Part shown: positions 1 to 64,000 of the stretch, in pieces
Layout: each line of letters starts with the position of its first letter
Numbering within the stretch: position 1 is the stretch's first letter
Source: Candidatus Multivoradales bacterium
GTDB taxonomy: Bacteria; Acidobacteriota; Thermoanaerobaculia; Multivoradales; Multivoraceae
DNA: 64,000 nucleotides
Assembly (NCBI GenBank): GCA_965223325.1
Contig: CBDCWI010000002.1
Coordinates: 1,312,001-1,376,000, forward strand
Reading direction: 5' to 3'
Program-made: the position numbers and the translations under genes
Notes under the pieces: model-generated
What the model saw: only the letters and a program-made list of their open reading frames with translations
Database searches by the model: none
Told to the model about the DNA's origin: nothing

Positions 1-1095
1 GTCGGCGATCACCCGATAGGGGTTGATCGGCACTTCGTCCGAAGTCAAAAGCGGTTGCCAGCGCGCCTGCCAGACGCCGCGTCGTTCGGCGATCAGCGCC
101 TCGACCGGACCACGCTCGCGCGACGCTCCACCCGCCTCTTCGAGCAGCGCCTCGAGGGTGAGTCGGGCGTCGCCCAGAAGTGGAACGTCGGCGCGGAAGG
201 CAAGGTTGAGGTCCAGGGCATCCACCGTGTTGTGGATCAACCTCTTGGCGCCCGGGATGGGGGGAGCGGTGAAGTCGCGCGCCAGGCTGGCACCAAGCGC
301 AAAAACGACATCGGCCTCCGCCAGAGCCGAGGCGGCCATCGACGTCATGCTGAAACCACCGGTGCCCAGCGACAACGGATGGTCTTCAGGAAAGCCACTC
401 TTGCCCATCAAGGTGGTCATGACGGGGAGCGCCAACTGCTCGGCAAACCGAACCAGCTGCTCGCTGGCTCGCGACCAGAGGACACCCTGGCCGGCCCAGA
501 TCATCGGCCGCTCGGCTTGAGAGAGGAGCTCGAGGGCAGCGCGCACGGATTCGCGGTCCGGTCCGAAGCGCGCCGCCTTGATCGGTTTGTAGTCCAGCGC
601 CTCGCTCAATTCCTGACGCGCGACATCGACCGGAACCTCGAGCATCGCCGGGCGCGGCCGTCCAGTACGCAAGGCCGTCATCGCTTGCGCCAAGCGACCG
701 GGCAAGGCATCGGCCGATGAGGCCAGGCCGAACCACTTGGTTGCCGCCCCGTAGCGGGGGCCGGCATCGAAGGTCGGCTGAGTGTTGACCAGCTGACTGC
801 CCGGATGGCCGGGGAGAAACAAGACCGGGCTCGAATCCGTGTAGGCCTGGGCGATGCCCGCAAAGGCGTTCTCGACGCCCGCACTCTGCTGCACCGTCAC
901 CACCCCTAAGCGCTCACCGTTGGTGGCCCGCGAGAAACCGTCGGCCATGTTGCCGGCAACACGCTCCTGGCGCGCCACGATCGGCCGAATCCCGGCCGCA
1001 GCCAGCGAATCGAGGATAGGCGTGAACGGAAAGCAGAACACACACTCAACGCCCTCCCGCTTGAGAATCTCAGCCACAGCCTCACCGCCACGCAT
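1..1095 (-). CDS. Thiamine pyrophosphate-binding protein (acetolactate synthase-like); 3' end runs off the window
   Basis: Not in the ORF track because there is no stop in the window. Manual translation from ATG 1095 (SD AGGAGGAGG) gives MRGGEAVAEILKREGVECVFCFP...ARQERVAGNMADGFSR (TPP N-domain with catalytic Glu), then RPMIWAGQGV...LMGKSGFPEDHPLSLG (central domain). Confidence 0.9.
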   Translation of the reverse strand, partial: MRGGEAVAEILKREGVECVFCFPFTPILDSLAAAGIRPIVARQERVAGNMADGFSRATNGERLGVVTVQQSAGVENAFAGIAQAYTDSSPVLFLPGHPGSQLVNTQPTFDAGPRYGAATKWFGLASSADALPGRLAQAMTALRTGRPRPAMLEVPVDVARQELSEALDYKPIKAARFGPDRESVRAALELLSQAERPMIWAGQGVLWSRASEQLVRFAEQLALPVMTTLMGKSGFPEDHPLSLGTGGFSMTSMAASALAEADVVFALGASLARDFTAPPIPGAKRLIHNTVDALDLNLAFRADVPLLGDARLTLEALLEEAGGASRERGPVEALIAERRGVWQARWQPLLTSDEVPINPYRVIAD

Positions 1096-1144
1096 GCAAC
1101 ACCTCCTCCTGTACCGATGTCTTCTGCCCATCGTAGTCCCTAGA

Positions 1145-1210
1145 CCCGGGCATCTCCCGGGCATCTCCCGGGCATCTCCCGGGCATCTCCCGGGCGTTTC
1201 CCGGGCAATC
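1145..1210. repeat. 11-bp tandem repeat (CCCGGGCATCT) x6
   Basis: Four exact copies plus CCCGGGCGTTT and CCCGGGCAATC. Confidence 0.95.
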
Positions 1211-1319
1211 GACTGGGGTGATTCTGGTAAATCTCGGGCTTGGGCGGTCGGTGGCGGGTTCGAGATACCCTCTTGTGACTTCAAGGCGAGCGGCGCTATC
1301 CTAAACCCCTAGTTTCTGA

Positions 1320-1341
1320 GGTTTCCAGTGAGCTGGAAACC
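1320..1341. promoter_or_regulatory. Perfect 9-bp inverted repeat upstream of the diguanylate cyclase (operator or leader hairpin)
   Basis: GGTTTCCAG-tgag-CTGGAAACC, 80 bp before ATG 1421. Confidence 0.35.
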
Positions 1342-1420
1342 CCTTTGAAGGTTCCGGATTCCCCGGGAAGCCTGTTCTCTCCACGGTCTGCGATTCAAGC
1401 CACAAGAAGGGCTTCACGCT

Positions 1421-2737
1421 ATGAACGCAGAGTTCGCACAACCAGCGACCCAAGGCACTGAAACCTCGCGCCCCGAGCGCAACCCGCAACAGACCGCTAC
1501 CACGGGACGCATCGTTGTTTTTCAATTGGAGCACGCGGCGGACTTCCCGATCCGCGACGTCAGCGCCAACTTCGAAACGCTGTCGGGGTTCTCGGTACGC
1601 GAGGCGCGTGGCAATCCCCTGGCGCAGCTTGTCGAGCCGGAGTATCGTGAGCTGCTGCAAGAGAACTGGCAGTTGGAGACGCCACTGCACGGGCTTCGCA
1701 TCCCCTTGATGACGGCCGACGGCGAAAGCCGCCTGTGGCTCGAGTTCGATGCCTCGCTGGAACTCTGTCACCCGCGCGACGCCGGCAACGGGTTGCTGCA
1801 TCGCCACGCGATCGATTGCACGACGGCACACGACCAGCGAGAGACCAACCCCTGCGAGCGAGCGCTCGACCAATCGAGTCGGGCGGTGGCGATTCACGAC
1901 AACCTCGGGCAGATCCTGTGGGCCAACCGCGCCTATCTGGAGCAAACGGGCTTTGACGCCAAGCACCTGATCGGCCGCAGCGCGCCCATCGTCTCGGACG
2001 ACCGGCGCGACTTCAATCGCCGTCGGGAGGCGCTCGCCGCCGTGCATGACGGCAACCCCTGGCGCGGTGAGCTCAAGTTCGTGCGGGGCGACGGAGTGGT
2101 GCGTTGGGGTGCTGTCACCCTCGACCCGATCCGCGGCAACGACGGCCAGGTCGAGCGCTACATGTCGATGCTCGAAGACATCACAGACCTCAAAGAAGCA
2201 CAGCTCAAGCTCGAGCAAGCAGCCTTGAGCGACCCGCTGACCGAGCTTCCCAACCGGCGCGCCTTTCTCGACCGCCTTCAGTACGCGGTGGAGTCATCGC
2301 AGCGGGTTCGCCGCACGGCCGCGCTGTTCTACCTCGACCTCGATTACTTCAAGGAGGTCAACGACACTCTCGGGCATGGTGCCGGCGACAAGGTCCTCGA
2401 GACCGTCGCCCAGAGGCTGCGCCGCCGCCTGCGCACCTCTGATCTGGTATCGAGGATCGGCGGCGACGAATTCACCCTCCTGCTCTCCGACATCAAGAAT
2501 CGCGAGACCTGCGCGCGGATCGCCGAAGATCTTCTAGCCGAGGTCGCCAGACCGATCGGAACCCTCCGTTGTGACGTAACAGCGTCGATCGGAATCGCAC
2601 TGATTCCCGAAGACAGCGTCGAAGCGGACCGACTGCTTGAGAACGCCGACCATGCGCTCTACCGCGCCAAGGCCGCCGGTCGCAACCGCTACCGTTTCTT
2701 CAACGACCCGGCGCGGGCTTCGGCACCCAGCCCCTGA
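1421..2737 (+). CDS. PAS-domain diguanylate cyclase (GGDEF)
   Basis: PAS/PAC signature (WANRAY...WRGEL...EDITDLK), DPLTELPNRR, DLDYFKEVND, RTSD I-site, RIGGDEF, ADHALYRAK. Confidence 0.93.
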   Translation: MNAEFAQPATQGTETSRPERNPQQTATTGRIVVFQLEHAADFPIRDVSANFETLSGFSVREARGNPLAQLVEPEYRELLQENWQLETPLHGLRIPLMTADGESRLWLEFDASLELCHPRDAGNGLLHRHAIDCTTAHDQRETNPCERALDQSSRAVAIHDNLGQILWANRAYLEQTGFDAKHLIGRSAPIVSDDRRDFNRRREALAAVHDGNPWRGELKFVRGDGVVRWGAVTLDPIRGNDGQVERYMSMLEDITDLKEAQLKLEQAALSDPLTELPNRRAFLDRLQYAVESSQRVRRTAALFYLDLDYFKEVNDTLGHGAGDKVLETVAQRLRRRLRTSDLVSRIGGDEFTLLLSDIKNRETCARIAEDLLAEVARPIGTLRCDVTASIGIALIPEDSVEADRLLENADHALYRAKAAGRNRYRFFNDPARASAPSP

Positions 2738-2745
2738 ACGATTCC

Positions 2746-3375
2746 GTGGCGCCCGAAGAAATCAGCCCGGGCGACGTCGACTGCGTTCTGTTCGACCTCG
2801 GGGGAGTCCTCGTCGATTTCCAGGGAGTCGAAACGCTGGCACGTTGGACCGGTGATTCTTCGGAAACGATCTGGGATCGCTGGTTGAGCTCAGAGGCGGT
2901 GAGGGCCTATGAGCGCGGGGCATGTGACACAGGAACTTTCGTCCGTGAGGTCGTCCACGAGTTCGAGCTCGACCTCGCCCCGGCGGAGTTCGCCGAAGCC
3001 TTCCAAGGTGCGATCACCGGCGTGCTGCCGGGTGCCATCGACCTGCTTCGAGAGCTCAAGGGACGCACCCTCCTCGGGTGTCTCTCGAACACCAACGACC
3101 TGCACTGGCGTCAAATGTGCGGCTGGGGTCTCGACCGACATCTCGACCGCTTCTTCCTGTCGTTCGAGATCGGCGCTGTAAAGCCCGATGCGGCGATCTT
3201 CGACCACGTCGCCCACGACCTCGCCATCCCGCGCCACCGCATTCTCTTCTTCGACGACAACCAGCTGAACGTCGACGGCGCCCGCGATGCAGGATTCAGA
3301 GCGCAGCGCGCCAATGGTCCGAACGACTGCCAAAGAGCGCTCGGAGCCTTTCTCAAAAAACCGGTTCCCGGCTGA
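2746..3375 (+). CDS. HAD-family phosphatase (YihX-like)
   Basis: LFDLGGVLVD motif I, LSNTN motif II, KPD and FFDD motifs III/IV. Confidence 0.9.
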   Translation: MAPEEISPGDVDCVLFDLGGVLVDFQGVETLARWTGDSSETIWDRWLSSEAVRAYERGACDTGTFVREVVHEFELDLAPAEFAEAFQGAITGVLPGAIDLLRELKGRTLLGCLSNTNDLHWRQMCGWGLDRHLDRFFLSFEIGAVKPDAAIFDHVAHDLAIPRHRILFFDDNQLNVDGARDAGFRAQRANGPNDCQRALGAFLKKPVPG

Positions 3376-3466
3376 GCCGGCCAACAACGCTCGACCGCTC
3401 GAGGGCCGACAAAAAGGGCCATCTGTTGTACCATCCCGCCCGCGCCGTCCGGTCGAGAGGGCCCAA

Positions 3467-3541
3467 GCCGATGTAGCTCAGGGGTAGAGCAGCTGATTCG
3501 TAATCAGCAGGTCAGCGGTTCAAATCCGCTCATCGGCTCCA
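3467..3541 (+). tRNA. tRNA-Thr (anticodon CGT), CCA encoded
   Basis: GCCGATG/CATCGGC acceptor stem, D arm TAGCTCAGGGGTAGAGC, anticodon arm GCTGA-TTCGTAA-TCAGC, T arm GGTTCAAATCC, ends TCCA. Confidence 0.97.
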
Positions 3542-3614
3542 GCGACGCCCCGGAGAAACCTGGAACGCAAGATGGTCAGCCGCCGCCGTCGGGCTTGGTG
3601 ACCGTGACGGCAGA

Positions 3615-3854
3615 GTGCTCGCACACCAACCGAGCAACCAGGGGCGAGAGGCTCAAGAACGCTGGGGTCGCCACAGCGGTTCTGTTGGTGGTCGGGCTGG
3701 TTCCCGCTCTCCCAGAGAAGGTTCAGAAGAGTCCCGGGTCCTTGCCCTGATCCCTGCCCTCGCCTTGCCGGTCATGGCGCTGCAGGCCGGCTCGAGCGGC
3801 GGCCAACTGGTCTACGAGCATGGCGCAGCGGCGGCCTGGGCAGAAGGATCTTGA
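3615..3854 (+). pseudogene. Probable frameshifted remnant of a DUF2231-like membrane protein
   Basis: Hydrophobic pieces lie in different frames (RGERLKNAGVATAVLLVVGLVP and RVLALIPALALPVMALQAGSSGGQLVYEHGAA). The GGxLVYxHG ending resembles DUF2231 C-termini. No N-terminal half is present. Confidence 0.45.
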
Positions 3855-3900
3855 AGCCCCAGGAACGTTGAGCGGCTCACTTGCGCAGTAGGCCTCTTCC

Positions 3901-4494
3901 TCAGTCCGGGAGGGCACAGTGCCGACGCTTGCGGCACCGTGCCAGGAAACGTTCACAGGCCGGGAAGTCACCGAGCTGATCGGAACGGTGCGCCCAGTTC
4001 AAGGTGTAGGCGACGATGATGTCGGTGACCGAAAAGGCGTCTCCGATCAACCATTCCTTCGCCTCGAAGACCTGCTCGAAGACCGCGAGTCCCGCTCTGA
4101 CCTCTCGCCCGTTGGGCCCGGCGATGTCTGGCAGGCGCTCGGCTTCGGGGTAGAACCAGGTGTGCTTCGCCGTACTCCACAGCCAGGCTTCGATCTCGGT
4201 AAGAACGAAACTCGCCCACTGCGCGTGAAGACCACGCTCGTAGGTGCCCGTCGGCGCGATGAGGCCAGCTTCGGAGTGAAGGTCGCACAGGTACTCACAG
4301 ATCGCCGCCGACTCAAACAGCGGCCTGCCGTCGATTTCGATCGCCGGCAACTTCGCCTGCGGGTGGATGCGCCGGAGCTCGGTCGTGCCGATGAGCTCCC
4401 GGTCGGCCACCGACTCGAAGTCGAGACCGAGTTCGAGCAGCGTCCAGCGAACGCGCACTGAACGCGTTGGCCCGTATTCGTAGAGCTTGATCAT
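3901..4494 (-). CDS. Glutathione S-transferase family protein
   Basis: Start trimmed to MIKLYEYGPTRSVRVRWTLLELG; HPQAKLPAI...LFESAAICEYL; WLIGDAFSVTDI. Confidence 0.92.
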   Translation of the reverse strand: MIKLYEYGPTRSVRVRWTLLELGLDFESVADRELIGTTELRRIHPQAKLPAIEIDGRPLFESAAICEYLCDLHSEAGLIAPTGTYERGLHAQWASFVLTEIEAWLWSTAKHTWFYPEAERLPDIAGPNGREVRAGLAVFEQVFEAKEWLIGDAFSVTDIIVAYTLNWAHRSDQLGDFPACERFLARCRKRRHCALPD

Positions 4495-4582
4495 GGCGGC
4501 TTCCTGTTGATTCAACGGTGGGGGTTTTCTCGCCACCAGTGTAGTCGGCCCGGCCTGGCTGGCCCGCACCCTGAAAGAGAAC

Positions 4583-4624
4583 GAAACACAAAAAGGGTCG
4601 GCAACCGGGAGGCCGCCGACCCTT
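4583..4624 (-). terminator. Rho-independent terminator of the ALDH gene
   Basis: AAGGGTCGGC/GCCGACCCTT stem (4593-4624) followed on the minus strand by a T-rich tail. Confidence 0.75.
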
Positions 4625-4661
4625 CCCACAGTTCGTGGCGAACTGGCGAGATCGAGAGCCT

Positions 4662-6092
4662 CTAGGAGGCCTCGGCGCCAAGCACCGCCTTGACCTCGAG
4701 GAACTCCTCGAAGCCGTGCTCGCCCCACTCGCGCCCGTTGCCGGACTGCTTGTAGCCACCGAATGGCGCCGAGAAGTCGGGGCCGGCACCGTTGATATGC
4801 ACGTTGCCGGTACGCAACTGGGCGGCGACGCGACGGGCGTGCTCGGTGTCACCCGACTGCACGTAGCCCGACAGGCCGTAGACCGTGTCGTTGGCGAGCT
4901 CGATGGCCTCTTCTTCGTCCTTGTAGGGAAGGATGGCGATGACCGGGCCAAAGATCTCCTCGCGGGCAATGGTCATCTCGTTGTTGACGTTGCCAAACAC
5001 CGTGGGCTTGACGAAATAGCCCTTTTCGTAGCCCTCGGGCTTGCCCGGACCACCGGCGACGAGCTCGGCACCTTCTTCGATGCCCTTCTCGATCAGTTCC
5101 TGGATCCTGGCGTACTGAGTTTCGCTGACCACCGGACCGATCGCCGTGGTCTCTTCTTCAGGCCGCCCCACCTGGATGGCCTCGGCCGCCTCCTTGGCGT
5201 ACTCGAGAGCCTGCTCATGCTTCTCTGCCGGCACGAACATGCGTGTGCCAGCGTTGCAGCTCTGGCCACTGTTGGTGAAGCACGCCTGCACACCCCCCTT
5301 GACGGCAGCCTCGAGGTCGGCGTCGTCGAGAACGATATTGGCCGACTTGCCGCCGAGCTCCTGGGCGACGCGCTTGATCGTGTCGGCAGCGGCCTTGGCG
5401 ACTTCGCGCCCGGCGCGCGTCGAACCTGTGAAGGAGACCATGTCGATGTCGGGGTGCTCGGAGAGCGCGGCACCGACGGTTGGCCCGTCGCCATTGACCA
5501 GGTTGAAGACACCGGCAGGCACGCCCGCGTCATGGAGAATCTCCGCCAGGAGAATGCCCGAGAGCGGCGCCACTTCGCTGGGCTTGAGAACCATCGTGCA
5601 ACCAGCCGCTAGAGCAGGGGCGACTTTGCAGGCGATCTGGTTGACCGGCCAGTTCCAGGGAGTGATCAAACCGCAAACACCAACTGGCTCCTTCATCAGG
5701 AGCGTCGAACCGCGCTGCTCGGTGAACTCGTAGCCGGAGAGAATCTCGAGGGCGCCCGCAAAGTGCGCCAAGCCCGACGGAGCCTGGGCGTACTTGGCCA
5801 GCTTGGCCGGCGCGCCCATCTCGAGCGAGATCACATCGGCCATTTCCTGCAGGCGTTCCTGGTAGCCAGCGACAATGCGCTGCAAGAGCTCAACCCGTTC
5901 CTGCTTACTGGTCTGTGAGAACGACGGAAACGCCGCCTTGGCCGCTCCGACCGCGGAATCGACATCGGCCTGTGAGCCAAGGCTGATGCGGCCGGCGAGC
6001 TCTTCGGTGGAGGGGTTGATGACGTCGAGGGTCCTGGGCTCAGCCGGATCGACCCAGGCTCCGTTGATGTAGAACTGCAGGGCTTCTTTCAT
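4662..6092 (-). CDS. Aldehyde dehydrogenase family protein
   Basis: Start MKEALQFYING; ITPWNWP, KPSE, FTGS, ELGGKS, catalytic Cys in NSGQSC, EEIFGP, PFGGYKQSG. Confidence 0.96.
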   Translation of the reverse strand: MKEALQFYINGAWVDPAEPRTLDVINPSTEELAGRISLGSQADVDSAVGAAKAAFPSFSQTSKQERVELLQRIVAGYQERLQEMADVISLEMGAPAKLAKYAQAPSGLAHFAGALEILSGYEFTEQRGSTLLMKEPVGVCGLITPWNWPVNQIACKVAPALAAGCTMVLKPSEVAPLSGILLAEILHDAGVPAGVFNLVNGDGPTVGAALSEHPDIDMVSFTGSTRAGREVAKAAADTIKRVAQELGGKSANIVLDDADLEAAVKGGVQACFTNSGQSCNAGTRMFVPAEKHEQALEYAKEAAEAIQVGRPEEETTAIGPVVSETQYARIQELIEKGIEEGAELVAGGPGKPEGYEKGYFVKPTVFGNVNNEMTIAREEIFGPVIAILPYKDEEEAIELANDTVYGLSGYVQSGDTEHARRVAAQLRTGNVHINGAGPDFSAPFGGYKQSGNGREWGEHGFEEFLEVKAVLGAEAS

Positions 6093-6384
6093 GATGGGTG
6101 ACCTCTGTTGCGGAGGAGCCGTGACTCCTCGGGGGTTGCGGGGTGGTATGAGCTGGGCTTCTCCACTGGCGACCGCCACGAGCAGAAGCACGCTGGCGCA
6201 CAGGATCCGAACCAAGGGAATCTCGCTGGCGGAGAACACCTAGGATCGCAGGATCCGCCCTCGATTTCCACCCCCGCGCCGCCGTGGACCCGCGCACACC
6301 CTTGAACCATTAGCATTCCGGGGTCACCGGAAACACCGGATCGACGCGACCCCGCTGTCACCTCCGACAGCGAAGGAGTTCGAA

Positions 6385-6849
6385 GTGGCTGGTTTGTACC
6401 TGGAAGAGCTCGAGATTGACGCCAGAATCGAGCATTTGCCGCACCGTACGGTCACCGAGACCGACAACCTCCTCTTCTCCACCATGACCCACAACGCGCA
6501 GCCGCTGCATGTGGACGCTGAGTTCGCGGGGCAGTCCCTGCACGGCCAGATCCTGGTCAACAGCATGTGGACCCTCGCCTACGTAGTGGGCGTCTCGGTG
6601 GCCGATACGACCCTCGGCACGACTCTGGGCAACCTCGGCTTCGAGGCGATCGAGTTCCCCAACCCGGTCTTTATCGGCGACACCATCTGCGCCGCGACCC
6701 GGGTCGTCAAGAAGCGCGAATCGAAGAGCAAGCCTGACCGCGGCATCGTGGTGTTCGAACACATCGGGACCAACCAGCGCGGTGAAGTCGTCTGCACCGC
6801 GGTGCGCAAAGCGATGATGCTTCGCCTGCCCGCTGGCCAGGAAAGCTGA
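6385..6849 (+). CDS. MaoC-family dehydratase
   Basis: GLYLEE, RTVTETDN...HNAQPLHVDAEFA, FPNPVFIGDT hot-dog fold motifs. Confidence 0.92.
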   Translation: MAGLYLEELEIDARIEHLPHRTVTETDNLLFSTMTHNAQPLHVDAEFAGQSLHGQILVNSMWTLAYVVGVSVADTTLGTTLGNLGFEAIEFPNPVFIGDTICAATRVVKKRESKSKPDRGIVVFEHIGTNQRGEVVCTAVRKAMMLRLPAGQES

Positions 6850-6855
6850 GCGCCC

Positions 6856-7773
6856 GTGGCTCGTCTGAGGCGTTCGCTCCACTTCGTGCCCGGCGCCAAC
6901 GAGCGCATGCTCGAGAAGTCGCTCCTAAGCGCTGCCGACTCGCTGGTTCTCGATCTCGAAGACGCGGTCACTCCCGACAACAAGGACAGCGCCCGAGCCA
7001 CCGTTGCCAGTTGGCTTGCCACCCGTGACTTCGGCCGCCAGGAGCGCACCGTGCGCATGAACCCCCTGCACTCGCCATGGGGCCGGGCAGATCTCGAGGC
7101 GACGATGACGCACCCGCCAGACGCCTACCTGGTGCCCAAGGCCGAGGGCCTCGCGGACATTGAAGCCATCGACGAGCACCTGAGCGCCCTGGAAAAGCAA
7201 TACGGCCACCCCCACCGCGGCGTCGGATTGATTCCCATCGCCACTGAAACTCCACGCGGCGTGCTCGAGATCGCCGCCATCGCAGCGCACCCACGAGTCA
7301 TCGCAATCACCTGGGGAGCAGAAGACCTCTCAGCCGCCCTCGGCGCGCGCCAGAACCGCGACGCCAACGGCCGCTTTCTGCCAGTCTTCGAGCACTGCCG
7401 CACGATGGCTTTGCTAGCAGGAGCTGCGGCTGGCATTCCGGCGCTCGATACGGTGTTCGTCGACGTGCGCGACAAGGAGGGCCTGGAGCGCGAAGCCCGC
7501 GAAGCGGCGGCGGTCGGTTGGAGCGGCAAGATGAGCATTCACCCGGCCCAGCTCGAGGCCATCCATGCGGCGTTCAGCCCGAGCCCAGAAGAGGTCGCGG
7601 GCGCCGAGGCCCTCTTGGCCGCCTTCCTGGAACATCAGGCCGAGGGTCGGATGGCGTTCACCTGGCAAGGCCAGATGGTCGACGGGCCCCATCTCGAGCG
7701 TGCCCGCCGCCTTCTCGAGCGCGCCCGAAGAACCAGCGAAGCAGAGGGCACCGCAGAGGGCACCAGCCCTTGA
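6856..7773 (+). CDS. CitE/HpcH-family CoA-ester lyase
   Basis: [45 protein letters not shown]. Confidence 0.92.
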
Positions 7774-8138
7774 TGCCGCCGGTCATCAATCTCGACGAGA
7801 AGCTGGCTCTCTTCGCCGAGCACTGGCAGCCTCGGATCGTTGCAGGGCTCAACGATTACCACCTCAAGGTAGCCAAGGTCGAGGGGTCCTTCGATTGGCA
7901 CAGCCACCCCGAAACCGACGAGGTCTTCATGGTGCTCGCCGGCGAACTGACGATCGACTTCCGCGACGGTTCACGCGTGCTAGCACCCGGCGAAGTGATC
8001 GTGGTTCCGAAAGGCGTTCTGCATCGACCTCATGCCGATACGGAATGCCACATCCTACTCATCGAACCTGCTGGCACCAGAAACACGGGCGACAACGAAG
8101 ATTCGGAGAAGACTGCGGCCAACGACGTCTGGATCTGA
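7773..8138 (+). CDS. Cupin-domain protein
   Basis: ATG overlaps the upstream TGA. INLDEKL...[42 protein letters not shown]. Confidence 0.9.
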
Positions 8139-8169
8139 ACCGCGGAAGACCTCGTAGCAACCCCAGCTC

Positions 8170-8619
8170 ATGCGCTACGTCCACACCAACATCATCGCCC
8201 GCGACTGGCCCAGCCTTGCAGACTTCTACGCCCAGGTGTTCGAGTGCGAGTTTGTCCCACCGGAGCGCAACCAGGCCGGCAACTGGCTCGCAAGAGGAAC
8301 CGGTGTCGCCGGAGCTGCCCTCGAAGGCGTCCACCTGCTCTTGCCGGGCCATGGCCCAACGGGCCCCACGCTCGAGATCTACAGCTATCGGCAGATGCTC
8401 GACGGGCCTCCGGTACCGGCAGCCAACCGGCGCGGTCTCGGGCACCTCGCCTTCGAGGTCGACGACGTCGCCTCGACCCTGACCAGAGTTCTCGAGCGCG
8501 GTGGGAGCGCGCTCGGCGAGATCACGGAGCGCGACATCCAAGGTGTCGGCAAGCTGACCTTCGTCTACGCCACCGACCCTGAAGGCAACATCCTCGAGCT
8601 CCAGAGCTGGTCGACCTAG
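8170..8619 (+). CDS. VOC/glyoxalase family protein
   Basis: HTNIIARD...FY, GLGHLAFEVDDV, YATDPEGNILELQ. Confidence 0.92.
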   Translation: MRYVHTNIIARDWPSLADFYAQVFECEFVPPERNQAGNWLARGTGVAGAALEGVHLLLPGHGPTGPTLEIYSYRQMLDGPPVPAANRRGLGHLAFEVDDVASTLTRVLERGGSALGEITERDIQGVGKLTFVYATDPEGNILELQSWST

Positions 8620-9083
8620 GCGTCGCCCTCATTCTTTTTCGGCCGCACCAACATGACGCCACCCAGGTAGGCCCCGAAGGCACCAACGAACGGAATGACC
8701 CAGTTGAACCAGGTGGGCTGCACAGCATGCTGACCTGCCTCCATGAAGGTCATCTCCGCCACCGGTTTGTTGATCGGCTCACGATTCGAAGTCACGCGAT
8801 TCGCCGATAGCGCCGTCATCACCCCGATTGCGACCAGCATGGTGACCAAGAGTGACACCGCCCGCGGCCCCCGCCCCACCTTACGCGCCACCACACCCCC
8901 AACCAGCGCGGCGAGGAAACCAAACACCAGCGCAAAACCGACCCAGGCACCGGACGGCGCCGGCCCCTCCCCCTCAAACGCCCCGGTCCCACCGAGCACT
9001 CCCCAAGCCACTGCCATTCCTGCCATCACCACAACCGCCATCAGCAGGTAACCAAGAACGGCCGCCAGAATCGAGCGCAACAT
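8616..9083 (-). CDS. Membrane protein (about 4 TM helices), function unknown
   Basis: SD GGAGG; MLRSILAAVLGY start; alternating hydrophobic segments. Confidence 0.8.
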   Translation of the reverse strand: MLRSILAAVLGYLLMAVVVMAGMAVAWGVLGGTGAFEGEGPAPSGAWVGFALVFGFLAALVGGVVARKVGRGPRAVSLLVTMLVAIGVMTALSANRVTSNREPINKPVAEMTFMEAGQHAVQPTWFNWVIPFVGAFGAYLGGVMLVRPKKNEGDA

Positions 9084-9174
9084 CGCAACGCCTCCGTTTT
9101 GTCAGAAAGTTGGATTGATGCTACCCCGCGGATTCACGCCTCCAAGGAAGCAACCAGGCGGGAGCCCTCCGCGC

Positions 9175-9552
9175 AAGTCGCCGAAGGCGCGCGCATGAAA
9201 GCGCGGCGTGCGAAGCACGAGCGCGTCACCCCCCTCATCCAGACTTGAGCCGGACGAGGGTCCTGAGGGCGGGGCGGGGGATTCACGACCCCCAGGGAGC
9301 AGTCAGGCGGGAAAGGCGCAGGATCCGACTTGGGTTTCCGCGGGGTGCGGGCGGGATCAGGGCTGGCAAGTGTTTGAGCGATGGGTTTTCTGGAGGCTGG
9401 GACCCCCACCAACGCCGAAGACGCCTGGTCACCGACACCCCCCACGCCGAAGCTTCGCGAGTTTTGCCAGCCCCCCGCACGTGCCCCGCGGAAACCCTAG
9501 TCGGATGCGCCGGCCGCCGCTCCCTGGGGGTCGTGAATCCCCCGTCCCGCCC
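9175..9552 (+). repeat. Dispersed repeat copy A: leader motif (9175-9234) plus long imperfect palindrome (9267-9552)
   Basis: GTCGCCGAAGGCGCG...GAAAGCGCG..GTGCGAAGCACGAGCGC. Outer arms of 34 bp with 1 mismatch, plus two inner stems. Confidence 0.9.
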
Positions 9553-9639
9553 GGCGCAGTCCACAACCTCACCCAACCAGCACAAAACAACGCCGTCCCA
9601 GGAACCAACAACCAGGATCAGTAGCCACCAACCACCAAT

Positions 9640-9694
9640 GACCAAAGACCAAAGACCAACGACCAACGACCAACGACCAACCAGAAACCAGAAA
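9640..9694. repeat. Heptamer microsatellite (GACCAA[A/C])n followed by CCAGAAA x2
   Basis: GACCAAA x2 and GACCAAC x4, directly after the SNF2 stop codon. Confidence 0.85.
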
Positions 9695-9695
9695 C

Positions 9696-12600
9696 TCAGG
9701 AAAGAAGCATACGCAGATCGTCCGCGCTCAAGTCCTTCAGTCCTGTTCCTTTGCCTTCCAGGATTGCTTCTGCCAGCTGCTTCTTGGTGCCCTGCAGCTC
9801 GAGCATCTTCTCCTCGACGGTGTCTCGGGCAATCAGCTTGTAGGCGAAGACCGGTTGGGTCTGGCCAATGCGATGGGCGCGATCGATTGCCTGGGCTTCG
9901 ACGGCCGGGTTCCACCACGGGTCGAGCAAGAAGACGTAGCTGGCCGCGGTCAGGTTGAGGCCTACTCCGCCGGCTTTGAGACTGATCAGGAAAAGGTTCG
10001 TGTCAGGGTCGTTCTGGAACCGATCGACGACCGCGGCGCGGTCGCGCGTCGAGCCGTCGAGATAGGCGTAGGTGATCTCGCGCTCGTCGAGGTTCTCGCG
10101 CACGAAACCGAGCAGCTTGGTGAACTGCGAGAACACCAGGACCTTGTGACCCTCGGAGAGGATCTCTTTGACCTGTTCGAGAAGGGTCTCGAGCTTGGCG
10201 CTGCCGGCTTCGCTCCAGCTTTCGTCGACCAGGCCGGGGTGGCAGGCGATCTGACGAAGCCGCAGGAGTGCCTCCAGAACTTGCATCGTTGAACCGCCGA
10301 CGCCCTTCTTCTCGACCTGGTCGAGCAGGCTCTCGGCGTAGGTGACTCGCAGCTGATCGTAGAGCTTCTGTTGCTCGTCGGTCATGGTGCACAGCAGAAC
10401 CTGTTCAGTCTTCTCGGGCAGGTCGGGCAGGACTTCCTGTTTCGTGCGCCTGAGAATGAAGGGGCGTAAGCCACGGGCGACCAGTTCGAGCTCCTTCTGA
10501 CTGGCGTCGCGGCCACCGAGCAGAACCTCGAGTGCCGGCATGCGACCGAGCAGGCCGGGGTTGAGAAACTCGAAGATCGAACCGAGCTCACCGAGGTGGT
10601 TCTCGATCGGCGTACCGGTCAAGGCGAGACGGTGCTCTGCCTGCAGCAGACGGGCAGCCTTGGCGGTTTGCGACTCGGGGTTCTTGATCGCCTGCGCCTC
10701 GTCGAGGATGACGGTGTCGAACTCGACGGTGGCCAGGTGCCCGATGTCGCGGCGCAACGTGCCGTAGGTCGTCACGACGAGATCGAAGTCGGCCAGACGA
10801 TCGCGCAAGCCTTCGCGTGCCGCGCCCAGGTACTCCACCGTTTCGAGGGTTGGCGTGAACCTCTTGGCTTCGTCGATCCAGTTGTAGATCAAGCTGCGGG
10901 GAGCGACGACAAGAATCGGCAGGCCGGTCGTGCGGCTCTTGGTGCGGTACTTCTTGATCAGTGCCAGAGCCTGGACGGTCTTGCCGAGGCCCATGTCATC
11001 AGCCAACACGCCGCCGAGGCTGTACTCGCGCAAGAACTCGAGCCAGCCGAGCCCCATCTCCTGGTAACCGCGCAGCTTGCCCTTGAATCCGCGCGGAGCC
11101 TTCTGCGGATCGATGGCCTCGAACGAGCGGATCTTCTCGCGCAGGGCGGCAAAGGCAGAGTCGACGTCGACCGCCGGCTGCGCCACCAACAGAGCGTCGA
11201 CGAGGCCGGCCTGCGAGGGATGGAAACGCAGGCCGTCTTCGGAGGAGCTCTGGGCGAGCTGTGCCAGCGAATCGTAGGCGTCGACCATGTCGCTAGTGAG
11301 CAGGCCCTCGGAACCGTCCTCGAGGGTGATCGTGCGTTCACCGCGTGAGATCGCCTCCAGGATGCGAGCGAACTCGACTCGGTCGCCGGCAAAGTCGACT
11401 TCGCCGCTGAGCTCGAACCAGTCGAGCCCGCTTTCGACCCGCAACTTGGGCGGGCTCGCCGAGCGATAGGACGTACCGCGCACTTCGACTTCCCAGCCGG
11501 CGGCGAGCAGCGGTTCGGCAACCGTCGCCAGCTCCTCCGGCGGCAGCTCGAGAACGTCTGGATGAGCCGAGGGCTTTAAACCCAGCTCGAGAAGCTGCAC
11601 CAGGTACTCGCGCTCGGCCTCCATCTCGCGACGGATGAAGCGTTTCTTCTCGAAGTCGATCACCGCCGGGCGGGCGTCGCCGGCTGAGACCTCGAGAACG
11701 CCGTAGGCGAACGAAAGGTCGGCCAGCAACTGCGGGTTCATGAACTCGGGAGCATCTTCTGGTTCGAGGACCAGGCGGGGCTGAACGACCGCCTCTTCGC
11801 GCGCCAGCTGGAAGTCTTCCGGCGCCTCGAGGCGAGGCAGCCCCGGCATTTCGAGCAACGTGGTCACCGCCTCCTCCATGTCCCCTTCGGGGAAGACGAT
11901 CTCGTCCTTGCCGGTGAGGAGGTCGATCCATGGGCCATCGCCTGCCGACTTGACCTCGAAGTGACCGATCTCGTCGCCCACAACGACCAGCGCGCGACCC
12001 GAGTCAGCAAGCGTCGCACCGGGGCCGTCGTCGGAGGGTTCGGGGAGCAGCAGCTGCACCTTCGACAACGGAACTTCCTGCTCCTCGCGCTCGAGAATGC
12101 CGCGCAGGCGCATGCGGCCAGCTGCTGCGAACTCGAGATGGAGCGCTAGCGTCCAGGGATCGCCGGTCGCATAGCGAAGCGTTTTGGGATCGCCCAGCCG
12201 CCGCCCATCCCAGAGCCTGAGAGCGTCACGCTGCGCGAGATCCGGGAGTACCGAGTCCCAGAGGCTCGGCGGCAGCTGAATTCGCGGAAAGCCACCCGAG
12301 CGCGCCGCTGCACGCTTCTTCTTGCGATTACCCCGCGCACGCCGCTGGTTCCCCTTGCCGCCCTTGGGTGCATCAGGTGACACCGCCGCAACCACCGTCA
12401 TCGCCGTCTCGTCCGCGCTGTTACCGGACTCGCCGCCAGAGAGGAGCTCTTCGATTTCGGCGAGCTCGAGGTCCTGGCGCCGCAGTTTGCCGGGCTTACC
12501 CGACTGGGTCGGTTTGCGACCGAAGATGTCGAGTGTCAACTGGCCGCCGGCGGCACTGGCCGTTGTGTTCAGGAGCAGATAGATGCTGACGTCAGACTGG

Positions 12601-13361
12601 AGGACGTTGGCCTGCCCGTTCTTGGCCGCCGTCTGCGCCTGGGCCTGAGCATCGAGCAGCTTCTCGGTGTCTTCGCTGATCGACAAGAGCTGTCGACGCC
12701 ATGAAGGACCGCCCGCCGGCCGTTGGCGCCGGTCGTCTGACTTGCGAGAACGACGCTTGCGGCTGCGCGTGCTCTTGGTGTGGGTCGAAACTGCAGCGAG
12801 CTCCGGCCAACGCGAAACACGATCTTTTCTGAGACCAATGCGGCTCTTGCCGGGCGGCTGCGCGATGACCGCGGTCGCGGCACCGTTGGCCTTCTTGCCC
12901 TTCTTGTCTCGGCTCTGACCACGGCGGCCTTCTGGCCCTCCCATGCCCTCGTCACTCTCCGGAAGAGCGGCGCCATTTGCGTTTCTTGACCCGAGACCGC
13001 CGAGGTCGAGCAACGTCGCCCAGATGTGCTTGCACGGCGTCCCGCCGGCGAACCGCTCGCATTCACAGAACACGTGCAAGCGGCGCTCTTCCGCTACCCG
13101 CGACCAGTCGATTCCAACCCCGTAGGTGCTCTTGTTCGAGCCCTTGACCTGCGCCAGAGCGCGATCTCCTATGACTTCGAGAAGCACGCGACCCTGCTTC
13201 TGGTAGCTCTCGCCACGCTTGCGGTCGCCAGGTTGAAAGTGCGACGTACTGCGCTGATGCAGCGGAGCCGAGTCGGATCGCTTGCCGCCACGGCGTTGGC
13301 GTGGTCGACCACGACGTCGACGGGGACGACTCGGGCGTTCCTGGGTCTCTTCTTCGGCCAT
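9696..13361 (-). CDS. SWIM zinc-finger SNF2/Swi2-family helicase
   Basis: CEC...CKH SWIM motif; LADDMGLGKT, ILDEAQAIKN, LTGTPIEN, LVFSQF, ISLKAGGVGLNL, QAIDRAHRIGQ. Confidence 0.96.
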   Translation of the reverse strand: MAEEETQERPSRPRRRRGRPRQRRGGKRSDSAPLHQRSTSHFQPGDRKRGESYQKQGRVLLEVIGDRALAQVKGSNKSTYGVGIDWSRVAEERRLHVFCECERFAGGTPCKHIWATLLDLGGLGSRNANGAALPESDEGMGGPEGRRGQSRDKKGKKANGAATAVIAQPPGKSRIGLRKDRVSRWPELAAVSTHTKSTRSRKRRSRKSDDRRQRPAGGPSWRRQLLSISEDTEKLLDAQAQAQTAAKNGQANVLQSDVSIYLLLNTTASAAGGQLTLDIFGRKPTQSGKPGKLRRQDLELAEIEELLSGGESGNSADETAMTVVAAVSPDAPKGGKGNQRRARGNRKKKRAAARSGGFPRIQLPPSLWDSVLPDLAQRDALRLWDGRRLGDPKTLRYATGDPWTLALHLEFAAAGRMRLRGILEREEQEVPLSKVQLLLPEPSDDGPGATLADSGRALVVVGDEIGHFEVKSAGDGPWIDLLTGKDEIVFPEGDMEEAVTTLLEMPGLPRLEAPEDFQLAREEAVVQPRLVLEPEDAPEFMNPQLLADLSFAYGVLEVSAGDARPAVIDFEKKRFIRREMEAEREYLVQLLELGLKPSAHPDVLELPPEELATVAEPLLAAGWEVEVRGTSYRSASPPKLRVESGLDWFELSGEVDFAGDRVEFARILEAISRGERTITLEDGSEGLLTSDMVDAYDSLAQLAQSSSEDGLRFHPSQAGLVDALLVAQPAVDVDSAFAALREKIRSFEAIDPQKAPRGFKGKLRGYQEMGLGWLEFLREYSLGGVLADDMGLGKTVQALALIKKYRTKSRTTGLPILVVAPRSLIYNWIDEAKRFTPTLETVEYLGAAREGLRDRLADFDLVVTTYGTLRRDIGHLATVEFDTVILDEAQAIKNPESQTAKAARLLQAEHRLALTGTPIENHLGELGSIFEFLNPGLLGRMPALEVLLGGRDASQKELELVARGLRPFILRRTKQEVLPDLPEKTEQVLLCTMTDEQQKLYDQLRVTYAESLLDQVEKKGVGGSTMQVLEALLRLRQIACHPGLVDESWSEAGSAKLETLLEQVKEILSEGHKVLVFSQFTKLLGFVRENLDEREITYAYLDGSTRDRAAVVDRFQNDPDTNLFLISLKAGGVGLNLTAASYVFLLDPWWNPAVEAQAIDRAHRIGQTQPVFAYKLIARDTVEEKMLELQGTKKQLAEAILEGKGTGLKDLSADDLRMLLS

Positions 13362-13801
13362 ACGGAGTGGGCCTACCTTGTGAGGCTCGGTTGAGCAGTG
13401 ATGTCTATGCAGAGGTTTTCGAGAACCGGGCCATCACGAACGATGGCTGGCGTCGTACCGATCTTCCGGGCCTATGGAACGTTGGTTGAGGCCCGGGTGC
13501 TGCGAGTGGAAGCACTAAGAGCGCTGTACCGGCAGAAGCTGCACCGGGGAACACCGCCTCTGGCGGCTGCGCCCTTTTGTGGAGCGTCTCGGGCTTGTCT
13601 CTTGGCTCGGTCGCAATGAGGGACCCTCGCGTTGCTTCTTACGGCTCGGGAGGCGTCCTGCGAGAAAGATGCTACCACCTTTTGAGGGCCGTTGGCATTT
13701 TTTCGTGGCGATCCTTCTAGGACAACCCGCATGGTCCCATTCCTCGAGGCCAGGGACCCAAGCGCCACCCCCCACCCGGCCCCAGTCTCTAGACTGTCGA
13801 G

Positions 13802-14551
13802 ATGGACAAGCCACCGCTGGCCCACGATGCCTATGAACGCCTGGCGGATCGTTACGCCGAACACATCGACACCAAGCCCCACAACGCCTACTACGAGCGG
13901 CCCGCGCTCACCTCCCTCATCCCGCCCGTCGAGGGACGGCTGGTGCTCGACGCCGGTTGTGGAACCGGGGTGTACAGCGAGCTTCTCGCGGCAGGCGGGG
14001 CCACGGTCATCGCCCTCGACGCCAGCGAGCGCATGCTCGAACACGCTCGCCGGCGACTCGCGACCGCCATCGAAGCGGAAGCCGTAGCCCTTGCGCGAGC
14101 TGACCTCAACGAGCGCCTCGACATCGCTGACGCAACGGTTGATCTGGTCGTGGCCGCCCTTTGCGTCGACTACATCGAAGACTGGCACAGGTTGTTCGCC
14201 GAGTTTCGACGGGTCCTCCGGGAGGGCGGGCACCTCGTCTTCTCCACCGGACATCCGGCCTTCGAAGCAGAGTTCTTCGCCACCGATGACTACTTCTCAA
14301 TCGAGAAGGTGGAGTGCACCTGGAGCGGCTTTGGGATCGAGGTCGTCATGCCGAGCTACCGGCGCTCACTCGAAGCTACGCTGATGCCACTTCTCGAGAC
14401 CGGGTTCGAAATCGAGCGCCTGCTCGAACCACGTCCCACGGAAGACTTCCGGGCAGCCGACCCGAAGCGCTTCGAACGTCTCATGCATCGCCCGAGCTTC
14501 CTGTGTATCCGAGCCCGCGCAGGAAGACGTACGGCGGATCAGGAGATTTGA
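13802..14551 (+). CDS. Class I SAM-dependent methyltransferase
   Basis: VLDAGCGTG motif I; RVLREGGHLVFS. Confidence 0.92.
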   Translation: MDKPPLAHDAYERLADRYAEHIDTKPHNAYYERPALTSLIPPVEGRLVLDAGCGTGVYSELLAAGGATVIALDASERMLEHARRRLATAIEAEAVALARADLNERLDIADATVDLVVAALCVDYIEDWHRLFAEFRRVLREGGHLVFSTGHPAFEAEFFATDDYFSIEKVECTWSGFGIEVVMPSYRRSLEATLMPLLETGFEIERLLEPRPTEDFRAADPKRFERLMHRPSFLCIRARAGRRTADQEI

Positions 14552-14671
14552 CAGGGTGCCGGAGCTCGGGTTGAATGGACGCCCCACCCGTCCTGACCGA
14601 AAGCGACCTGGTGCACCCGCGCCCCAGCCGGCGAGGGAGTGGCGCAACCCGCAAGCAACAGGAGACCCACC

Positions 14672-15685
14672 ATGATCGACACCTACCGCATCTACGGCTC
14701 CGAAATGTCGCCGTACTCGGTCAAGGTGCGCTCGTACTTTCGCTACAAGAGCATTCCCCATCAGTGGATCCTGCGCGGCCCCCACAACCAGGACGAGTTC
14801 CAGAAGTACGCCCGCCTGCCGCTCGTCCCGCTGGTGGTGACGCCCGAAGACGAAGGCATCCAGGACTCGACCCCGATCATCGAGCGACTCGAAGAGCGGT
14901 TCGGTGAGCCTTCGATTCACCCCGCCGACCCGACCCTCGCCTTTCTGTCGGCGCTGCTCGAAGAGTTCGGCGACGAATGGGGCAACAAGTGGATGTTCCA
15001 CCTTCGCTGGGCGCGCGAAGTCGACCAGAAGAGCTCAGCGGGTCGCATTGCCGCTGGCATGGCACAAGGCACCGATGAGGCACAGCGCACTCAGATTGCC
15101 GAGCAGATCAGGGAGCGCATGGTGGGTCGCGTCTGGTTCGTAGGCTCGAGCCTGGCCACAGCGCCGCAGATCGAGGAAACCTTCGCCGACGCCATTGCAG
15201 CCCTCGAGCCACACTTCGAGACGCGGCCCTACCTTTTTGGTGACCGCCCTGCATTCGCCGATTTCGGCCTCTGGGCACAGCTCTACTGCGCCTGGACCGA
15301 CCCGACCGGCGGTGCGATGATCGAAGGCCGCGCACCGCAGACGCTGGCCTGGATCCAACGCATGCTGTGGCCAAAGGTGGAAGACAACGGGCCTTCCCAA
15401 GGCGCATTCGAAGACTGGCGAACGCTCGAGCCCACCCTCGCCCCCTTCATCTCGCGCTTCGTGAGCGGTCTGTTCCTCCCCTGGTCGGTCGCCAACGCGC
15501 AGGCTCTCGAGGCTGGTGACGCGCGTTTCACCGTCGAGCTCGAGGGCTCTCCGTTCACCCAGAAGCCGCAGAAGTACCACGCTCGCTCGTTGTCGGCGCT
15601 CTCTAGTCGCTACGAAGCGATCGCCGATAAGAGCACGCTCGAGCCCCTCCTCGATTCGCTCGGAGCCCTCGCGTACCTCGGCTGA
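14672..15685 (+). CDS. Glutathione S-transferase family protein (long type)
   Basis: SD AGGAG; YGSEMSPYSVKVRSYFRYK, QDSTPII, PYLFGDRPAFADFGL. Confidence 0.9.
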   Translation: MIDTYRIYGSEMSPYSVKVRSYFRYKSIPHQWILRGPHNQDEFQKYARLPLVPLVVTPEDEGIQDSTPIIERLEERFGEPSIHPADPTLAFLSALLEEFGDEWGNKWMFHLRWAREVDQKSSAGRIAAGMAQGTDEAQRTQIAEQIRERMVGRVWFVGSSLATAPQIEETFADAIAALEPHFETRPYLFGDRPAFADFGLWAQLYCAWTDPTGGAMIEGRAPQTLAWIQRMLWPKVEDNGPSQGAFEDWRTLEPTLAPFISRFVSGLFLPWSVANAQALEAGDARFTVELEGSPFTQKPQKYHARSLSALSSRYEAIADKSTLEPLLDSLGALAYLG

Positions 15686-15692
15686 GCGCAGC

Positions 15693-16115
15693 TCATGGAA
15701 CGGCGCAGTCGTCGAGCAGCGGAACGCCTTCGCTGATGATTCCGTCGCGGGCGTAGAAGCCGCTGGCACGCGGCACAATTCCGACCGAGAGTTGGGGCTC
15801 GCACCAGACGACCATGCGATCCGCACGCCCCCGTTGACCATCGGGGTCACCAGCCAACCCATCCCAGGCATCGGGCGAATAGAGCACGCAGGGTGCGGCG
15901 GTCTCCTGGCAGTCACGCTCGAGCCGCGCTACCAGCGCGCGGCTCGAAAGCGCCCGCATCACCCAGGTGCTGCTCTCACGCAGTGCACTGACCTCGCGCA
16001 TCTGCCGCGCCTTCTCGACTTCCGCCCTGGCCAGCAACCAGATCGCCGGCACCAGAGTAAACACCAGCACCGGCGTCAACCAACGGCGCCAGAACACACC
16101 TCGCGTTCTACTCAA
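15693..16115 (-). CDS. Hypothetical protein with an N-terminal membrane anchor and four Cys
   Basis: Fills the gap downstream of the TPR gene; TTG start after GAGG; single TM segment WLTPVLVFTLVPAIWLLA. Start is uncertain. Confidence 0.5.
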   Translation of the reverse strand: MSRTRGVFWRRWLTPVLVFTLVPAIWLLARAEVEKARQMREVSALRESSTWVMRALSSRALVARLERDCQETAAPCVLYSPDAWDGLAGDPDGQRGRADRMVVWCEPQLSVGIVPRASGFYARDGIISEGVPLLDDCAVP

Positions 16116-16155
16116 GCGGTTCCTCGACCTCTCGTGCCTCGCCCTTGCTCCTTGG

Positions 16156-17754
16156 CTACTGCGAAGCCCGCTCCATGCCGGCAAGCGACACGACGTTCTT
16201 GGGATAGATCGCGAGATCCTCCGCGAATCTCTTCGCGGCATCATCAGAGCGACCCGCAGCGAGCAGCGTCTCGCCCAGAATCTGCCGCACCGGAATCGGC
16301 CAGGGGGGTGGCTCGTCGTAAACCAGCGCGTCTTCGAACTCGACCGCCTTCTCGAGGTGACCAATGGCACTCTTCATGTCGCCGTCTGCCGCCGCCAGAC
16401 GGCCTGCGAGGACGCGGTGACCGATCTCAACGATGCGGCGTACTGAGTTGAGACCCCAGATCGAGGTCTCTTCGAGGGAGGTATCGGCAGCGATTCGAGA
16501 AACTGCGACCAGCTCCTCGCGCGCCGCCGCCTGCTCTCCGGTCGCCTGAAGCGCCAGGCCTCGCGCTGTGTGCCAGATGGCTCTCGGGAACGCCAACTCG
16601 GTTCCCGGATCCTTCTGGGCGAGGATCTCGTTCCAGCGCTCGAAGCGAATCTTCTCGAACAGATGCGCCGAATAGTAGAGCTGCAAGGCACCCGCTCCCG
16701 GATCGGCCATGCTGTCCTTGTCGACCTGATCTCGAATGTGTGCCATGGCCGGTGCCGAAAGCGACTGCTCACCCGAGAACATCGCCGCCACCGCCAGCAT
16801 GTGGTGGTTGTGCAACATGTAGGTGAAGTACTCGGGTGGCACCGGGTGTTTGGCGGCGTAGTTGTCATCGTCTTTGATGGCCCGCTGGTTGACGCGAATC
16901 GCGTCGTCGTAGCGCCCCAGCCGAATGTAGATGTGCGAGGCCATGTGAACGAGATGACCCGTCGCCTGCTCGCCATCGGCCAGTCGATCGGCCGCCGGTT
17001 CGCCGAGGTCGGGACGCACCTTTTCGACCGCGTGAATCAAGAGGTGGTTGGCGCCCGGGTGCGCCTCATCACGCTCGAGCACTGAGGTCAGAAGCTCCAG
17101 AAACTCGGTGGTCACAGGGCGGGGTTCACCGTCATCTGTCCAGTAGTCCCAGGCGGTGGTGTCCATCAACGACTCAGCGAACAGGGTCGCGATCGTGAGG
17201 TTGTCGGGGTAGGCACGGGCCACGCGTCGCATGGCGCGCGCGTAGGCCTGGTCGCGTGCGGAACGGTCTTCGAGCGGGGCGTCGCCATAGCGCGCCTCGA
17301 GAGCACCGATCAGGGCCTGTTCACGTTCGGTGGTCTTGGGTGCCCTCTCGACGGCTTTCGCCAGGGCGGTGCGCAGCGCATCGTGGTGGACGAGATCGAG
17401 GCGATCGTTGATGTTGGGGCCGAGCACCAGCGCCTTGCCCCACGCACACATCGCGCATTGCGGATCTTCGGTCAGTGCGCGATCGAAACTCCGAGCTGCT
17501 TCGATGTGGTTGAAGCCCCAGGCTTCGTACAAACCCGCTTCGAAGTGTTTCTGCGCCGCCGGCGCAGTAGTCGTGATCTCGAAGTCGATCTGGTGGTCGC
17601 CGTGGTCGTGACCGCCGTCCGCCCGCAGTGGCGGCAGCACACCGAGCGAAATGAGGGCCAGAACGATGAACTGAACAACGACGAAGAGAAAGGTCCTCAC
17701 CGGTGAACCGGTTGGGTGGACCGCGACCGGGCGTGGTGGTGTAGAGATTCGCAT
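16156..17754 (-). CDS. Secreted tetratricopeptide-repeat protein
   Basis: SD AAGGAGG; signal-like helix; AQKHFEAGL..AWGFNH, CAMCAWGKAL, HPGANHLLIH, GHLVHMASHIY, YDEPPPW. Confidence 0.88.
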   Translation of the reverse strand: MRISTPPRPVAVHPTGSPVRTFLFVVVQFIVLALISLGVLPPLRADGGHDHGDHQIDFEITTTAPAAQKHFEAGLYEAWGFNHIEAARSFDRALTEDPQCAMCAWGKALVLGPNINDRLDLVHHDALRTALAKAVERAPKTTEREQALIGALEARYGDAPLEDRSARDQAYARAMRRVARAYPDNLTIATLFAESLMDTTAWDYWTDDGEPRPVTTEFLELLTSVLERDEAHPGANHLLIHAVEKVRPDLGEPAADRLADGEQATGHLVHMASHIYIRLGRYDDAIRVNQRAIKDDDNYAAKHPVPPEYFTYMLHNHHMLAVAAMFSGEQSLSAPAMAHIRDQVDKDSMADPGAGALQLYYSAHLFEKIRFERWNEILAQKDPGTELAFPRAIWHTARGLALQATGEQAAAREELVAVSRIAADTSLEETSIWGLNSVRRIVEIGHRVLAGRLAAADGDMKSAIGHLEKAVEFEDALVYDEPPPWPIPVRQILGETLLAAGRSDDAAKRFAEDLAIYPKNVVSLAGMERASQ

Positions 17755-17953
17755 GGAATAGACCTCCTTGGAGACGAGCACTGAGGGGCTCATTGGGGGA
17801 CTGCCGGAATGCCCGCCGAGCGGCCCGGCATCGTGCACTCCTGGTAACGCACCCGGGAATCAGATCCCGCCACTCCGCTACAGTACAGGGCCCGCGCCGA
17901 GACCCGAGAACCGTATCGACCGGACGGCTCCCGCGCCGCCCGCAGGAGAACCC

Positions 17954-18433
17954 ATGCCCGAAGAGCTCTCTCCCAACAGCGAACGATGGTGGACGATCTA
18001 CCTCGCCGGCGAGATCCACAGCGACTGGCGCGAGGTGATCGAGCGCGGCACAACCGAGCTCGGTCTCCCGGTCCAGTTCACTGCCCCCAACACCAACCAC
18101 GCCGCCAGCGACGACTGCGGCGAGGCGATTCTCGGCAAGGAAGAGAGCGCCTTCTGGCGCGATCACAAGGGCGCCAAGCTCAACGCAATACGCACCCGAA
18201 CCCTGATCGGCGACGCCGATCTGGTGGTGGTGCGTTTCGGAGAGAAGTACAAACAGTGGAACGCCGCCTTTGACGCCGGCCTGGCAGTGGCCCAGGGCAT
18301 TCCGCTGGTCGTGCTGCACCCCGAAGAGCACACCCACGCTCTCAAGGAGATCGACGGTGCCGCCCTGGCGGTGGCGGGAGAACCGGAGCAGGTCGTCGCC
18401 ATCCTGCGCTACGTGATCCGGGGAGAACTCTAG
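17954..18433 (+). CDS. YtoQ-family protein
   Basis: IYLAGEIHSDWRE, WRDHKGAKLNAIRT, VVRFGEKYKQWNAAFDAG, HALKE. Confidence 0.9.
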   Translation: MPEELSPNSERWWTIYLAGEIHSDWREVIERGTTELGLPVQFTAPNTNHAASDDCGEAILGKEESAFWRDHKGAKLNAIRTRTLIGDADLVVVRFGEKYKQWNAAFDAGLAVAQGIPLVVLHPEEHTHALKEIDGAALAVAGEPEQVVAILRYVIRGEL

Positions 18434-18613
18434 TACCCCGTACCATTGAAACGCACAGCGTCTGCGCGGTCCTCGCGCTCGATCTCTGTGTTGTCACTCC
18501 TCGACAGATCACTGCATCGAGGCGACCGCCGATCCGATCGAGATTCGGCAACTCGTGGCGCAAGGCTCGAGGAACAAGCGCCAAACGATCAGTGGCCGGT
18601 AGGGCCAGATTCC

Positions 18614-20191
18614 CTAGCGGTGCATCATGCGGCGCCCGGCACCTACCGCCTCGGCCCAGGCTCCGGCGCCGTTCTCGAACCCATCCGAGAACAAGAGCCC
18701 ACATCGGCCGACTCCGATCTCGTCGGGGTGAAACGACTCCCACTCGCCGAGATGACGCTCGGCGTTGTTCCAGGCGAACAAGCGACGCCCGGGATCGACG
18801 TCGTAGACGTTGTTCGAGAAGCGGTTGTTCTTGCAGCAGAAGTACGAAGCGTCGCCGACGTCCTGCAGCATGGCCGATGCAAAGCCGTTGTTGGGCTGAC
18901 GTACGCAGTTGTTGTGCACGTTGAGGTCTGAGATCTCGTAGACACCCAGGGGACCCGAACCACGCGCCTGGGTCATGGCGGTAATGCCATCAGCGTTGTC
19001 GAGCACTTCGTTGTGATGGATCTCGACGCCGCGCGAGGACGACACCGCGATCCCTGCTCCCCAGCCCCAGTCGGGGTGCGCAAACCCGTTGCGCATGACG
19101 ACGTTGTGGTCGAACTCGGCGTTGTAGCTGATCTCGTGGTAGATGCCGGGACGGGTGTTGTCAGTGATCAGGTTGTGGTGAAAGTGCACGTTGACGTTCA
19201 CTTCGTCGGTCCACAGACCCGGACCGAAGTTGTGGTGCACGTAGTTGTAGGCCGCCTCGAGGCGCTCACTACCCGTGAACTTCGTGGCACCGCCCTCCCA
19301 GTCGACCTTGTAGCCCGCCAGGTTGTTGTAGGCGATCTCGTTGTTGAGGATGCGGATGTCGTTGCCGCGCCCGCCGATGCCCTTCTGGCCGTTGTGGTGG
19401 ACGTAGTTGCCATCGACCAGTGAGTTGTGGACTGCGCGGATGCCGGTGCCGTGGTTCAGTCGCACCTCGTTGTTGATGATCTTCCAGCGCAGGCCGAGCG
19501 AGTCATTGAAATCGTTGTTCTTCTGCGCGTCGATGGCACCCCACTGCGCGTGGTTCGAGTACTTCTCGACCACCAGATCGCGAATCTCGACGTCGTCAGC
19601 AGGACCGTAGAAGGCGCGCTGGGTGACCGAAGCCTCCACGACCCTCACCGAAGGATCGGTACCGATGTAGATGCGGTCGGCACCGTAGTCGAAGTAGAAG
19701 GAACTCGGACCGACCTGTGACAGCGACCCGACCTGCTCGAGCGTCACGTCGTCGATGAAAACGTCTTCCGGTCGATTGCACATCCCTCGCCCGGGGTCGC
19801 AGGTTCCGAAGCTACCCTGCTCCTGGGTCTGGCCGGTGGCGTACCAGACGTCTCCCTGGCGCGTCCAATGCGGCAGGTGGCGCGAACCGTTGATTACCGA
19901 AAGGCGTTCGCGATTCGGCCCCAGAGTGCCGCGGAACTTCTGACGGTTCTTCGGTTGAATCGAGTACAACCGGTAGGTCCCCGGCGCGAAGCGGAACGAC
20001 TCACCTTCCGGCGCCGCCTGGACGATCGCCTGGATGTCGTCGCCTGGGTGAACGACGATCTCAGAAGCAGCAGCGGTCGCAAGACCCAGGGCGCCGAGAC
20101 CAGAAAACAGGACCACAAGCCCCGGGCAGCGACCGCGAGGCGCTTTTCGTGTGAACGCAGAACGGGCGTTACCCCAGATTTCTCGAAGCAT
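18614..20191 (-). CDS. Secreted right-handed parallel beta-helix protein (paralog 2)
   Basis: SD AGGAG before ATG 20191; signal peptide ending ATAAAS; repeated NxxHHN-type turns; C-terminal LFSDGFENG. Confidence 0.88.
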   Translation of the reverse strand: MLREIWGNARSAFTRKAPRGRCPGLVVLFSGLGALGLATAAASEIVVHPGDDIQAIVQAAPEGESFRFAPGTYRLYSIQPKNRQKFRGTLGPNRERLSVINGSRHLPHWTRQGDVWYATGQTQEQGSFGTCDPGRGMCNRPEDVFIDDVTLEQVGSLSQVGPSSFYFDYGADRIYIGTDPSVRVVEASVTQRAFYGPADDVEIRDLVVEKYSNHAQWGAIDAQKNNDFNDSLGLRWKIINNEVRLNHGTGIRAVHNSLVDGNYVHHNGQKGIGGRGNDIRILNNEIAYNNLAGYKVDWEGGATKFTGSERLEAAYNYVHHNFGPGLWTDEVNVNVHFHHNLITDNTRPGIYHEISYNAEFDHNVVMRNGFAHPDWGWGAGIAVSSSRGVEIHHNEVLDNADGITAMTQARGSGPLGVYEISDLNVHNNCVRQPNNGFASAMLQDVGDASYFCCKNNRFSNNVYDVDPGRRLFAWNNAERHLGEWESFHPDEIGVGRCGLLFSDGFENGAGAWAEAVGAGRRMMHR

Positions 20192-20358
20192 CAGCAGACT
20201 CCTACAGGACCCGGAACCGGTCCCCACATCCCATGGAAACTTCAGGCGGCGAATAGAAAGCCCCTGAAACCAGAAAACATCGTCGCGCGATGAGCGACAA
20301 GTGTAACCTATCGCATCGAGACATGCACAAACCAATATTTCAACACGCTTTCGCCCCA

Positions 20359-21966
20359 TCACCAGGTCGCAGAACGGCGGCCAAGAGCGCTGCTCCAGCC
20401 TCTGAACCCACTCTCGAAGCTGTCGAAGAAGAGCATCTCCGGCCCCGGCGCGAAGGAGCAGGCAGCGCCGATGATCGCATCGCTGGGGTGGTAGGAGATC
20501 CAGCTTCCCTGCCGCCTTTCGCCGTTGTTCCAGACAAAGAAATTCGGACCAGCGTCGGGCACGTCGTAGGTGTTGTTCTCGAAACGGTTGCCCAGCGCGT
20601 TGAAGATCGACAGGTCCGCGATGTCCTGTAGGGCACCGGCTGCCCATCCCTTGCTCTGGCGGACGCAGTTCTCATGCACCCAGAGATCACGCACCTCGTA
20701 CTTGCCGCGTGGCCCACTTCCGCGAGCCTGCTGAATGGCGATGATGCCGTCGGCGTTGTCGAGGACCTTGTTGTAGCGCACCTCGACGCCACTCGATGCC
20801 GCAACCAGGATCCCGGCGCCCCAACCCCAGACGTCGAAGCCGAAGCCGTTGCCGACCACGGTGTTGTACTCGATCAGCGCATCGAAACTGATCTCGTGGT
20901 AGATGCCGATCTTGTCGTTGTTGGCGACCAGGTTGTGGTGGTGATGGGCATCCTGGTTGTCGATGTCTGTCCAGATGCCCGGACCATAGTTGTCGTGCAC
21001 GTGGTTGTAGGCCACTTCGAGGGCGCTGGTGTACGCGAACTTGGTGCCGCCGGCTTCCCAATTGACGGTAAAGCCGGTGGTGTTGTTCCAGGCGATGTCG
21101 TTGGCGAGCACCTTGATGCGCGCCCCGTTGCCGGCAATGCCGAGCTGGCCGTTGTGATGTACGAAGCTGTTGCGCGCCGTGCCGAAGTCGTTGAGCCGGA
21201 TACCGGCGCCGTGGTTGTAGCGCGCCTCGACGTTCTCGACCAGCCAGCGCAGGCCACGCGGACTCGTCGTCCGGTCGTTGTGGAACTGGGCGTCGATGGC
21301 GCCGTGTTGCGCGTGGTTCGCGTACTTCTCGACCACCAGGTCACGAACCACCACATCATCCGCGGGGCCGATGATTGCCCGGTCTGTCAAGGTGGTTTCG
21401 ATGACCCGGCCGCCAGGGTCTGTACCGATCCAGATGCGGTCGGCGCCGTAGTCGAAGTAGAAGGTCCCGGCGTTGACCTCGCCGAGCGACCCGACCTGCT
21501 GCAGCAGCTGATTGTCGATGTAGACGTCCTCGGGATGACCGCACAACGGGCTTTCACTCACGCAGGCTCCGTGCGCCCCGCGGTCCTGCGTCTGGCCATC
21601 GGCAAACCAACGGTCGCCATCTCTGGTCCATGAACTCAGGCGCCGGGCGCCAGTGAGGACCGTCAGGCGTTCGCCATTCGGACCGAGAGTTCCCGCCCAC
21701 ACCTGGCCATCGCGTGGCCGCACCGTCTGCTGCACGTAGATACCGGGTCGCAAGCGAAAGTGCGTTCCCTCGGCGTAGGTCTGGGCGGCAGCGTTCAGAT
21801 CATCGCCCGGCGAGAGCACGACCTCCGCCATCGTCGGCGGTGCACAGAGGAGTGCCAGTCCTGAGATCAAAGCTAGTCTCGGCGCCCCTCTTCTCTGGCG
21901 TTGCCGTCTTGTCGTCCGTCGCTCGCTCCACGCCGGCGGCCGACTACCCCAAATGGTCGTCATCAA
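20359..21966 (-). CDS. Secreted right-handed parallel beta-helix protein (paralog 1)
   Basis: Same architecture; shares FYFDYGADRI, VVEKY.NHAQ.GAIDAQ and GIYHEIS with paralog 2; C-terminal FFDSFESG. Confidence 0.9.
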   Translation of the reverse strand: MMTTIWGSRPPAWSERRTTRRQRQRRGAPRLALISGLALLCAPPTMAEVVLSPGDDLNAAAQTYAEGTHFRLRPGIYVQQTVRPRDGQVWAGTLGPNGERLTVLTGARRLSSWTRDGDRWFADGQTQDRGAHGACVSESPLCGHPEDVYIDNQLLQQVGSLGEVNAGTFYFDYGADRIWIGTDPGGRVIETTLTDRAIIGPADDVVVRDLVVEKYANHAQHGAIDAQFHNDRTTSPRGLRWLVENVEARYNHGAGIRLNDFGTARNSFVHHNGQLGIAGNGARIKVLANDIAWNNTTGFTVNWEAGGTKFAYTSALEVAYNHVHDNYGPGIWTDIDNQDAHHHHNLVANNDKIGIYHEISFDALIEYNTVVGNGFGFDVWGWGAGILVAASSGVEVRYNKVLDNADGIIAIQQARGSGPRGKYEVRDLWVHENCVRQSKGWAAGALQDIADLSIFNALGNRFENNTYDVPDAGPNFFVWNNGERRQGSWISYHPSDAIIGAACSFAPGPEMLFFDSFESGFRGWSSALGRRSATW

Positions 21967-22291
21967 GACTCTCCTGAAACGAAAGGAAGGGAAGAAAAGA
22001 TCAGCGCAGAGAGCAGGGAGTCAGAACGACTCGGGGGGTGGGCGAGAAGCAGGTTCTGCCTCTTCCAGCTGAGTAGACATATTCTAATCAATCTATTTTA
22101 GAGCTGTCCACACCCCTCTCAATACAAAGATTTCTACTTTTCGCGCTGCACCCCTCGGTTATCCCAGCAAGGCGGCTAGACAGTGCCCTGGGCAAGGCGC
22201 CTGGCGCTACCATGAGCACCGCCGCCTCGTCCCAGAAACCCCCGCCGTCCGCGCCTCGAGAACCGCGCGGATCGCAATAAAGGAGCACACC

Positions 22292-25200
22292 TTGCTGCCT
22301 CTTTCCTCGCCCGAACGTCTCGTTGCACTCTCTGACCGCTCCTGGCTCTTCGTCGGCCATCTCGCGCTGGCCTTCGTCGCCGCCATCGGGAGCCCGGCAA
22401 GCGTTGGAGCGCAAGAAGAGGACACGCCGACCTGGAGCGTCGCGGCACCGCCGGACGCTCCGACCTACGAGGCGGAAATCGATGTCACCGAGGGGACCTG
22501 GATGTCGGTCGACGTCCACCCGGGCGGCCAGCATCTGGTCTTCGACCTGCTCGGTGACCTCTACCTGCTGCCGATCGAAGGCGGCGACGCCCAGGCTCTG
22601 ACCACCGGACTGGCGTGGGACTTCCAGCCGCGCTTCAGTCCTGACGGCCGGGAGGTCGCCTTCACCAGCGACCGCGACGGCGGCGACAACCTATGGGTCC
22701 TTGACCTCGGCGATGCCCTTCAGGGAGGCGATGTCGGCGAGGCACGCCAGATCAGCAAGGAGGACTTCCGGTTGGTCAACTCGCCAGCCTGGAGCCCCGA
22801 CGGTCGCTACCTGGTGGGCCGCAAGCACTTCACCTCGACGCGCTCGCTCGGTGCCGGCGAGATCTGGATGTGGCACGCGAGTGGCGAGGGCAGCGGCCTG
22901 CAACTCAACGAACGTCCCAACGACCAGAAGGACCTCGGCGAACCGTCCTTCTCGCCCGACGGACGCTACGTCTATTTCAGCCGCGACTCGACACCCGGCG
23001 GCACCTTCCAGTACAGCAAAGACTCGAATGGCGAGATCTACACCATCCGTCGCATCGATCGAACGACCGGCGAAATCGACGTCGTCTTGCGCGGGCCAGG
23101 CGGCGCGGTGCGCCCGACGCCTTCTCCCGACGGTCGCTGGCTGGCGTTCGTGCGCCGCGAGCGTTTCCAGAGCAAGCTCTTCGTTCACGACCTGGTAAGC
23201 GGTGCGAACCATCTCGTCTACGACCGGCTCGACCGAGACATGCAGGAGATCTGGGCGATCCATGGTGTCTATCCGGCCCTCGCCTGGACACCCGATTCCG
23301 ATGCGCTGATCTTCTGGGCCAATGGTGGGATCCATCGCGTCGCGCGAACTGGAGGCGAGGCCGAAACGGTTCCCTTCCGCGTCCGGGCGACCCGCACACT
23401 CACCGAAGCCCTGCGCTATACGGTCGACCCGGCGCCCGAGAAGCAACACACCAACGCCCTGCGCTGGCTGCAGGTCTCCCCCGACGGCAAGCGCCTGGTG
23501 TTCGAAGCGCTCGGCAAGCTATGGACTCGCGAACGGCCTTCAGACTCCACCCCGTGGGGCGAGGCGCGGCGCCTGACCTCCCAGAACGATCACTTCGAGC
23601 TCTACCCCGAGTTCTCTCGCGACAGTTCACAGATCGTCTATGTCACCTGGGACGACGAAGAGTTCGGCAGCATACGACTCGTCGCCTCGACCGGCGGCAC
23701 CGGGCGCACTCTCACTGAGACCCCCGGCCACTGGGTCGAGCCGACCCTGTCGCCCGACGGCACCACGGTCGTAGCGCGTAAGATCGGTGGTGGCCGACTG
23801 CGGAGTCCCCTGTGGTCGAAAGAACCGGGACTGTGGGTGGTTCCGGTCACCGGCGGCGGCGCGTCGCGCCGCTTGCGTACCTCGGGTCTTAGGCCGCACT
23901 TCGGTGCCACCAACGATCGGGTCTTCTTCATCGACATCGAGAGTTGGGACTCTCGTTTCCTACGCAGTACTCCGCTCGCAGGCATCACACCCTCAGAAGG
24001 CGAACGCACCCACGCCACAAGCAAGATCGCCACCGAGATGCGGGTCTCTCCAACCGGCGAATGGCTCGCCTTCGTCGAAGGGTTCAAAGCATTCGTCGCG
24101 CCGTTCCCAGACGCTGCGAAGGCGATCGCGATCGGCCCGAAAATGAGTGCCCTGCCAGTTACCGAAGTTTCTGCCGACGCTGGCGAGGCGGTTCACTGGT
24201 CGGGCGATGCAGAGACCCTCTACTGGGCCCGCGGGCCGGAGCTTTTCGAGCGCGCCTTGAACACCGCGTTCACTTTCCTCGCCGACAGGCCCGACGAGCT
24301 TCCCAGCGACGCTCCTTCAGGAACCGACGTCGGCTTCGATTTCACCCCCCTCCGGCCCGGTTCAGACTCTTTACTTGCCATCGTCGGTGCGCGCCTGGTG
24401 ACGATGGCCGGCGAGGCCCACGACGAGGTGATCGAAGACGGCACGATCCTGGTGCGCAACGACCGGATCGTCGCGGTTGGCGCGCGCTCGGCAATCGACG
24501 TCCCGCCCGAGGCGCATCGACTCGATGGAGCGGGAAAGACCGTGATCCCCGGCCTGCTCGATGCCCACTACCACGGCGCACAGGGAAGTTCTGAGATCGT
24601 GCCCGAGACCAACTGGAACAATCTCGCAGCACTGGCCTTCGGGGTGACCACGGTGCACGATCCGTCGAACGACACCAGCACCTTCTTCGCCGCCAGCGAG
24701 CTGCAGCGGGCCGGCGAGATCACCGCACCGCGGCTGTTTTCGACCGGCACCATCCTCTATGGCGCCGCAGGCGACTTCAAAGCCGATATCCAGACCCTCG
24801 ACGACGCCCGTTCTCACCTCCGGCGCCTGCAGGCGGCCGGCGCCTTCTCGGTCAAGAGCTACAACCAACCGCGGCGCGACCAGCGACAGAAGATCGTCAA
24901 GGCGGCGCGGGAGCTCGAGATGATGGTGGTCAACGAAGGCGGCGCCACCTTCCAACACAACATGACCATGATCGCCGACGGTCATACCGGCATCGAACAC
25001 TCGCTCGCCGTCGGTGCGATCTACGATGACGTCCTGCAGTACTGGGGTCAGAGTGCGGTAGGCAACACCCCAACCCTGGGCGTCGCGTTCGGCGGCATCG
25101 AGGGCGAGCGCTATTGGTATCAGCACACTAAGGTGTGGGACAACGAGCGCCTGCTGGCCTTTGTGCCCCGTGCCCGGGTTGATGCGCGCGCCCGTCGACC

Positions 25201-25624
25201 GACCATGGCCCCCGAGGAGGAGTACAACCACATTCTGGCCGCTCGGGTCGTCAAGCAACTGCACGACGCCGGTGTCGGCATCCAGGTCGGGGCGCACGGC
25301 CAACGCGAAGGTCTGGCCGCCCACTGGGAGATGTGGATGTTCGAACAGGGCGGCATGACGCCTCTCGAAGCGTTGCGTGCCGGCACCTGGAACGGCGCCA
25401 AGCACCTCGGGCTCGACGGCGACCTCGGATCGATCGAAGTAGGAAAGCTCGCCGACCTGGCGATCATCGATTGCAATCCGCTCGCGGACCTGCGCTGTTC
25501 GATCAACGTTTCGCACGTGGTGCTCGGTGGCCGGCTCTACAATGCCAGCGATATGGCCCAGATCGCGCCATCGGTCGAAGCCGCGCCAAGGCTCTGGTTC
25601 CACGACGAGCGGGCGACCGACTGA
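22292..25624 (+). CDS. Amidohydrolase with N-terminal TolB/PD40 beta-propeller repeats
   Basis: SD AAGGAG with TTG start; many PxFSPDG repeats; PGLLDAHYH, GAHGQREG, GSIEVGKLADL. Confidence 0.93.
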   Translation: MLPLSSPERLVALSDRSWLFVGHLALAFVAAIGSPASVGAQEEDTPTWSVAAPPDAPTYEAEIDVTEGTWMSVDVHPGGQHLVFDLLGDLYLLPIEGGDAQALTTGLAWDFQPRFSPDGREVAFTSDRDGGDNLWVLDLGDALQGGDVGEARQISKEDFRLVNSPAWSPDGRYLVGRKHFTSTRSLGAGEIWMWHASGEGSGLQLNERPNDQKDLGEPSFSPDGRYVYFSRDSTPGGTFQYSKDSNGEIYTIRRIDRTTGEIDVVLRGPGGAVRPTPSPDGRWLAFVRRERFQSKLFVHDLVSGANHLVYDRLDRDMQEIWAIHGVYPALAWTPDSDALIFWANGGIHRVARTGGEAETVPFRVRATRTLTEALRYTVDPAPEKQHTNALRWLQVSPDGKRLVFEALGKLWTRERPSDSTPWGEARRLTSQNDHFELYPEFSRDSSQIVYVTWDDEEFGSIRLVASTGGTGRTLTETPGHWVEPTLSPDGTTVVARKIGGGRLRSPLWSKEPGLWVVPVTGGGASRRLRTSGLRPHFGATNDRVFFIDIESWDSRFLRSTPLAGITPSEGERTHATSKIATEMRVSPTGEWLAFVEGFKAFVAPFPDAAKAIAIGPKMSALPVTEVSADAGEAVHWSGDAETLYWARGPELFERALNTAFTFLADRPDELPSDAPSGTDVGFDFTPLRPGSDSLLAIVGARLVTMAGEAHDEVIEDGTILVRNDRIVAVGARSAIDVPPEAHRLDGAGKTVIPGLLDAHYHGAQGSSEIVPETNWNNLAALAFGVTTVHDPSNDTSTFFAASELQRAGEITAPRLFSTGTILYGAAGDFKADIQTLDDARSHLRRLQAAGAFSVKSYNQPRRDQRQKIVKAARELEMMVVNEGGATFQHNMTMIADGHTGIEHSLAVGAIYDDVLQYWGQSAVGNTPTLGVAFGGIEGERYWYQHTKVWDNERLLAFVPRARVDARARRPTMAPEEEYNHILAARVVKQLHDAGVGIQVGAHGQREGLAAHWEMWMFEQGGMTPLEALRAGTWNGAKHLGLDGDLGSIEVGKLADLAIIDCNPLADLRCSINVSHVVLGGRLYNASDMAQIAPSVEAAPRLWFHDERATD

Positions 25625-25759
25625 CCGGCCAAGACCAGGGGGGCAAAGGGGGCAATGAGGGAACGGGGCGGTCTGCCCGGCGTTGTTCTTTCAACAGCCC
25701 CTAGAACTCATACAGCCGCTGCTGCAACTCGGACACCACGGAAGCCTCCGGAGAAACCT

Positions 25760-28519
25760 ATGTTCAACGGTCTCGACGTCGATCTGCGCTACGCCGTACG
25801 CAACCTGGTGCGCTACCCGGGTTTCTCACTCCTCGCCCTTCTGGCCCTCACGGTAGGTCTCGGAGCATGCATCGCGATCTGGAGCGTCATCTACGCCGTC
25901 GCCCTGCGTCCGCTGCCGTGGAACGGAGCCGATCGCCTGGTATCGCTCGCCGAGCGTGACCCTTCCCAACCGGAGATGGCGCGTTCCGGTTTCGAGCTCT
26001 CCCACCTGCGGGAGTGGAACGAGCACTCGACTACTCTCGAAGCAGTGGCAGGCTACATGGGCGCCGGCCTGGTGTTGACCGCCTCGGGGCAGGAACCGAC
26101 TCGTCTCGAGGCGCTAAGGGTCTCACCCGAGTTCTTCGACGTCCTCGGGGCGACCCCGGCCCACGGCCGGACCTTCGAACGGAGCGAAGTCGAAGCCGGT
26201 GAAACGCGACTCGCCGTCCTCAGTCACGCGACCTATCTCCAGCACCTGGGAGGCGACCCGGCACGAATCGGCGAGACTCTGCGCCTCGACGGCGACCCGT
26301 ACCTCGTTCTCGGTGTAATGCCCGAGGGCTTCCGCTTCCCAGACGACTCGGTCGAACTCTGGACCCCACTCGCCTGGGCACCGGTCACGCCGGGCCCCGA
26401 TGGTCAGCAACCCGAGCGCCATATCCAGCTTCCAGCAATCGGACGCCTGGCACCTGGGACCACCATTGCCCAGGCCGAAGCCGAAGGACAGATCTTGCTC
26501 GAACAGCTCGACACGGCGCGTCGACAGCGCACCATCGGCCGCCTCGAAGCGCGCCGTCAACGGGCGCTCGAGTCCACCGATGAATCAGTGGGAGGGCCAG
26601 CGATCGGCGAGGAACCCAGCAACGGCCCTGGCCCCCGTCGCCGCGTCGTGCGGCGCACAGCCTCCGGCGAGGCAAATAGCGAGTCTGCTGGCGGAGGAGC
26701 AGCGAATGGACAGGAGGGACAACGGCGGGTCGTACGCCGTCGCGGCGACCCGGGCGGCCCTGGTGGGCCTGGTGGGCCTGGTGGGCCAGGCGGCGAGCCA
26801 GAGGATCCCGAACGCCTTGCCGCGATGGCTCAAGAGATCAGCGCCGCACCACCACCGCAACTCGAGATCACCGGCATGCTCGAGCAACAGGTCGCCCCCA
26901 TCAGACCAGCTCTTCGTCTGTTGGCGGGAACTGTTCTCCTGGTGCTGCTGGTGGCCTGCGCCAACGTCGCCAACCTGCTTCTGACCCGCGGCGTCGGGCG
27001 CCGCCGCGAGCTCGCAACGCGCGCCGCCCTCGGTTCGAGCCGAGGAGGGCTGGCACGTCTACTGATCGCCGAGTCCTTGGTCCTCGCACTCGTCGGTGGG
27101 GTGCTCGGCCTGGCCTTCGCCTGGGGCGCCCTCTACTGGCTCCGTACCCTGGTCCCAGCCGACGTACCGCGCGGCGACGAGATCGGGCTCTATCCGCCGG
27201 TTCTCTTGTTCGCACTCGGCCTGGTGCTCCTATGCACCCTCTTGTTCGGCGCGGTGCCGATTCTGCAGACGCGCTTTTCCAGTCTCGTGGCGTCGCTCGG
27301 CCGGGATGCCACACCGACATCGGGCGGTCGTTCCATGCAGTCTCTGTTGCGCGGAGGCCTGGTGATCGCCGAGGTGGCGCTGGCGCTTCTTCTCCTTTTG
27401 GGCGCGGCGCTGTTCGCCAACAGCTTCCTGACCCTGTCGCGTGTTGACCCCGGCTACCAACCTCACAACGTGATCACGGCCGAGGTCGCACCTCCCGCGA
27501 GCCGCTACCCCGCTGGAGCGGTGCGCAACGGTTTCTACCGAGATCTCCTCGAGCGGCTCCGGGCTCTGCCCGGCGTTGATGACGCCGGGGTGGTGAACTT
27601 CCTCCCCCTTACGCGAAGTCGAATCGCGCTGAGCCTGCAAATCGAAGGGCAGGCGCCGCCTGCCGACCCCAGCGAGGCACCGCAGGCCGACCTGCGACTG
27701 GTCAGTGCCGGCTATCTCGAAGCGATGGGGATTCCACTCACCCAAGGACGCCTCTTCGAACGGCGTGACGCCTCGAGTGGCCAACCGGTCGTGATGGTGA
27801 ACCGGGTGTTTGCCGAGCGCTACCTCGAAGAAGGCCGCGCCGTCGGCACCAGACTTGCCAACTTCGGCGAGATCATCGGAGTCCTCGGCGACGTGCGAGC
27901 GCAAGGACTCGACGCCGACCCCACGCCGACGTTCTACCTGCTCATCGACGCAGCACCAGCGATGATGAGTGACATCTTCACCCGCATGTCGGTGGCCGTG
28001 CGCTCCGACCGCCCGCAAGAGGCGATCCCGGCGATGCGCACCGCGCTGGCCGGTCTCGACCCGCAGGTACCGTTCGAGGACCTGCGCTTGATGGACGAGC
28101 GGCTGTACGAATCGGTCGCCACACCGCGCTTCTACGCCACCGTGCTCTCGATCTTCGGGCTCGTCGGTCTCTTACTCGCCATTGTCGGGGTCTACGGCGT
28201 GTTGTCGTTTGCCGTGCACCAGGAAACCCGAGAAAACGGTGTACGCATGGCACTCGGCGCAGCCCCCACGACTCTCCTACGTCGCACCGTCTGGCGCGGC
28301 GCGCGCTTGGCCCTGATCGGCATCGCCATCGGCCTCGTCGCGGCCTACTTCCTGGCCCGCCTCGTGGGCTCGCTCCTGTTCGGCATCGAAGCGACCGATC
28401 CTCTCACCTGGGCCATTGCCATTGCGGTCATGCTCCTCACCGCCACCATCGCCTGCCTGGTTCCGGCTCGACGCGTAGCCCGCGCCGACCCGGTCCAGGC
28501 GCTCCGCTACGACGGCTGA
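25760..28519 (+). CDS. ADOP-type duplicated MacB/FtsX ABC permease (orphan)
   Basis: DLRYAVRNL, LLVACANVANLLL.R...RRRELATRAALG, GVYGVLS, GVRMALGA, PARRVARADPVQALR. Confidence 0.93.
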   Translation: MFNGLDVDLRYAVRNLVRYPGFSLLALLALTVGLGACIAIWSVIYAVALRPLPWNGADRLVSLAERDPSQPEMARSGFELSHLREWNEHSTTLEAVAGYMGAGLVLTASGQEPTRLEALRVSPEFFDVLGATPAHGRTFERSEVEAGETRLAVLSHATYLQHLGGDPARIGETLRLDGDPYLVLGVMPEGFRFPDDSVELWTPLAWAPVTPGPDGQQPERHIQLPAIGRLAPGTTIAQAEAEGQILLEQLDTARRQRTIGRLEARRQRALESTDESVGGPAIGEEPSNGPGPRRRVVRRTASGEANSESAGGGAANGQEGQRRVVRRRGDPGGPGGPGGPGGPGGEPEDPERLAAMAQEISAAPPPQLEITGMLEQQVAPIRPALRLLAGTVLLVLLVACANVANLLLTRGVGRRRELATRAALGSSRGGLARLLIAESLVLALVGGVLGLAFAWGALYWLRTLVPADVPRGDEIGLYPPVLLFALGLVLLCTLLFGAVPILQTRFSSLVASLGRDATPTSGGRSMQSLLRGGLVIAEVALALLLLLGAALFANSFLTLSRVDPGYQPHNVITAEVAPPASRYPAGAVRNGFYRDLLERLRALPGVDDAGVVNFLPLTRSRIALSLQIEGQAPPADPSEAPQADLRLVSAGYLEAMGIPLTQGRLFERRDASSGQPVVMVNRVFAERYLEEGRAVGTRLANFGEIIGVLGDVRAQGLDADPTPTFYLLIDAAPAMMSDIFTRMSVAVRSDRPQEAIPAMRTALAGLDPQVPFEDLRLMDERLYESVATPRFYATVLSIFGLVGLLLAIVGVYGVLSFAVHQETRENGVRMALGAAPTTLLRRTVWRGARLALIGIAIGLVAAYFLARLVGSLLFGIEATDPLTWAIAIAVMLLTATIACLVPARRVARADPVQALRYDG

Positions 28520-28551
28520 GTGAGGCGCCGAGACCCGCGACAGACAGATCG

Positions 28552-29039
28552 GACCAACCACGCCCCGCCGGCCAGCCCCGAGCTACAGAACCTCATGGCG
28601 GCGCGTGACAACGAAGCCACGAATCCGCGGCGCGCAACGGTCCGCTTGCGCTGCAAGGGTGATGCTAGCGAGGGGTGTAGTAACCACCCCACGCCGACAC
28701 AAGAGTCGACCCAAGCCCAGTAACGCGGGCCCGTCCAGGCCCACGCCCCACAAATCGACCTACCACGCCCCGTCGACCACCACCGAGCTACAAGACCTCA
28801 TGCCGGCCCGTGACAACGAAGCCACGGATCCGCGGCGCGCGACGGGCCGCCGAAGGCCGAGGGCGGAGCTGCAGGGCGGACGCCGCGCGCATACGACACG
28901 CGCCACGGTCCGCTTGCGCCGCAAGAGTGACGACTAGCGAGGGGTGTGGTAACCACCTGACGCCGACTCCAGAGGCGAACCAGACCCAGTAGCGCGGGCC
29001 ACTCCGGGCCGGCGCCCCAACACCGACCAACCACGCCCC
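28552..29039. repeat. Degenerate tandem repeat: units of 205 bp and 268 bp plus the start of a third
   Basis: Units begin GACC(A/T)ACCACGCCCC at 28552, 28757 and 29025. Shared blocks CCGAGCTACA, GTGACAACGAAGCCACG, ACGGTCCGCTTGCG and CTAGCGAGGGGTGT. Confidence 0.88.
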
Positions 29040-29042
29040 TCG

Positions 29043-29762
29043 CTAGTCCCTCGACATGAAGAGCCGCAAGATGTACCAGAACATCAGAGCGATCGAAGCG
29101 AACAGTTCCATCGCCGCCGCGACGTAGCGGTCTTCTGGATAGTGGTGCAGCACGTTCGAGGTGTCGTAGAGAACGGCGAGGCCGGCAAACGCCACCATCG
29201 CTGCGGAGAACCAGATGCCGAGGGTGAACTTGAACAGCACCGCGGCAACAATCAGTCCGAGGGCAGCGAAGCCCATGAACACCAGTGCCCCGCGCATGAA
29301 CGAGAAGTCCTTGCGGGTGATAAAAACGACTGCCGTGAGCCCAGTGAACAAACCAACCGTCGCAAACGCCGCTCCTTGAATGGCACCGGGTGTGTACGCC
29401 GCAGCGACATACAGAAGCGGTACGAAGATCACCGCTTGGGCGGCGATCAACGCGCCGTAGGCCAGGTACTGCATCGGCAGCGATCTCACAGTGTGCGACA
29501 CGTGTGACGCGATCCAGCTGACGACGATGAAGGCGCCGAGCACGAACAGCCAGTTGGTGCCCAACATGACGCGGGCCATGCTTTCGGCCATGCCGCTCGA
29601 GAACAAGATGACCTCGATGGCGGCAAACGCCAGAATGCCGCCCATCAGATGGGCATAGGTGCGCGTGAAGAACTGCGCTCGCGCGCCGGTTCCTTCGGCG
29701 GTGATCGGGGTGTTGTGGATCTCGTGGGGTGGGTTGGGCGCCCCTTGATAGATCTCACTCAT
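29043..29762 (-). CDS. Bax inhibitor-1/YccA family membrane protein
   Basis: SD GAGGAG; RAQFFTRTYAHL, TRKDFSFM, VLYDTSNVLH, AAMELFASIALMFWYILR. Confidence 0.93.
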   Translation of the reverse strand: MSEIYQGAPNPPHEIHNTPITAEGTGARAQFFTRTYAHLMGGILAFAAIEVILFSSGMAESMARVMLGTNWLFVLGAFIVVSWIASHVSHTVRSLPMQYLAYGALIAAQAVIFVPLLYVAAAYTPGAIQGAAFATVGLFTGLTAVVFITRKDFSFMRGALVFMGFAALGLIVAAVLFKFTLGIWFSAAMVAFAGLAVLYDTSNVLHHYPEDRYVAAAMELFASIALMFWYILRLFMSRD

Positions 29763-29956
29763 TCTGAACTCTCCTCTCGGTCGCCCCGCCGTGCGAGGCA
29801 ACCCTGGTTTAGGACTGCAATCAAGGAAAACGTCACGATCGAGGAAACGTAACGCAGAGAATTGGAATTTCGGTCGCGATGTGACCCGAAGGGTCTTCCA
29901 TAAGACCGCTCGCGCCGATTCGCGACTCCAGGGTTCCGAACCGATCGGCCGGACAC

Positions 29957-29972
29957 CGATTATATATTGTCG
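29957..29972. promoter_or_regulatory. AT-rich imperfect palindrome: -10 element (TATAAT on minus strand) and/or NrdR-like box
   Basis: CGATTATATATTGTCG between the divergent yccA-like and dCMP deaminase genes. Confidence 0.4.
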
Positions 29973-30045
29973 CCTCTCGATCGCTCTATTCCGCGTAACC
30001 TGTCCCTCGACCCCGATCCTGCAAGACGGCACAGAAGGCTGAGGC

Positions 30046-30525
30046 GTGAAAGAAAAGCACATTCGCATCCGTATCGAGCAATGCCTGGCGCTCTCGAAGG
30101 CCTCTAACTGCCCGCGCCGCAAGTTCGGAGCGCTGCTCCTTGACCCGGAACGAAACGTCACCCTGATGGACGGCTACAACGGCGGTCCGCGTGGCGGCGG
30201 CGATCTGTGCGGCGGCCACGTCTGCCTGCGCGACAAAGGGGAGATCCCATCGGGTGAACGCATGGAAGTCGGCTGCCATCACGCAGAAATGAACGTGGTG
30301 TGCAACTGCGCCGCGGCGGGCGTGCCGACCCGCGGCGCCTGGCTGCTGGTCACCGGGGAGCCCTGTGTTCTGTGCGCCAAGCTCATCCATCACGCCGGCA
30401 TCCAGAAGGTCATCGTGGTCGGCGGCGGCTACGCGGGCGCCAACGGCGTCGACTACTTGCGCGCCCATGGCGTGCAGGTCGATAGCGTCGAGGGCCCGCA
30501 GGATCCGCGCCTGGCGGACTCCTGA
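30046..30525 (+). CDS. dCMP deaminase/ComEB-family zinc deaminase
   Basis: [21 protein letters not shown] and PCVLC zinc motifs. Confidence 0.9.
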
Positions 30526-30607
30526 CGCCGCCGCCGAGCAGTCGGGCCGCACCGGCTACACTGCGCCCACCGATTCCAGACATTTCAACAAGAGAGCGGA
30601 GTTCCCC

Positions 30608-32626
30608 ATGGGCACGGACCACTACGGTTTTCACGGTCGGGTTCTGGTCGTCGACCTGACCTCTCGGATGACCTCCGATTTGGAGATCGATCCTTCCGTC
30701 TACCGCCAGTTTCTCGGCGGCTACGGCCTCGGCTCCTATTTGATGTGGAAGCACTTCCCCGCCGGCACCGACGCGCTGGCGCCGGAGGCGTGCTTCGCGA
30801 TCGTGTCGGGGCTGCTCACTGGGGTGCGCACTCCCTTTTCGGGTCGTATCCAGATTGTCGGTAAGTCGCCGCTTACCAACACCTGGGCCGACTCGAACTC
30901 GGGCGGCAGCGTCGCCGTTCATCTGCGCAACGCAGGCTACGACGGTCTGCTGGTCAAAGGTCGGGCCGCGGAGCCGACGCTGTTGGTCATCGACAACGGC
31001 GAGGTGCGGTTTGAGGCGGCCGGCGACCTCTGGGGCCAGGAGATCCCGGAGGTCTTTGACGCTCTGCAGGCGCGTTTTGGAACCAAGCGTACGGTCGGAG
31101 TGTCAGCAATTGGCCCGGCGGGCGAAGGGCAGGCGAAGATCGCCTCGGTGATGAACGATCGCTACCACGCCTTCGGCCGCCAGGGTTTCGGCGCCATCTA
31201 CGGCAGCAAGAACATCAAGGCAATCGTTGTCGGTGGAGACGCCAAGCCGGTTCCGATTCACGATGAGGCGCGCTTCCGCGAGCTCTGCGACGGGGTCACC
31301 AAGGAGTACCGAAGCGACATTGGCCCGCTGATGCGCTTCGTGGTCTGGGCTGCGGCCCCCAAGAAGTACCTGGGCTTTCTCTACCGCGCGTTCGCCCGTT
31401 TCGGGATGAAGATCGAGTCGCCACAACCAGCGATGCGCCAGCTGTGGTCTGACCGCGGCACAACCGCAGCGGTGGCTCTGAGCGTCGAAAACGGCGACGG
31501 CCCGGTCAAGAACTGGAAGGGCGTTGGCTCGCGCGACTTTCCGCTGTCGAAGAAGGGCTGGAAGCTCGACGGTGCCGAGGTCGACAAGATCATCACCAAG
31601 AAGCTGAGCTGTGGTGACTGCCCTGCGCCCTGCAAAGGAATCGTCGGCATCAAGAGGCGGGGCCTGGCAGATGTGCGCCGGCCAGACTACGAAACGATCG
31701 TCGGCTTCGGCGCCAATCTGATCAACGACGACCTGGAAACGGTCACTGCCTGTCACGACGCCTGCAACCGCTATGGAATGGACGCGGTCTCTTCGAGCGC
31801 CACCCTGGCCTGGGTCTGCGAGGCGACCGAGCTGGGGATTCTGACCAGAGACGATCTCGACGGTGTCGACATGCGTTGGGGCAACGGCGAAGCCGCCCTC
31901 GAGCTGACGGTACAAATGGGCGAAGGCACGGGTTGTGGCGCCTGGCTACGGCATGGTCTGGCTTCGGCGTCGAAGCACATCGGCCGCGGCACCGAAGAGT
32001 TCGCAGTGCACGTACACGGCCAGGAGCCGGCGTACCACGACCCGCGTTTCACTTCGCTGATGGGTGTGACCTACACTGCCGATCCGACCCCCGGTCGTCA
32101 TACGGCGGGCGGCGCGTCGTGGAACGAGACGTTTGGTCAGGCGTTCGCGCTTCCGGAGGCAGCACCGAAGAAGGAAACGACGGTCAAATGGAAGGGCACG
32201 GAGGGCAAGGGCCTTGCCCAGGCACATTTCTCCAACTCGCACCAAACGATGAACGGTCTCGGTTTGTGCATGTTCACGGGTCTAACGGGTGGCCTGCCGT
32301 GGACGGAGCTGGTGAATGCCCTGACGGGCTGGAACGTGACGCAGAAGGATCTGCTCGATTGTGGCGAGCGAATCCAGAACCTTCGCCAGGCGTTCAACGT
32401 TCGCGAGGGTTTGAAGCCTGACGACTTCAAACCCCACCCGAGGATGTTGGGGCTGGGCGACGGCAAGCTGGACGCTGGTCCGCTCAAGGGCATCGAGGTC
32501 CCGCTACCGCAGTTGAAGCGCGACTACTTCGAGGCGATGCAGTGGCACCCGGAAACGGGCCAGCTGAGTGCAGCGCGGGCGAGTGAACTGGGGTTGAGCG
32601 AGCTGCTGGAAGGGCAGCTTTCCTAA
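30608..32626 (+). CDS. Aldehyde:ferredoxin oxidoreductase (AOR family, W/Mo-pterin)
   Basis: [39 protein letters not shown], CxxCxxxC, DYET, GMDAVS, HDPR, GLCMF. Confidence 0.94.
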
Positions 32627-32662
32627 GCAGCGGTTTTCCGAAGAAACGGTTCTCCGAAGACG

Positions 32663-32962
32663 GTGCCACTTTTCTCGCGCAAGCCGCTGATCCGCGTTCA
32701 TCTGGTGATCAAGGGCCGCATTGGTGATGGCTGGCTCGATGTCGACCGGCACTTGAAGCTGGCGAAGGGTTCGACGCTGTCGGACCTGCTGGATGAGGCG
32801 GACCGCCAGTCGATTCCTCTTCGCCACGCGATTGAGCAGAGCCCTCATCTTGCGGAAACGTTGATGTGGAACGGGGAACGGCGCGTAGTCGCCGAGAACC
32901 TGAACCGCCGTCTCGACGACGGCGATCAAATCTACCTACTAAGCCCAGTAGCCGGCGGGTAG
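32663..32962 (+). CDS. MoaD/ThiS-family sulfur carrier
   Basis: Ubiquitin-like fold ending LDDGDQIYLLSPVAGG; directly after AOR. Confidence 0.88.
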   Translation: MPLFSRKPLIRVHLVIKGRIGDGWLDVDRHLKLAKGSTLSDLLDEADRQSIPLRHAIEQSPHLAETLMWNGERRVVAENLNRRLDDGDQIYLLSPVAGG

Positions 32963-33034
32963 GTTCGACCTCCGTCCTTGCCGCTTCTGGTTGTTCTGTG
33001 GCGGGTTGTTGTTGTTGCGGTGAGGTATGGCGCC

Positions 33035-33202
33035 GCGGGTGGGGCCGGTGGACGGCGGTCCAGGGCACGGCGGCGCTTCTTCTGACTGCCTTGGGTGGCG
33101 CCGCCTGCGCTCGCCGGCCGCATTTCGGTTGCCGCCTGCGGATGGGGTGCTAGTTCGGCCGGCGAGAGCACCCTGGACCGCCGCCCACGCGGCCCCACCC
33201 GC
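33035..33202 (-). repeat. Dispersed repeat copy B: long imperfect palindrome
   Basis: GCGGGTGGGGCCGGTGGACGGCGGTCCAGGG ... CCCTGGACCGCCGCCCACGCGGCCCCACCCGC, with inner stem CTCGCCGGCCG/CGGCCGGCGAG. Confidence 0.85.
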
Positions 33203-33252
33203 TCTCGATGTACTACGACCGGAAGAACGCGGCATCTAGACGGACGGGGTCT

Positions 33253-33713
33253 CTCTTGGGGCGGGTGATCGTGGTGAACGAACGGACCCTGCCCGGAAGG
33301 AACTCCTGGACTGGATCGGATTCAGCACGGTGCCAGGCGAGTGTGACGACACTCAGAGTGGCGCAGCGAGTCTTGCCCACCTCGCCGATGCTCGAAGAGG
33401 TGAGTCCCTCGACGATGCCGTTCATCGGCATCCGCAGTTGCTCTTGAGGCGGGTGATCGTGGTGAACGAACGGGCCCTGCCCGGAAGGAACTCCTGGACT
33501 GGATCGGATTCAGCACGGTGCCAGGCGAGTGTGACGACACTCAGAGTGGCGCAGCGAGTCTTGCCCACCTCGCCGATGCTCGAAGAGGTGAGTCCTTCGA
33601 CGATGCCGTTCATCGGCATCCGCAGTTGCTCTTGGGGCGGGTGATCGTGGTTGAACGAACGGGCCCTGCCCGAAAGGAACTGCTGGACTGGATCGGATTC
33701 GGCACGGTGCCAG
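33253..33713. repeat. 188-bp tandem repeat, about 2.45 near-identical copies
   Basis: Units start CTCTTG(G/A)GGCGGGTGATCGTGG at 33253, 33441 and 33629; few substitutions and one extra T in copy 3. Confidence 0.96.
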
Positions 33714-33799
33714 AGTGGCGACACGTCGAGCGGGCTTGAGGCAGACCTACAGGGTAACAAGGCACCCAGGCAAGGAAGACTCTGCGCCAGGCGCTGTAG

Positions 33800-33910
33800 G
33801 CGCGATGTGCGAAGCACGAGCGTGCACCCCCCTCACCCAGCTCGAGATCGAGCCTGACTCCGAGAGGGCGGAGGGTGGAGCGCCCGGCGACCTGGCACAC
33901 CCTCACAATC
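33800..33910 (+). repeat. Dispersed repeat copy: leader motif plus internally deleted hairpin
   Basis: GCGCGATGTGCGAAGCACGAGCG at 33800. CCCGGCGACCTGGCACACCCTCACAATC matches the reverse complement of about 40177-40205. Confidence 0.8.
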
Positions 33911-33959
33911 CTGAGCCCGCCTTCGCCCATCGCTACTGCTACGACGGAGCAATCAGCAA

Positions 33960-35342
33960 TCAGGAAGAGGCAGGTTCCCAGCCCGGCTCGTACTCCCGAC
34001 TCCAGAAGGCATTGGCTTCGTCATCGCCTTCGATACGCCCCGTTGAAGGATTGATCTCGAGCGTTCTTCCTACGGACCAGGCGATGTTGCCCAGGTGGCC
34101 TAGTTGGACGGTCTTGTGGGCTTCTTCGATCGGGATGTTCGACTTTTCTTTTCCGCGAACGGCTTCTAAGAAGTTCTGGACGTGGACGCCGTCGAGACTG
34201 GCGTCGGGGCTGGCGAGGTTGACGGCGTCGACCTGGCCGGGGATGACGCTGCCGTGGCTCATGACGACGGTGCGTTCTTTGTCGTTGGCTCTTACCTCGA
34301 AGGCGTCGCCTACCTGCAGCATCGAACCCGTTTCACCGTGAAAGAGAATCCCGCGCGACCAGCCGTGCACCAGGTGGTTGTTGCAGCTGCGGCCTTCCCA
34401 GTGGATGGCAGCGCCTTCGGGGAACTCGATGCTGAGCATCATGGTGTCGGGGAACTGCCAGTCGTCTTCTGCGTGCCAGCGGCCGCCAGTGGCGACAACC
34501 CTTTCGGGGTTGCCGAGCTGCATGCCCCAGCGAGCGACGTCGAGCTCGTGAGTCCCATTGTTGAGCGCTTCGCCGGTTCCCCAGCGGGTGAACCAGTGCC
34601 AGTTGTAGGGATGGACGTTGTCGCGGTAGTCGGTGCGCGGTGCGGGGCCCTGGAAGAGGTCCCAGTTGAGCTCAGGGGGAACGGCGACCTTCTTTCCCTT
34701 GCCGATCGGAGCACGGTCGTTGGCGTACCAGGTTCGCGCCAGGTAGACGCGACCGATGATGCCTTCGTGCAGTGCCGTCATAGCCCTGGTGACGCCCGGC
34801 CAGGAGCGGCGCTGGTTTCCCATGTGGATCACGCGACCGGTGCGCGCGGCGGCCTGGATCAGGAGCTCGCCTTCGTGCGGGTTGTGGGAACAGGGCTTCT
34901 CGAGGTAGCTGTCTTTGCCAGCGTCGGCGGCCAGGATGGCGGCGGGGGCGTGCCAGTGGTCCGGTGAGGCGATGACCAGCACGTCGACGTCGGAGCGCTC
35001 GACGACTTTTCGGATGTCCGCCTCGGCTACCGGGATTTTGTCCTGAACCTTGGCCAGGGTCTCGAGACACGGGCCGAAGTAGCGTTCGTCGACGTCGCAA
35101 AGCACAGTCACTTCGGTGTTCTTCTGCATCGCGAACTCACGCGCCATGCCACGACCGCGGCTACGCACTCCCATGACGGCAACCCTGACGTGGTCGGAAG
35201 GGCTCTCCTGGACGAGCGCAGCGAGCGGCCGTGAGATCACAGCGGCGGCACTGCCAACGGCCAGGTCGCGACCGAATTGGCGACGGGTTCGGCCGGGAGC
35301 CAGGGTGACTTCAGAGGACGCTTCGGGGGTTGGCTTCTTCAT
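33960..35342 (-). CDS. Tat-exported Gfo/Idh/MocA oxidoreductase
   Basis: TRRQF Tat motif; VAVMGVRSRG, ASPDHWH, YLEKP, GNQRRS, NNGTHELD. Confidence 0.93.
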   Translation of the reverse strand: MKKPTPEASSEVTLAPGRTRRQFGRDLAVGSAAAVISRPLAALVQESPSDHVRVAVMGVRSRGRGMAREFAMQKNTEVTVLCDVDERYFGPCLETLAKVQDKIPVAEADIRKVVERSDVDVLVIASPDHWHAPAAILAADAGKDSYLEKPCSHNPHEGELLIQAAARTGRVIHMGNQRRSWPGVTRAMTALHEGIIGRVYLARTWYANDRAPIGKGKKVAVPPELNWDLFQGPAPRTDYRDNVHPYNWHWFTRWGTGEALNNGTHELDVARWGMQLGNPERVVATGGRWHAEDDWQFPDTMMLSIEFPEGAAIHWEGRSCNNHLVHGWSRGILFHGETGSMLQVGDAFEVRANDKERTVVMSHGSVIPGQVDAVNLASPDASLDGVHVQNFLEAVRGKEKSNIPIEEAHKTVQLGHLGNIAWSVGRTLEINPSTGRIEGDDEANAFWSREYEPGWEPASS

Positions 35343-35388
35343 CGGTGGGGGGCCCTTCTCGAGAGGTACTCAGCGAACGTTCAGGCAT

Positions 35389-36804
35389 TCAGCTGTTGGC
35401 TGCGAGGTCGCGCAGCTTGATGTTTCGAAACGAGACTTCGTTACCGTGGTCCTGGAGCAACAGGTGGCCGCTCTCCCAGTCACCGAAGCCTTCCCAGTTA
35501 CGGTACTTGCTGATCGCAACGAGCCGAGCGAAGGCCTCGGAGCCGAGAACATAGGAGAGCACCAACTGGTGGTTGAGCCAATGTTCGACCGAGCGGTCGG
35601 GTCGCACCACCAGGCGGGCATGGTTCCATTCGCCGGGCGGCTTGACGAAACGAGGTTCTTTCTCGGCCGCGATCAGGTCGTAGAGCGAAGAAAGGGTGCG
35701 GTTGCCATCGCGCCCGAGCTTGGCGTCGGGATGGCGTTGGTCGTCGAGCAACTGGTACTCGACGCCGATTGCCGAGCCTCTGGTATTGCCGTACTGCTCA
35801 GTGACGAAGTACTTGATGCCGCTGTTGGCCCCTTCGGAGAGCCGGAAGTCGAGCTGCAGCTCGAACGCCGAGAACTCTTCCACCGTCACAATGTCGCCGC
35901 CGTGCGCCGCTTCGCCACCGCCCGACTCGAGCACCGTCAAGAGGCCATCTTCGATTCGCCAGCCCTGGGCGGGGAAAGACTCCATGTGCGCTCCGCGCCA
36001 TCCGGTGGTGGTCTCTCCGTCCCAGAGCAGGCGCCAGCCAAGTGCCTGCTCGTGTGGGTCGAGGGTGTTGGTCATCGAGTTGGCAACGTACGGGAACCCG
36101 TCGCTCGAAAGCCGGTCGACGCCGGCCAGGCCGAGCTCCTGGAGGCGCAGGTTGCGCCAGCGGACTGTCCGCCCCGCCAGGTCATCGCTCACCGAATGAA
36201 CTTGAAGGGCGATGAAGCCGCGCGGTGTCATGTCGTCGACCAGGTAACTCGCCGGTGTGCCGTTGAGCCAGGTCCGGATGACCGGGCCTCTCGCCTCGAC
36301 GACCACCTGGTTCCAGGCACCCTGTTGGAAGGCCTGCTTCGCTTCGGGGTTGAGTGACAACGGAAAGAGCCAGCCGCGGCGCGCTTCGTCATAGATGCCG
36401 GCGGTCCAGGCGCGCTCTGAGGGGTCGATCTCCACTTGGTAGCCGTGAACCCGGCCGTCGTGGTAGTCGTCGCGGCTTTCACTGCGAACCTGTACCCCCG
36501 AGTTGATCTCGGGGTCGACATTGAACTCGAACTCGAAGCGAAAGTCGCCATAGGTCGCGTCCGAGGCCAAAAACGAGTTCGGGGTTCCAGCGACCGTCGT
36601 GCCAATGACCTCGCCACCTTCGACTCGGTAGAGCGCTTCCCCGCCGCGCTGCGTCCAGCCATCCTGTGAGTCACCGGCGAAGAACTCCACCCACGGGGCA
36701 GTATCCTCTGTGCGACCAGCGGTTGGTTCTTCGGCGACCGAGTCTGAACAGGCCCAGGAAACCAGCCCGGCGGCGACTAGCAAGAGAAGCGATCGATGAA
36801 TCAC
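35389..36804 (-). CDS. Tandem DUF1080 (3-keto-disaccharide hydrolase-like) lipoprotein
   Basis: Lipobox-like SWAC; two domains with NSGVQ...GYQVEID...GFIALQVH and ANSGIKY...EYQLLD...LLQDHG. Confidence 0.92.
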   Translation of the reverse strand: MIHRSLLLLVAAGLVSWACSDSVAEEPTAGRTEDTAPWVEFFAGDSQDGWTQRGGEALYRVEGGEVIGTTVAGTPNSFLASDATYGDFRFEFEFNVDPEINSGVQVRSESRDDYHDGRVHGYQVEIDPSERAWTAGIYDEARRGWLFPLSLNPEAKQAFQQGAWNQVVVEARGPVIRTWLNGTPASYLVDDMTPRGFIALQVHSVSDDLAGRTVRWRNLRLQELGLAGVDRLSSDGFPYVANSMTNTLDPHEQALGWRLLWDGETTTGWRGAHMESFPAQGWRIEDGLLTVLESGGGEAAHGGDIVTVEEFSAFELQLDFRLSEGANSGIKYFVTEQYGNTRGSAIGVEYQLLDDQRHPDAKLGRDGNRTLSSLYDLIAAEKEPRFVKPPGEWNHARLVVRPDRSVEHWLNHQLVLSYVLGSEAFARLVAISKYRNWEGFGDWESGHLLLQDHGNEVSFRNIKLRDLAANS

Positions 36805-38072
36805 GGAGCCTCCAGATGGCTATCGGGCCGCAAGCTGCCGGTGACGGCGTTGTCCCATTGCGACTGCCAGTACACGAGACCGGCGCCGCGCACTGCGTCG
36901 ATTCCCATCCGCACCGCTAGAGCCGAGCGCGCACCTGCGCGCGCGTTGGAAGAAACCTCGGCGCCCTCGGTGATCGAGCGATGAAAAGCTGCGAGCGCAT
37001 AGTGACTACCACCCCAGCTTCGGCGCACTGAAGCTTCGATCACCTCGCCGGCAGAGCCACTGGCACCGGCGACGGTTCGTGACGCACCGGAGACACCATC
37101 GATGGCCTGCCCCGACTGGGCGGCCTCTTCCCTCGGGTTCAGCGGTTCACGAAAAAGCACAGCGTTCTCGGTTCCGAGAACGATCGTGCCGCGACTACCG
37201 CGCAGTTCAATGCGATAGCCGGCATGGGCATTCGCCGTCAGGCAGGTGGCGGTGACCTTGCGACTCGGATAGTCATAGACGCAGTGGGTGTTGTCGAGGG
37301 TTTCACGGCCGTCTTTCCAGTAATCGATACCTCCGGAGCCGACGACGCGTGTCGGCCGCTCGTCGAACAGCCAGTGCACATAGTCGAGCTGATGAGAGGT
37401 GAGCTCGGCAAGCAAGCCGCCCGAGAACTCTTCGTACATACGCCAGTTGATCGCCCGCTCGTACTTGGGCTCGGGAACCGGTCGGCGCCAGTCGCCATTC
37501 CTGTTCCACTCGAGATCGACCTGGGTGACCTCTCCCAACCAGCCTTCGCGCACCAGCTCGGCAACCCGCAGATAGACCGGGTGGTAGCGGTACTGGTAGC
37601 CCACCTGAACGACGCGATCGGACCCCTCTACCCAGCGCACGACGTCGAGTGCCTCCTGGGCATGCAGGGTCATGGTCTTTTCGCAGTAGAGGTGCTTGCC
37701 CGCATCGAGGGCCTCGAGAGCCATCTGATGATGCATCGAGAGAGGAGTCGCCAAGAGAATCGCATCGACCTCAGGGTCGTCATAGAGCCGTTCCGCCTCG
37801 TCGTAGGTGGAAACGTCTGAGAAGCCAACCTTCGCCGCCGTTTCAGCCGCCGCGGCGAGGCGAAAGGGCAGCACGTCACAGAGCGCTGTGACCTCGAGAC
37901 CCGGCACCGCCCCCAGGACCGGGATCAGACCGCCACCGCGGGCACCCGTTCCGAGAACGCCGACTCGCACCGTCTCGGCTTCTGCGCGGGCACGTACGGG
38001 CAAGAGGGAGCCTGCCGCGCTGGCAAGCGAACCCAGAAGGAGCGTCCGTCGGTCTAGATTGGTTGAGAGCAT
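36801..38072 (-). CDS. Tat-exported Gfo/Idh/MocA oxidoreductase
   Basis: LDRRTLL Tat motif; GVLGTGARG, YCEKTM, NWRMYEEFSGGLLAELTSHQLD; overlaps the next gene by GTGA. Confidence 0.92.
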   Translation of the reverse strand: MLSTNLDRRTLLLGSLASAAGSLLPVRARAEAETVRVGVLGTGARGGGLIPVLGAVPGLEVTALCDVLPFRLAAAAETAAKVGFSDVSTYDEAERLYDDPEVDAILLATPLSMHHQMALEALDAGKHLYCEKTMTLHAQEALDVVRWVEGSDRVVQVGYQYRYHPVYLRVAELVREGWLGEVTQVDLEWNRNGDWRRPVPEPKYERAINWRMYEEFSGGLLAELTSHQLDYVHWLFDERPTRVVGSGGIDYWKDGRETLDNTHCVYDYPSRKVTATCLTANAHAGYRIELRGSRGTIVLGTENAVLFREPLNPREEAAQSGQAIDGVSGASRTVAGASGSAGEVIEASVRRSWGGSHYALAAFHRSITEGAEVSSNARAGARSALAVRMGIDAVRGAGLVYWQSQWDNAVTGSLRPDSHLEAP

Positions 38073-38201
38073 GCAGTGCCACCAGCCTACACTGGCCGGC
38101 ATGCACCCTTCCCAGCTGCCGACTGCACTGGGATGTAGGATGCTCACCGTCACTCCCCCAGCTCCGACTGCCTAGGGACGAATCCGAAAGGAAGGCCAAG
38201 A

Positions 38202-40130
38202 ATGGTGAACTACCGCCAGATCTCTCAAGAAGGACGCAGGCGGAGCGGGAGGGCCCTATCGCCCGCTCGCGAGATCATTCGGATCGCGCTCCTTTGTGGC
38301 CTGGCCTTCCTCGCCGGCTGCGCCAGCGACGAGGCCGAAGAGCCCAGCGGCGAAGCTACCAGCGCGGCCCGCGCCGCGACGGCCCCCAACCCATTACGCA
38401 ACGCCTACTTCGGCGACCTCCACGTCCACACCAAGCACTCGTTCGACGCCTATCTCTTCAGCGTGCGCGAGAATCCCGACGCCGCCTACCGCTACGCCAA
38501 GGGCGAAGCGATCGGCCACCCGAGCGGTTTCGACATCCAGCTCGAGAGTGGGCCGCTCGACTTCCAGGCAGTCACCGATCACGCGATGTACCTGGGCGTT
38601 ATGCCGGCCATGGACGACCCCGAGCACTCTTTCTATGATTTACCGCTCGCCAAGACCCTGCGAGACGCTGGAGCCGGCGGTTTCGCCCGCGCCCTGCAGG
38701 CAATGGGGAGTGGCGAGCTCGCCGAAATCGACGCCACCGAAGTCAAGAGGTCAGCTTGGGCGGACATCAAAAGAGCCGCCGAAGAACACAACGACCCAGG
38801 CACTTTCACGACCTTCATCGGCTACGAGTACACCACCAGCACCGCCGAGAGCGGGAACCTGCATCGCAACGTGATCTTCGCCGGTTCGAACGCCCCCGAC
38901 ATGCCGTTTGCACGCACCGACTCGGAGAACCCCGAGGATCTCTGGGACTGGCTCGATGCCCAGCGTGCAGCAGGCATGGATGCGCTCGCCATTCCCCACA
39001 ACTCGAACGGTTCGAATGGCGCCATGTTCAGCGGCAAGAGCTTCGAAAGCCGGGCCCTCGACGCCTCTTACGCCGAGCAGCGAATGCGCAACGAGCCCCT
39101 GGTCGAGATCACCCAGGTCAAGGGCACTTCTGAGACCCACCCGATGCTGAGTCCCAACGACGAGTGGGCCGACTTCGAGATCTTCCCCTACCGCATCGCC
39201 ACAACGCTCCATAGCGAAGAACGCGGGAGCTACGTGCGCGAGGCTCTGGGCACCGGTCTGGCGCTCGAGGCCGAAGAGGGTTGGAACCCGTTCCGCTTTG
39301 GCTTCATTGGCTCGACCGACACCCACAACGCCGGTGGCACCCCCGAAGAGGACAACTACGTGAGCAAGGTCGGCGCCGCCGACGGTACCGCCCAGCTCCG
39401 TGGAGCGGTTCCCCTCGATGAGCCCACCGCCGATGGCTACGCCTACAACAACCAGCCTGATGACACCTTCATCCAGTTCGGTGCTTCGGGCCTGGCTGGC
39501 GTCTGGGCGGAAGAAAACACCCGCGCGTCGCTCTTTAGCGCCATGCAGCGCAAAGAGACCTTCGCGACCTCCGGTCCGCGCATCAAAGTGCGGTTTTTCG
39601 CCGGCTACGGCTGGAGCGAAGATCTCGCCGCCGATGCCGACATGATCGAGAAGGCCTACGACACCGGTGTGACGATGGGAAGCGACCTGACCGGCGCGGG
39701 CGACGCAGCACCGCACTTCATCGCCTGGGCCATGCGCGACGCCCAGAGCGCCCCGCTCCAGCGCCTACAGATCGTCAAGGTCTGGGTCGACAGCGCCGGC
39801 GCTTCACAAGAGCAGGTGTTCGACGCCGCCTGTGCCGACGGCCTCTCAGTCGATCCCGCAACCCACCGTTGCCCCGACAACGGAGCCACGGTCGACCTCT
39901 CCGATTGTTCGATCTCACAGGGACTCGGGGCCGCCGAACTCAAGACCCTGTGGACCGATCCCACCTTCGACCCCACCCAGCGCGCGCTGTACTACGTGCG
40001 GGTGCTCGAGAACCCGACCTGCCGCTGGTCCACCTGGGATGCCATTCGCGCCGACGTGGAGCCCCGCGATGAAGTGCCGGCTACGATTCAGGAACGCGCC
40101 TGGTCGTCGCCGATCTGGTACGTGCCTTAG
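38202..40130 (+). CDS. DUF3604 domain lipoprotein (PHP-like metallo-hydrolase)
   Basis: LAGC lipobox; YFGDLHVHT.HSFDA, NLHRNVIF, IPHNSNGSNG, GSTDTH, QERAWSSPIW. Confidence 0.93.
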   Translation: MVNYRQISQEGRRRSGRALSPAREIIRIALLCGLAFLAGCASDEAEEPSGEATSAARAATAPNPLRNAYFGDLHVHTKHSFDAYLFSVRENPDAAYRYAKGEAIGHPSGFDIQLESGPLDFQAVTDHAMYLGVMPAMDDPEHSFYDLPLAKTLRDAGAGGFARALQAMGSGELAEIDATEVKRSAWADIKRAAEEHNDPGTFTTFIGYEYTTSTAESGNLHRNVIFAGSNAPDMPFARTDSENPEDLWDWLDAQRAAGMDALAIPHNSNGSNGAMFSGKSFESRALDASYAEQRMRNEPLVEITQVKGTSETHPMLSPNDEWADFEIFPYRIATTLHSEERGSYVREALGTGLALEAEEGWNPFRFGFIGSTDTHNAGGTPEEDNYVSKVGAADGTAQLRGAVPLDEPTADGYAYNNQPDDTFIQFGASGLAGVWAEENTRASLFSAMQRKETFATSGPRIKVRFFAGYGWSEDLAADADMIEKAYDTGVTMGSDLTGAGDAAPHFIAWAMRDAQSAPLQRLQIVKVWVDSAGASQEQVFDAACADGLSVDPATHRCPDNGATVDLSDCSISQGLGAAELKTLWTDPTFDPTQRALYYVRVLENPTCRWSTWDAIRADVEPRDEVPATIQERAWSSPIWYVP

Positions 40131-40180
40131 CTTCGTTCGAGAGCGAGGTGACGGGGTCTGCGGACGCGGTGCGCCCGATT

Positions 40181-40416
40181 GAGAGGGTGTGCCAGGGCGC
40201 CGGGTCGGATCGGCGAGCAGGCGCCTCCCGCGCCGGGTCTCCTGCGGGGCTGTTTGCGGTTGGGTGATTCCGATGCTTCCGGAACGCTGTGCCGACCTCG
40301 GTCGGCGGCTGACCGCTCCTGGGCGCCTGCTCACCGACCCCACCCTCTCGATGGTTCACCTCGTCACTCATTGACGGGAGGTAAGGGTGCGCTCGTGCTT
40401 CGCACATCGCGCTTTC
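40181..40416 (-). repeat. Dispersed repeat copy C: leader motif (40385-40416) plus hairpin (40181-40349)
   Basis: Minus-strand GAAAGCGCGATGTGCGAAGCACGAGCGCACCC; arms TCGGCGAGCAGGCGCC / GGCGCCTGCTCACCGA. Confidence 0.88.
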
Positions 40417-41779
40417 AGGGGCGCCCTTCTCGCCCTAGCCTCGCCTTTACGATCTCTTTATCGTTACGGGCGATGATGTGCCCGTTGGCGTAGGCAGGGT
40501 GTGACCAGTTGACCTGGGCGTCTTGCCAGCGGCGGGGGCCGTAGCCGGCGCTGGAGGTTGGTTCGATCAACTTGGTGCGATCGATCTCGCGGTAGCCCTC
40601 GCGGGTTAGGCTGGCGAGGATGAGGTCGCCGGTGTCGTTGTTGACCAGCCACTGGTCTCCGAGCTGCACCATGAAGGCTGAGCCCCAGCGACCCTGCCGG
40701 GTCATCTTATCGCTGGACCAGAGGCGTTCGCCGGTCTCGAGGTCCAGGGCTCGCAGTTCGCCGTAGCTTCCGACGCCATAGATGGTGTCGTCGGTGAGAA
40801 CGGGGGTTGTGATCAACGAGTGCAGGCCCCTGGTCTCGTCGGGCATCTCGCTCTTGCCGCGAATCTTCCACACCACCCGAGCGGCCGGCTTCTCCTGGTC
40901 GAGCTCGAGAAGCAGCGAGCCGTAGTAGAACTGGGTGAAGAAGAGATGGTTGCCACGGTGGACTGGTGTGGCGACGGTCATGCCCATGCCGACGTCCCAC
41001 TCGACTTCCCAGAGGACCTCGCCAGTGGTCGGGGCGAGAGCACTCACCGCCTTCGGGTGCCAGATGATCAGCTGCTCGCGGCTCGCGGCCTCGACGACCA
41101 TTGGCTGGCCGTAGCCCATCTCCCAGTTCGAGGAAAGTGCACGCCAGACCTCATTGCCGGTCGCCTTGTCGTAGGCAATGACCTTGCCATCGGGTTCGGC
41201 CCCGGTGATCGCAATCAGGAGTTCGCCATCAACGAGCGGCGAGCTCGAGGTCCCCCAGATCGGGATCGTGCTGTCGTACTCGGCCACGAAATCGTGCTGC
41301 CAAAGAACGGTTCCGTCCGCGACCGACAGCGCCAGCAAATGCCCGACGGCGCCGACCACGAAAACCCGCTCGCCGTCAACGGTCGGCGTAGCTCTGGGGC
41401 CGGTGGCATAAGAGGCCTGAATCGCCGCATAGCTGACCGGCCATTCATGTGTCCACAGCACCTCGCCGGTCTCCTCGGAGAGCGCCATCAGACGCTCCGT
41501 CCCCTCCGCCCGCTTCGAAGAGTCGTCGCGGGCGTAGTCGAGAACGAATACCCGCCCATCTGCCACCGCCGGCCCAGCGAAACCGCTCCGAACCGGAGCC
41601 CGCCAGACGACCTCGAGCCCATCCTCGGGAAACGACTCGAGCACCCCGATCTCACGAATCACCCCGTCTCGCGCCGCACCCCGCCACTGCGGCCAGTCAT
41701 CCGCCAGAAGGGCCGACCCGGCAACCACAAAAACGAAAAGGAGAACGAAACCAAGGAGCGGCCGATCTAGTCTTCTCAT
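40415..41779 (-). CDS. PQQ-binding-like beta-propeller protein
   Basis: Signal peptide; DDWPQWRG..RDG; repeated TGEVLW blades; WSHPAYANG. Confidence 0.92.
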   Translation of the reverse strand: MRRLDRPLLGFVLLFVFVVAGSALLADDWPQWRGAARDGVIREIGVLESFPEDGLEVVWRAPVRSGFAGPAVADGRVFVLDYARDDSSKRAEGTERLMALSEETGEVLWTHEWPVSYAAIQASYATGPRATPTVDGERVFVVGAVGHLLALSVADGTVLWQHDFVAEYDSTIPIWGTSSSPLVDGELLIAITGAEPDGKVIAYDKATGNEVWRALSSNWEMGYGQPMVVEAASREQLIIWHPKAVSALAPTTGEVLWEVEWDVGMGMTVATPVHRGNHLFFTQFYYGSLLLELDQEKPAARVVWKIRGKSEMPDETRGLHSLITTPVLTDDTIYGVGSYGELRALDLETGERLWSSDKMTRQGRWGSAFMVQLGDQWLVNNDTGDLILASLTREGYREIDRTKLIEPTSSAGYGPRRWQDAQVNWSHPAYANGHIIARNDKEIVKARLGREGRP

Positions 41780-41867
41780 CGATCAAGCATACCGAGGACG
41801 CGAGAGACCACGAATCGGGACCAACGACCAGAAAGCACGAGCACAACCCCCAGGCCTCGAGTCAAGA

Positions 41868-42242
41868 GCACCAGTGCGAAACGTAAGTCGCCGAAGGCGC
41901 GCACACGAAAGTGCGATGTGCGAAGCACGAGCGCACCCCTGCAGGCCCAACAAGGCCTCGACAGGTGTCAAGTCGAAGGGCACCAGTGCAAAACGTAGGT
42001 CGCCGAAGGCGCGCACACGAAAGCGCGATGTGCGAAGCACGAGCGCACCCCCGCCCCAGCAAAGCCTGACACGGTGTCAGGTCGAAAGGGTGGGGGCGCA
42101 GGACGTGCGCCAGGGAGCGGTCAGCCGCCAACCATCAGCGCCAATCGTTCTCAACACTCAAACACTTCCACCAACCCGCACCACGCCCCAACCAAGGCCC
42201 GGCGCGGAAGGCGCACGTCCTGCGTCTCCACCCGGCCCTTTC
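41868..42242 (+). repeat. Dispersed repeat copy D: leader duplicated with a 112-bp period (41868-41939, 41980-42051) plus hairpin (42084-42242)
   Basis: GCACCAGTGC.AAACGTA.GTCGCCGAAGGCGCGCACACGAAAG.GCGATGTGCGAAGCACGAGCGCACCCC x2; arms GGGTGGGGGCGCAGGACGTGCGCC / GGCGCACGTCCTGCGTCTCCACCC. Confidence 0.92.
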
Positions 42243-42303
42243 CAAGACCCTCCCGGTCCCACCAAGAATCAACCCAATCCCGCCGAAACAGAGACGAACG
42301 AGC

Positions 42304-42368
42304 AAGCAGATCAAGTAAGCGAATCAAGCAAGCAGATCAAGAAAGCAGATCAAGAAAGCAGATCAACC
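42304..42368. repeat. 13-bp tandem repeat (AAGCAGATCAAGN) x5 overlapping a stop codon
   Basis: Read directly; the last units encode VDLLS-stop of the M20 gene. Confidence 0.9.
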
Positions 42369-43603
42369 AACGTCAACGCCATGACCTTGCAAGCATCAAC
42401 CATGTCAGCGACGCCCACCCATTCGTTGGGTTGGTGAGCCTGCTCCAAGATCCCCGGCCCGTAGGCCACACAGTGGTGCACTCCGCCGATCTTCGAAAAG
42501 TGCTTCTGGTCGTAGGTTCCCGGACTGGCAATCTGTGCCGCTTCGCGGCCCAGGACCGCTTCGATGTTCTTCGCCAGCGACGCCACCAGCGCCGAACCCT
42601 CTGGCGTCTGCGTCGGGTGGACCACCATCATGTCCTCGAGTTCGAACTTCCAGTCGGGATGCCGTGCCTCAACGCGAGCCAACAACTCGACGACCTCGGC
42701 GCGGGCCGCATCGAAACCTTCCTCGATCAAGAAGCGGCGATCGAAAATCGTTTCGCACCAATCGGCGACGCAGGGAGTCTGCGGGTCCTGGCCGCCCTGG
42801 CCACCGAGGACCGAGTTCACATTGATCGTCGCCTGCCGGGCCGCTTCAGGTACCACTGGCATCTCGCTGAAGCGCTTGGCTAGCTCTGGCTCGAGCTCTA
42901 AACGCACCGCCTCGAGGAGGGCGCCGGTCTCGGCAATGGCGTTCGTCCCCAGAAACGGCATCGACCCGTGGCCGATATGACCCCTTGCCGTGACCTTGAA
43001 CCAGTACACACCGCGATGGCCGACACAGATACGATCGACATTCAGCGGCTCGGGGATGATCGCGTAGTCGACGCGCTCAGAAGTCAAACGCCCGATCTCC
43101 GCCAGGTGCGCCACGCCGGCGAAGCCACCGCTCTCCTCGTCGACCGTGCCACTGATTTCGACACTGCCCCCGAGCTTTACGCCGGCGCGCTTGATCGCTT
43201 CGGCCGCATAGATTCCACAGGCCAGGCCGGCCTTCATGTCGGCGGAGCCGCGACCGTAGAGCCGACCGTCACACACCTCGCCGCTGAACGGGTCCATCGT
43301 CCACCCTGCACCGACCGGAACGACGTCGACGTGCCCGTTGATGTGAACCAGTGGCCGCGCCGCCCCGGCTTCGGCGAGGCCGACGACGTTGACACGAGGG
43401 TACTCCGCGCTGTGGCCGATACAGCCTTCGCCTACCGGGTAGTCGACCGCGTAGCCAAACGCGTCGAGCCGCTTGCCGATGTACTCGGCGCACTCGCGGT
43501 AACACTCACCGGGTGGGTTGACCGTCGGGATCTGGATCATCCCGGCGGCGAAATCAACGAGTTCGTCTCTCGCCTCTTCGACCGCTCTTAGAATCTCGTC
43601 CAC
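42350..43603 (-). CDS. ArgE/DapE-family M20 deacylase
   Basis: INGHVDVVP, YGRGSADMK, VDEESGG, GHGS, GPGILEQAHQPNE. Confidence 0.94.
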   Translation of the reverse strand: MDEILRAVEEARDELVDFAAGMIQIPTVNPPGECYRECAEYIGKRLDAFGYAVDYPVGEGCIGHSAEYPRVNVVGLAEAGAARPLVHINGHVDVVPVGAGWTMDPFSGEVCDGRLYGRGSADMKAGLACGIYAAEAIKRAGVKLGGSVEISGTVDEESGGFAGVAHLAEIGRLTSERVDYAIIPEPLNVDRICVGHRGVYWFKVTARGHIGHGSMPFLGTNAIAETGALLEAVRLELEPELAKRFSEMPVVPEAARQATINVNSVLGGQGGQDPQTPCVADWCETIFDRRFLIEEGFDAARAEVVELLARVEARHPDWKFELEDMMVVHPTQTPEGSALVASLAKNIEAVLGREAAQIASPGTYDQKHFSKIGGVHHCVAYGPGILEQAHQPNEWVGVADMVDACKVMALTLVDLLS

Positions 43604-43771
43604 CCGTCCTCCACAGCGGCTTCCTTTTTCGTTTACAGCTACGGCTCTCCACCCGCCCGCCGACGAGCACTGTGGATTGCCCTCAGTCTGCGAAATGTTG
43701 CGCTACCCTACCAGCGCCAACCTTTCGCCCGACGAATCACCAACACCGGGACCAACACCAGAAAGAGCAAC

Positions 43772-44566
43772 ATGGCGACACAGAACACAGGGGTGAACTT
43801 CGGGCTCGGTGGTCGCACCGTGGCAGTGATCGGAGCGGGATCAGGAATCGGCAAGGCGGTCGCCCGCGGATGCGGCGCGCAGGGTGCAACTGTTGTGTGC
43901 CTCGACCTCGATGGCGACGCGGCCCAGGCCACCGCCGATTCGGTCGACGGTGAGTCCTACGCCCAGACGCTCGACATCTGCGACGGCGACGCCACGACGG
44001 CCTGTCTCAATGCGATCGCCGACCAGCACGATGGCCTCGACGGGGTCGCCTGCACGCCGGCGGTCAACGTGCGCAAGCCGCTGCTCGACTACAGCGACGA
44101 GGAGTTCGACCGGGTGATCAACCTCAACCTCAAAGGCGGGCTGCACGTCTTCCAGGCCGCCGGTCGACGGATGGTGAAACAAGGGCGCGGGAGCATCGTC
44201 ATGTTCTCTTCGATTCGATCGCTGGTCGTCGAGCCCGGCCAGGGCATCTATGCAGCCACCAAAGCTGGCATCGCGCAGATGGTGCGCACCTTCGCCTCCG
44301 AGCTCGGGCCCAAGGGCGTGCGCGTCAATGCGGTGGCGCCCGGGGTCGTCGAAACGCCGCTGACCGGTCCGATCAAGGAGCAGAAGGACTGGTACGACGC
44401 CTATGCAAACCGCAACATCATGAAGCGCTGGGCTGACCCCTCTGAGATGGCCGGGCCAACGGTCTTTCTGCTCTCAGACGCCGCGAGCTACATCACCGGC
44501 AGCGTCTTGTTCGTCGACGGTGGCTGGACGGCGATCGACGGTCGCTTCACGCCGCCTGGAATGTAG
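43772..44566 (+). CDS. SDR-family oxidoreductase
   Basis: GAGSGIG, YAATK, VNAVAPG, VDGG. Confidence 0.94.
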   Translation: MATQNTGVNFGLGGRTVAVIGAGSGIGKAVARGCGAQGATVVCLDLDGDAAQATADSVDGESYAQTLDICDGDATTACLNAIADQHDGLDGVACTPAVNVRKPLLDYSDEEFDRVINLNLKGGLHVFQAAGRRMVKQGRGSIVMFSSIRSLVVEPGQGIYAATKAGIAQMVRTFASELGPKGVRVNAVAPGVVETPLTGPIKEQKDWYDAYANRNIMKRWADPSEMAGPTVFLLSDAASYITGSVLFVDGGWTAIDGRFTPPGM

Positions 44567-44574
44567 GCCGGAAT

Positions 44575-45669
44575 CTAGCTTCGCTGGGCGACTTCAGACT
44601 CGGTTTCGGAAACCAGGCTCCACAGTTCGTCGCCGCCGGCGTTCAATGCACGCTGGCCGAGGTACTCGTGCCAGAACGACTCGTTACCGTAGTCGTCGCG
44701 CCATACCCACAGGCGGCGGGTGAACACCTGAAGCGCATGCTCGCGCGTGAAGCCAATCGCACCGTGAACCTGGTGGGCGATGCGGGTGACTGGAGAAACC
44801 GCTTCGCTAGCGCGCGCCTTGGCAGCCGCAACCCGCAGGCGCTCGACCGGTAGGAAGAGCCCGGCGCAGGCGGCGTCGGCCGCCACCCCCACCGCTGCAA
44901 CCTCGGCCGCCAGCTGGGCGATCAAGTGCTGCACCGCCTGGAACCGGGCAATGGCGCGCCCGAACTGTTCGCGCCCCTGGGCGTAGTCGATCGAAAGATC
45001 GAGCACCCTCTCCATCGCACCGGCGATCATCTGCGAACGGGCCGCCGCGGCCAGGCGAAGAATGGCGAAGCGATCCACTCCATCGATTGCACTGAGGTCG
45101 CGCCAGTCCGATGCCGGCACTGTTTGAGTGCAGAGGTCCCAGAAAACCCGCGGCTCGCCCGCCAGGTTGCTCGCCTGCGAGTCTCTTGCCTCCGCGGGAC
45201 GGTCAAAGAGTGCCACTACGTCTCCACCCGGTGCCTCGGCAACCACGACCCAACTTGCGGCATCGGCCGGCCAAGACACCCAGGCGCTACCGACGAGGGC
45301 GAGACCATCGGAACGCTCGACAGCGGCAATCGACTGGCCCGCCTCTCCCAGAACGAGCGCCAACGGCCCGGATGGGACCTCGAGTCCGACCTGGGTCAGG
45401 AGCCAACGCGCGAGCATCGTTTCCGCGAGAGGAAGCGAAACACCAAACGCACCCGCCAGGCGAAGAGGCGCCAGCGCGTCTTTGAGCGCCACCCCGGAGC
45501 CACCGTGTTCTTCCGGAACGGCGGCGCTCGGCAGGCCGTTGTCTTCGATCGCCTGCCACATTGCAGCCGGGAAGACACCCGCTGCAATGGCCTCTTGCAC
45601 CTCATCTTCGGGAGCGTCGGCAAAGAGTCGCGCTGCGCTTTCGAGCAGCAACCGCTTCATCGCTTCCAT
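44575..45669 (-). CDS. Acyl-CoA dehydrogenase family protein (short subunit)
   Basis: VPEEHGGSG, REQFGRAIARFQAVQH, HQVHGAIGFTREH. Confidence 0.9.
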   Translation of the reverse strand: MEAMKRLLLESAARLFADAPEDEVQEAIAAGVFPAAMWQAIEDNGLPSAAVPEEHGGSGVALKDALAPLRLAGAFGVSLPLAETMLARWLLTQVGLEVPSGPLALVLGEAGQSIAAVERSDGLALVGSAWVSWPADAASWVVVAEAPGGDVVALFDRPAEARDSQASNLAGEPRVFWDLCTQTVPASDWRDLSAIDGVDRFAILRLAAAARSQMIAGAMERVLDLSIDYAQGREQFGRAIARFQAVQHLIAQLAAEVAAVGVAADAACAGLFLPVERLRVAAAKARASEAVSPVTRIAHQVHGAIGFTREHALQVFTRRLWVWRDDYGNESFWHEYLGQRALNAGGDELWSLVSETESEVAQRS

Positions 45670-45682
45670 CGCGCTCTCCTGC

Positions 45683-46858
45683 TCATCGCAGCCGCAGCCC
45701 GCGCGCGATGATCCCGCGCAGGATCTCGGTGGTGCCGCCCTGGATGGTGTACGCCGGCGCCGCGATGATGGCGCGCTCGAGAAGGGTTACGAAACGCCTG
45801 CTCCGTTCTTGATCGAGTCCGTCTTCACCGTTGCAGATCGAGCGCGCCGCCTCGGGCAGTGCCTGCTGAAACGCGGTCCCGAGATCTTTGACCAGAGCCG
45901 ACTCGACGGCTGGCAGCTCACCGCGCTCGAGCATGCCCGCCACCGAAAGCGAGGCCGTTCGCAAGGTCCACAGGCGCGACACCAGAGCACCGACCGTGCG
46001 TCTGGCGCCGCCGGAGGCACCGCTGCCCAGAAGGTCGATCAGCTCCCGCAGCAACCACAGGTTGGTGAGGAAGCGCTCGGGACCAGCGCGCTCGTAGGCG
46101 AGTTCGCTGGTGACTTGTGCCCAGCCGTTGCCGGGCTCGCCCAGAACGCAATCACCAGGTACGAAGACCTCCTCGAAAACCACTTCGTTGAAGTCATGAT
46201 CGCCGCGCAGATTGATCACCGGACGAACCGTGACGCCGGTACTCCCCAGGTCGACCAGCATCTGCGACAAGCCCGCATGACGATTGCGACCGTCGGGATC
46301 CGGCGCCTCCGTACGGCACAAGACGATGCACCAGTCGGCGCGGTGGGCACTCGAGGTCCAGATCTTGGTTCCCGAGAGCCGCCAACCGTCACCGTCGCGC
46401 TCAGCGCGGGTCCGAATCGACGCCAGATCAGACCCTGAGTCTGGCTCGCTCATGCCAATACAAAACGAAAGCCGGCCGGCTGCGATCTCTGGCAGCAGGC
46501 GCTCCTTCTGTTTCTTCTGGCCGAAGCGCAGGATCACCGGACCGCTCTGCCGATCGGCCACCCAGTGGAAGGCGGTGGGTGCACCGGCCGCCAGTAGCTC
46601 CTCGGTCACCACGTAGCGTTCGAGGTAGCTGCGCTCGTGGCCGCCGTAGGCCTTGGGCCAGGTCATGCCAATGAAGCCGGCGTCCCCGAGGGCGCGACTG
46701 AGCGCCGGGTTCCATCCACCCCAGGAGCGATCGTCCGGTTGCCAGGTGCCGGCTTCGCGTTCAGAGGTGAGCCGTGCACGCAGTGAGGCGCGCAGCGCTT
46801 CGGTGGACTCGGGAAGCGCAGTGAGGGGAAACCTGAGGTGGGTCGCGGGAGACTTCAA
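45683..46858 (-). CDS. Acyl-CoA dehydrogenase family protein
   Basis: WPKAYGG, GMSEPDSGSDLAS, GTKIWTS, FNEVVF, LAYER, TIQGGTTEI. Confidence 0.93.
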   Translation of the reverse strand: MKSPATHLRFPLTALPESTEALRASLRARLTSEREAGTWQPDDRSWGGWNPALSRALGDAGFIGMTWPKAYGGHERSYLERYVVTEELLAAGAPTAFHWVADRQSGPVILRFGQKKQKERLLPEIAAGRLSFCIGMSEPDSGSDLASIRTRAERDGDGWRLSGTKIWTSSAHRADWCIVLCRTEAPDPDGRNRHAGLSQMLVDLGSTGVTVRPVINLRGDHDFNEVVFEEVFVPGDCVLGEPGNGWAQVTSELAYERAGPERFLTNLWLLRELIDLLGSGASGGARRTVGALVSRLWTLRTASLSVAGMLERGELPAVESALVKDLGTAFQQALPEAARSICNGEDGLDQERSRRFVTLLERAIIAAPAYTIQGGTTEILRGIIARGLRLR

Positions 46859-46924
46859 GACCTTCGTCGCATCGGTGAAACGGTTGCAGACAACCTACCG
46901 CACCCGACCCGACGAACGATGCGC

Positions 46925-47956
46925 TCAGTCGCAGCGACGCAATCCGAAGGAACGACCCGGCAAGAGTTCAACCACCTGATCGGCCTGGTCGCTGAACAGA
47001 CCATCGACCTTGTAGACCTCGATGAAACGCCTGACTTCCGAGGCGAAGTCGTCGTGCCCCTTGCCCACCTGATCGGCGCGGAAGGTGTACGGGTGGACGG
47101 CCAGGCCACGCTCCTGGGCCGCGGCGACCATCGCGCGACCGCCGGTCGGCTCGCCGTCCTTCTCGATCAGAAGTTTGCTCGGGCCAATACCGTGGGCGTA
47201 GGTGGCGATGCGATCGAGACCTTCCGGGGTGACCATCGCTTGGCCTTCGGTCCCGTCACCCATCAGCTGGATGAGAGGCAGGTCGGTTCCCATCTCGCGC
47301 ATCTCGATCAGGTTGCCGGGCTCGAAGGACTGCACGAAGACGGCGGCGTCGGGGCCCTGGTAGCCATACTCGGCGAGCACTCGCAGCAGCTCCTTTTCGA
47401 GTTCTAGCCCCTCCCGATCATGAAAACTCGGCCCCTTGGTCTCGGGATAAACCCCCACCGAGCAGCCCGATTGGCGGTTGAGCTCCTGCACCATCTCGAC
47501 CACCTCGATGAAGGTGGGAACCTGAAAGCCCTTGCTGTCGGTGCGAAAGCGCTTACCGAAGACGGCCCGACCGAGCCGATCACGGCGCTCGGAGACGGCG
47601 AGTCGTTTGACCTCTTCGAGAGTGAAGTCGGCCGCGTAGTAGCGACCGTCGCCGCGTTTTCGGTCGGGGAACAAAAGAGCCACGTTGGTGGTGCTCTCGA
47701 GGTGAATGTCGTGCATGGCGATCAAATGACCGTCTCGCGTCATCACCAGGTCGGGTTCGATGAAGTCTGCTCCGAGGGCGTAGGCCAGGGCGTAGGAAGG
47801 CAACGTGTGCTCGGGCAGGTAGCCCGAAGCGCCACGGTGGGCTATCACCAAGAAGTCGGATGCGTGAGCCATCGATGTCACCCCTAGCAGAAGGAGGAAA
47901 AAGAGGACGGGCGAACGGAACGAAGTGGGGGCCCGGCGAAGGAGTGAAGCGACCAT
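46925..47956 (-). CDS. glpQ: Glycerophosphodiester phosphodiesterase (GlpQ-like, exported)
   Basis: Signal peptide AHA; IAHRGASGYLPEHT, IEPDLVMTRDG, YPETK, QSFE, HPYTFR. Confidence 0.9.
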   Translation of the reverse strand: MVASLLRRAPTSFRSPVLFFLLLLGVTSMAHASDFLVIAHRGASGYLPEHTLPSYALAYALGADFIEPDLVMTRDGHLIAMHDIHLESTTNVALLFPDRKRGDGRYYAADFTLEEVKRLAVSERRDRLGRAVFGKRFRTDSKGFQVPTFIEVVEMVQELNRQSGCSVGVYPETKGPSFHDREGLELEKELLRVLAEYGYQGPDAAVFVQSFEPGNLIEMREMGTDLPLIQLMGDGTEGQAMVTPEGLDRIATYAHGIGPSKLLIEKDGEPTGGRAMVAAAQERGLAVHPYTFRADQVGKGHDDFASEVRRFIEVYKVDGLFSDQADQVVELLPGRSFGLRRCD

Positions 47957-47995
47957 GAAAGGAGCCTACCCCGTCGACGGTGCCGGCGCCCCCCG

Positions 47996-50179
47996 CTAGA
48001 GCAGCTCCTCGATCACCGACAGAAGCTCCTTGGGGCGGTAGGGCTTGGCGAGAAAACGGGTCTCGGCGTGCTGGTAGCTGCCGAGGTCGATATCGCAATC
48101 GGTGTAGCCCGAGACGAAGAGCACGTTGAGGTCGGCCCGTTGCTCTCGCAGCTTGACGGCGAGCTCGGGGCCGCGCATGCCCGGCATGACGACATCGGTG
48201 ACCAGCAGATCGATTGCGCCCAGATCGACCAGCGCAGAAAGCGCTTCGTCACCGCTGGCGGCGCTGGCGACTTCGAGACCGGCCCCTTCGAGCACTCGGC
48301 AGGTGAGTTGCCGAATCTCTTCCTGGTCTTCGACCAGAAGCACCCGACCGTGCTTCTCTGTGGGTCGGGCAGATTCAGAGAAGAACGACTCGACCTCGGG
48401 GCGCGGCGCCCGTCGCTCGAGACAACGCGGCAGCCAGAAGATGACCGATGTCCCGGACCCCTCGGAGCTTTCGATCGCCACCGCTCCATGCCCCTGGCGA
48501 GCTACGGCGTTGACCGAAGCAAGACCGAGACCTGTCCCCTGCCCCGCCTCTTTGGTGGTGAAGAACGGTTCGAGGGCGCGCCGCTTGGTCTCATCGCTCA
48601 TCCCCTCACCGGTATCGGTAACCACCAGAGAAACGTACTCACCCGGCACGACACCGTGGCGAGCGGCCGTCTCACCGTCGAACTCTCTGACCGCAGTGCG
48701 AATCGTCAAGCGCCCACCACGCCGCAACGCGTCACGCGAATTGGTGGCCAGATTGATCAAGACCTGGCCGAGCTGTGAGGAATTCGCCATCACCCAACAG
48801 TCGGCCTCGGCGAGGTCGACCTCGAGCTCTATCTCTTCAGAAACCAGGCTGCGAAGAACCGGACTGGCATCGCGTACCAGCTGGTTCAGGTCGACGAGTT
48901 CCTCCTCCTGATCATGACGACGACCGAAGGCCAGCAGGTGGTTGGTCAGCGTGCTGGCCTGCGACGCGGCGTCTTGAATCTGTTGCTGCGCTTCGCTCGC
49001 GTCAAGCAGCTCGGTCCAACCGTAGATCACGGTCAGGAGGTTCTTGAAATCGTGGGCGACCGAGCCGGCCAGCTGCGCCACTCCCTCGAGCTTCTGCACA
49101 TCGACCAGGCGACGGGCCGCGGCGCGCTCATCGTCGATGCGACGCACACCGAAGAAGATCCTCGGACGACCATCTTCTGCCTGGTAGCCGCCACCAACGA
49201 TTCTCACCCACGACCAGCCGCCATCCTGACGACGGAGGCGCAGTTCGGTGTGAACAGGATGTAGGCCGTCGCGCGCGATCGCCAGGCGATCGGCGTCGTC
49301 GGGATGGACGAGACTGGTGACCGACCTTCCGACCAGCATGTCGTTGTCGTAGCCGAGACTGTCTGGTCCGACGGCAACACCAACCTGTTCGATGGTTCCG
49401 AACTCGTCGCTTTCGAGAGCCAGGTCGAAGCCTGCCGCAGCCACCAACTCGAGACGCCGACGGGCGACGTCGAGCAGGCGGTCGGAGTGACTGCGATGAG
49501 CGATCTCTTCGTCGCGCATGCGCTCGCTCCACCAACTCACTCCACCGATCACTAGAAGAGCCAAGCACAGCGTGACCGCTTCAACGCTGGGTGCGTCGAC
49601 ATAGGAGGCGGCCTCTTGCATCCCGAGAATCGGATAGGACAGGTTGACCAGCACCACGACCAGAACTGCAGCGGCGATCGAGGTGACAAGGACTAGACGA
49701 CGGCCGGCGAGGATCGCCGCCAGGGGCGGCAGCATCACCAGAAAGGCGAGAAAGTAGGGGTCACCCGAGTGCATGAAGTCGACCCCGATGGCCGTCGCGA
49801 TCACGATGAGTCCGAGGCTCACCGCGCCGTCGATCGAACCGACGACGACGAGAAGGAGAAGCGCAACCCCGAAAACGATCAGGCCGCCGAGGTCGACCAG
49901 CGAGCGCAGCGACCCGACACCGTCCCGATGCACGACCAGATCGATGAGCGAGAAGAGGCAGGCACCGAGCAAGCCAACCAGCACCGCCTGACCGCGACGC
50001 CGTGCCTCCGGCGGGACCCGGCCCAGGGCACCGTCGAGCCAGCGAGCCAGCGCGCCTTTGCGCTCTTGCTTCTGAATCGGAATGCGCGTGCTCGTCAGGG
50101 CCGCGGCGACGACTCCTGAGGGATCGCGGCCGACGCGGTGCAGGCGCGACTGGGTTGACTCTTCTGCGGGAGGGTTCAT
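47996..50179 (-). CDS. Membrane hybrid sensor histidine kinase (PAS-HisKA-HATPase-REC)
   Basis: TM region; PAS (VHPDD); AHDFKNLL H-box; NLATNSRDA, DTGEG, PFFTTK, GTGLGL; REC with TDVVMPG and FLAKP. Start is uncertain. Confidence 0.92.
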   Translation of the reverse strand: MNPPAEESTQSRLHRVGRDPSGVVAAALTSTRIPIQKQERKGALARWLDGALGRVPPEARRRGQAVLVGLLGACLFSLIDLVVHRDGVGSLRSLVDLGGLIVFGVALLLLVVVGSIDGAVSLGLIVIATAIGVDFMHSGDPYFLAFLVMLPPLAAILAGRRLVLVTSIAAAVLVVVLVNLSYPILGMQEAASYVDAPSVEAVTLCLALLVIGGVSWWSERMRDEEIAHRSHSDRLLDVARRRLELVAAAGFDLALESDEFGTIEQVGVAVGPDSLGYDNDMLVGRSVTSLVHPDDADRLAIARDGLHPVHTELRLRRQDGGWSWVRIVGGGYQAEDGRPRIFFGVRRIDDERAAARRLVDVQKLEGVAQLAGSVAHDFKNLLTVIYGWTELLDASEAQQQIQDAASQASTLTNHLLAFGRRHDQEEELVDLNQLVRDASPVLRSLVSEEIELEVDLAEADCWVMANSSQLGQVLINLATNSRDALRRGGRLTIRTAVREFDGETAARHGVVPGEYVSLVVTDTGEGMSDETKRRALEPFFTTKEAGQGTGLGLASVNAVARQGHGAVAIESSEGSGTSVIFWLPRCLERRAPRPEVESFFSESARPTEKHGRVLLVEDQEEIRQLTCRVLEGAGLEVASAASGDEALSALVDLGAIDLLVTDVVMPGMRGPELAVKLREQRADLNVLFVSGYTDCDIDLGSYQHAETRFLAKPYRPKELLSVIEELL

Positions 50180-50412
50180 CGAGGGCGGGTGAGGAATGGC
50201 GGAAGAAGGAAGAAGGAACGAGAAGGGAGGGGGGACGCGGCGGGGGCGAAGTGGCCGGACGCCAACCGGCAACTTGTAATCCTACTTGATGATTCGGTCC
50301 ATATTTGACTAGTAATTCTCCATTTACGAGCCAAACTGTGCCAACCGAAGTCATTTCGGCATCTTCGCTCAAGAGCTCAGTCGCCGGCTCCAAGCCAGCG
50401 GCCTAGAGCTGC

Positions 50413-53004
50413 CTACTCTCCGCGCAGCGCTTCGATCGGGCGCCTCCTGAGCGCCGGGATGCTCACCGCCAGGCCGGCGGCCACGGCGAGGGCGACCGCT
50501 CCGGCGAGAATCAGAAGCGGCGGGCCGACGTCGAACCTCCACTCGAGCTCGAAGGCACGGGTCACGACGGCCCATGACAGTGCGAGTGCACCGAGGCAGG
50601 CGATGCTGCCGGCGACCAGTCCGAGCAGCCCGTACTCGAGCGCCAGACTCAGGGTGACTTCGCGACGGGTCATACCCAACGTCTTGAGGAGAGCTACCTC
50701 ACGCGTACGCCGCGTCGACCCCGCGGCCAGGGCTCCGGCGAGAATGACCGTGCCGGCAATGACCGTAAAGCCACCCAGGAAACGGACCGCCCAACCGACC
50801 CTCTCCAGGAGATTCAAGACTTTCGTCAGAACGTCGCGGACCTGGAACATCAAGACACCGGGAAAGTCAGCGGCAAGCCGGTCCTGAACAAGATCTTCCC
50901 GGGTCTGCGGCAGCCGCGAAGCCATCATCGCGAAGTACGGCCAGCCGCGCGCCGAGCCCGGCTCGATGACGAGATAGAAGTTGATGCCGAAACTCTCCCA
51001 CTCGACCTCCCGAATCGACGAGACCAGAAACTCGCGCGACTCTTCGGCCACAGCCAGGACGAGGCGCGACCCCGGCTGGACCCCGATCTCTTCGGCGAAC
51101 TCGCGCTCGACACTGACTTCCGCGTGGTCGGCGTCCTGCCAGAGCTCTCTCACCTGGCGCCCAGAAGACTCCTCACCGAGAGCTGCCAGGATCTGGTTGT
51201 CTGGCGGCAGCTCTGACAGCCAGGTGAGTCGCTGCTCGCGAGTCAACGCCCAGCGACGGCCGCCATCATCGGTCTCTTCGGCGAGCTCGGCGGTCGATCG
51301 CCCATCGACGCTTTCGAGGCGACCGGTGATCACCGGCACCACGTTGAGATCGGTCGCGCCGGCCTCCTCCATGAGGGTGCGCACCCCGTCCAGCTGGTCC
51401 GGTTGAATGTCGACCGCGAAGACCGTCGGTGCGCCGTCTGGCAGATCGGCCTCGAGCTCAGCGCTCAAACGCCCCTCGACGAGCGCCATCGTCAACAACA
51501 CCAAGAGCCCCAGCCCCAGCGCTACGATGGCGCTCGTCGCGGCAGCACCCGGGCGAGCCATCGCCGACAGTCCCTGCCGCAGCCAGACCCGTGCGGCGCC
51601 CCGTCCGAGGTCACGTGGCAACCGTCTGACCAGCCGCGCGGTGAAGGTCGCCGCCGCCATGAGCGCCAGGGCCGTGGCGAGCACCGCACCGGTGAACGAG
51701 CTCGCAATGAGCAGGTCGCGCGACTGGCCCCAGGCCATCGCCGCGATACCGATGACGACGAATAGAGCGGTTGCCAAGGCTGCCTTGTGCGTGCCAGGCG
51801 GCGGTTCGGCGTCGCGACGTAGAACGCGCACCGGCGGCACCCGTAGAAGAACCAGCAAGGTGGGCACTGAGAACACCAGGGCAACGCTCACCCCGAGGAG
51901 CAGCCCTTCGATCACCGCCAGCGGCTGCCAGGGGCGAACCAGGCCGGGCGGCAGCAGATCGGCCGCCATCCAGCGTGGCACCCACCATTGGATCAAGATC
52001 CCGACCAGCGCACCGAGTGCACTGCCGACCACTGCCAGGCTCGCGACTTGACCGACGAAGAGCAGTGCCACCTCGCGCGGTCGCATGCCGATCGCTCGCA
52101 ACACCGCAACCGCATCGAGCCGCGCCGCCAGCCAGGCGCGAACGGTCTGGGCGACCCCCACGCCACCAACCAGGAGCGAGAGCAGAGCGCCGAGGCCCAG
52201 GAAACGGTCGAGCCGATCGATCACTCGCCTGAGGCCCGGCTGCGCATCGCGGTACGTCTGCACCGAGTACAGATGGCCTGGCAGGAGTTCTTCGAGGTTC
52301 TCTTCGAGTCGCTCGAGAGCATTGGCGGTGGTGTGTTCTTCCGGTAGCCGCACCAGGGTGCGTTGAAAGACTGTGCTAGTGACCAGGGCGAGCGGAGTGC
52401 TCTCGAAGCCACCACCGCTCATCAACACGCGGGGCCCGAGGCGAAATGCTTCGCCAACGCTGTCCGGCTCCGCAGTCACCACCCCCGCGACGCGGAACTC
52501 CACCCCTGCCAGCATCACCTCCTCCCCCACCTGCACGTCGATGCGATCGAGCAACGACTGCGCCACGACGACTGACCGATCGTCGAGCAGCTGGCCGAGG
52601 CCACCCACGGGCTCGAGAACGAGGTCACCATAGAAGGGATAGGCCCCGTCGACCGCTTTGACCTCGACCAGTTGGCTGGCTCCCGGGTCACCATCGGGGC
52701 GGATGGCCGACACCACTCCAGCCAACTCTCGAATGAGCGACCTCTCGGCGCCCAGAGGCTCCAGGACCTCGGCCCAGACGCGTTCGAGATCGGGGGTCGG
52801 CTCGCCGCGAACATAGATCGCAAGATCGGCTGCCAGGAGCTTCCGTGCTTCGCTACGTATTCCCGCATCGAGACTGCGCGAGAAACCCGACACTGCGACC
52901 ACTGCCGCAACTCCAACCGCCAGACAGAGAACAAAAAACGAGAGCCGTCCGCCGCTACCGCGCAGGTCGCGCAGCAACAACCGCCACCAGGTTCCGGCCG
53001 TCAC
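50413..53004 (-). CDS. ybbP: YbbP-like ABC transporter permease (duplicated FtsX)
   Basis: LAVGVAAVVAV, LLAADL, VKAVDGAYPFYG, VDIQPDQ, REVEWESFGINF, REVALLKTLG. Confidence 0.88.
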   Translation of the reverse strand: MTAGTWWRLLLRDLRGSGGRLSFFVLCLAVGVAAVVAVSGFSRSLDAGIRSEARKLLAADLAIYVRGEPTPDLERVWAEVLEPLGAERSLIRELAGVVSAIRPDGDPGASQLVEVKAVDGAYPFYGDLVLEPVGGLGQLLDDRSVVVAQSLLDRIDVQVGEEVMLAGVEFRVAGVVTAEPDSVGEAFRLGPRVLMSGGGFESTPLALVTSTVFQRTLVRLPEEHTTANALERLEENLEELLPGHLYSVQTYRDAQPGLRRVIDRLDRFLGLGALLSLLVGGVGVAQTVRAWLAARLDAVAVLRAIGMRPREVALLFVGQVASLAVVGSALGALVGILIQWWVPRWMAADLLPPGLVRPWQPLAVIEGLLLGVSVALVFSVPTLLVLLRVPPVRVLRRDAEPPPGTHKAALATALFVVIGIAAMAWGQSRDLLIASSFTGAVLATALALMAAATFTARLVRRLPRDLGRGAARVWLRQGLSAMARPGAAATSAIVALGLGLLVLLTMALVEGRLSAELEADLPDGAPTVFAVDIQPDQLDGVRTLMEEAGATDLNVVPVITGRLESVDGRSTAELAEETDDGGRRWALTREQRLTWLSELPPDNQILAALGEESSGRQVRELWQDADHAEVSVEREFAEEIGVQPGSRLVLAVAEESREFLVSSIREVEWESFGINFYLVIEPGSARGWPYFAMMASRLPQTREDLVQDRLAADFPGVLMFQVRDVLTKVLNLLERVGWAVRFLGGFTVIAGTVILAGALAAGSTRRTREVALLKTLGMTRREVTLSLALEYGLLGLVAGSIACLGALALSWAVVTRAFELEWRFDVGPPLLILAGAVALAVAAGLAVSIPALRRRPIEALRGE

Positions 53005-53753
53005 GGTTCCAGGGCGCCGCCGGCAGGAACCGAAACGCTTTCGTCGCGCTCGACCTTGCCGTCGCGCAACCAGATCTGACGCTCGGCCAGGCGCGCGACC
53101 GCCGGATCATGAGTCACGAGAACCAGAGTTGTACCTTCGCGGCGCTTGAGGTTGGCGAGCACTTCGAGGACCGCCGCGCCGGTGGTGCCATCGAGATTGC
53201 CGGTCGGCTCATCGGCAAACAGAACCGCGGGCCGCGCGGCAAAGGCGCGCGCCAAGGCGACACGTTGCTGTTCGCCACCGGACAGCTGCACCGGATAGTG
53301 GTGCCCACGTTCGAACAGACCAACCTGCTCGAGAAGCTCGTCGGCGCGGGCTCGAGCCGCCGTCTCGCCGCGGAGCTCGAGCGGCAACATGACGTTCTCA
53401 CGGGCGGTGAAGTTGGTGAGCAGCTGAAACGACTGAAACACGAAGCCGACGCGCTGGCGCCGCAGGAGGGCAAGCTGGTCCTCGTTCATTTCGTATAGGG
53501 GCTGGCCGTCGATCCATACGTCACCCCGCGAAGGTCGGTCCAACCCTGCGAGTAGACCCAGGAGCGTCGACTTTCCACTTCCCGACGGACCGAGAATGGC
53601 GATGAACGAACCGCGCGCGACCTCGAGGTCGACACCGTCGAGCACCGTGATCCAACGATCACCCGAGGGAAGCACACGGGTGAGATCGCGGGCTCGAACC
53701 GCGACGTCCGGCTCCTCTTCGCTCTCTTGATCTTCTCGCAACAGTCGTGTCAC
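53001..53753 (-). CDS. ybbA: YbbA-like ABC transporter ATP-binding protein
   Basis: GPSGSGKST, LSGGEQQRV, FADEPTGNLD, VTHD. Confidence 0.9.
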   Translation of the reverse strand: MTRLLREDQESEEEPDVAVRARDLTRVLPSGDRWITVLDGVDLEVARGSFIAILGPSGSGKSTLLGLLAGLDRPSRGDVWIDGQPLYEMNEDQLALLRRQRVGFVFQSFQLLTNFTARENVMLPLELRGETAARARADELLEQVGLFERGHHYPVQLSGGEQQRVALARAFAARPAVLFADEPTGNLDGTTGAAVLEVLANLKRREGTTLVLVTHDPAVARLAERQIWLRDGKVERDESVSVPAGGALEP

Positions 53754-53829
53754 GGCGCTTGGAAGGTTTCCTATCCCCAGAAGAGGGGTGTCGGCGGACC
53801 CTATCGAAATCCACTACCCTCAGGCAGAA

Positions 53830-54609
53830 ATGGAAACGACGACGTCCAACAGCCGCTCGATTGCCGATTCGGTAGCCGTCATCACCGGCGCCGGCAGCGG
53901 TATGGGTCGCGCAACGGCGCGACTGTTCGCCGCCGAGGGCGCTCACGTCGCAGCCTGTGAGATCAACCGCGACAACCTCGACCAGGTTGCGGGCGAGATC
54001 GAAGCTGCCGGCCACTCGATCCTCGCTTGCCCCATCGACCTCCGGGACGCCGAGGCGATCAAGGGAACCGTCGAGGAGATCGCCGAGCGATTCGGTGGCA
54101 TCGACATTCTGGTCAACAACGCCGGCATCTCACGGCCAGGCCCGGTCGACAGTAACGACTACGAGGCGCGCTGGGCCGAAAGCCTCGAGGTCCTTCTGAC
54201 CGCACAGGTTCGCCTGGTCCGGGCCGCGCTCCCCTACCTCAAGCAGGCGCGAGCGCCGAGGATCATCAACATCGCCTCCACCGAAGGGCTCGGGGCAACG
54301 GCGCAGAACAGCCCCTACTCGGCGGCCAAGCACGGCGTCGTCGGCCTGACGCGGTCGCTGGCGGTCGAGCTCGGTCGCTTCGGCATTACCGTCAACTGCA
54401 TCTGCCCGGGTCCGATCAACACCAACATGACGGCTGCCATACCGGAAGAGCACAAGGCGACCTACGCCCGTCGCCGCACGGCGCTCCGTCGCTACGGGGA
54501 GCCCGAAGAGGTCGCCCAGATGACCCTCAGCCTGGCGCTACCGGCGGCCTCATTCGTCACTGGCGTCGCGCTACCGGTCGACGGAGGCTTGACGGTACGC
54601 CGCGCCTAG
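53830..54609 (+). CDS. SDR-family oxidoreductase
   Basis: TGAGSGMG, NNAG, YSAAKHG, VDGG; start at 53830 or 53788. Confidence 0.93.
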   Translation: METTTSNSRSIADSVAVITGAGSGMGRATARLFAAEGAHVAACEINRDNLDQVAGEIEAAGHSILACPIDLRDAEAIKGTVEEIAERFGGIDILVNNAGISRPGPVDSNDYEARWAESLEVLLTAQVRLVRAALPYLKQARAPRIINIASTEGLGATAQNSPYSAAKHGVVGLTRSLAVELGRFGITVNCICPGPINTNMTAAIPEEHKATYARRRTALRRYGEPEEVAQMTLSLALPAASFVTGVALPVDGGLTVRRA

Positions 54610-54638
54610 CAGTCGGGCTGCTCCGCCAGCTTCCGTCG

Positions 54639-55694
54639 TCACAGTGAGCTGACCAGGCGAAGAGCGGCGTTCGCCATGTCGTCGATGCGACTCTTGTAGC
54701 CGTCCGTATCGAAGCCCTCGTTGACCATCACGCCCTTGATGTAGCGCGCCATGACCCCTTCGCAGATCGCGGCCAGGCGCCAGTGCTGAAACGCCTGGTA
54801 GTAGGCCACACCCGAGGTGTCGTAGCCGGTTTTCGCGCTATAGCGTTCGAGCCACTCGGCGCGGCTCGGGAAGCCGGCGGCAGCCGATGGCGGTGCGGCC
54901 GAGCGCGGTTCGTCGGCCTCATCGGGCTCGACCCAGTTGTTGAGCAGATACCCGAGATCTGCGAGCACGTCTCCTAGGGTGCACAGTTCCCAGTCGAGTA
55001 CCGCTCTGACCGTGCCGTCTTCGCGGGACAGCATGTTGCCGAGGCGGTAGTCGCCGTGCACGATGCCGGTGTAGAGCTGCTCGGGCTTGGCTTCGAGCAG
55101 AAGGGCGTAGGCGTCTTCCATGGCCGCCAGCTCGCGCGTTTTGGAGTCGTTCCACTGCCGACGCCAGCGCTTCAACTGGCGGTCGAGGTAGGCCTCCTTG
55201 CGGCCCAACTTTCCAAGACCGATGGCGTCCGGGTCGACGAGATGGAGGTCGGCCAGAACATCCGCCGTCGCCAGACCGAGCTTGTGGCGGGACTCTGGTT
55301 GCGGTATTGCCTCTTCGGCGCGCTCTACGTTGTCGAGCACATGACCGGCAACGAACTCCATGACGTAGAAGGGCGCGCCATTGACCGATTCGTCTTCGCA
55401 CAGACCGAGAAGGCCAGGCACCGGCACCTCGGTCTGGTTGATTCCCACCAGGATGCGATGCTCGCGCGCCATGTCGTGCGCCGTCTTGAGAACTGCACCG
55501 AGCGGCGGGCGCCTCAAGACGTAGGTCTGCCCCGCGGCATCCACAACGCGGTAGGTGAGATTCGAGTGACCGCCTACGATCGGCTGGAAGCGAAGCGGCG
55601 GCTGGGCCGCCGCAACGTGCTCTTCGAACCAGGAGGTGACCGCGTGCGCCTCGATTCCCTTAGGAGTCAAAGCGCGGGATTCGTCTGCCGTCAT
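54639..55694 (-). CDS. Phosphotransferase (APH-like, ACAD10/11 N-terminal type)
   Basis: GGHSNLTY, VLRRPP, AHDMARE, HGDYRLGN, LDWEL. Confidence 0.92.
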   Translation of the reverse strand: MTADESRALTPKGIEAHAVTSWFEEHVAAAQPPLRFQPIVGGHSNLTYRVVDAAGQTYVLRRPPLGAVLKTAHDMAREHRILVGINQTEVPVPGLLGLCEDESVNGAPFYVMEFVAGHVLDNVERAEEAIPQPESRHKLGLATADVLADLHLVDPDAIGLGKLGRKEAYLDRQLKRWRRQWNDSKTRELAAMEDAYALLLEAKPEQLYTGIVHGDYRLGNMLSREDGTVRAVLDWELCTLGDVLADLGYLLNNWVEPDEADEPRSAAPPSAAAGFPSRAEWLERYSAKTGYDTSGVAYYQAFQHWRLAAICEGVMARYIKGVMVNEGFDTDGYKSRIDDMANAALRLVSSL

Positions 55695-55861
55695 TGTCGG
55701 ACTCGCTCGTGGGCTTGGCTTGAGTGCATTCGGCGCAGATCGTACACCGCTCGTAAGACCGACGTTCATGAGAGCGCTGAACGTGCAACCGAGTGGGGCG
55801 TGCGCGTCGCATGGTGCGCGTCGTATCGATCGGGCGAGTCGGGCGAGGCTTGCGCGGCTCG

Positions 55862-57766
55862 TCAGGCGCCGCGACGAATCCGGCGCTTCTGCAAGTACAT
55901 CGCCTGGTCGGCGCGACCGAGCACCGCCTCGTACTCTTCGTCCGGCGACGCCACTGCGACCCCGACGCTCGCATGGGCCTTGAGCTCCCCGAAGCTGCCG
56001 GTAATCGGGCGTTCGAGGGCAACGCGCACTCGACTGGCGACTCGTTCGGCCTGTTCGCGATCCGTCTGCTCCAGCAGGACGACAAACTCGTCGCCGCCAA
56101 AACGGGCGATCGCATCGGTCGGTCGACAAACGCGTTGCAGCCGTTCTGAGACCTTACTCAACACTGTGTCTCCGACCTCGTGACCGTAGGTGTCGTTGAT
56201 CGGCTTGAACGAGTCGAGGTCGAGGAAAAGCAAGGCATAGCTCGGACCTCCGCCGCAAAGCCGTCGGTGGGCACGCTCCACTCGCTCGGTGATGGCCTGC
56301 CGATTGAGCAGACCCGTCAGCGCGTCGTGGTTTGCCAGCAGGCGAAGCGCCTCGCGCTCGGCGCGCACCTGAGTGACCAGATCGAGCAACAAGATGAAGC
56401 CCTTGATCTCGCCATTGGGACACCGCCAGGGCCGCTCTTCCCAGCGTACCCACTCGAGGCGTCCGTCGTTGAGGGTCAGACTGTCCTCATCACAGGCCTC
56501 GACGTGTCCCAGGTCGAGAACCTTGTGATGGACGCTCTCCCACAGACCGCGGTGATCGGGAAGCAGGTCGTAGAAGCTCTCCCCGGAAGCATCGGTGTCG
56601 CCGAGGTTGAGAGTCTGTTTCCAGCGCGCGCTGGCGGTGATGAGTCGCGCATTGCGGTCGAACATCGCCACCGCCGCCGGCGTGTTCTCGACGAAAATGC
56701 GCATTTGTTCTTCCGATTCGCGACGCGCACGGTCCATCAGTTTCTGGGCCGTGATATCACGCAGGATGAGACGAAGACCGTCCGGCTCCTGGCCCTTCAT
56801 GATGAGTGCGGGTACACCCTCCGCCTCGATCAGACGACCGTTGCGACCAACCAGGCGCATCTCGACACGCTCCGGTACATCGCCCCTGGCGGTGGCTTCG
56901 AGAATGCCTTCGACCGTAGGTTTGTCACTAGGATGCACGACGTCCTGCCAGGCCAGCCGCGGCATGTCATGACGTTGGTAGCCCAGGGCTTCGAGCCAGG
57001 AACCGTTGACGAAGCGCAGGTTGCCGTCGAGGTTGACGCTCTGGATGAGGTCCGGGGTGCCTTCGACGATGCCGCGGTAGCTCTCTTCACGTCGATGAAG
57101 CGACTCTAGAGCGGCCGAGAGTTGCCGATCGCCGGAGGCGCGAATCCGGCTCACCAGGATACCCAGCAGCAGGGCCGCGCAAATGTAGGGCCAACTGGCG
57201 ATCAACTCAACCGAGGAGATCGATAAAGCTGTTCCTACCCACATCAAGGTCATGATGGAGACCACCGATGCCAACCAACGTAGCGAGAACCCCAACGCCC
57301 CCGTCAGGACGACGATTGTTGCCGCCAGAGCTCCCTGGCGCTCCTCCAACACCACCTGGTAGACGAACATGACGTTGCCCATCGCCAGAATCACAAGTGC
57401 ACCGGCCAGGAGTTGATACGCCTGCTGGTCCCAGTCGCGGGTCTTGACGTAGCGCGACGCGCTCCACCAGATCGAACCGATCGCCAGATTGACCATCGGT
57501 ATGGACTTCATCTCCGGCATTGGGAAGCGGAGGTAGTTGATGACCGAAAAGAGCAGGAGAATCGAGGCTCCCCCGAGGCCCAGAACCCAGAGGGTGCGCT
57601 GGCGGCCCGCTTGCACCGCGGATTCGATGTTCACGGCCGCGACCGGGTGGTCATTCCCGAACAGGGTTTCGTGGGTGTGCCTGGCGAGCCGACGATGGCC
57701 CGGCGCACCAGCCACGGCCGTGGCCTCGGGGCCGGGCTGGCGGGCGACCTGGTCGGCAATAGCCAT
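55862..57766 (-). CDS. Membrane PAS-PAS diguanylate cyclase (GGDEF)
   Basis: N-terminal TMs; two PAS domains; HDALTGLLNR, RPTD I-site, RFGGDEF, ADQAMY. Confidence 0.93.
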   Translation of the reverse strand: MAIADQVARQPGPEATAVAGAPGHRRLARHTHETLFGNDHPVAAVNIESAVQAGRQRTLWVLGLGGASILLLFSVINYLRFPMPEMKSIPMVNLAIGSIWWSASRYVKTRDWDQQAYQLLAGALVILAMGNVMFVYQVVLEERQGALAATIVVLTGALGFSLRWLASVVSIMTLMWVGTALSISSVELIASWPYICAALLLGILVSRIRASGDRQLSAALESLHRREESYRGIVEGTPDLIQSVNLDGNLRFVNGSWLEALGYQRHDMPRLAWQDVVHPSDKPTVEGILEATARGDVPERVEMRLVGRNGRLIEAEGVPALIMKGQEPDGLRLILRDITAQKLMDRARRESEEQMRIFVENTPAAVAMFDRNARLITASARWKQTLNLGDTDASGESFYDLLPDHRGLWESVHHKVLDLGHVEACDEDSLTLNDGRLEWVRWEERPWRCPNGEIKGFILLLDLVTQVRAEREALRLLANHDALTGLLNRQAITERVERAHRRLCGGGPSYALLFLDLDSFKPINDTYGHEVGDTVLSKVSERLQRVCRPTDAIARFGGDEFVVLLEQTDREQAERVASRVRVALERPITGSFGELKAHASVGVAVASPDEEYEAVLGRADQAMYLQKRRIRRGA

Positions 57767-57970
57767 AGCTTGCCGACCCTAGCTCATTTTCTTGATTTTC
57801 ACCAAAAAACATGGATTCTCTTGTCAGGCGTTGAACCCGCCGGTGGGCTCTTCTGAGCCTAAGCGCTACGATTCCTCCACCCGCCCAGCCACTGGATCGG
57901 GAGGTCTGACGGCCCTTCGACTCCCCTCGACTTCACTTCTCCGAGCTTCACGCCCTCCTTAACGCCAGAG

Positions 57971-59449
57971 ATGAGCGACCTGAACCTCCGCATTGCCGCG
58001 CTCCGTGGCACCATCTGGTCCGCGCTCCGGCAGGCAGCGGACCAGGGCATTCGCATGGTGCTCTACCTGATCCTGGCGCGGCTGGTCGAGCCCGATGCGT
58101 TCGGACAGTTCGCCATGGCGCTGGTGTGGACCGACATGGTGGGGGTATGTATCTACTCGGGACTCGCCGATGCCCTGGTCCAGAAGCCATCCGTCGAGAA
58201 CCAGCACTTCGAGAGCGTCTTGTGGTCGACGGTGGTCCTGGCCGTGGTAGTGAGCACGGCCAACGGCCTCGCGGCGCCCCTTGTGCAGCGCATCTTGCGT
58301 GCATCTGATCTCTCACCGATCCTGCTGTCGATGTCACCGCTGATCGTGCTCGCAACTCTCGCGGCAACGCACGACGCATGGTTTCGCCGCCAGCTCGACT
58401 TTCGAACCCTGGCCATTCGTGAGCTGGTCTCGCGCTCATGCGGAGCGCTCATTGGCGTTTTCTTGGCGGTGCGCGGTCACGGGATCATGAGTCTTGTCGC
58501 TTTCGAAACCACGACTCGAATCGTCGCTGTTGTGTACTTCTGGTTGGTCTGTCCGTGGAGACCGCGTCTGCGCTTTTCGCGCAACCATCTCGCAGGGCTC
58601 CTACCCTTCGGCTCGCGCATGACCGGCGTCGCGCTCCTGAACCTGATGCTTCAGCGGGGAGACAATCTCCTGGTTGGGACGATCCTCGGGGCGCGAGCGC
58701 TGGGGTTCTACTCGATTGCCAAAACTCTCGTCTTCGGGCTCTATCAGCTGGTCACGAATACGCTGGGACTGGTCGCTACATCGATGCTGTCGCGCCTTCA
58801 AGATGACGCGACGCGCTTTGGTCGGGCCGTTGGCCAAGCCACCGCGTTCTCGGCGCTGGTGCGGCTGCCGGCTATCGCCGGTCTCTTCCTGCTCGCTGAC
58901 CCGCTGGTGCGCCTTCTGTTTACCGACACCTTTGCGCCTGCCGTGCCGGTTGCCAGGGGTCTAGCGGCAGCGGCCTTCGTCATGGTCCTCTTCGGTCACA
59001 ACCGGGTGGCCTTGACGGCGTTGGGTCGCGTCGACCTTCGCCTCGGGCTCGAGGTATTGGGCGCGGTTGCGATCCTCGGTGGGGTCGTCGTGGGGAGTTA
59101 CTGGGGTGTCGAGGGGGCGGCGCTTGGTATGGCGGTCGCAGCCCTTCTGACCTGGCCTTTCGAAATCCGCTGGAGTTTGCGACCGCTACCGATCCGCTGG
59201 GGAGAGTTCGCACGAGCACTGGCCGCACCGATTGTTGGCACCCTGATGATGATGGCGGCGGTCGGTCTGGCGCTTCAGCGCACTGGGAGTGAGCCACGCG
59301 CCGGCGTCGTCGCGGCGCTGGTCGCACTCGGAGCTTTCTCCTACGTCGTGACTCTTCTGGTCGTCGCGCCCGAGCTCGTGAGAGACGCCTTTCGAAACCT
59401 GCGGCTGGCGGGTCGCGGTACGCCCGACGAACCGACCCCCTCATCATGA
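57971..59449 (+). CDS. Wzx-type polysaccharide flippase (PST family)
   Basis: RGTIWS, LARLVEPDAFG, RRQLDFR, DNLLVG..LG...LGFY; many TM segments. Confidence 0.9.
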   Translation: MSDLNLRIAALRGTIWSALRQAADQGIRMVLYLILARLVEPDAFGQFAMALVWTDMVGVCIYSGLADALVQKPSVENQHFESVLWSTVVLAVVVSTANGLAAPLVQRILRASDLSPILLSMSPLIVLATLAATHDAWFRRQLDFRTLAIRELVSRSCGALIGVFLAVRGHGIMSLVAFETTTRIVAVVYFWLVCPWRPRLRFSRNHLAGLLPFGSRMTGVALLNLMLQRGDNLLVGTILGARALGFYSIAKTLVFGLYQLVTNTLGLVATSMLSRLQDDATRFGRAVGQATAFSALVRLPAIAGLFLLADPLVRLLFTDTFAPAVPVARGLAAAAFVMVLFGHNRVALTALGRVDLRLGLEVLGAVAILGGVVVGSYWGVEGAALGMAVAALLTWPFEIRWSLRPLPIRWGEFARALAAPIVGTLMMMAAVGLALQRTGSEPRAGVVAALVALGAFSYVVTLLVVAPELVRDAFRNLRLAGRGTPDEPTPSS

Positions 59450-60813
59450 GCCTGGCTGAGCTGGCGGCCAGCTGGGCGTGGGTGGGTGCGGGGGGAGGGG
59501 TGGCTTTCGTCATCTGGGGGTGGCGAGGCGGCCGACGATGGCCCGTTCTGGCGGTGATCGCGCTTGGCTTGATGGTCGACGTCGCGATTGTGCAGAAGAA
59601 CCTGACGCAGCATCGTGAGTGGGACGTCCTGGCGTTCTGGCTGCCCGCAGTCGCGGCGATCGAGGGCGCCGACCCGTGGCAAGAAGGAGCTCTCGAGGAG
59701 GTCGAGACGCCGTTCGAGGTGACCGACGGGTTCCGTCGGGAGGTGATCGAGAGCGGATTCCTTCATCCACCGACCGGCCTGTTGCCCTACCTGTGGATGG
59801 GGGTCTTGCCCTTCGAAGCGGCGGCAACGATCTGGTACGCGTTTCTCGGGCTTGGCGTCTTCCTGCTGGCGCGGCGCCTCGGTGGGCTCGAGTGGGGTGA
59901 AGGTCGAGGGCTTGGCAGTGGTCTGCTACTGGCGCTTCTGGTACTCCTTCTGCCAACCCACCTCGCAATCGCCAACGGCCAGACCGCACCATGGGTCGTG
60001 CTGTTGTTGGCAGTAGCACTGCAACTCGGGGGTTCGGCTGCCAATTCAAACGGCGCGACGCGAGGCAGCGGGCGACGACGGGTGGGGGATGGAGCCAGCT
60101 GGGTCGAGGGGGTGGCGCTGGGACTCGCCGTCATCCTCAAGCCGTACGCGGCGGCAGTGCTCTTGCCGTGGGCGATCGCGCGGCGGTGGGTCGCATGCAT
60201 CGCGACGGCGGGTACGGTCCTCGCTTCCGGCCTTCTCGCAACGATGCTGCTTGGCCCGCGGATCTGGGGGAGCTGGATCGAGCGACTCGACCGGGTTCCG
60301 ACGGAACAGTTCTTGGAGACGCAGAACCAGTCGATCGGAGGACTCTTGGGGCGTTTCGGTCTCGTCGGGGCAGAGAGCCTGCCGTTTCACGCGGTCGTCG
60401 TCGGGGCGGGTGTCGTGTGGGCGCTGGTCGTCGTGGCGCTGGCCTGGCGGGTGGTGCGGGTCGATAAGGCGGGCGGCTGGCGCTGGCGCGGCGTGCTCAT
60501 CGCGGCCGTGGTCGGCGGAGCATGGCTCTATCCTGGAACTCTCAAGCACTACCTGGTCGTCGTCATCCTGGCTGCGGCGTGGGCGCTAGCGGAGCTCACC
60601 GAAGCGGCGGGCGGCAGCATGCGGGTACGGGTTTCGGTAGCAGGTGCGATCATGTCGGCGTGGGCTGTGATGGCCGTCGCGCGTGGCAACGTCGGTGGAC
60701 TGGTTCTGCCGGTGGTCTGGATTGCCATCGTCTTGGCGGTCATCTGGACACGACGAGCCTCGGGTTGCGGACCGCGAAACGAGGGGGAAAACAAGGAGGG
60801 AGTGAGGCCGTGA
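59446..60813 (+). CDS. GT87/DUF2029-family GT-C glycosyltransferase
   Basis: WDVLAFW, FLHPP, NGQ, LKPY, NQS and HY motifs in a polytopic membrane protein. Confidence 0.8.
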   Translation: MSLAELAASWAWVGAGGGVAFVIWGWRGGRRWPVLAVIALGLMVDVAIVQKNLTQHREWDVLAFWLPAVAAIEGADPWQEGALEEVETPFEVTDGFRREVIESGFLHPPTGLLPYLWMGVLPFEAAATIWYAFLGLGVFLLARRLGGLEWGEGRGLGSGLLLALLVLLLPTHLAIANGQTAPWVVLLLAVALQLGGSAANSNGATRGSGRRRVGDGASWVEGVALGLAVILKPYAAAVLLPWAIARRWVACIATAGTVLASGLLATMLLGPRIWGSWIERLDRVPTEQFLETQNQSIGGLLGRFGLVGAESLPFHAVVVGAGVVWALVVVALAWRVVRVDKAGGWRWRGVLIAAVVGGAWLYPGTLKHYLVVVILAAAWALAELTEAAGGSMRVRVSVAGAIMSAWAVMAVARGNVGGLVLPVVWIAIVLAVIWTRRASGCGPRNEGENKEGVRP

Positions 60814-61343
60814 ACGAAGATCGTCGAAACCAAGCGAGGCAGCGAGGAGGCAACGTCACCGCGTCAACCGGCACGGAGGCCGCCGGCCGCGCTGAGCGCT
60901 GTCGCTACTTCGAGGATTTCACCCTCGGCGAACGCTACGAACTACCGTCGAGGACGATCACCAGTGCTCACTTCGCCGCCTTCCAGGCCCTCAGCGGTGA
61001 CAACCACCCGATTCACTACGACGTCGAGTACTGCAGGAAGAAGGGCCATCCCGAAATGCTGGCGCATGGCTACCAGGTCGTCGCGCTGACGGCGGCTGGG
61101 GCCGGTCAGTTTCCCCATCAGGTCGGAAGCGCCCTGATTGCCTTCATCGATCAGTCAAGTCGCTTCCTCAACCCCCTCTACGCTGGCGACACGGCCTACC
61201 CCACCCTCACCGTCAGCGCCCTCGAACCCCAGCGCACGACCGGCCTCGTCACCTTGACCTCCCACATCACCAACCAACACGGCACCCCCATCCTAAGAGG
61301 CCACCAAACCTACCTCCTCCACCGCCAAACCCCAGCCACCTGA
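60810..61343 (+). CDS. MaoC-family dehydratase
   Basis: GTG overlapping the upstream stop; RYFEDF, SRTIT, SGDNHPIHYD, LAHG, RFLNPLYAGDT. Confidence 0.88.
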   Translation: MNEDRRNQARQRGGNVTASTGTEAAGRAERCRYFEDFTLGERYELPSRTITSAHFAAFQALSGDNHPIHYDVEYCRKKGHPEMLAHGYQVVALTAAGAGQFPHQVGSALIAFIDQSSRFLNPLYAGDTAYPTLTVSALEPQRTTGLVTLTSHITNQHGTPILRGHQTYLLHRQTPAT

Positions 61344-61562
61344 ATAGCCACCGGCGCATATTCGGTAGGGAAACACCCTTTGGTGCCGCGATCCGGCATC
61401 CGACGCTTCCGTGATGCCGCCGAACCCCTCGCTACCTGCCGTTGCCTCCATCCCTGGGCACAGCTTCGCCGTGGAGCACTCTCGGGAACCCTCGAGTCGG
61501 CACAGATTGTCTCGTCCGCAGACGGCTCGAGCCGCCAGCAGCGTTTCCTGGTTCTTCGCCGC

Positions 61563-62495
61563 CTAGCTCACGGGATGGGGCACGAACGGCAGACCTGGCG
61601 GAAAGCAGCCGGCAGGAAAGGCCACATCGGAAACGCCTCGTTTCAGCGCATTCGCCGCACGGCGGTACGCCCGCAGAAACGCATTGAAGACCGCGTTCAT
61701 CTCCTCTCGGACCTGCGAGCGGTAGGCGAAGGTGCGGCGAAGCGGTGTCTTCTCGAGCGGCTTCTTCGGCTTCTGCGTCGGCCGCTGACTGCGGATCGCG
61801 AGTTCTCCGAGCGGTTTCGTACCCTGGCTTCGATGACGCGCGATGGTCTGCGCGCGGATGTCATCGAGTTGGGCACAGACCCTGTCGCAGTAGGCCTGCT
61901 TGTCCATCTCGGCAAAGGCAGGCAGGGGCGTCAGAAAGACAGCCACGGTGGTTGTGAAGTCGCGCTCGCGCACCTTCTCGCCCTGCGCCTTGGCGCGCCT
62001 CATACCAGCCGTATCGACCCACTGTGTCTGCACGGTCAGGCTGCCGTCACGGAACGCAGCGGTGGCGCTTGCTCCCGGCCAGTCGTCGCGGGAGTAGACG
62101 AGGTTCTCCTTGGCACCCTGGGAGAGCAGGTAGATCTGGCGCGCCCACTGCGCTTCGGGTTCCGAGGAGATGTTGGTCTTGGAGTAGCGACGGGCCCAGA
62201 ACTTCTCGCTCCAACCATGGAGGCGGGCGAGTTTCCTCGCCAGGGTCGACTTCAGGTAGCACATGAATCCGGAGAGCTGCTGTTGATCGCTGGGGGTCAG
62301 AGCGATATGAAAGTGATTCGAGGCGAAGAAGTAGTCGTGGATCTCCATTCCGAAGCGCTCTTGCGCCCGGGCCATCGTGCTGTCGATGATGCGTTTGGCA
62401 GTCGGTGAGGGCCGCATGAGGAAACGGCCGTGGAGTGTTCGGCTGGCGACTTCGACGGTTGTGTTGCGGGGGAGGTGGCGTGGGGTTGTGCCCAT
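61563..62495 (-). mobile_element. HUH/Y1 tyrosine transposase (RAYT/IS200-like) with C-terminal extension and no tnpB
   Basis: SNHFH HUH motif, FWARRY, and IYLLSQG.KENLV...DWPGAS (equivalent of the RAYT Y..NP...GLV...W..SS region); SD GAGGAG. Confidence 0.85.
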
Positions 62496-62693
62496 GATGG
62501 GTCTCCTCTGGTTTCAGAGAGCTCCGCGACATGCGGCTCTCGTTACCGAGGACGCAAAACGATCGAAAAGTCTGACAAGGAGACCCGACTGACCCTTCGA
62601 CGAGACTCGTTTACATCGTCAGGCTCGTGGAACGGGTGGACGATCGGTTTTCTCGGTGGCTGGGGGTTCTGGCAGGCACGATAGGGTGGGGGT

Positions 62694-63374
62694 ATGCGGA
62701 GGCGGTTGTTTTGGGGGGTGGGGCTCGTGCTTCTGTGCCGGGTAGTCGTTGAAGTGGCTCGCTGGCCGGATGTCAAAGGGCTTTCCGCTCGCGTGCCGGA
62801 GAGCACCGCCTTCATCGACGCTTGGCAAGCGTCGGCCGAGGGGGCGCCTGGCTGGCAGCCCGTCTCCTACGCTCAGATCTCACCTGCACTCAAGCGGGCC
62901 GTTCTCGTGGCCGAGGACATTGACTTCTTCTCCCACCGTGGTTTTGCGATTGACGAGATGAAGGTTGCCATTCGTGAGTCCCTCTCCGAAGGCAAGACCC
63001 CGCGAGGCGCCTCGACGATCACCCAACAGCTAGCGAAGAACCTTTGGCTGTCACCCAGTCGCAGTCCCCTGCGAAAGCTCCGTGAAGCGGCCTTGACCAA
63101 GAGCCTCGAACACAGCCTCTCCAAGCACAGAATCCTGGAGCTTTATCTCAACGTCGTCGAGTTCGGACCCGGTGTCTTTGGCGCCGAAGCCGCCGCACGT
63201 CACTTTTTCGGCAAGTCTGCGGCCGACCTGACCGACGATGAAGCTGCCGCGCTGGCCGCTTCACTACCCCACTCCAGGTGGTCGCCCACCAGCGACTCAC
63301 CCGCGTACCGAGCACACCGCCAGCGCGTGCTCTCCCGCATGCAGACAGCCGAGTGGATCGGGAAGGTGATCTAG
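62694..63374 (+). CDS. mtgA: Monofunctional peptidoglycan transglycosylase (GT51)
   Basis: AEDIDFFSHRG, RGASTITQQLAKNL, RKLRE, KHRILELYLN. Confidence 0.92.
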   Translation: MRRRLFWGVGLVLLCRVVVEVARWPDVKGLSARVPESTAFIDAWQASAEGAPGWQPVSYAQISPALKRAVLVAEDIDFFSHRGFAIDEMKVAIRESLSEGKTPRGASTITQQLAKNLWLSPSRSPLRKLREAALTKSLEHSLSKHRILELYLNVVEFGPGVFGAEAAARHFFGKSAADLTDDEAAALAASLPHSRWSPTSDSPAYRAHRQRVLSRMQTAEWIGKVI

Positions 63375-63403
63375 CGGCCGACGATCTCCAAGCCAGCCGC
63401 CTG

Positions 63404-64000
63404 CTATGGCTGCCGAGTCAGGTTGTCGAGTTGAATCGCATCGAAGCCAACCGCGAACGCAGCCGACCAGTCGGACTCGAAGGCATCCATCACGATCGTC
63501 ACCCAGGCCTGGTGGTGTTCACCGCTACCAGCAACGATCTCCCCGAGGTCGAACAGAAACCAGCCCGCCAGCGCCTCAACGGTTAGATCCTCACCAATGA
63601 TCGCTCGGTTGGTCTCGAAGGGAAAGGGCGTTTCGAGCTCGGCGGGCGGAAGACCCGACGGACCACCGGTCACCATGGTCAGCGGATTCTCGGCCTCGTC
63701 GAACACCGTGATCGATGTCTGCTCCAGTCGAAAAGGAGCGGATCCGCACGCAACCGGCACCGACGGACCGTCCGAGTCTCGCCACACGATCACGCTGCCA
63801 CCTCCCTCGAAGTCGCCTCCGTTGAGGTACCGAACTGCGAAACGACTGCCAAGTGCCTCCCGATTGTCGGCGCCCGGCGCTCCGTCGGCCGCCGTGTAGC
63901 GACAGTAGAACGTCTGCGTGGACGCCCCGTCGCACGACGCCGGCGACGCCAGTTCAGGATGAGACGCCTCGATCGAAACCAGCGCGTTGCCGCGCGCCTG
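63404..64000 (-). CDS. C-terminal part of a hypothetical (probably secreted) protein; 5' end outside the window
   Basis: Open frame to the edge: GNALVSIEA...TFYCRY...ADNREAL...YLNGGDFEGG..VIVWRD...FDEAEN...GWFLFDL...QAWV...AVGFDAIQLDN. Confidence 0.8.
   Translation of the reverse strand, partial: QARGNALVSIEASHPELASPASCDGASTQTFYCRYTAADGAPGADNREALGSRFAVRYLNGGDFEGGGSVIVWRDSDGPSVPVACGSAPFRLEQTSITVFDEAENPLTMVTGGPSGLPPAELETPFPFETNRAIIGEDLTVEALAGWFLFDLGEIVAGSGEHHQAWVTIVMDAFESDWSAAFAVGFDAIQLDNLTRQP

Follow-up and report, generated by a model that had tools for sequence, protein, structure and literature searches.

Intergenic structures of 100–300 nt such as ERIC/IRU, Correia, RUP, and BOX take up their fold in transcripts, whose ends they can influence. 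Their copies are recent and similar, bounded by terminal inverted repeats and flanked by target duplications. Integron attC sites vary in sequence while conserving the fold of one strand; each follows a gene, and the strand that folds is antisense to that gene. In chromosomal attC arrays this strand is kept on the template of the leading strand. Multicopy sibling small-RNA families consist of paralogous copies kept by compensatory change. The Rho factor loads on unstructured, C-rich and G-poor stretches of transcript, some 60–80 nt long. REP sequences and REPINs are dispersed intergenic hairpins considered to form their structure in RNA or in single-stranded DNA (PMC3337134, PMC3116915, and the RAREFAN preprint). 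The REPIN described in the first of these is 89 bp long, with conserved end frames around a variable, always paired middle (PMC3337134).

The window, a stretch of 64,000 nucleotides from a Candidatus Multivoradales genome, was predicted to contain four intergenic palindromes, A to D (Table 1). All four are found where they were placed. They share a frame of CGAGAG or CGAAAG, GGG(T/C)GGGG, a variable core, and CCAGG(G); GAGC(A/G)GTCAG is present in A, C, and D, the flank CATCGAGAG in B and C, and the motif CCCGGCGCGG(G/A)AGGCGC in C and D. Outer-stem substitutions are G-T, on the plus strand for A and D and on the minus strand for B and C; C additionally has a single G-G, and B a single bulged C.

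These hairpins are true copies of one uncatalogued, dispersed, non-coding family of about 40 members. The 6.69-Mb genome contains 40 matches to three related types, dispersed on both contigs and both strands: A, a rod of about 300 nt (10 full-length members); B, a three-way junction of about 170 nt; and C/D, of about 150 nt. Tens to hundreds of copies had been foreseen, and the count falls at the low end of that range. Copies are 70–90% identical; the sole near-identical pair, A2 and A6 (98.5%), is a segmental duplicate. The variable cores, described as unrelated yet always paired, are indeed paired, but they are common within subfamilies (for example, A3, A6, and A8).

The family had been called unrecognized, and it matches nothing in Rfam 15: the window yields no family besides a tRNA at gathering score, and copies A6, B3/B9, and D2/D4 yield no match at E≤1. 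A literature search with the core of the leader repeat (LDR) as a text string found no occurrence, and one covering structured RNA and repeats between genes in Acidobacteria gave nothing relevant among the matches listed. A coding reading is ruled out by the compensatory pattern of change, and by the B 3′ module, which lacks a conserved frame. A guide/target role also was considered and rejected: the variable cores of A (21–26 nt) match their own arms alone at ≤1 mismatch, and the 15–16-nt cores of B and D give scattered, chance-like matches only.

Table 1. Family elements and adjoining genes, in window coordinates.
Feature	Coordinates	Strand	Description
A leader (LDR)	9178..9236	+	Three small hairpins, the last GCGCGGCGTGCGAAGCACGAGCG; repeat families D3/D6
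A rod	9267..9552	+	286-nt long hairpin; unpaired C/A-rich tip
A outer arms	9267-9300 / 9519-9552		34 nt, 97% complementary
A inner arms	9323-9355 / 9474-9506		33 nt, 88% complementary
A tail	9553..9695	+	A 42%, C 39%, G 15%, T 4%
A tail tandem	9627-9681		7-nt ACCAACG, ×7.9
SNF2-helicase gene	9696-13361	-	Convergent; A tail ends at its stop codon
ThiS-family gene	32663-32962	+	Convergent; its stop adjoins B tail/3′ module
B tail and 3′ module	32963..33034	-	C/A-rich 48 nt plus module AAGCGGCAAGGACGGAGGTCGAACC
B body	33035..33207	-	173-nt three-way junction; alignment A5, model R1
B upstream region	33208..33713	-	Conserved motif CCGTCCGTCTAGATGCCGC (33229-33247), then tandem repeat
B upstream tandem	33253-33713		188 nt, ×2.4; repeats the stretch just upstream of CCGTCCGTCTAGATGCCGC (ACCACGATCACCCGCCCCAAGAG), not CCGTCCGTCTAGATGCCGC itself
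Decayed A-type copy (mini1)	33790..33912	+	LDR, first 17 nt of 5′ arm, and 3′ end motif CCCGGCGACCTGGCACACCCTCACAATCC
DUF3604 gene	38202-40130	+	Convergent; C tail reaches its stop
Element C	40131..40440	-	LDR (40385-40440); CATCGAGAG plus rod (~40194-40349); end motif (40177-40204); short tail
PQQ/BamB-like gene	40415-41779	-	C LDR begins just past its stop
D leader	41864..42054	+	Two tandem LDR units (41864-41942, 41976-42054); spacing 112; 94% identity
D rod	42088..42235	+	24-bp closing stem, GGGAGCGGTCAGCC motif, C/A-rich interior (G 8%)
D tail	42236..42366	+	Includes 13-nt tandem AAGCAGATCAAGA, ×4.8 (42304-42366)
M20-peptidase gene	42350-43603	-	Convergent; D tail enters its 3′ end

The repeated units reach well past the palindromes, and they are modular: a leader, then the rod, then a C/A-rich tail. 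In A, C, and D the leader comprises one to five tandem copies of the three-hairpin LDR unit. This unit occurs 35 times genome-wide (≤4 mismatches to a 23-nt core), and its third hairpin covaries among copies (GTGC/GCAC, GAGCC/GGCTC, GTGCC/GGCAC). The B leader is instead a conserved block of about 90 nt, tandemly repeated in some copies. The closing helix, about 24–32 bp, drifts in sequence and keeps its pairing; it encloses conserved bulges and internal loops, so that conservation is not confined to the ends. In the A rod these are a AGCAGTCAG bulge, GAAA, GGA, and ATCA, whereas the B junction joins the outer stem to two arms, GCTCTCG..CGAGAGC and GGCGGCGC..GCGCCGCC. The tail is unstructured, and in B it closes with a small hairpin, which is conserved in the 3′ module. 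Because homology between B copies begins about 65–95 nt before the closing stem and extends 100–300 nt past it, that stem is not terminal.

Deletion derivatives and tandem partial copies also are present. Comparison with A4/A5 indicates that mini1 has lost the interior and the 3′ arm; a second interior-deleted copy lies at C2:3886285-3886420. In copies B2 and B7, gene stops fall within the 3′ module. Such stops and the deletion derivatives resemble features of selfish or mobile DNA.

Folding was evaluated by comparing element-strand RNA with 200 dinucleotide shuffles per element. All four fold far better than their shuffles (A, z = -12.5; B, -8.3; C, -3.8; D, -9.0), and no shuffle was as good (0/200 each). 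Across the 84 pairs of the A alignment, 96.4% of cells are paired, against 84.9 ± 0.7 in shuffles, and 40 pairs display double (compensatory) changes, against 15.4 ± 2.6; none of 500 shuffles was as high. Controls made by sliding the A alignment reach at most 47.5% paired cells and 12 double-change pairs. The 51 pairs of B give 97.3% versus 90.2% paired cells and 14 versus 6.7 double-change pairs (0/500), and compensatory changes appear in 16 of 31 C/D pairs. Moreover, among 1618 paired cells in the three family alignments, the non-Watson-Crick cells comprise 90 G-T and 10 A-C, and therefore one strand is under selection. Covariation above both controls, along with this asymmetry, upholds the original prediction of selection on a single-stranded fold. 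Model R1 likewise scores its best copy at 194 bits on the element strand versus 52 on the opposite strand (window B, 173.7 bits). Single-copy folding energies do not favor the element strand. G-T tolerance would also fit single-stranded DNA.

Could the pairing instead arise from mutation? Functionless quasi-palindromic DNA might keep its arms complementary through template-switch (arm-to-arm) mutation during replication, with orientation bias reflecting the survival of long palindromes. One case fits: A2 differs from its duplicate A6 by a matched C/G insertion in both arms. The suggestion that one arm is copied onto the other thus has an example, but a single one. The interior-deleted copies fit as well, as does the replication-strand bias of A and C/D described below. 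However, the bulges, internal loops, and three-way junction are invariant across copies, for B across genera too, and arm-to-arm copying would erase them. This mechanism also leaves the 90 to 10 excess of G-T over A-C unexplained, and the polarity of the elements toward genes. We judge it very improbable.

Position relative to genes is highly constrained. On the tail side lies a convergent gene, with its 3′ end toward the element, in 32 of 40 matches and in 27 of 31 curated copies; the former count rules out a 5′-UTR or riboswitch reading. The gaps that hold the curated copies are convergent (15), co-directional (14), or divergent (2), compared with 592, 1901, and 607, respectively, genome-wide. 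Of the co-directional cases, 12 have the tail pointing at the end of the upstream gene and two at the start of the downstream gene. On the leader side, the gene is divergent in 15 of 40 matches. Pfam confirms 19 of 22 tail-side genes, which are functionally unrelated (rpoD, proS, smc, rsgA, polB, surE, and others).

Replication tells the types apart. A and C/D elements occupy lagging-strand sequence in 17 of 18 matches (by our own count, 14 of 15 independent loci), a bias that an RNA-only model does not predict. B elements show none (13 leading versus 9 lagging), yet they retain the polarity toward genes. Gene polarity without replication bias points to transcription rather than replication.

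Our favored reading, held tentatively at a probability of roughly 0.45, is that these elements constitute a dispersing superfamily of transcription-polar structured RNA modules, possibly terminated by Rho. The folded molecule would then be RNA rather than single-stranded DNA. The elements would be transcribed from the leader through the rod to the tail. The rod would form a stable, protein-binding body, possibly cleavable by RNase III. The tail may serve as a rut-like stretch for Rho loading, such that the transcript would end before running far into the convergent neighbor. By duplication or insertion, the units would have reached the 3′ flanks of housekeeping genes that are unrelated to one another. 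Both rho and rnc are present in the genome. Tracts with at least 85% C+A over 60 nt number 18 in the genome, and 13 of these are element tails; at G 15–24%, however, the tails in the window are not extremely poor in G. Other points against this reading are the divergent leader-side genes, the narrow distribution of the family, and a scan of three window regions for sigma-70-like promoters, which gave no site. Sibling small-RNA families and Rho-dependent terminators offer parallels, namely compensated paralogues and a structured body followed by an unstructured C-rich stretch, although strict placement of tail to gene end and replication bias are not known as features of small-RNA families.

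A regulatory variant makes each element a cis-antisense regulator with its own promoter and a sensor-like rod, in which conditional Rho termination within the tail gates antisense silencing of the convergent neighbor. Strict convergent placement, tails that run up to or into the neighbor's stop codon, conserved internal loops that could bind a factor, and rut-like tail composition all are consistent with this. Nevertheless, it seems quite unlikely: the neighbors have no function in common, and essential genes are among them; a scan for sigma-70-like promoters in three window regions returned no sites; and selection to keep outward transcription from entering gene starts would account for the polarity just as well.

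The original prediction also raised REPINs and their RAYT transposases, and this assignment is not supported. Like REPINs, the elements are intergenic and dispersed, with conserved end frames and a variable but paired middle, and their inverted arms do form a single-strand hairpin. Unlike REPINs, they do not comprise hundreds of near-identical copies of about 90 bp: the roughly 40 matches are diverged, and the rods span 140–290 nt. Units are three to six times larger than the 89-bp REPIN; they also have a leader array, a C/A-rich tail, and internal loops that are conserved. The genome's only single-copy RAYT-like gene (C1:1305966-1306784) has arrays of a different repeat, the 11-nt CCCGGGC, on either side.

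More broadly, the family might comprise non-autonomous mobile elements that move as single-stranded DNA (REPIN- or PATE-like), with the hairpin recognized by one of the genome's many Y1 (HUH) transposase-like proteins; covariation would then follow from replication of paired copies alone. Candidate partners are at hand: 29 Y1_Tnp matches include several multi-copy families with 95–100% identity, one of them inside the window. Yet all 29 are more than 12.5 kb away from every one of the 40 element matches. With NF047646 (cut-off, 80 bits), the Y1 ORF of the window reaches 33.5 bits. The ends of its 1373-bp IS unit bear no likeness to A–D, which speaks against an IS200/IS605-derived PATE. The strand bias of A and C/D would suit such movement, but in IS608-type elements the folded strand is opposite to the leading-strand template, whereas here it is that template; and B combines strict gene polarity with no replication bias at all. 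Placement of copies at gene ends or within them, together with deletion derivatives and partial copies in tandem, likewise suits mobile DNA, and the flanks of two orthologous genes in a same-genus genome lack elements. Nevertheless, the copies are diverged, their one near-identical pair being a segmental duplicate, and a non-exhaustive look noticed neither terminal inverted repeats nor, with exact element ends not fixable, flanking target duplications. Plasmids gave no match for A or B, and viral contigs none for the LDR. In favor of this reading, REPIN spacers likewise are variable yet paired (PMC3337134). On balance, movement as single-stranded DNA appears unlikely.

Copying through RNA is a further idea. 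The elements could be SINE-like bacterial retroposons, with a structured head that includes its own leader and a simple-sequence A/C-rich tail of microsatellite-like repeats, copied beside stop codons by a reverse transcriptase perhaps borrowed from a 14-copy group II intron-like element. None of these 14 copies adjoins an element (the nearest is about 7 kb away). Moreover, the C/A tract of B is internal, being followed by the conserved hairpin module; no target duplications were seen; and the copies are old. We regard this idea as far-fetched.

Other intergenic elements also differ. Those of the ERIC/IRU, Correia, RUP, and BOX kinds also are 100–300-nt structures between genes, but in the present family the closing stem lies inside a longer unit, the copies are old and compensated, and orientation to neighbors is nearly fixed. 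Integron attC sites share the varied sequence with a conserved one-strand fold, the antisense position behind a gene, and, for A and C/D, location of the folded strand on the leading-strand template. The present elements form no co-oriented arrays behind cassette genes; they are dispersed on both strands without common orientation (A and D plus, B and C minus, several genes apart), lack visible R′/R″ core sites, and are much larger, with conserved interiors. Repeats between bacterial genes are commonly regarded as young MITEs or short REP-type hairpins, whereas these elements are large, old, and compensated, with invariant loops resembling protein sites.

Distribution of the family is narrow and patchy. 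Four of 30 relatives carry B-like elements that have the same junction core with other stems; under strict filters, B was found in 1 of 150 other genomes from a sample of the phylum. BLAST with A plus LDR gave no match in the 30 relatives. No elements lie beside the DUF3604, M20, rpoD, and SpoVR orthologues of genomes G001, G010, and G007, where synteny is broken and leaves no clean insertion boundary; an empty-site comparison of G015 with G010 met the same broken synteny. Four metagenome contig sets were compared with positions 32900-42400 of the window; the contigs are interrupted at the repeats, and none has an informative joint across an element.

Orientation toward neighboring gene ends is almost fixed, as is orientation to replication for two of the three types. 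If transcribed, the elements would be portable devices for shaping antisense transcription or the ends of transcripts, and this at dozens of housekeeping genes; if they move as DNA, they would be hairpin elements lacking a recognizable transposase partner. Either way, about 40 loci plus look-alikes from soil metagenomes make a concrete set for study.

The LDR leader module is not restricted to this family: the hairpin unit occurs in other phyla too, where it is common to unrelated repeats. The A-type core pattern is absent from the metagenome contigs (0 matches). In six soil metagenome loci, LDR arrays precede a covarying rod of another kind, for which Rfam returns no match besides tmRNA ends. 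Architecture and polarity at these loci are as in the present genome. These rods adjoin a convergent ORF stop in one locus and the 3′ end of a convergent tmRNA in two.

Inspection of the window (C2:1312001-1376000, in a genome of 6.69 Mb, 64% G+C, and two contigs, C1 and C2) finds four intergenic palindromes, A to D, at the positions of the original prediction, together with the features claimed for them: the frame shared by all four; its GAGC(A/G)GTCAG continuation in A, C, and D; the flank CATCGAGAG common to B and C; and the block CCCGGCGCGG(G/A)AGGCGC common to C and D. Element A has arms of 34 nt that are 97% complementary, and a second, inner arm pair of 33 nt. On the element strand, which reads leader, rod (the long closing hairpin), and tail, folding z-scores are −12.5 for A, −8.3 for B, −3.8 for C, and −9.0 for D; for each, 0/200 dinucleotide shuffles folded as well as the real element.

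A genome BLAST with the four element regions returned 161 aligned pieces, and profile searches of the genome found three body types: A, with 10 full-length copies and four weak opposite-strand shadows; C/D, with seven full and four partial copies; and B, with 28 matches, of which 12 score ≥118 bits and are full length. Eleven B copies went into a covariance model (R1), which matches 21 places in the genome plus seven opposite-strand shadows. Rfam contains no family matching the elements.

Alignment of the copies reveals compensatory change. Type A forms a single long rod of 84 pairs, with 96.4% paired cells (84.9 ± 0.7% in shuffles) and 40 double-change pairs (15.4 ± 2.6 in shuffles), a number reached in 0/500 shuffles. 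When the 3' partners are shifted by 1-3 columns, pairing falls to 40-48% and double-change pairs to 6-12. Type B forms a three-way junction of 51 pairs, with 97.3% paired cells (90.2% in shuffles) and 14 double-change pairs (6.7 in shuffles; as high in 0/500); its count of further pair types was reached in 8/500. Type C/D has 31 pairs, 16 of them compensatory. The bulges and internal loops of the A copies (AGCAGTCAG, GAAA, GGA, and ATCA) are invariant, as is the B junction. That the elements are functionless quasi-palindromes, their pairing maintained by template switching, is very unlikely; one case suggestive of it is a matched C/G insertion in both arms of copy A2 relative to A6. Among the 1618 cells of the three alignments, the non-Watson-Crick ones are 90 G-T, 10 A-C, and 43 other. 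Although cells are not independent, the excess of G-T over A-C is plain, which identifies the strand reading leader, rod, tail as the folded one.

Upstream of the A, C, and D rods stand one to five tandem leader hairpin units (LDR; period 46-158 nt), each with three small hairpins, the third of which covaries among copies; the genome holds 35 units at about 17 loci. In copies A10, D4, and D5 the tandem unit takes in the rod 5' arm too, so that several 5' arms could compete for a single 3' arm. Types A, C, and D end in CCCGGCG(A/C)CCTGGCACACCCTCACAATCC. Homology among B copies begins about 65-95 nt upstream of the rod, in a conserved block terminating in CCGTCCGTCTAGATGCCGC; one locus has as many as four tandem copies of this block, and in the B element of the window the stretch immediately upstream of it is repeated as a 188-nt tandem (x2.4). 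All types carry a C/A-rich stretch downstream of the rod. Element tails account for 13 of the genome's only 18 tracts with ≥85% C+A over 60 nt. Window tails include short tandem repeats (ACCAACG x7.9; AAGCAGATCAAGA x4.8). Downstream of the C/A tract of B, which measures 40-149 nt, lie a small conserved hairpin (AAGCGGCAAGGACGGAGATCGAGCCGTCC) and then more conserved sequence; this 3' module contains the neighbouring gene's stop codon in B2 and B7.

Coordinates of the elements, other repeats, and associated features (window positions unless a contig or locus is named)
Feature	Position	Remark
Element A	9267-9552	
Element B	33035-33202	
Element C	40181-40349	
Element D	42084-42242	
Decayed A copy	33790-33912	interior lost
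5'-half tandem duplications (LDR + 5' arm)	C1:1057972-1058444; C1:359848-360049; C2:3918800-3918973	upstream of complete A10, D5, D4
Segmental duplicate	C1:53500-60400; C2:144-6776 (loci L004, L001)	6.9 kb, 98.5-99% identity; tRNA, phage-type integrase, surE, A element; LDR copies 5 vs 2
ZMP/ZTP riboswitch	L009:2852-2943 (C2:268851-268942)	53.2 bits; upstream of serine hydroxymethyltransferase gene; adjoins B3/B9 tandem pair
Separate repeat family	28552-29019	units 205-269 nt apart; CGAAGCCACGAATCCGCGGCGCGC and GGTCCGCTTGCGCYGCAAGGGTGA blocks
Relatives of separate family	C1:422.4-422.9 kb; C2:4069-4070.4 kb	tandem, partly C/A-rich
GC skew minimum, dnaA	C2:3.506 Mb	cumulative skew
Y1 IS-like unit	61322-62694	1373 bp; inserted into 3' end of gene 60522-61343
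Y1_Tnp-like ORF of unit	61563-62495 (-)	310 aa
99.8% copy of unit	C2:201861-203233	
RAYT-like Y1 gene	C1:1305966-1306784	sole single-copy
11-nt CCCGGGC arrays	C1:1305886-1305983; C1:1306811-1306908	flank RAYT-like gene
11-nt CCCGGGC repeat	1145-1207	CCCGGGCATCT x5.7
RVT_1 match (example)	C1:64188-64880	open frame 539 aa

Placement was counted on a census of 40 profile matches at ≥40 bits, with gene neighbours taken from a crude codon-model gene call. The census includes two tandem pairs (A4/A5, B3/B9) and an inverted pair (B5/B6), and A2 lies within the segmental duplicate of the A6 locus, so that its members are not all independent. The tail-side gene is on the opposite strand for 27 of 31 curated copies and for 32 of the 40 census matches (binomial p ~2e-4, the matches not all being independent). 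Pfam confirms 19/22 tail-side genes, and the window neighbours likewise. These are unrelated housekeeping genes: an SNF2 helicase, an M20 peptidase, DUF3604, a ThiS-like gene behind AOR, rpoD, proS, smc, rsgA, polB, surE, and others. The leader side has an equally diverse set of genes (25 co-directional, 15 divergent in the census). With such neighbours, action as cis-antisense regulators of adjoining genes is distinctly improbable. The gaps holding the curated copies are 15 convergent, 14 co-directional, and two divergent, against 592, 1901, and 607 genome-wide; the elements are thus over-represented between convergent genes and scarce between divergent ones.

Replication polarity was read from the GC skew minimum, which coincides with dnaA; the only 16S gene runs in the same direction as the inferred fork. 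Lagging-strand sequence carries A in 10/10, C/D in 7/8, and B in 9/22 census matches. Long palindromes may fare best with their better-folding strand as leading-strand template, which would account for the A and C/D bias; alternatively, the bias may be a property of LDR arrays, absent from B.

Gene polarity extends to B, which is free of replication bias. That fact, the C/A-rich stretch, and motifs resembling those of RNAs (GAA and GAAA loops, plus a tandem G-A loop in LDR) jointly favor RNA-level, transcription-polar modules as the best reading, with a probability of 0.45. Such modules would be transcribed from leader through rod to tail, from a putative promoter, with a possible role for Rho and some presumed manner of copy spread. 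Rho and RNase III genes are found in the genome.

The original prediction had also offered a REPIN-like element. There is a likeness: REPINs have conserved ends around a variable yet paired middle (PMC3337134), a principle common to A-D. Filing under REPIN/RAYT fails, because all 29 Y1_Tnp matches are more than 12.5 kb away from each of the 40 census elements and the RAYT-like gene is flanked on both sides by a different repeat. That 11-nt repeat recurs at >50 other genome sites, and with the gene it flanks probably constitutes the true REP/RAYT system here. Most Y1_Tnp matches fall in multi-copy IS-like families (310-350 aa, 95-100% identity), and the ends of the window unit bear no resemblance to A-D. 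That the elements move as single-stranded DNA with the help of a Y1 enzyme is unlikely. Y1_Tnp arrays occupy both contig ends. RVT_1 has 14 equal-score matches, each in an open frame of 539 aa and presumably all copies of a group II intron-like element; 0/14 adjoin A-D elements.

B-like elements occur in 4/30 relatives, with the same junction core, different stems, and C/A tails mostly absent: the only same-genus genome has two weak ones, two genomes of another genus have six and one, and a member of another family has 11. Under stricter filters, they occur in 1/150 other genomes sampled phylum-wide. BLAST found A plus LDR in 0/30 relatives, and the A core pattern was not found in metagenome contigs. 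The exact 21-nt LDR core appears at 30 genome loci elsewhere: 17 in one Flexilinea MAG (L031-L057), at the tip of a different long hairpin repeat downstream of co-directional genes; one in a Granulicella paludicola palindrome (L047); and 12 apparently coding or chance. It also appears at 22 metagenome loci, six of which have tandem LDR units and then a different covarying rod; among these six, the rod directly adjoins the 3' end of a convergent tmRNA in two and a convergent ORF stop in one. Both the leader-plus-rod architecture and its polarity therefore extend beyond the present genome. Placed at the tips of long hairpin repeats that are unrelated and belong to other phyla (the Flexilinea MAG, L047, and loci L083/L100/L101), the LDR core behaves like a small self-folding module moving between repeat families.
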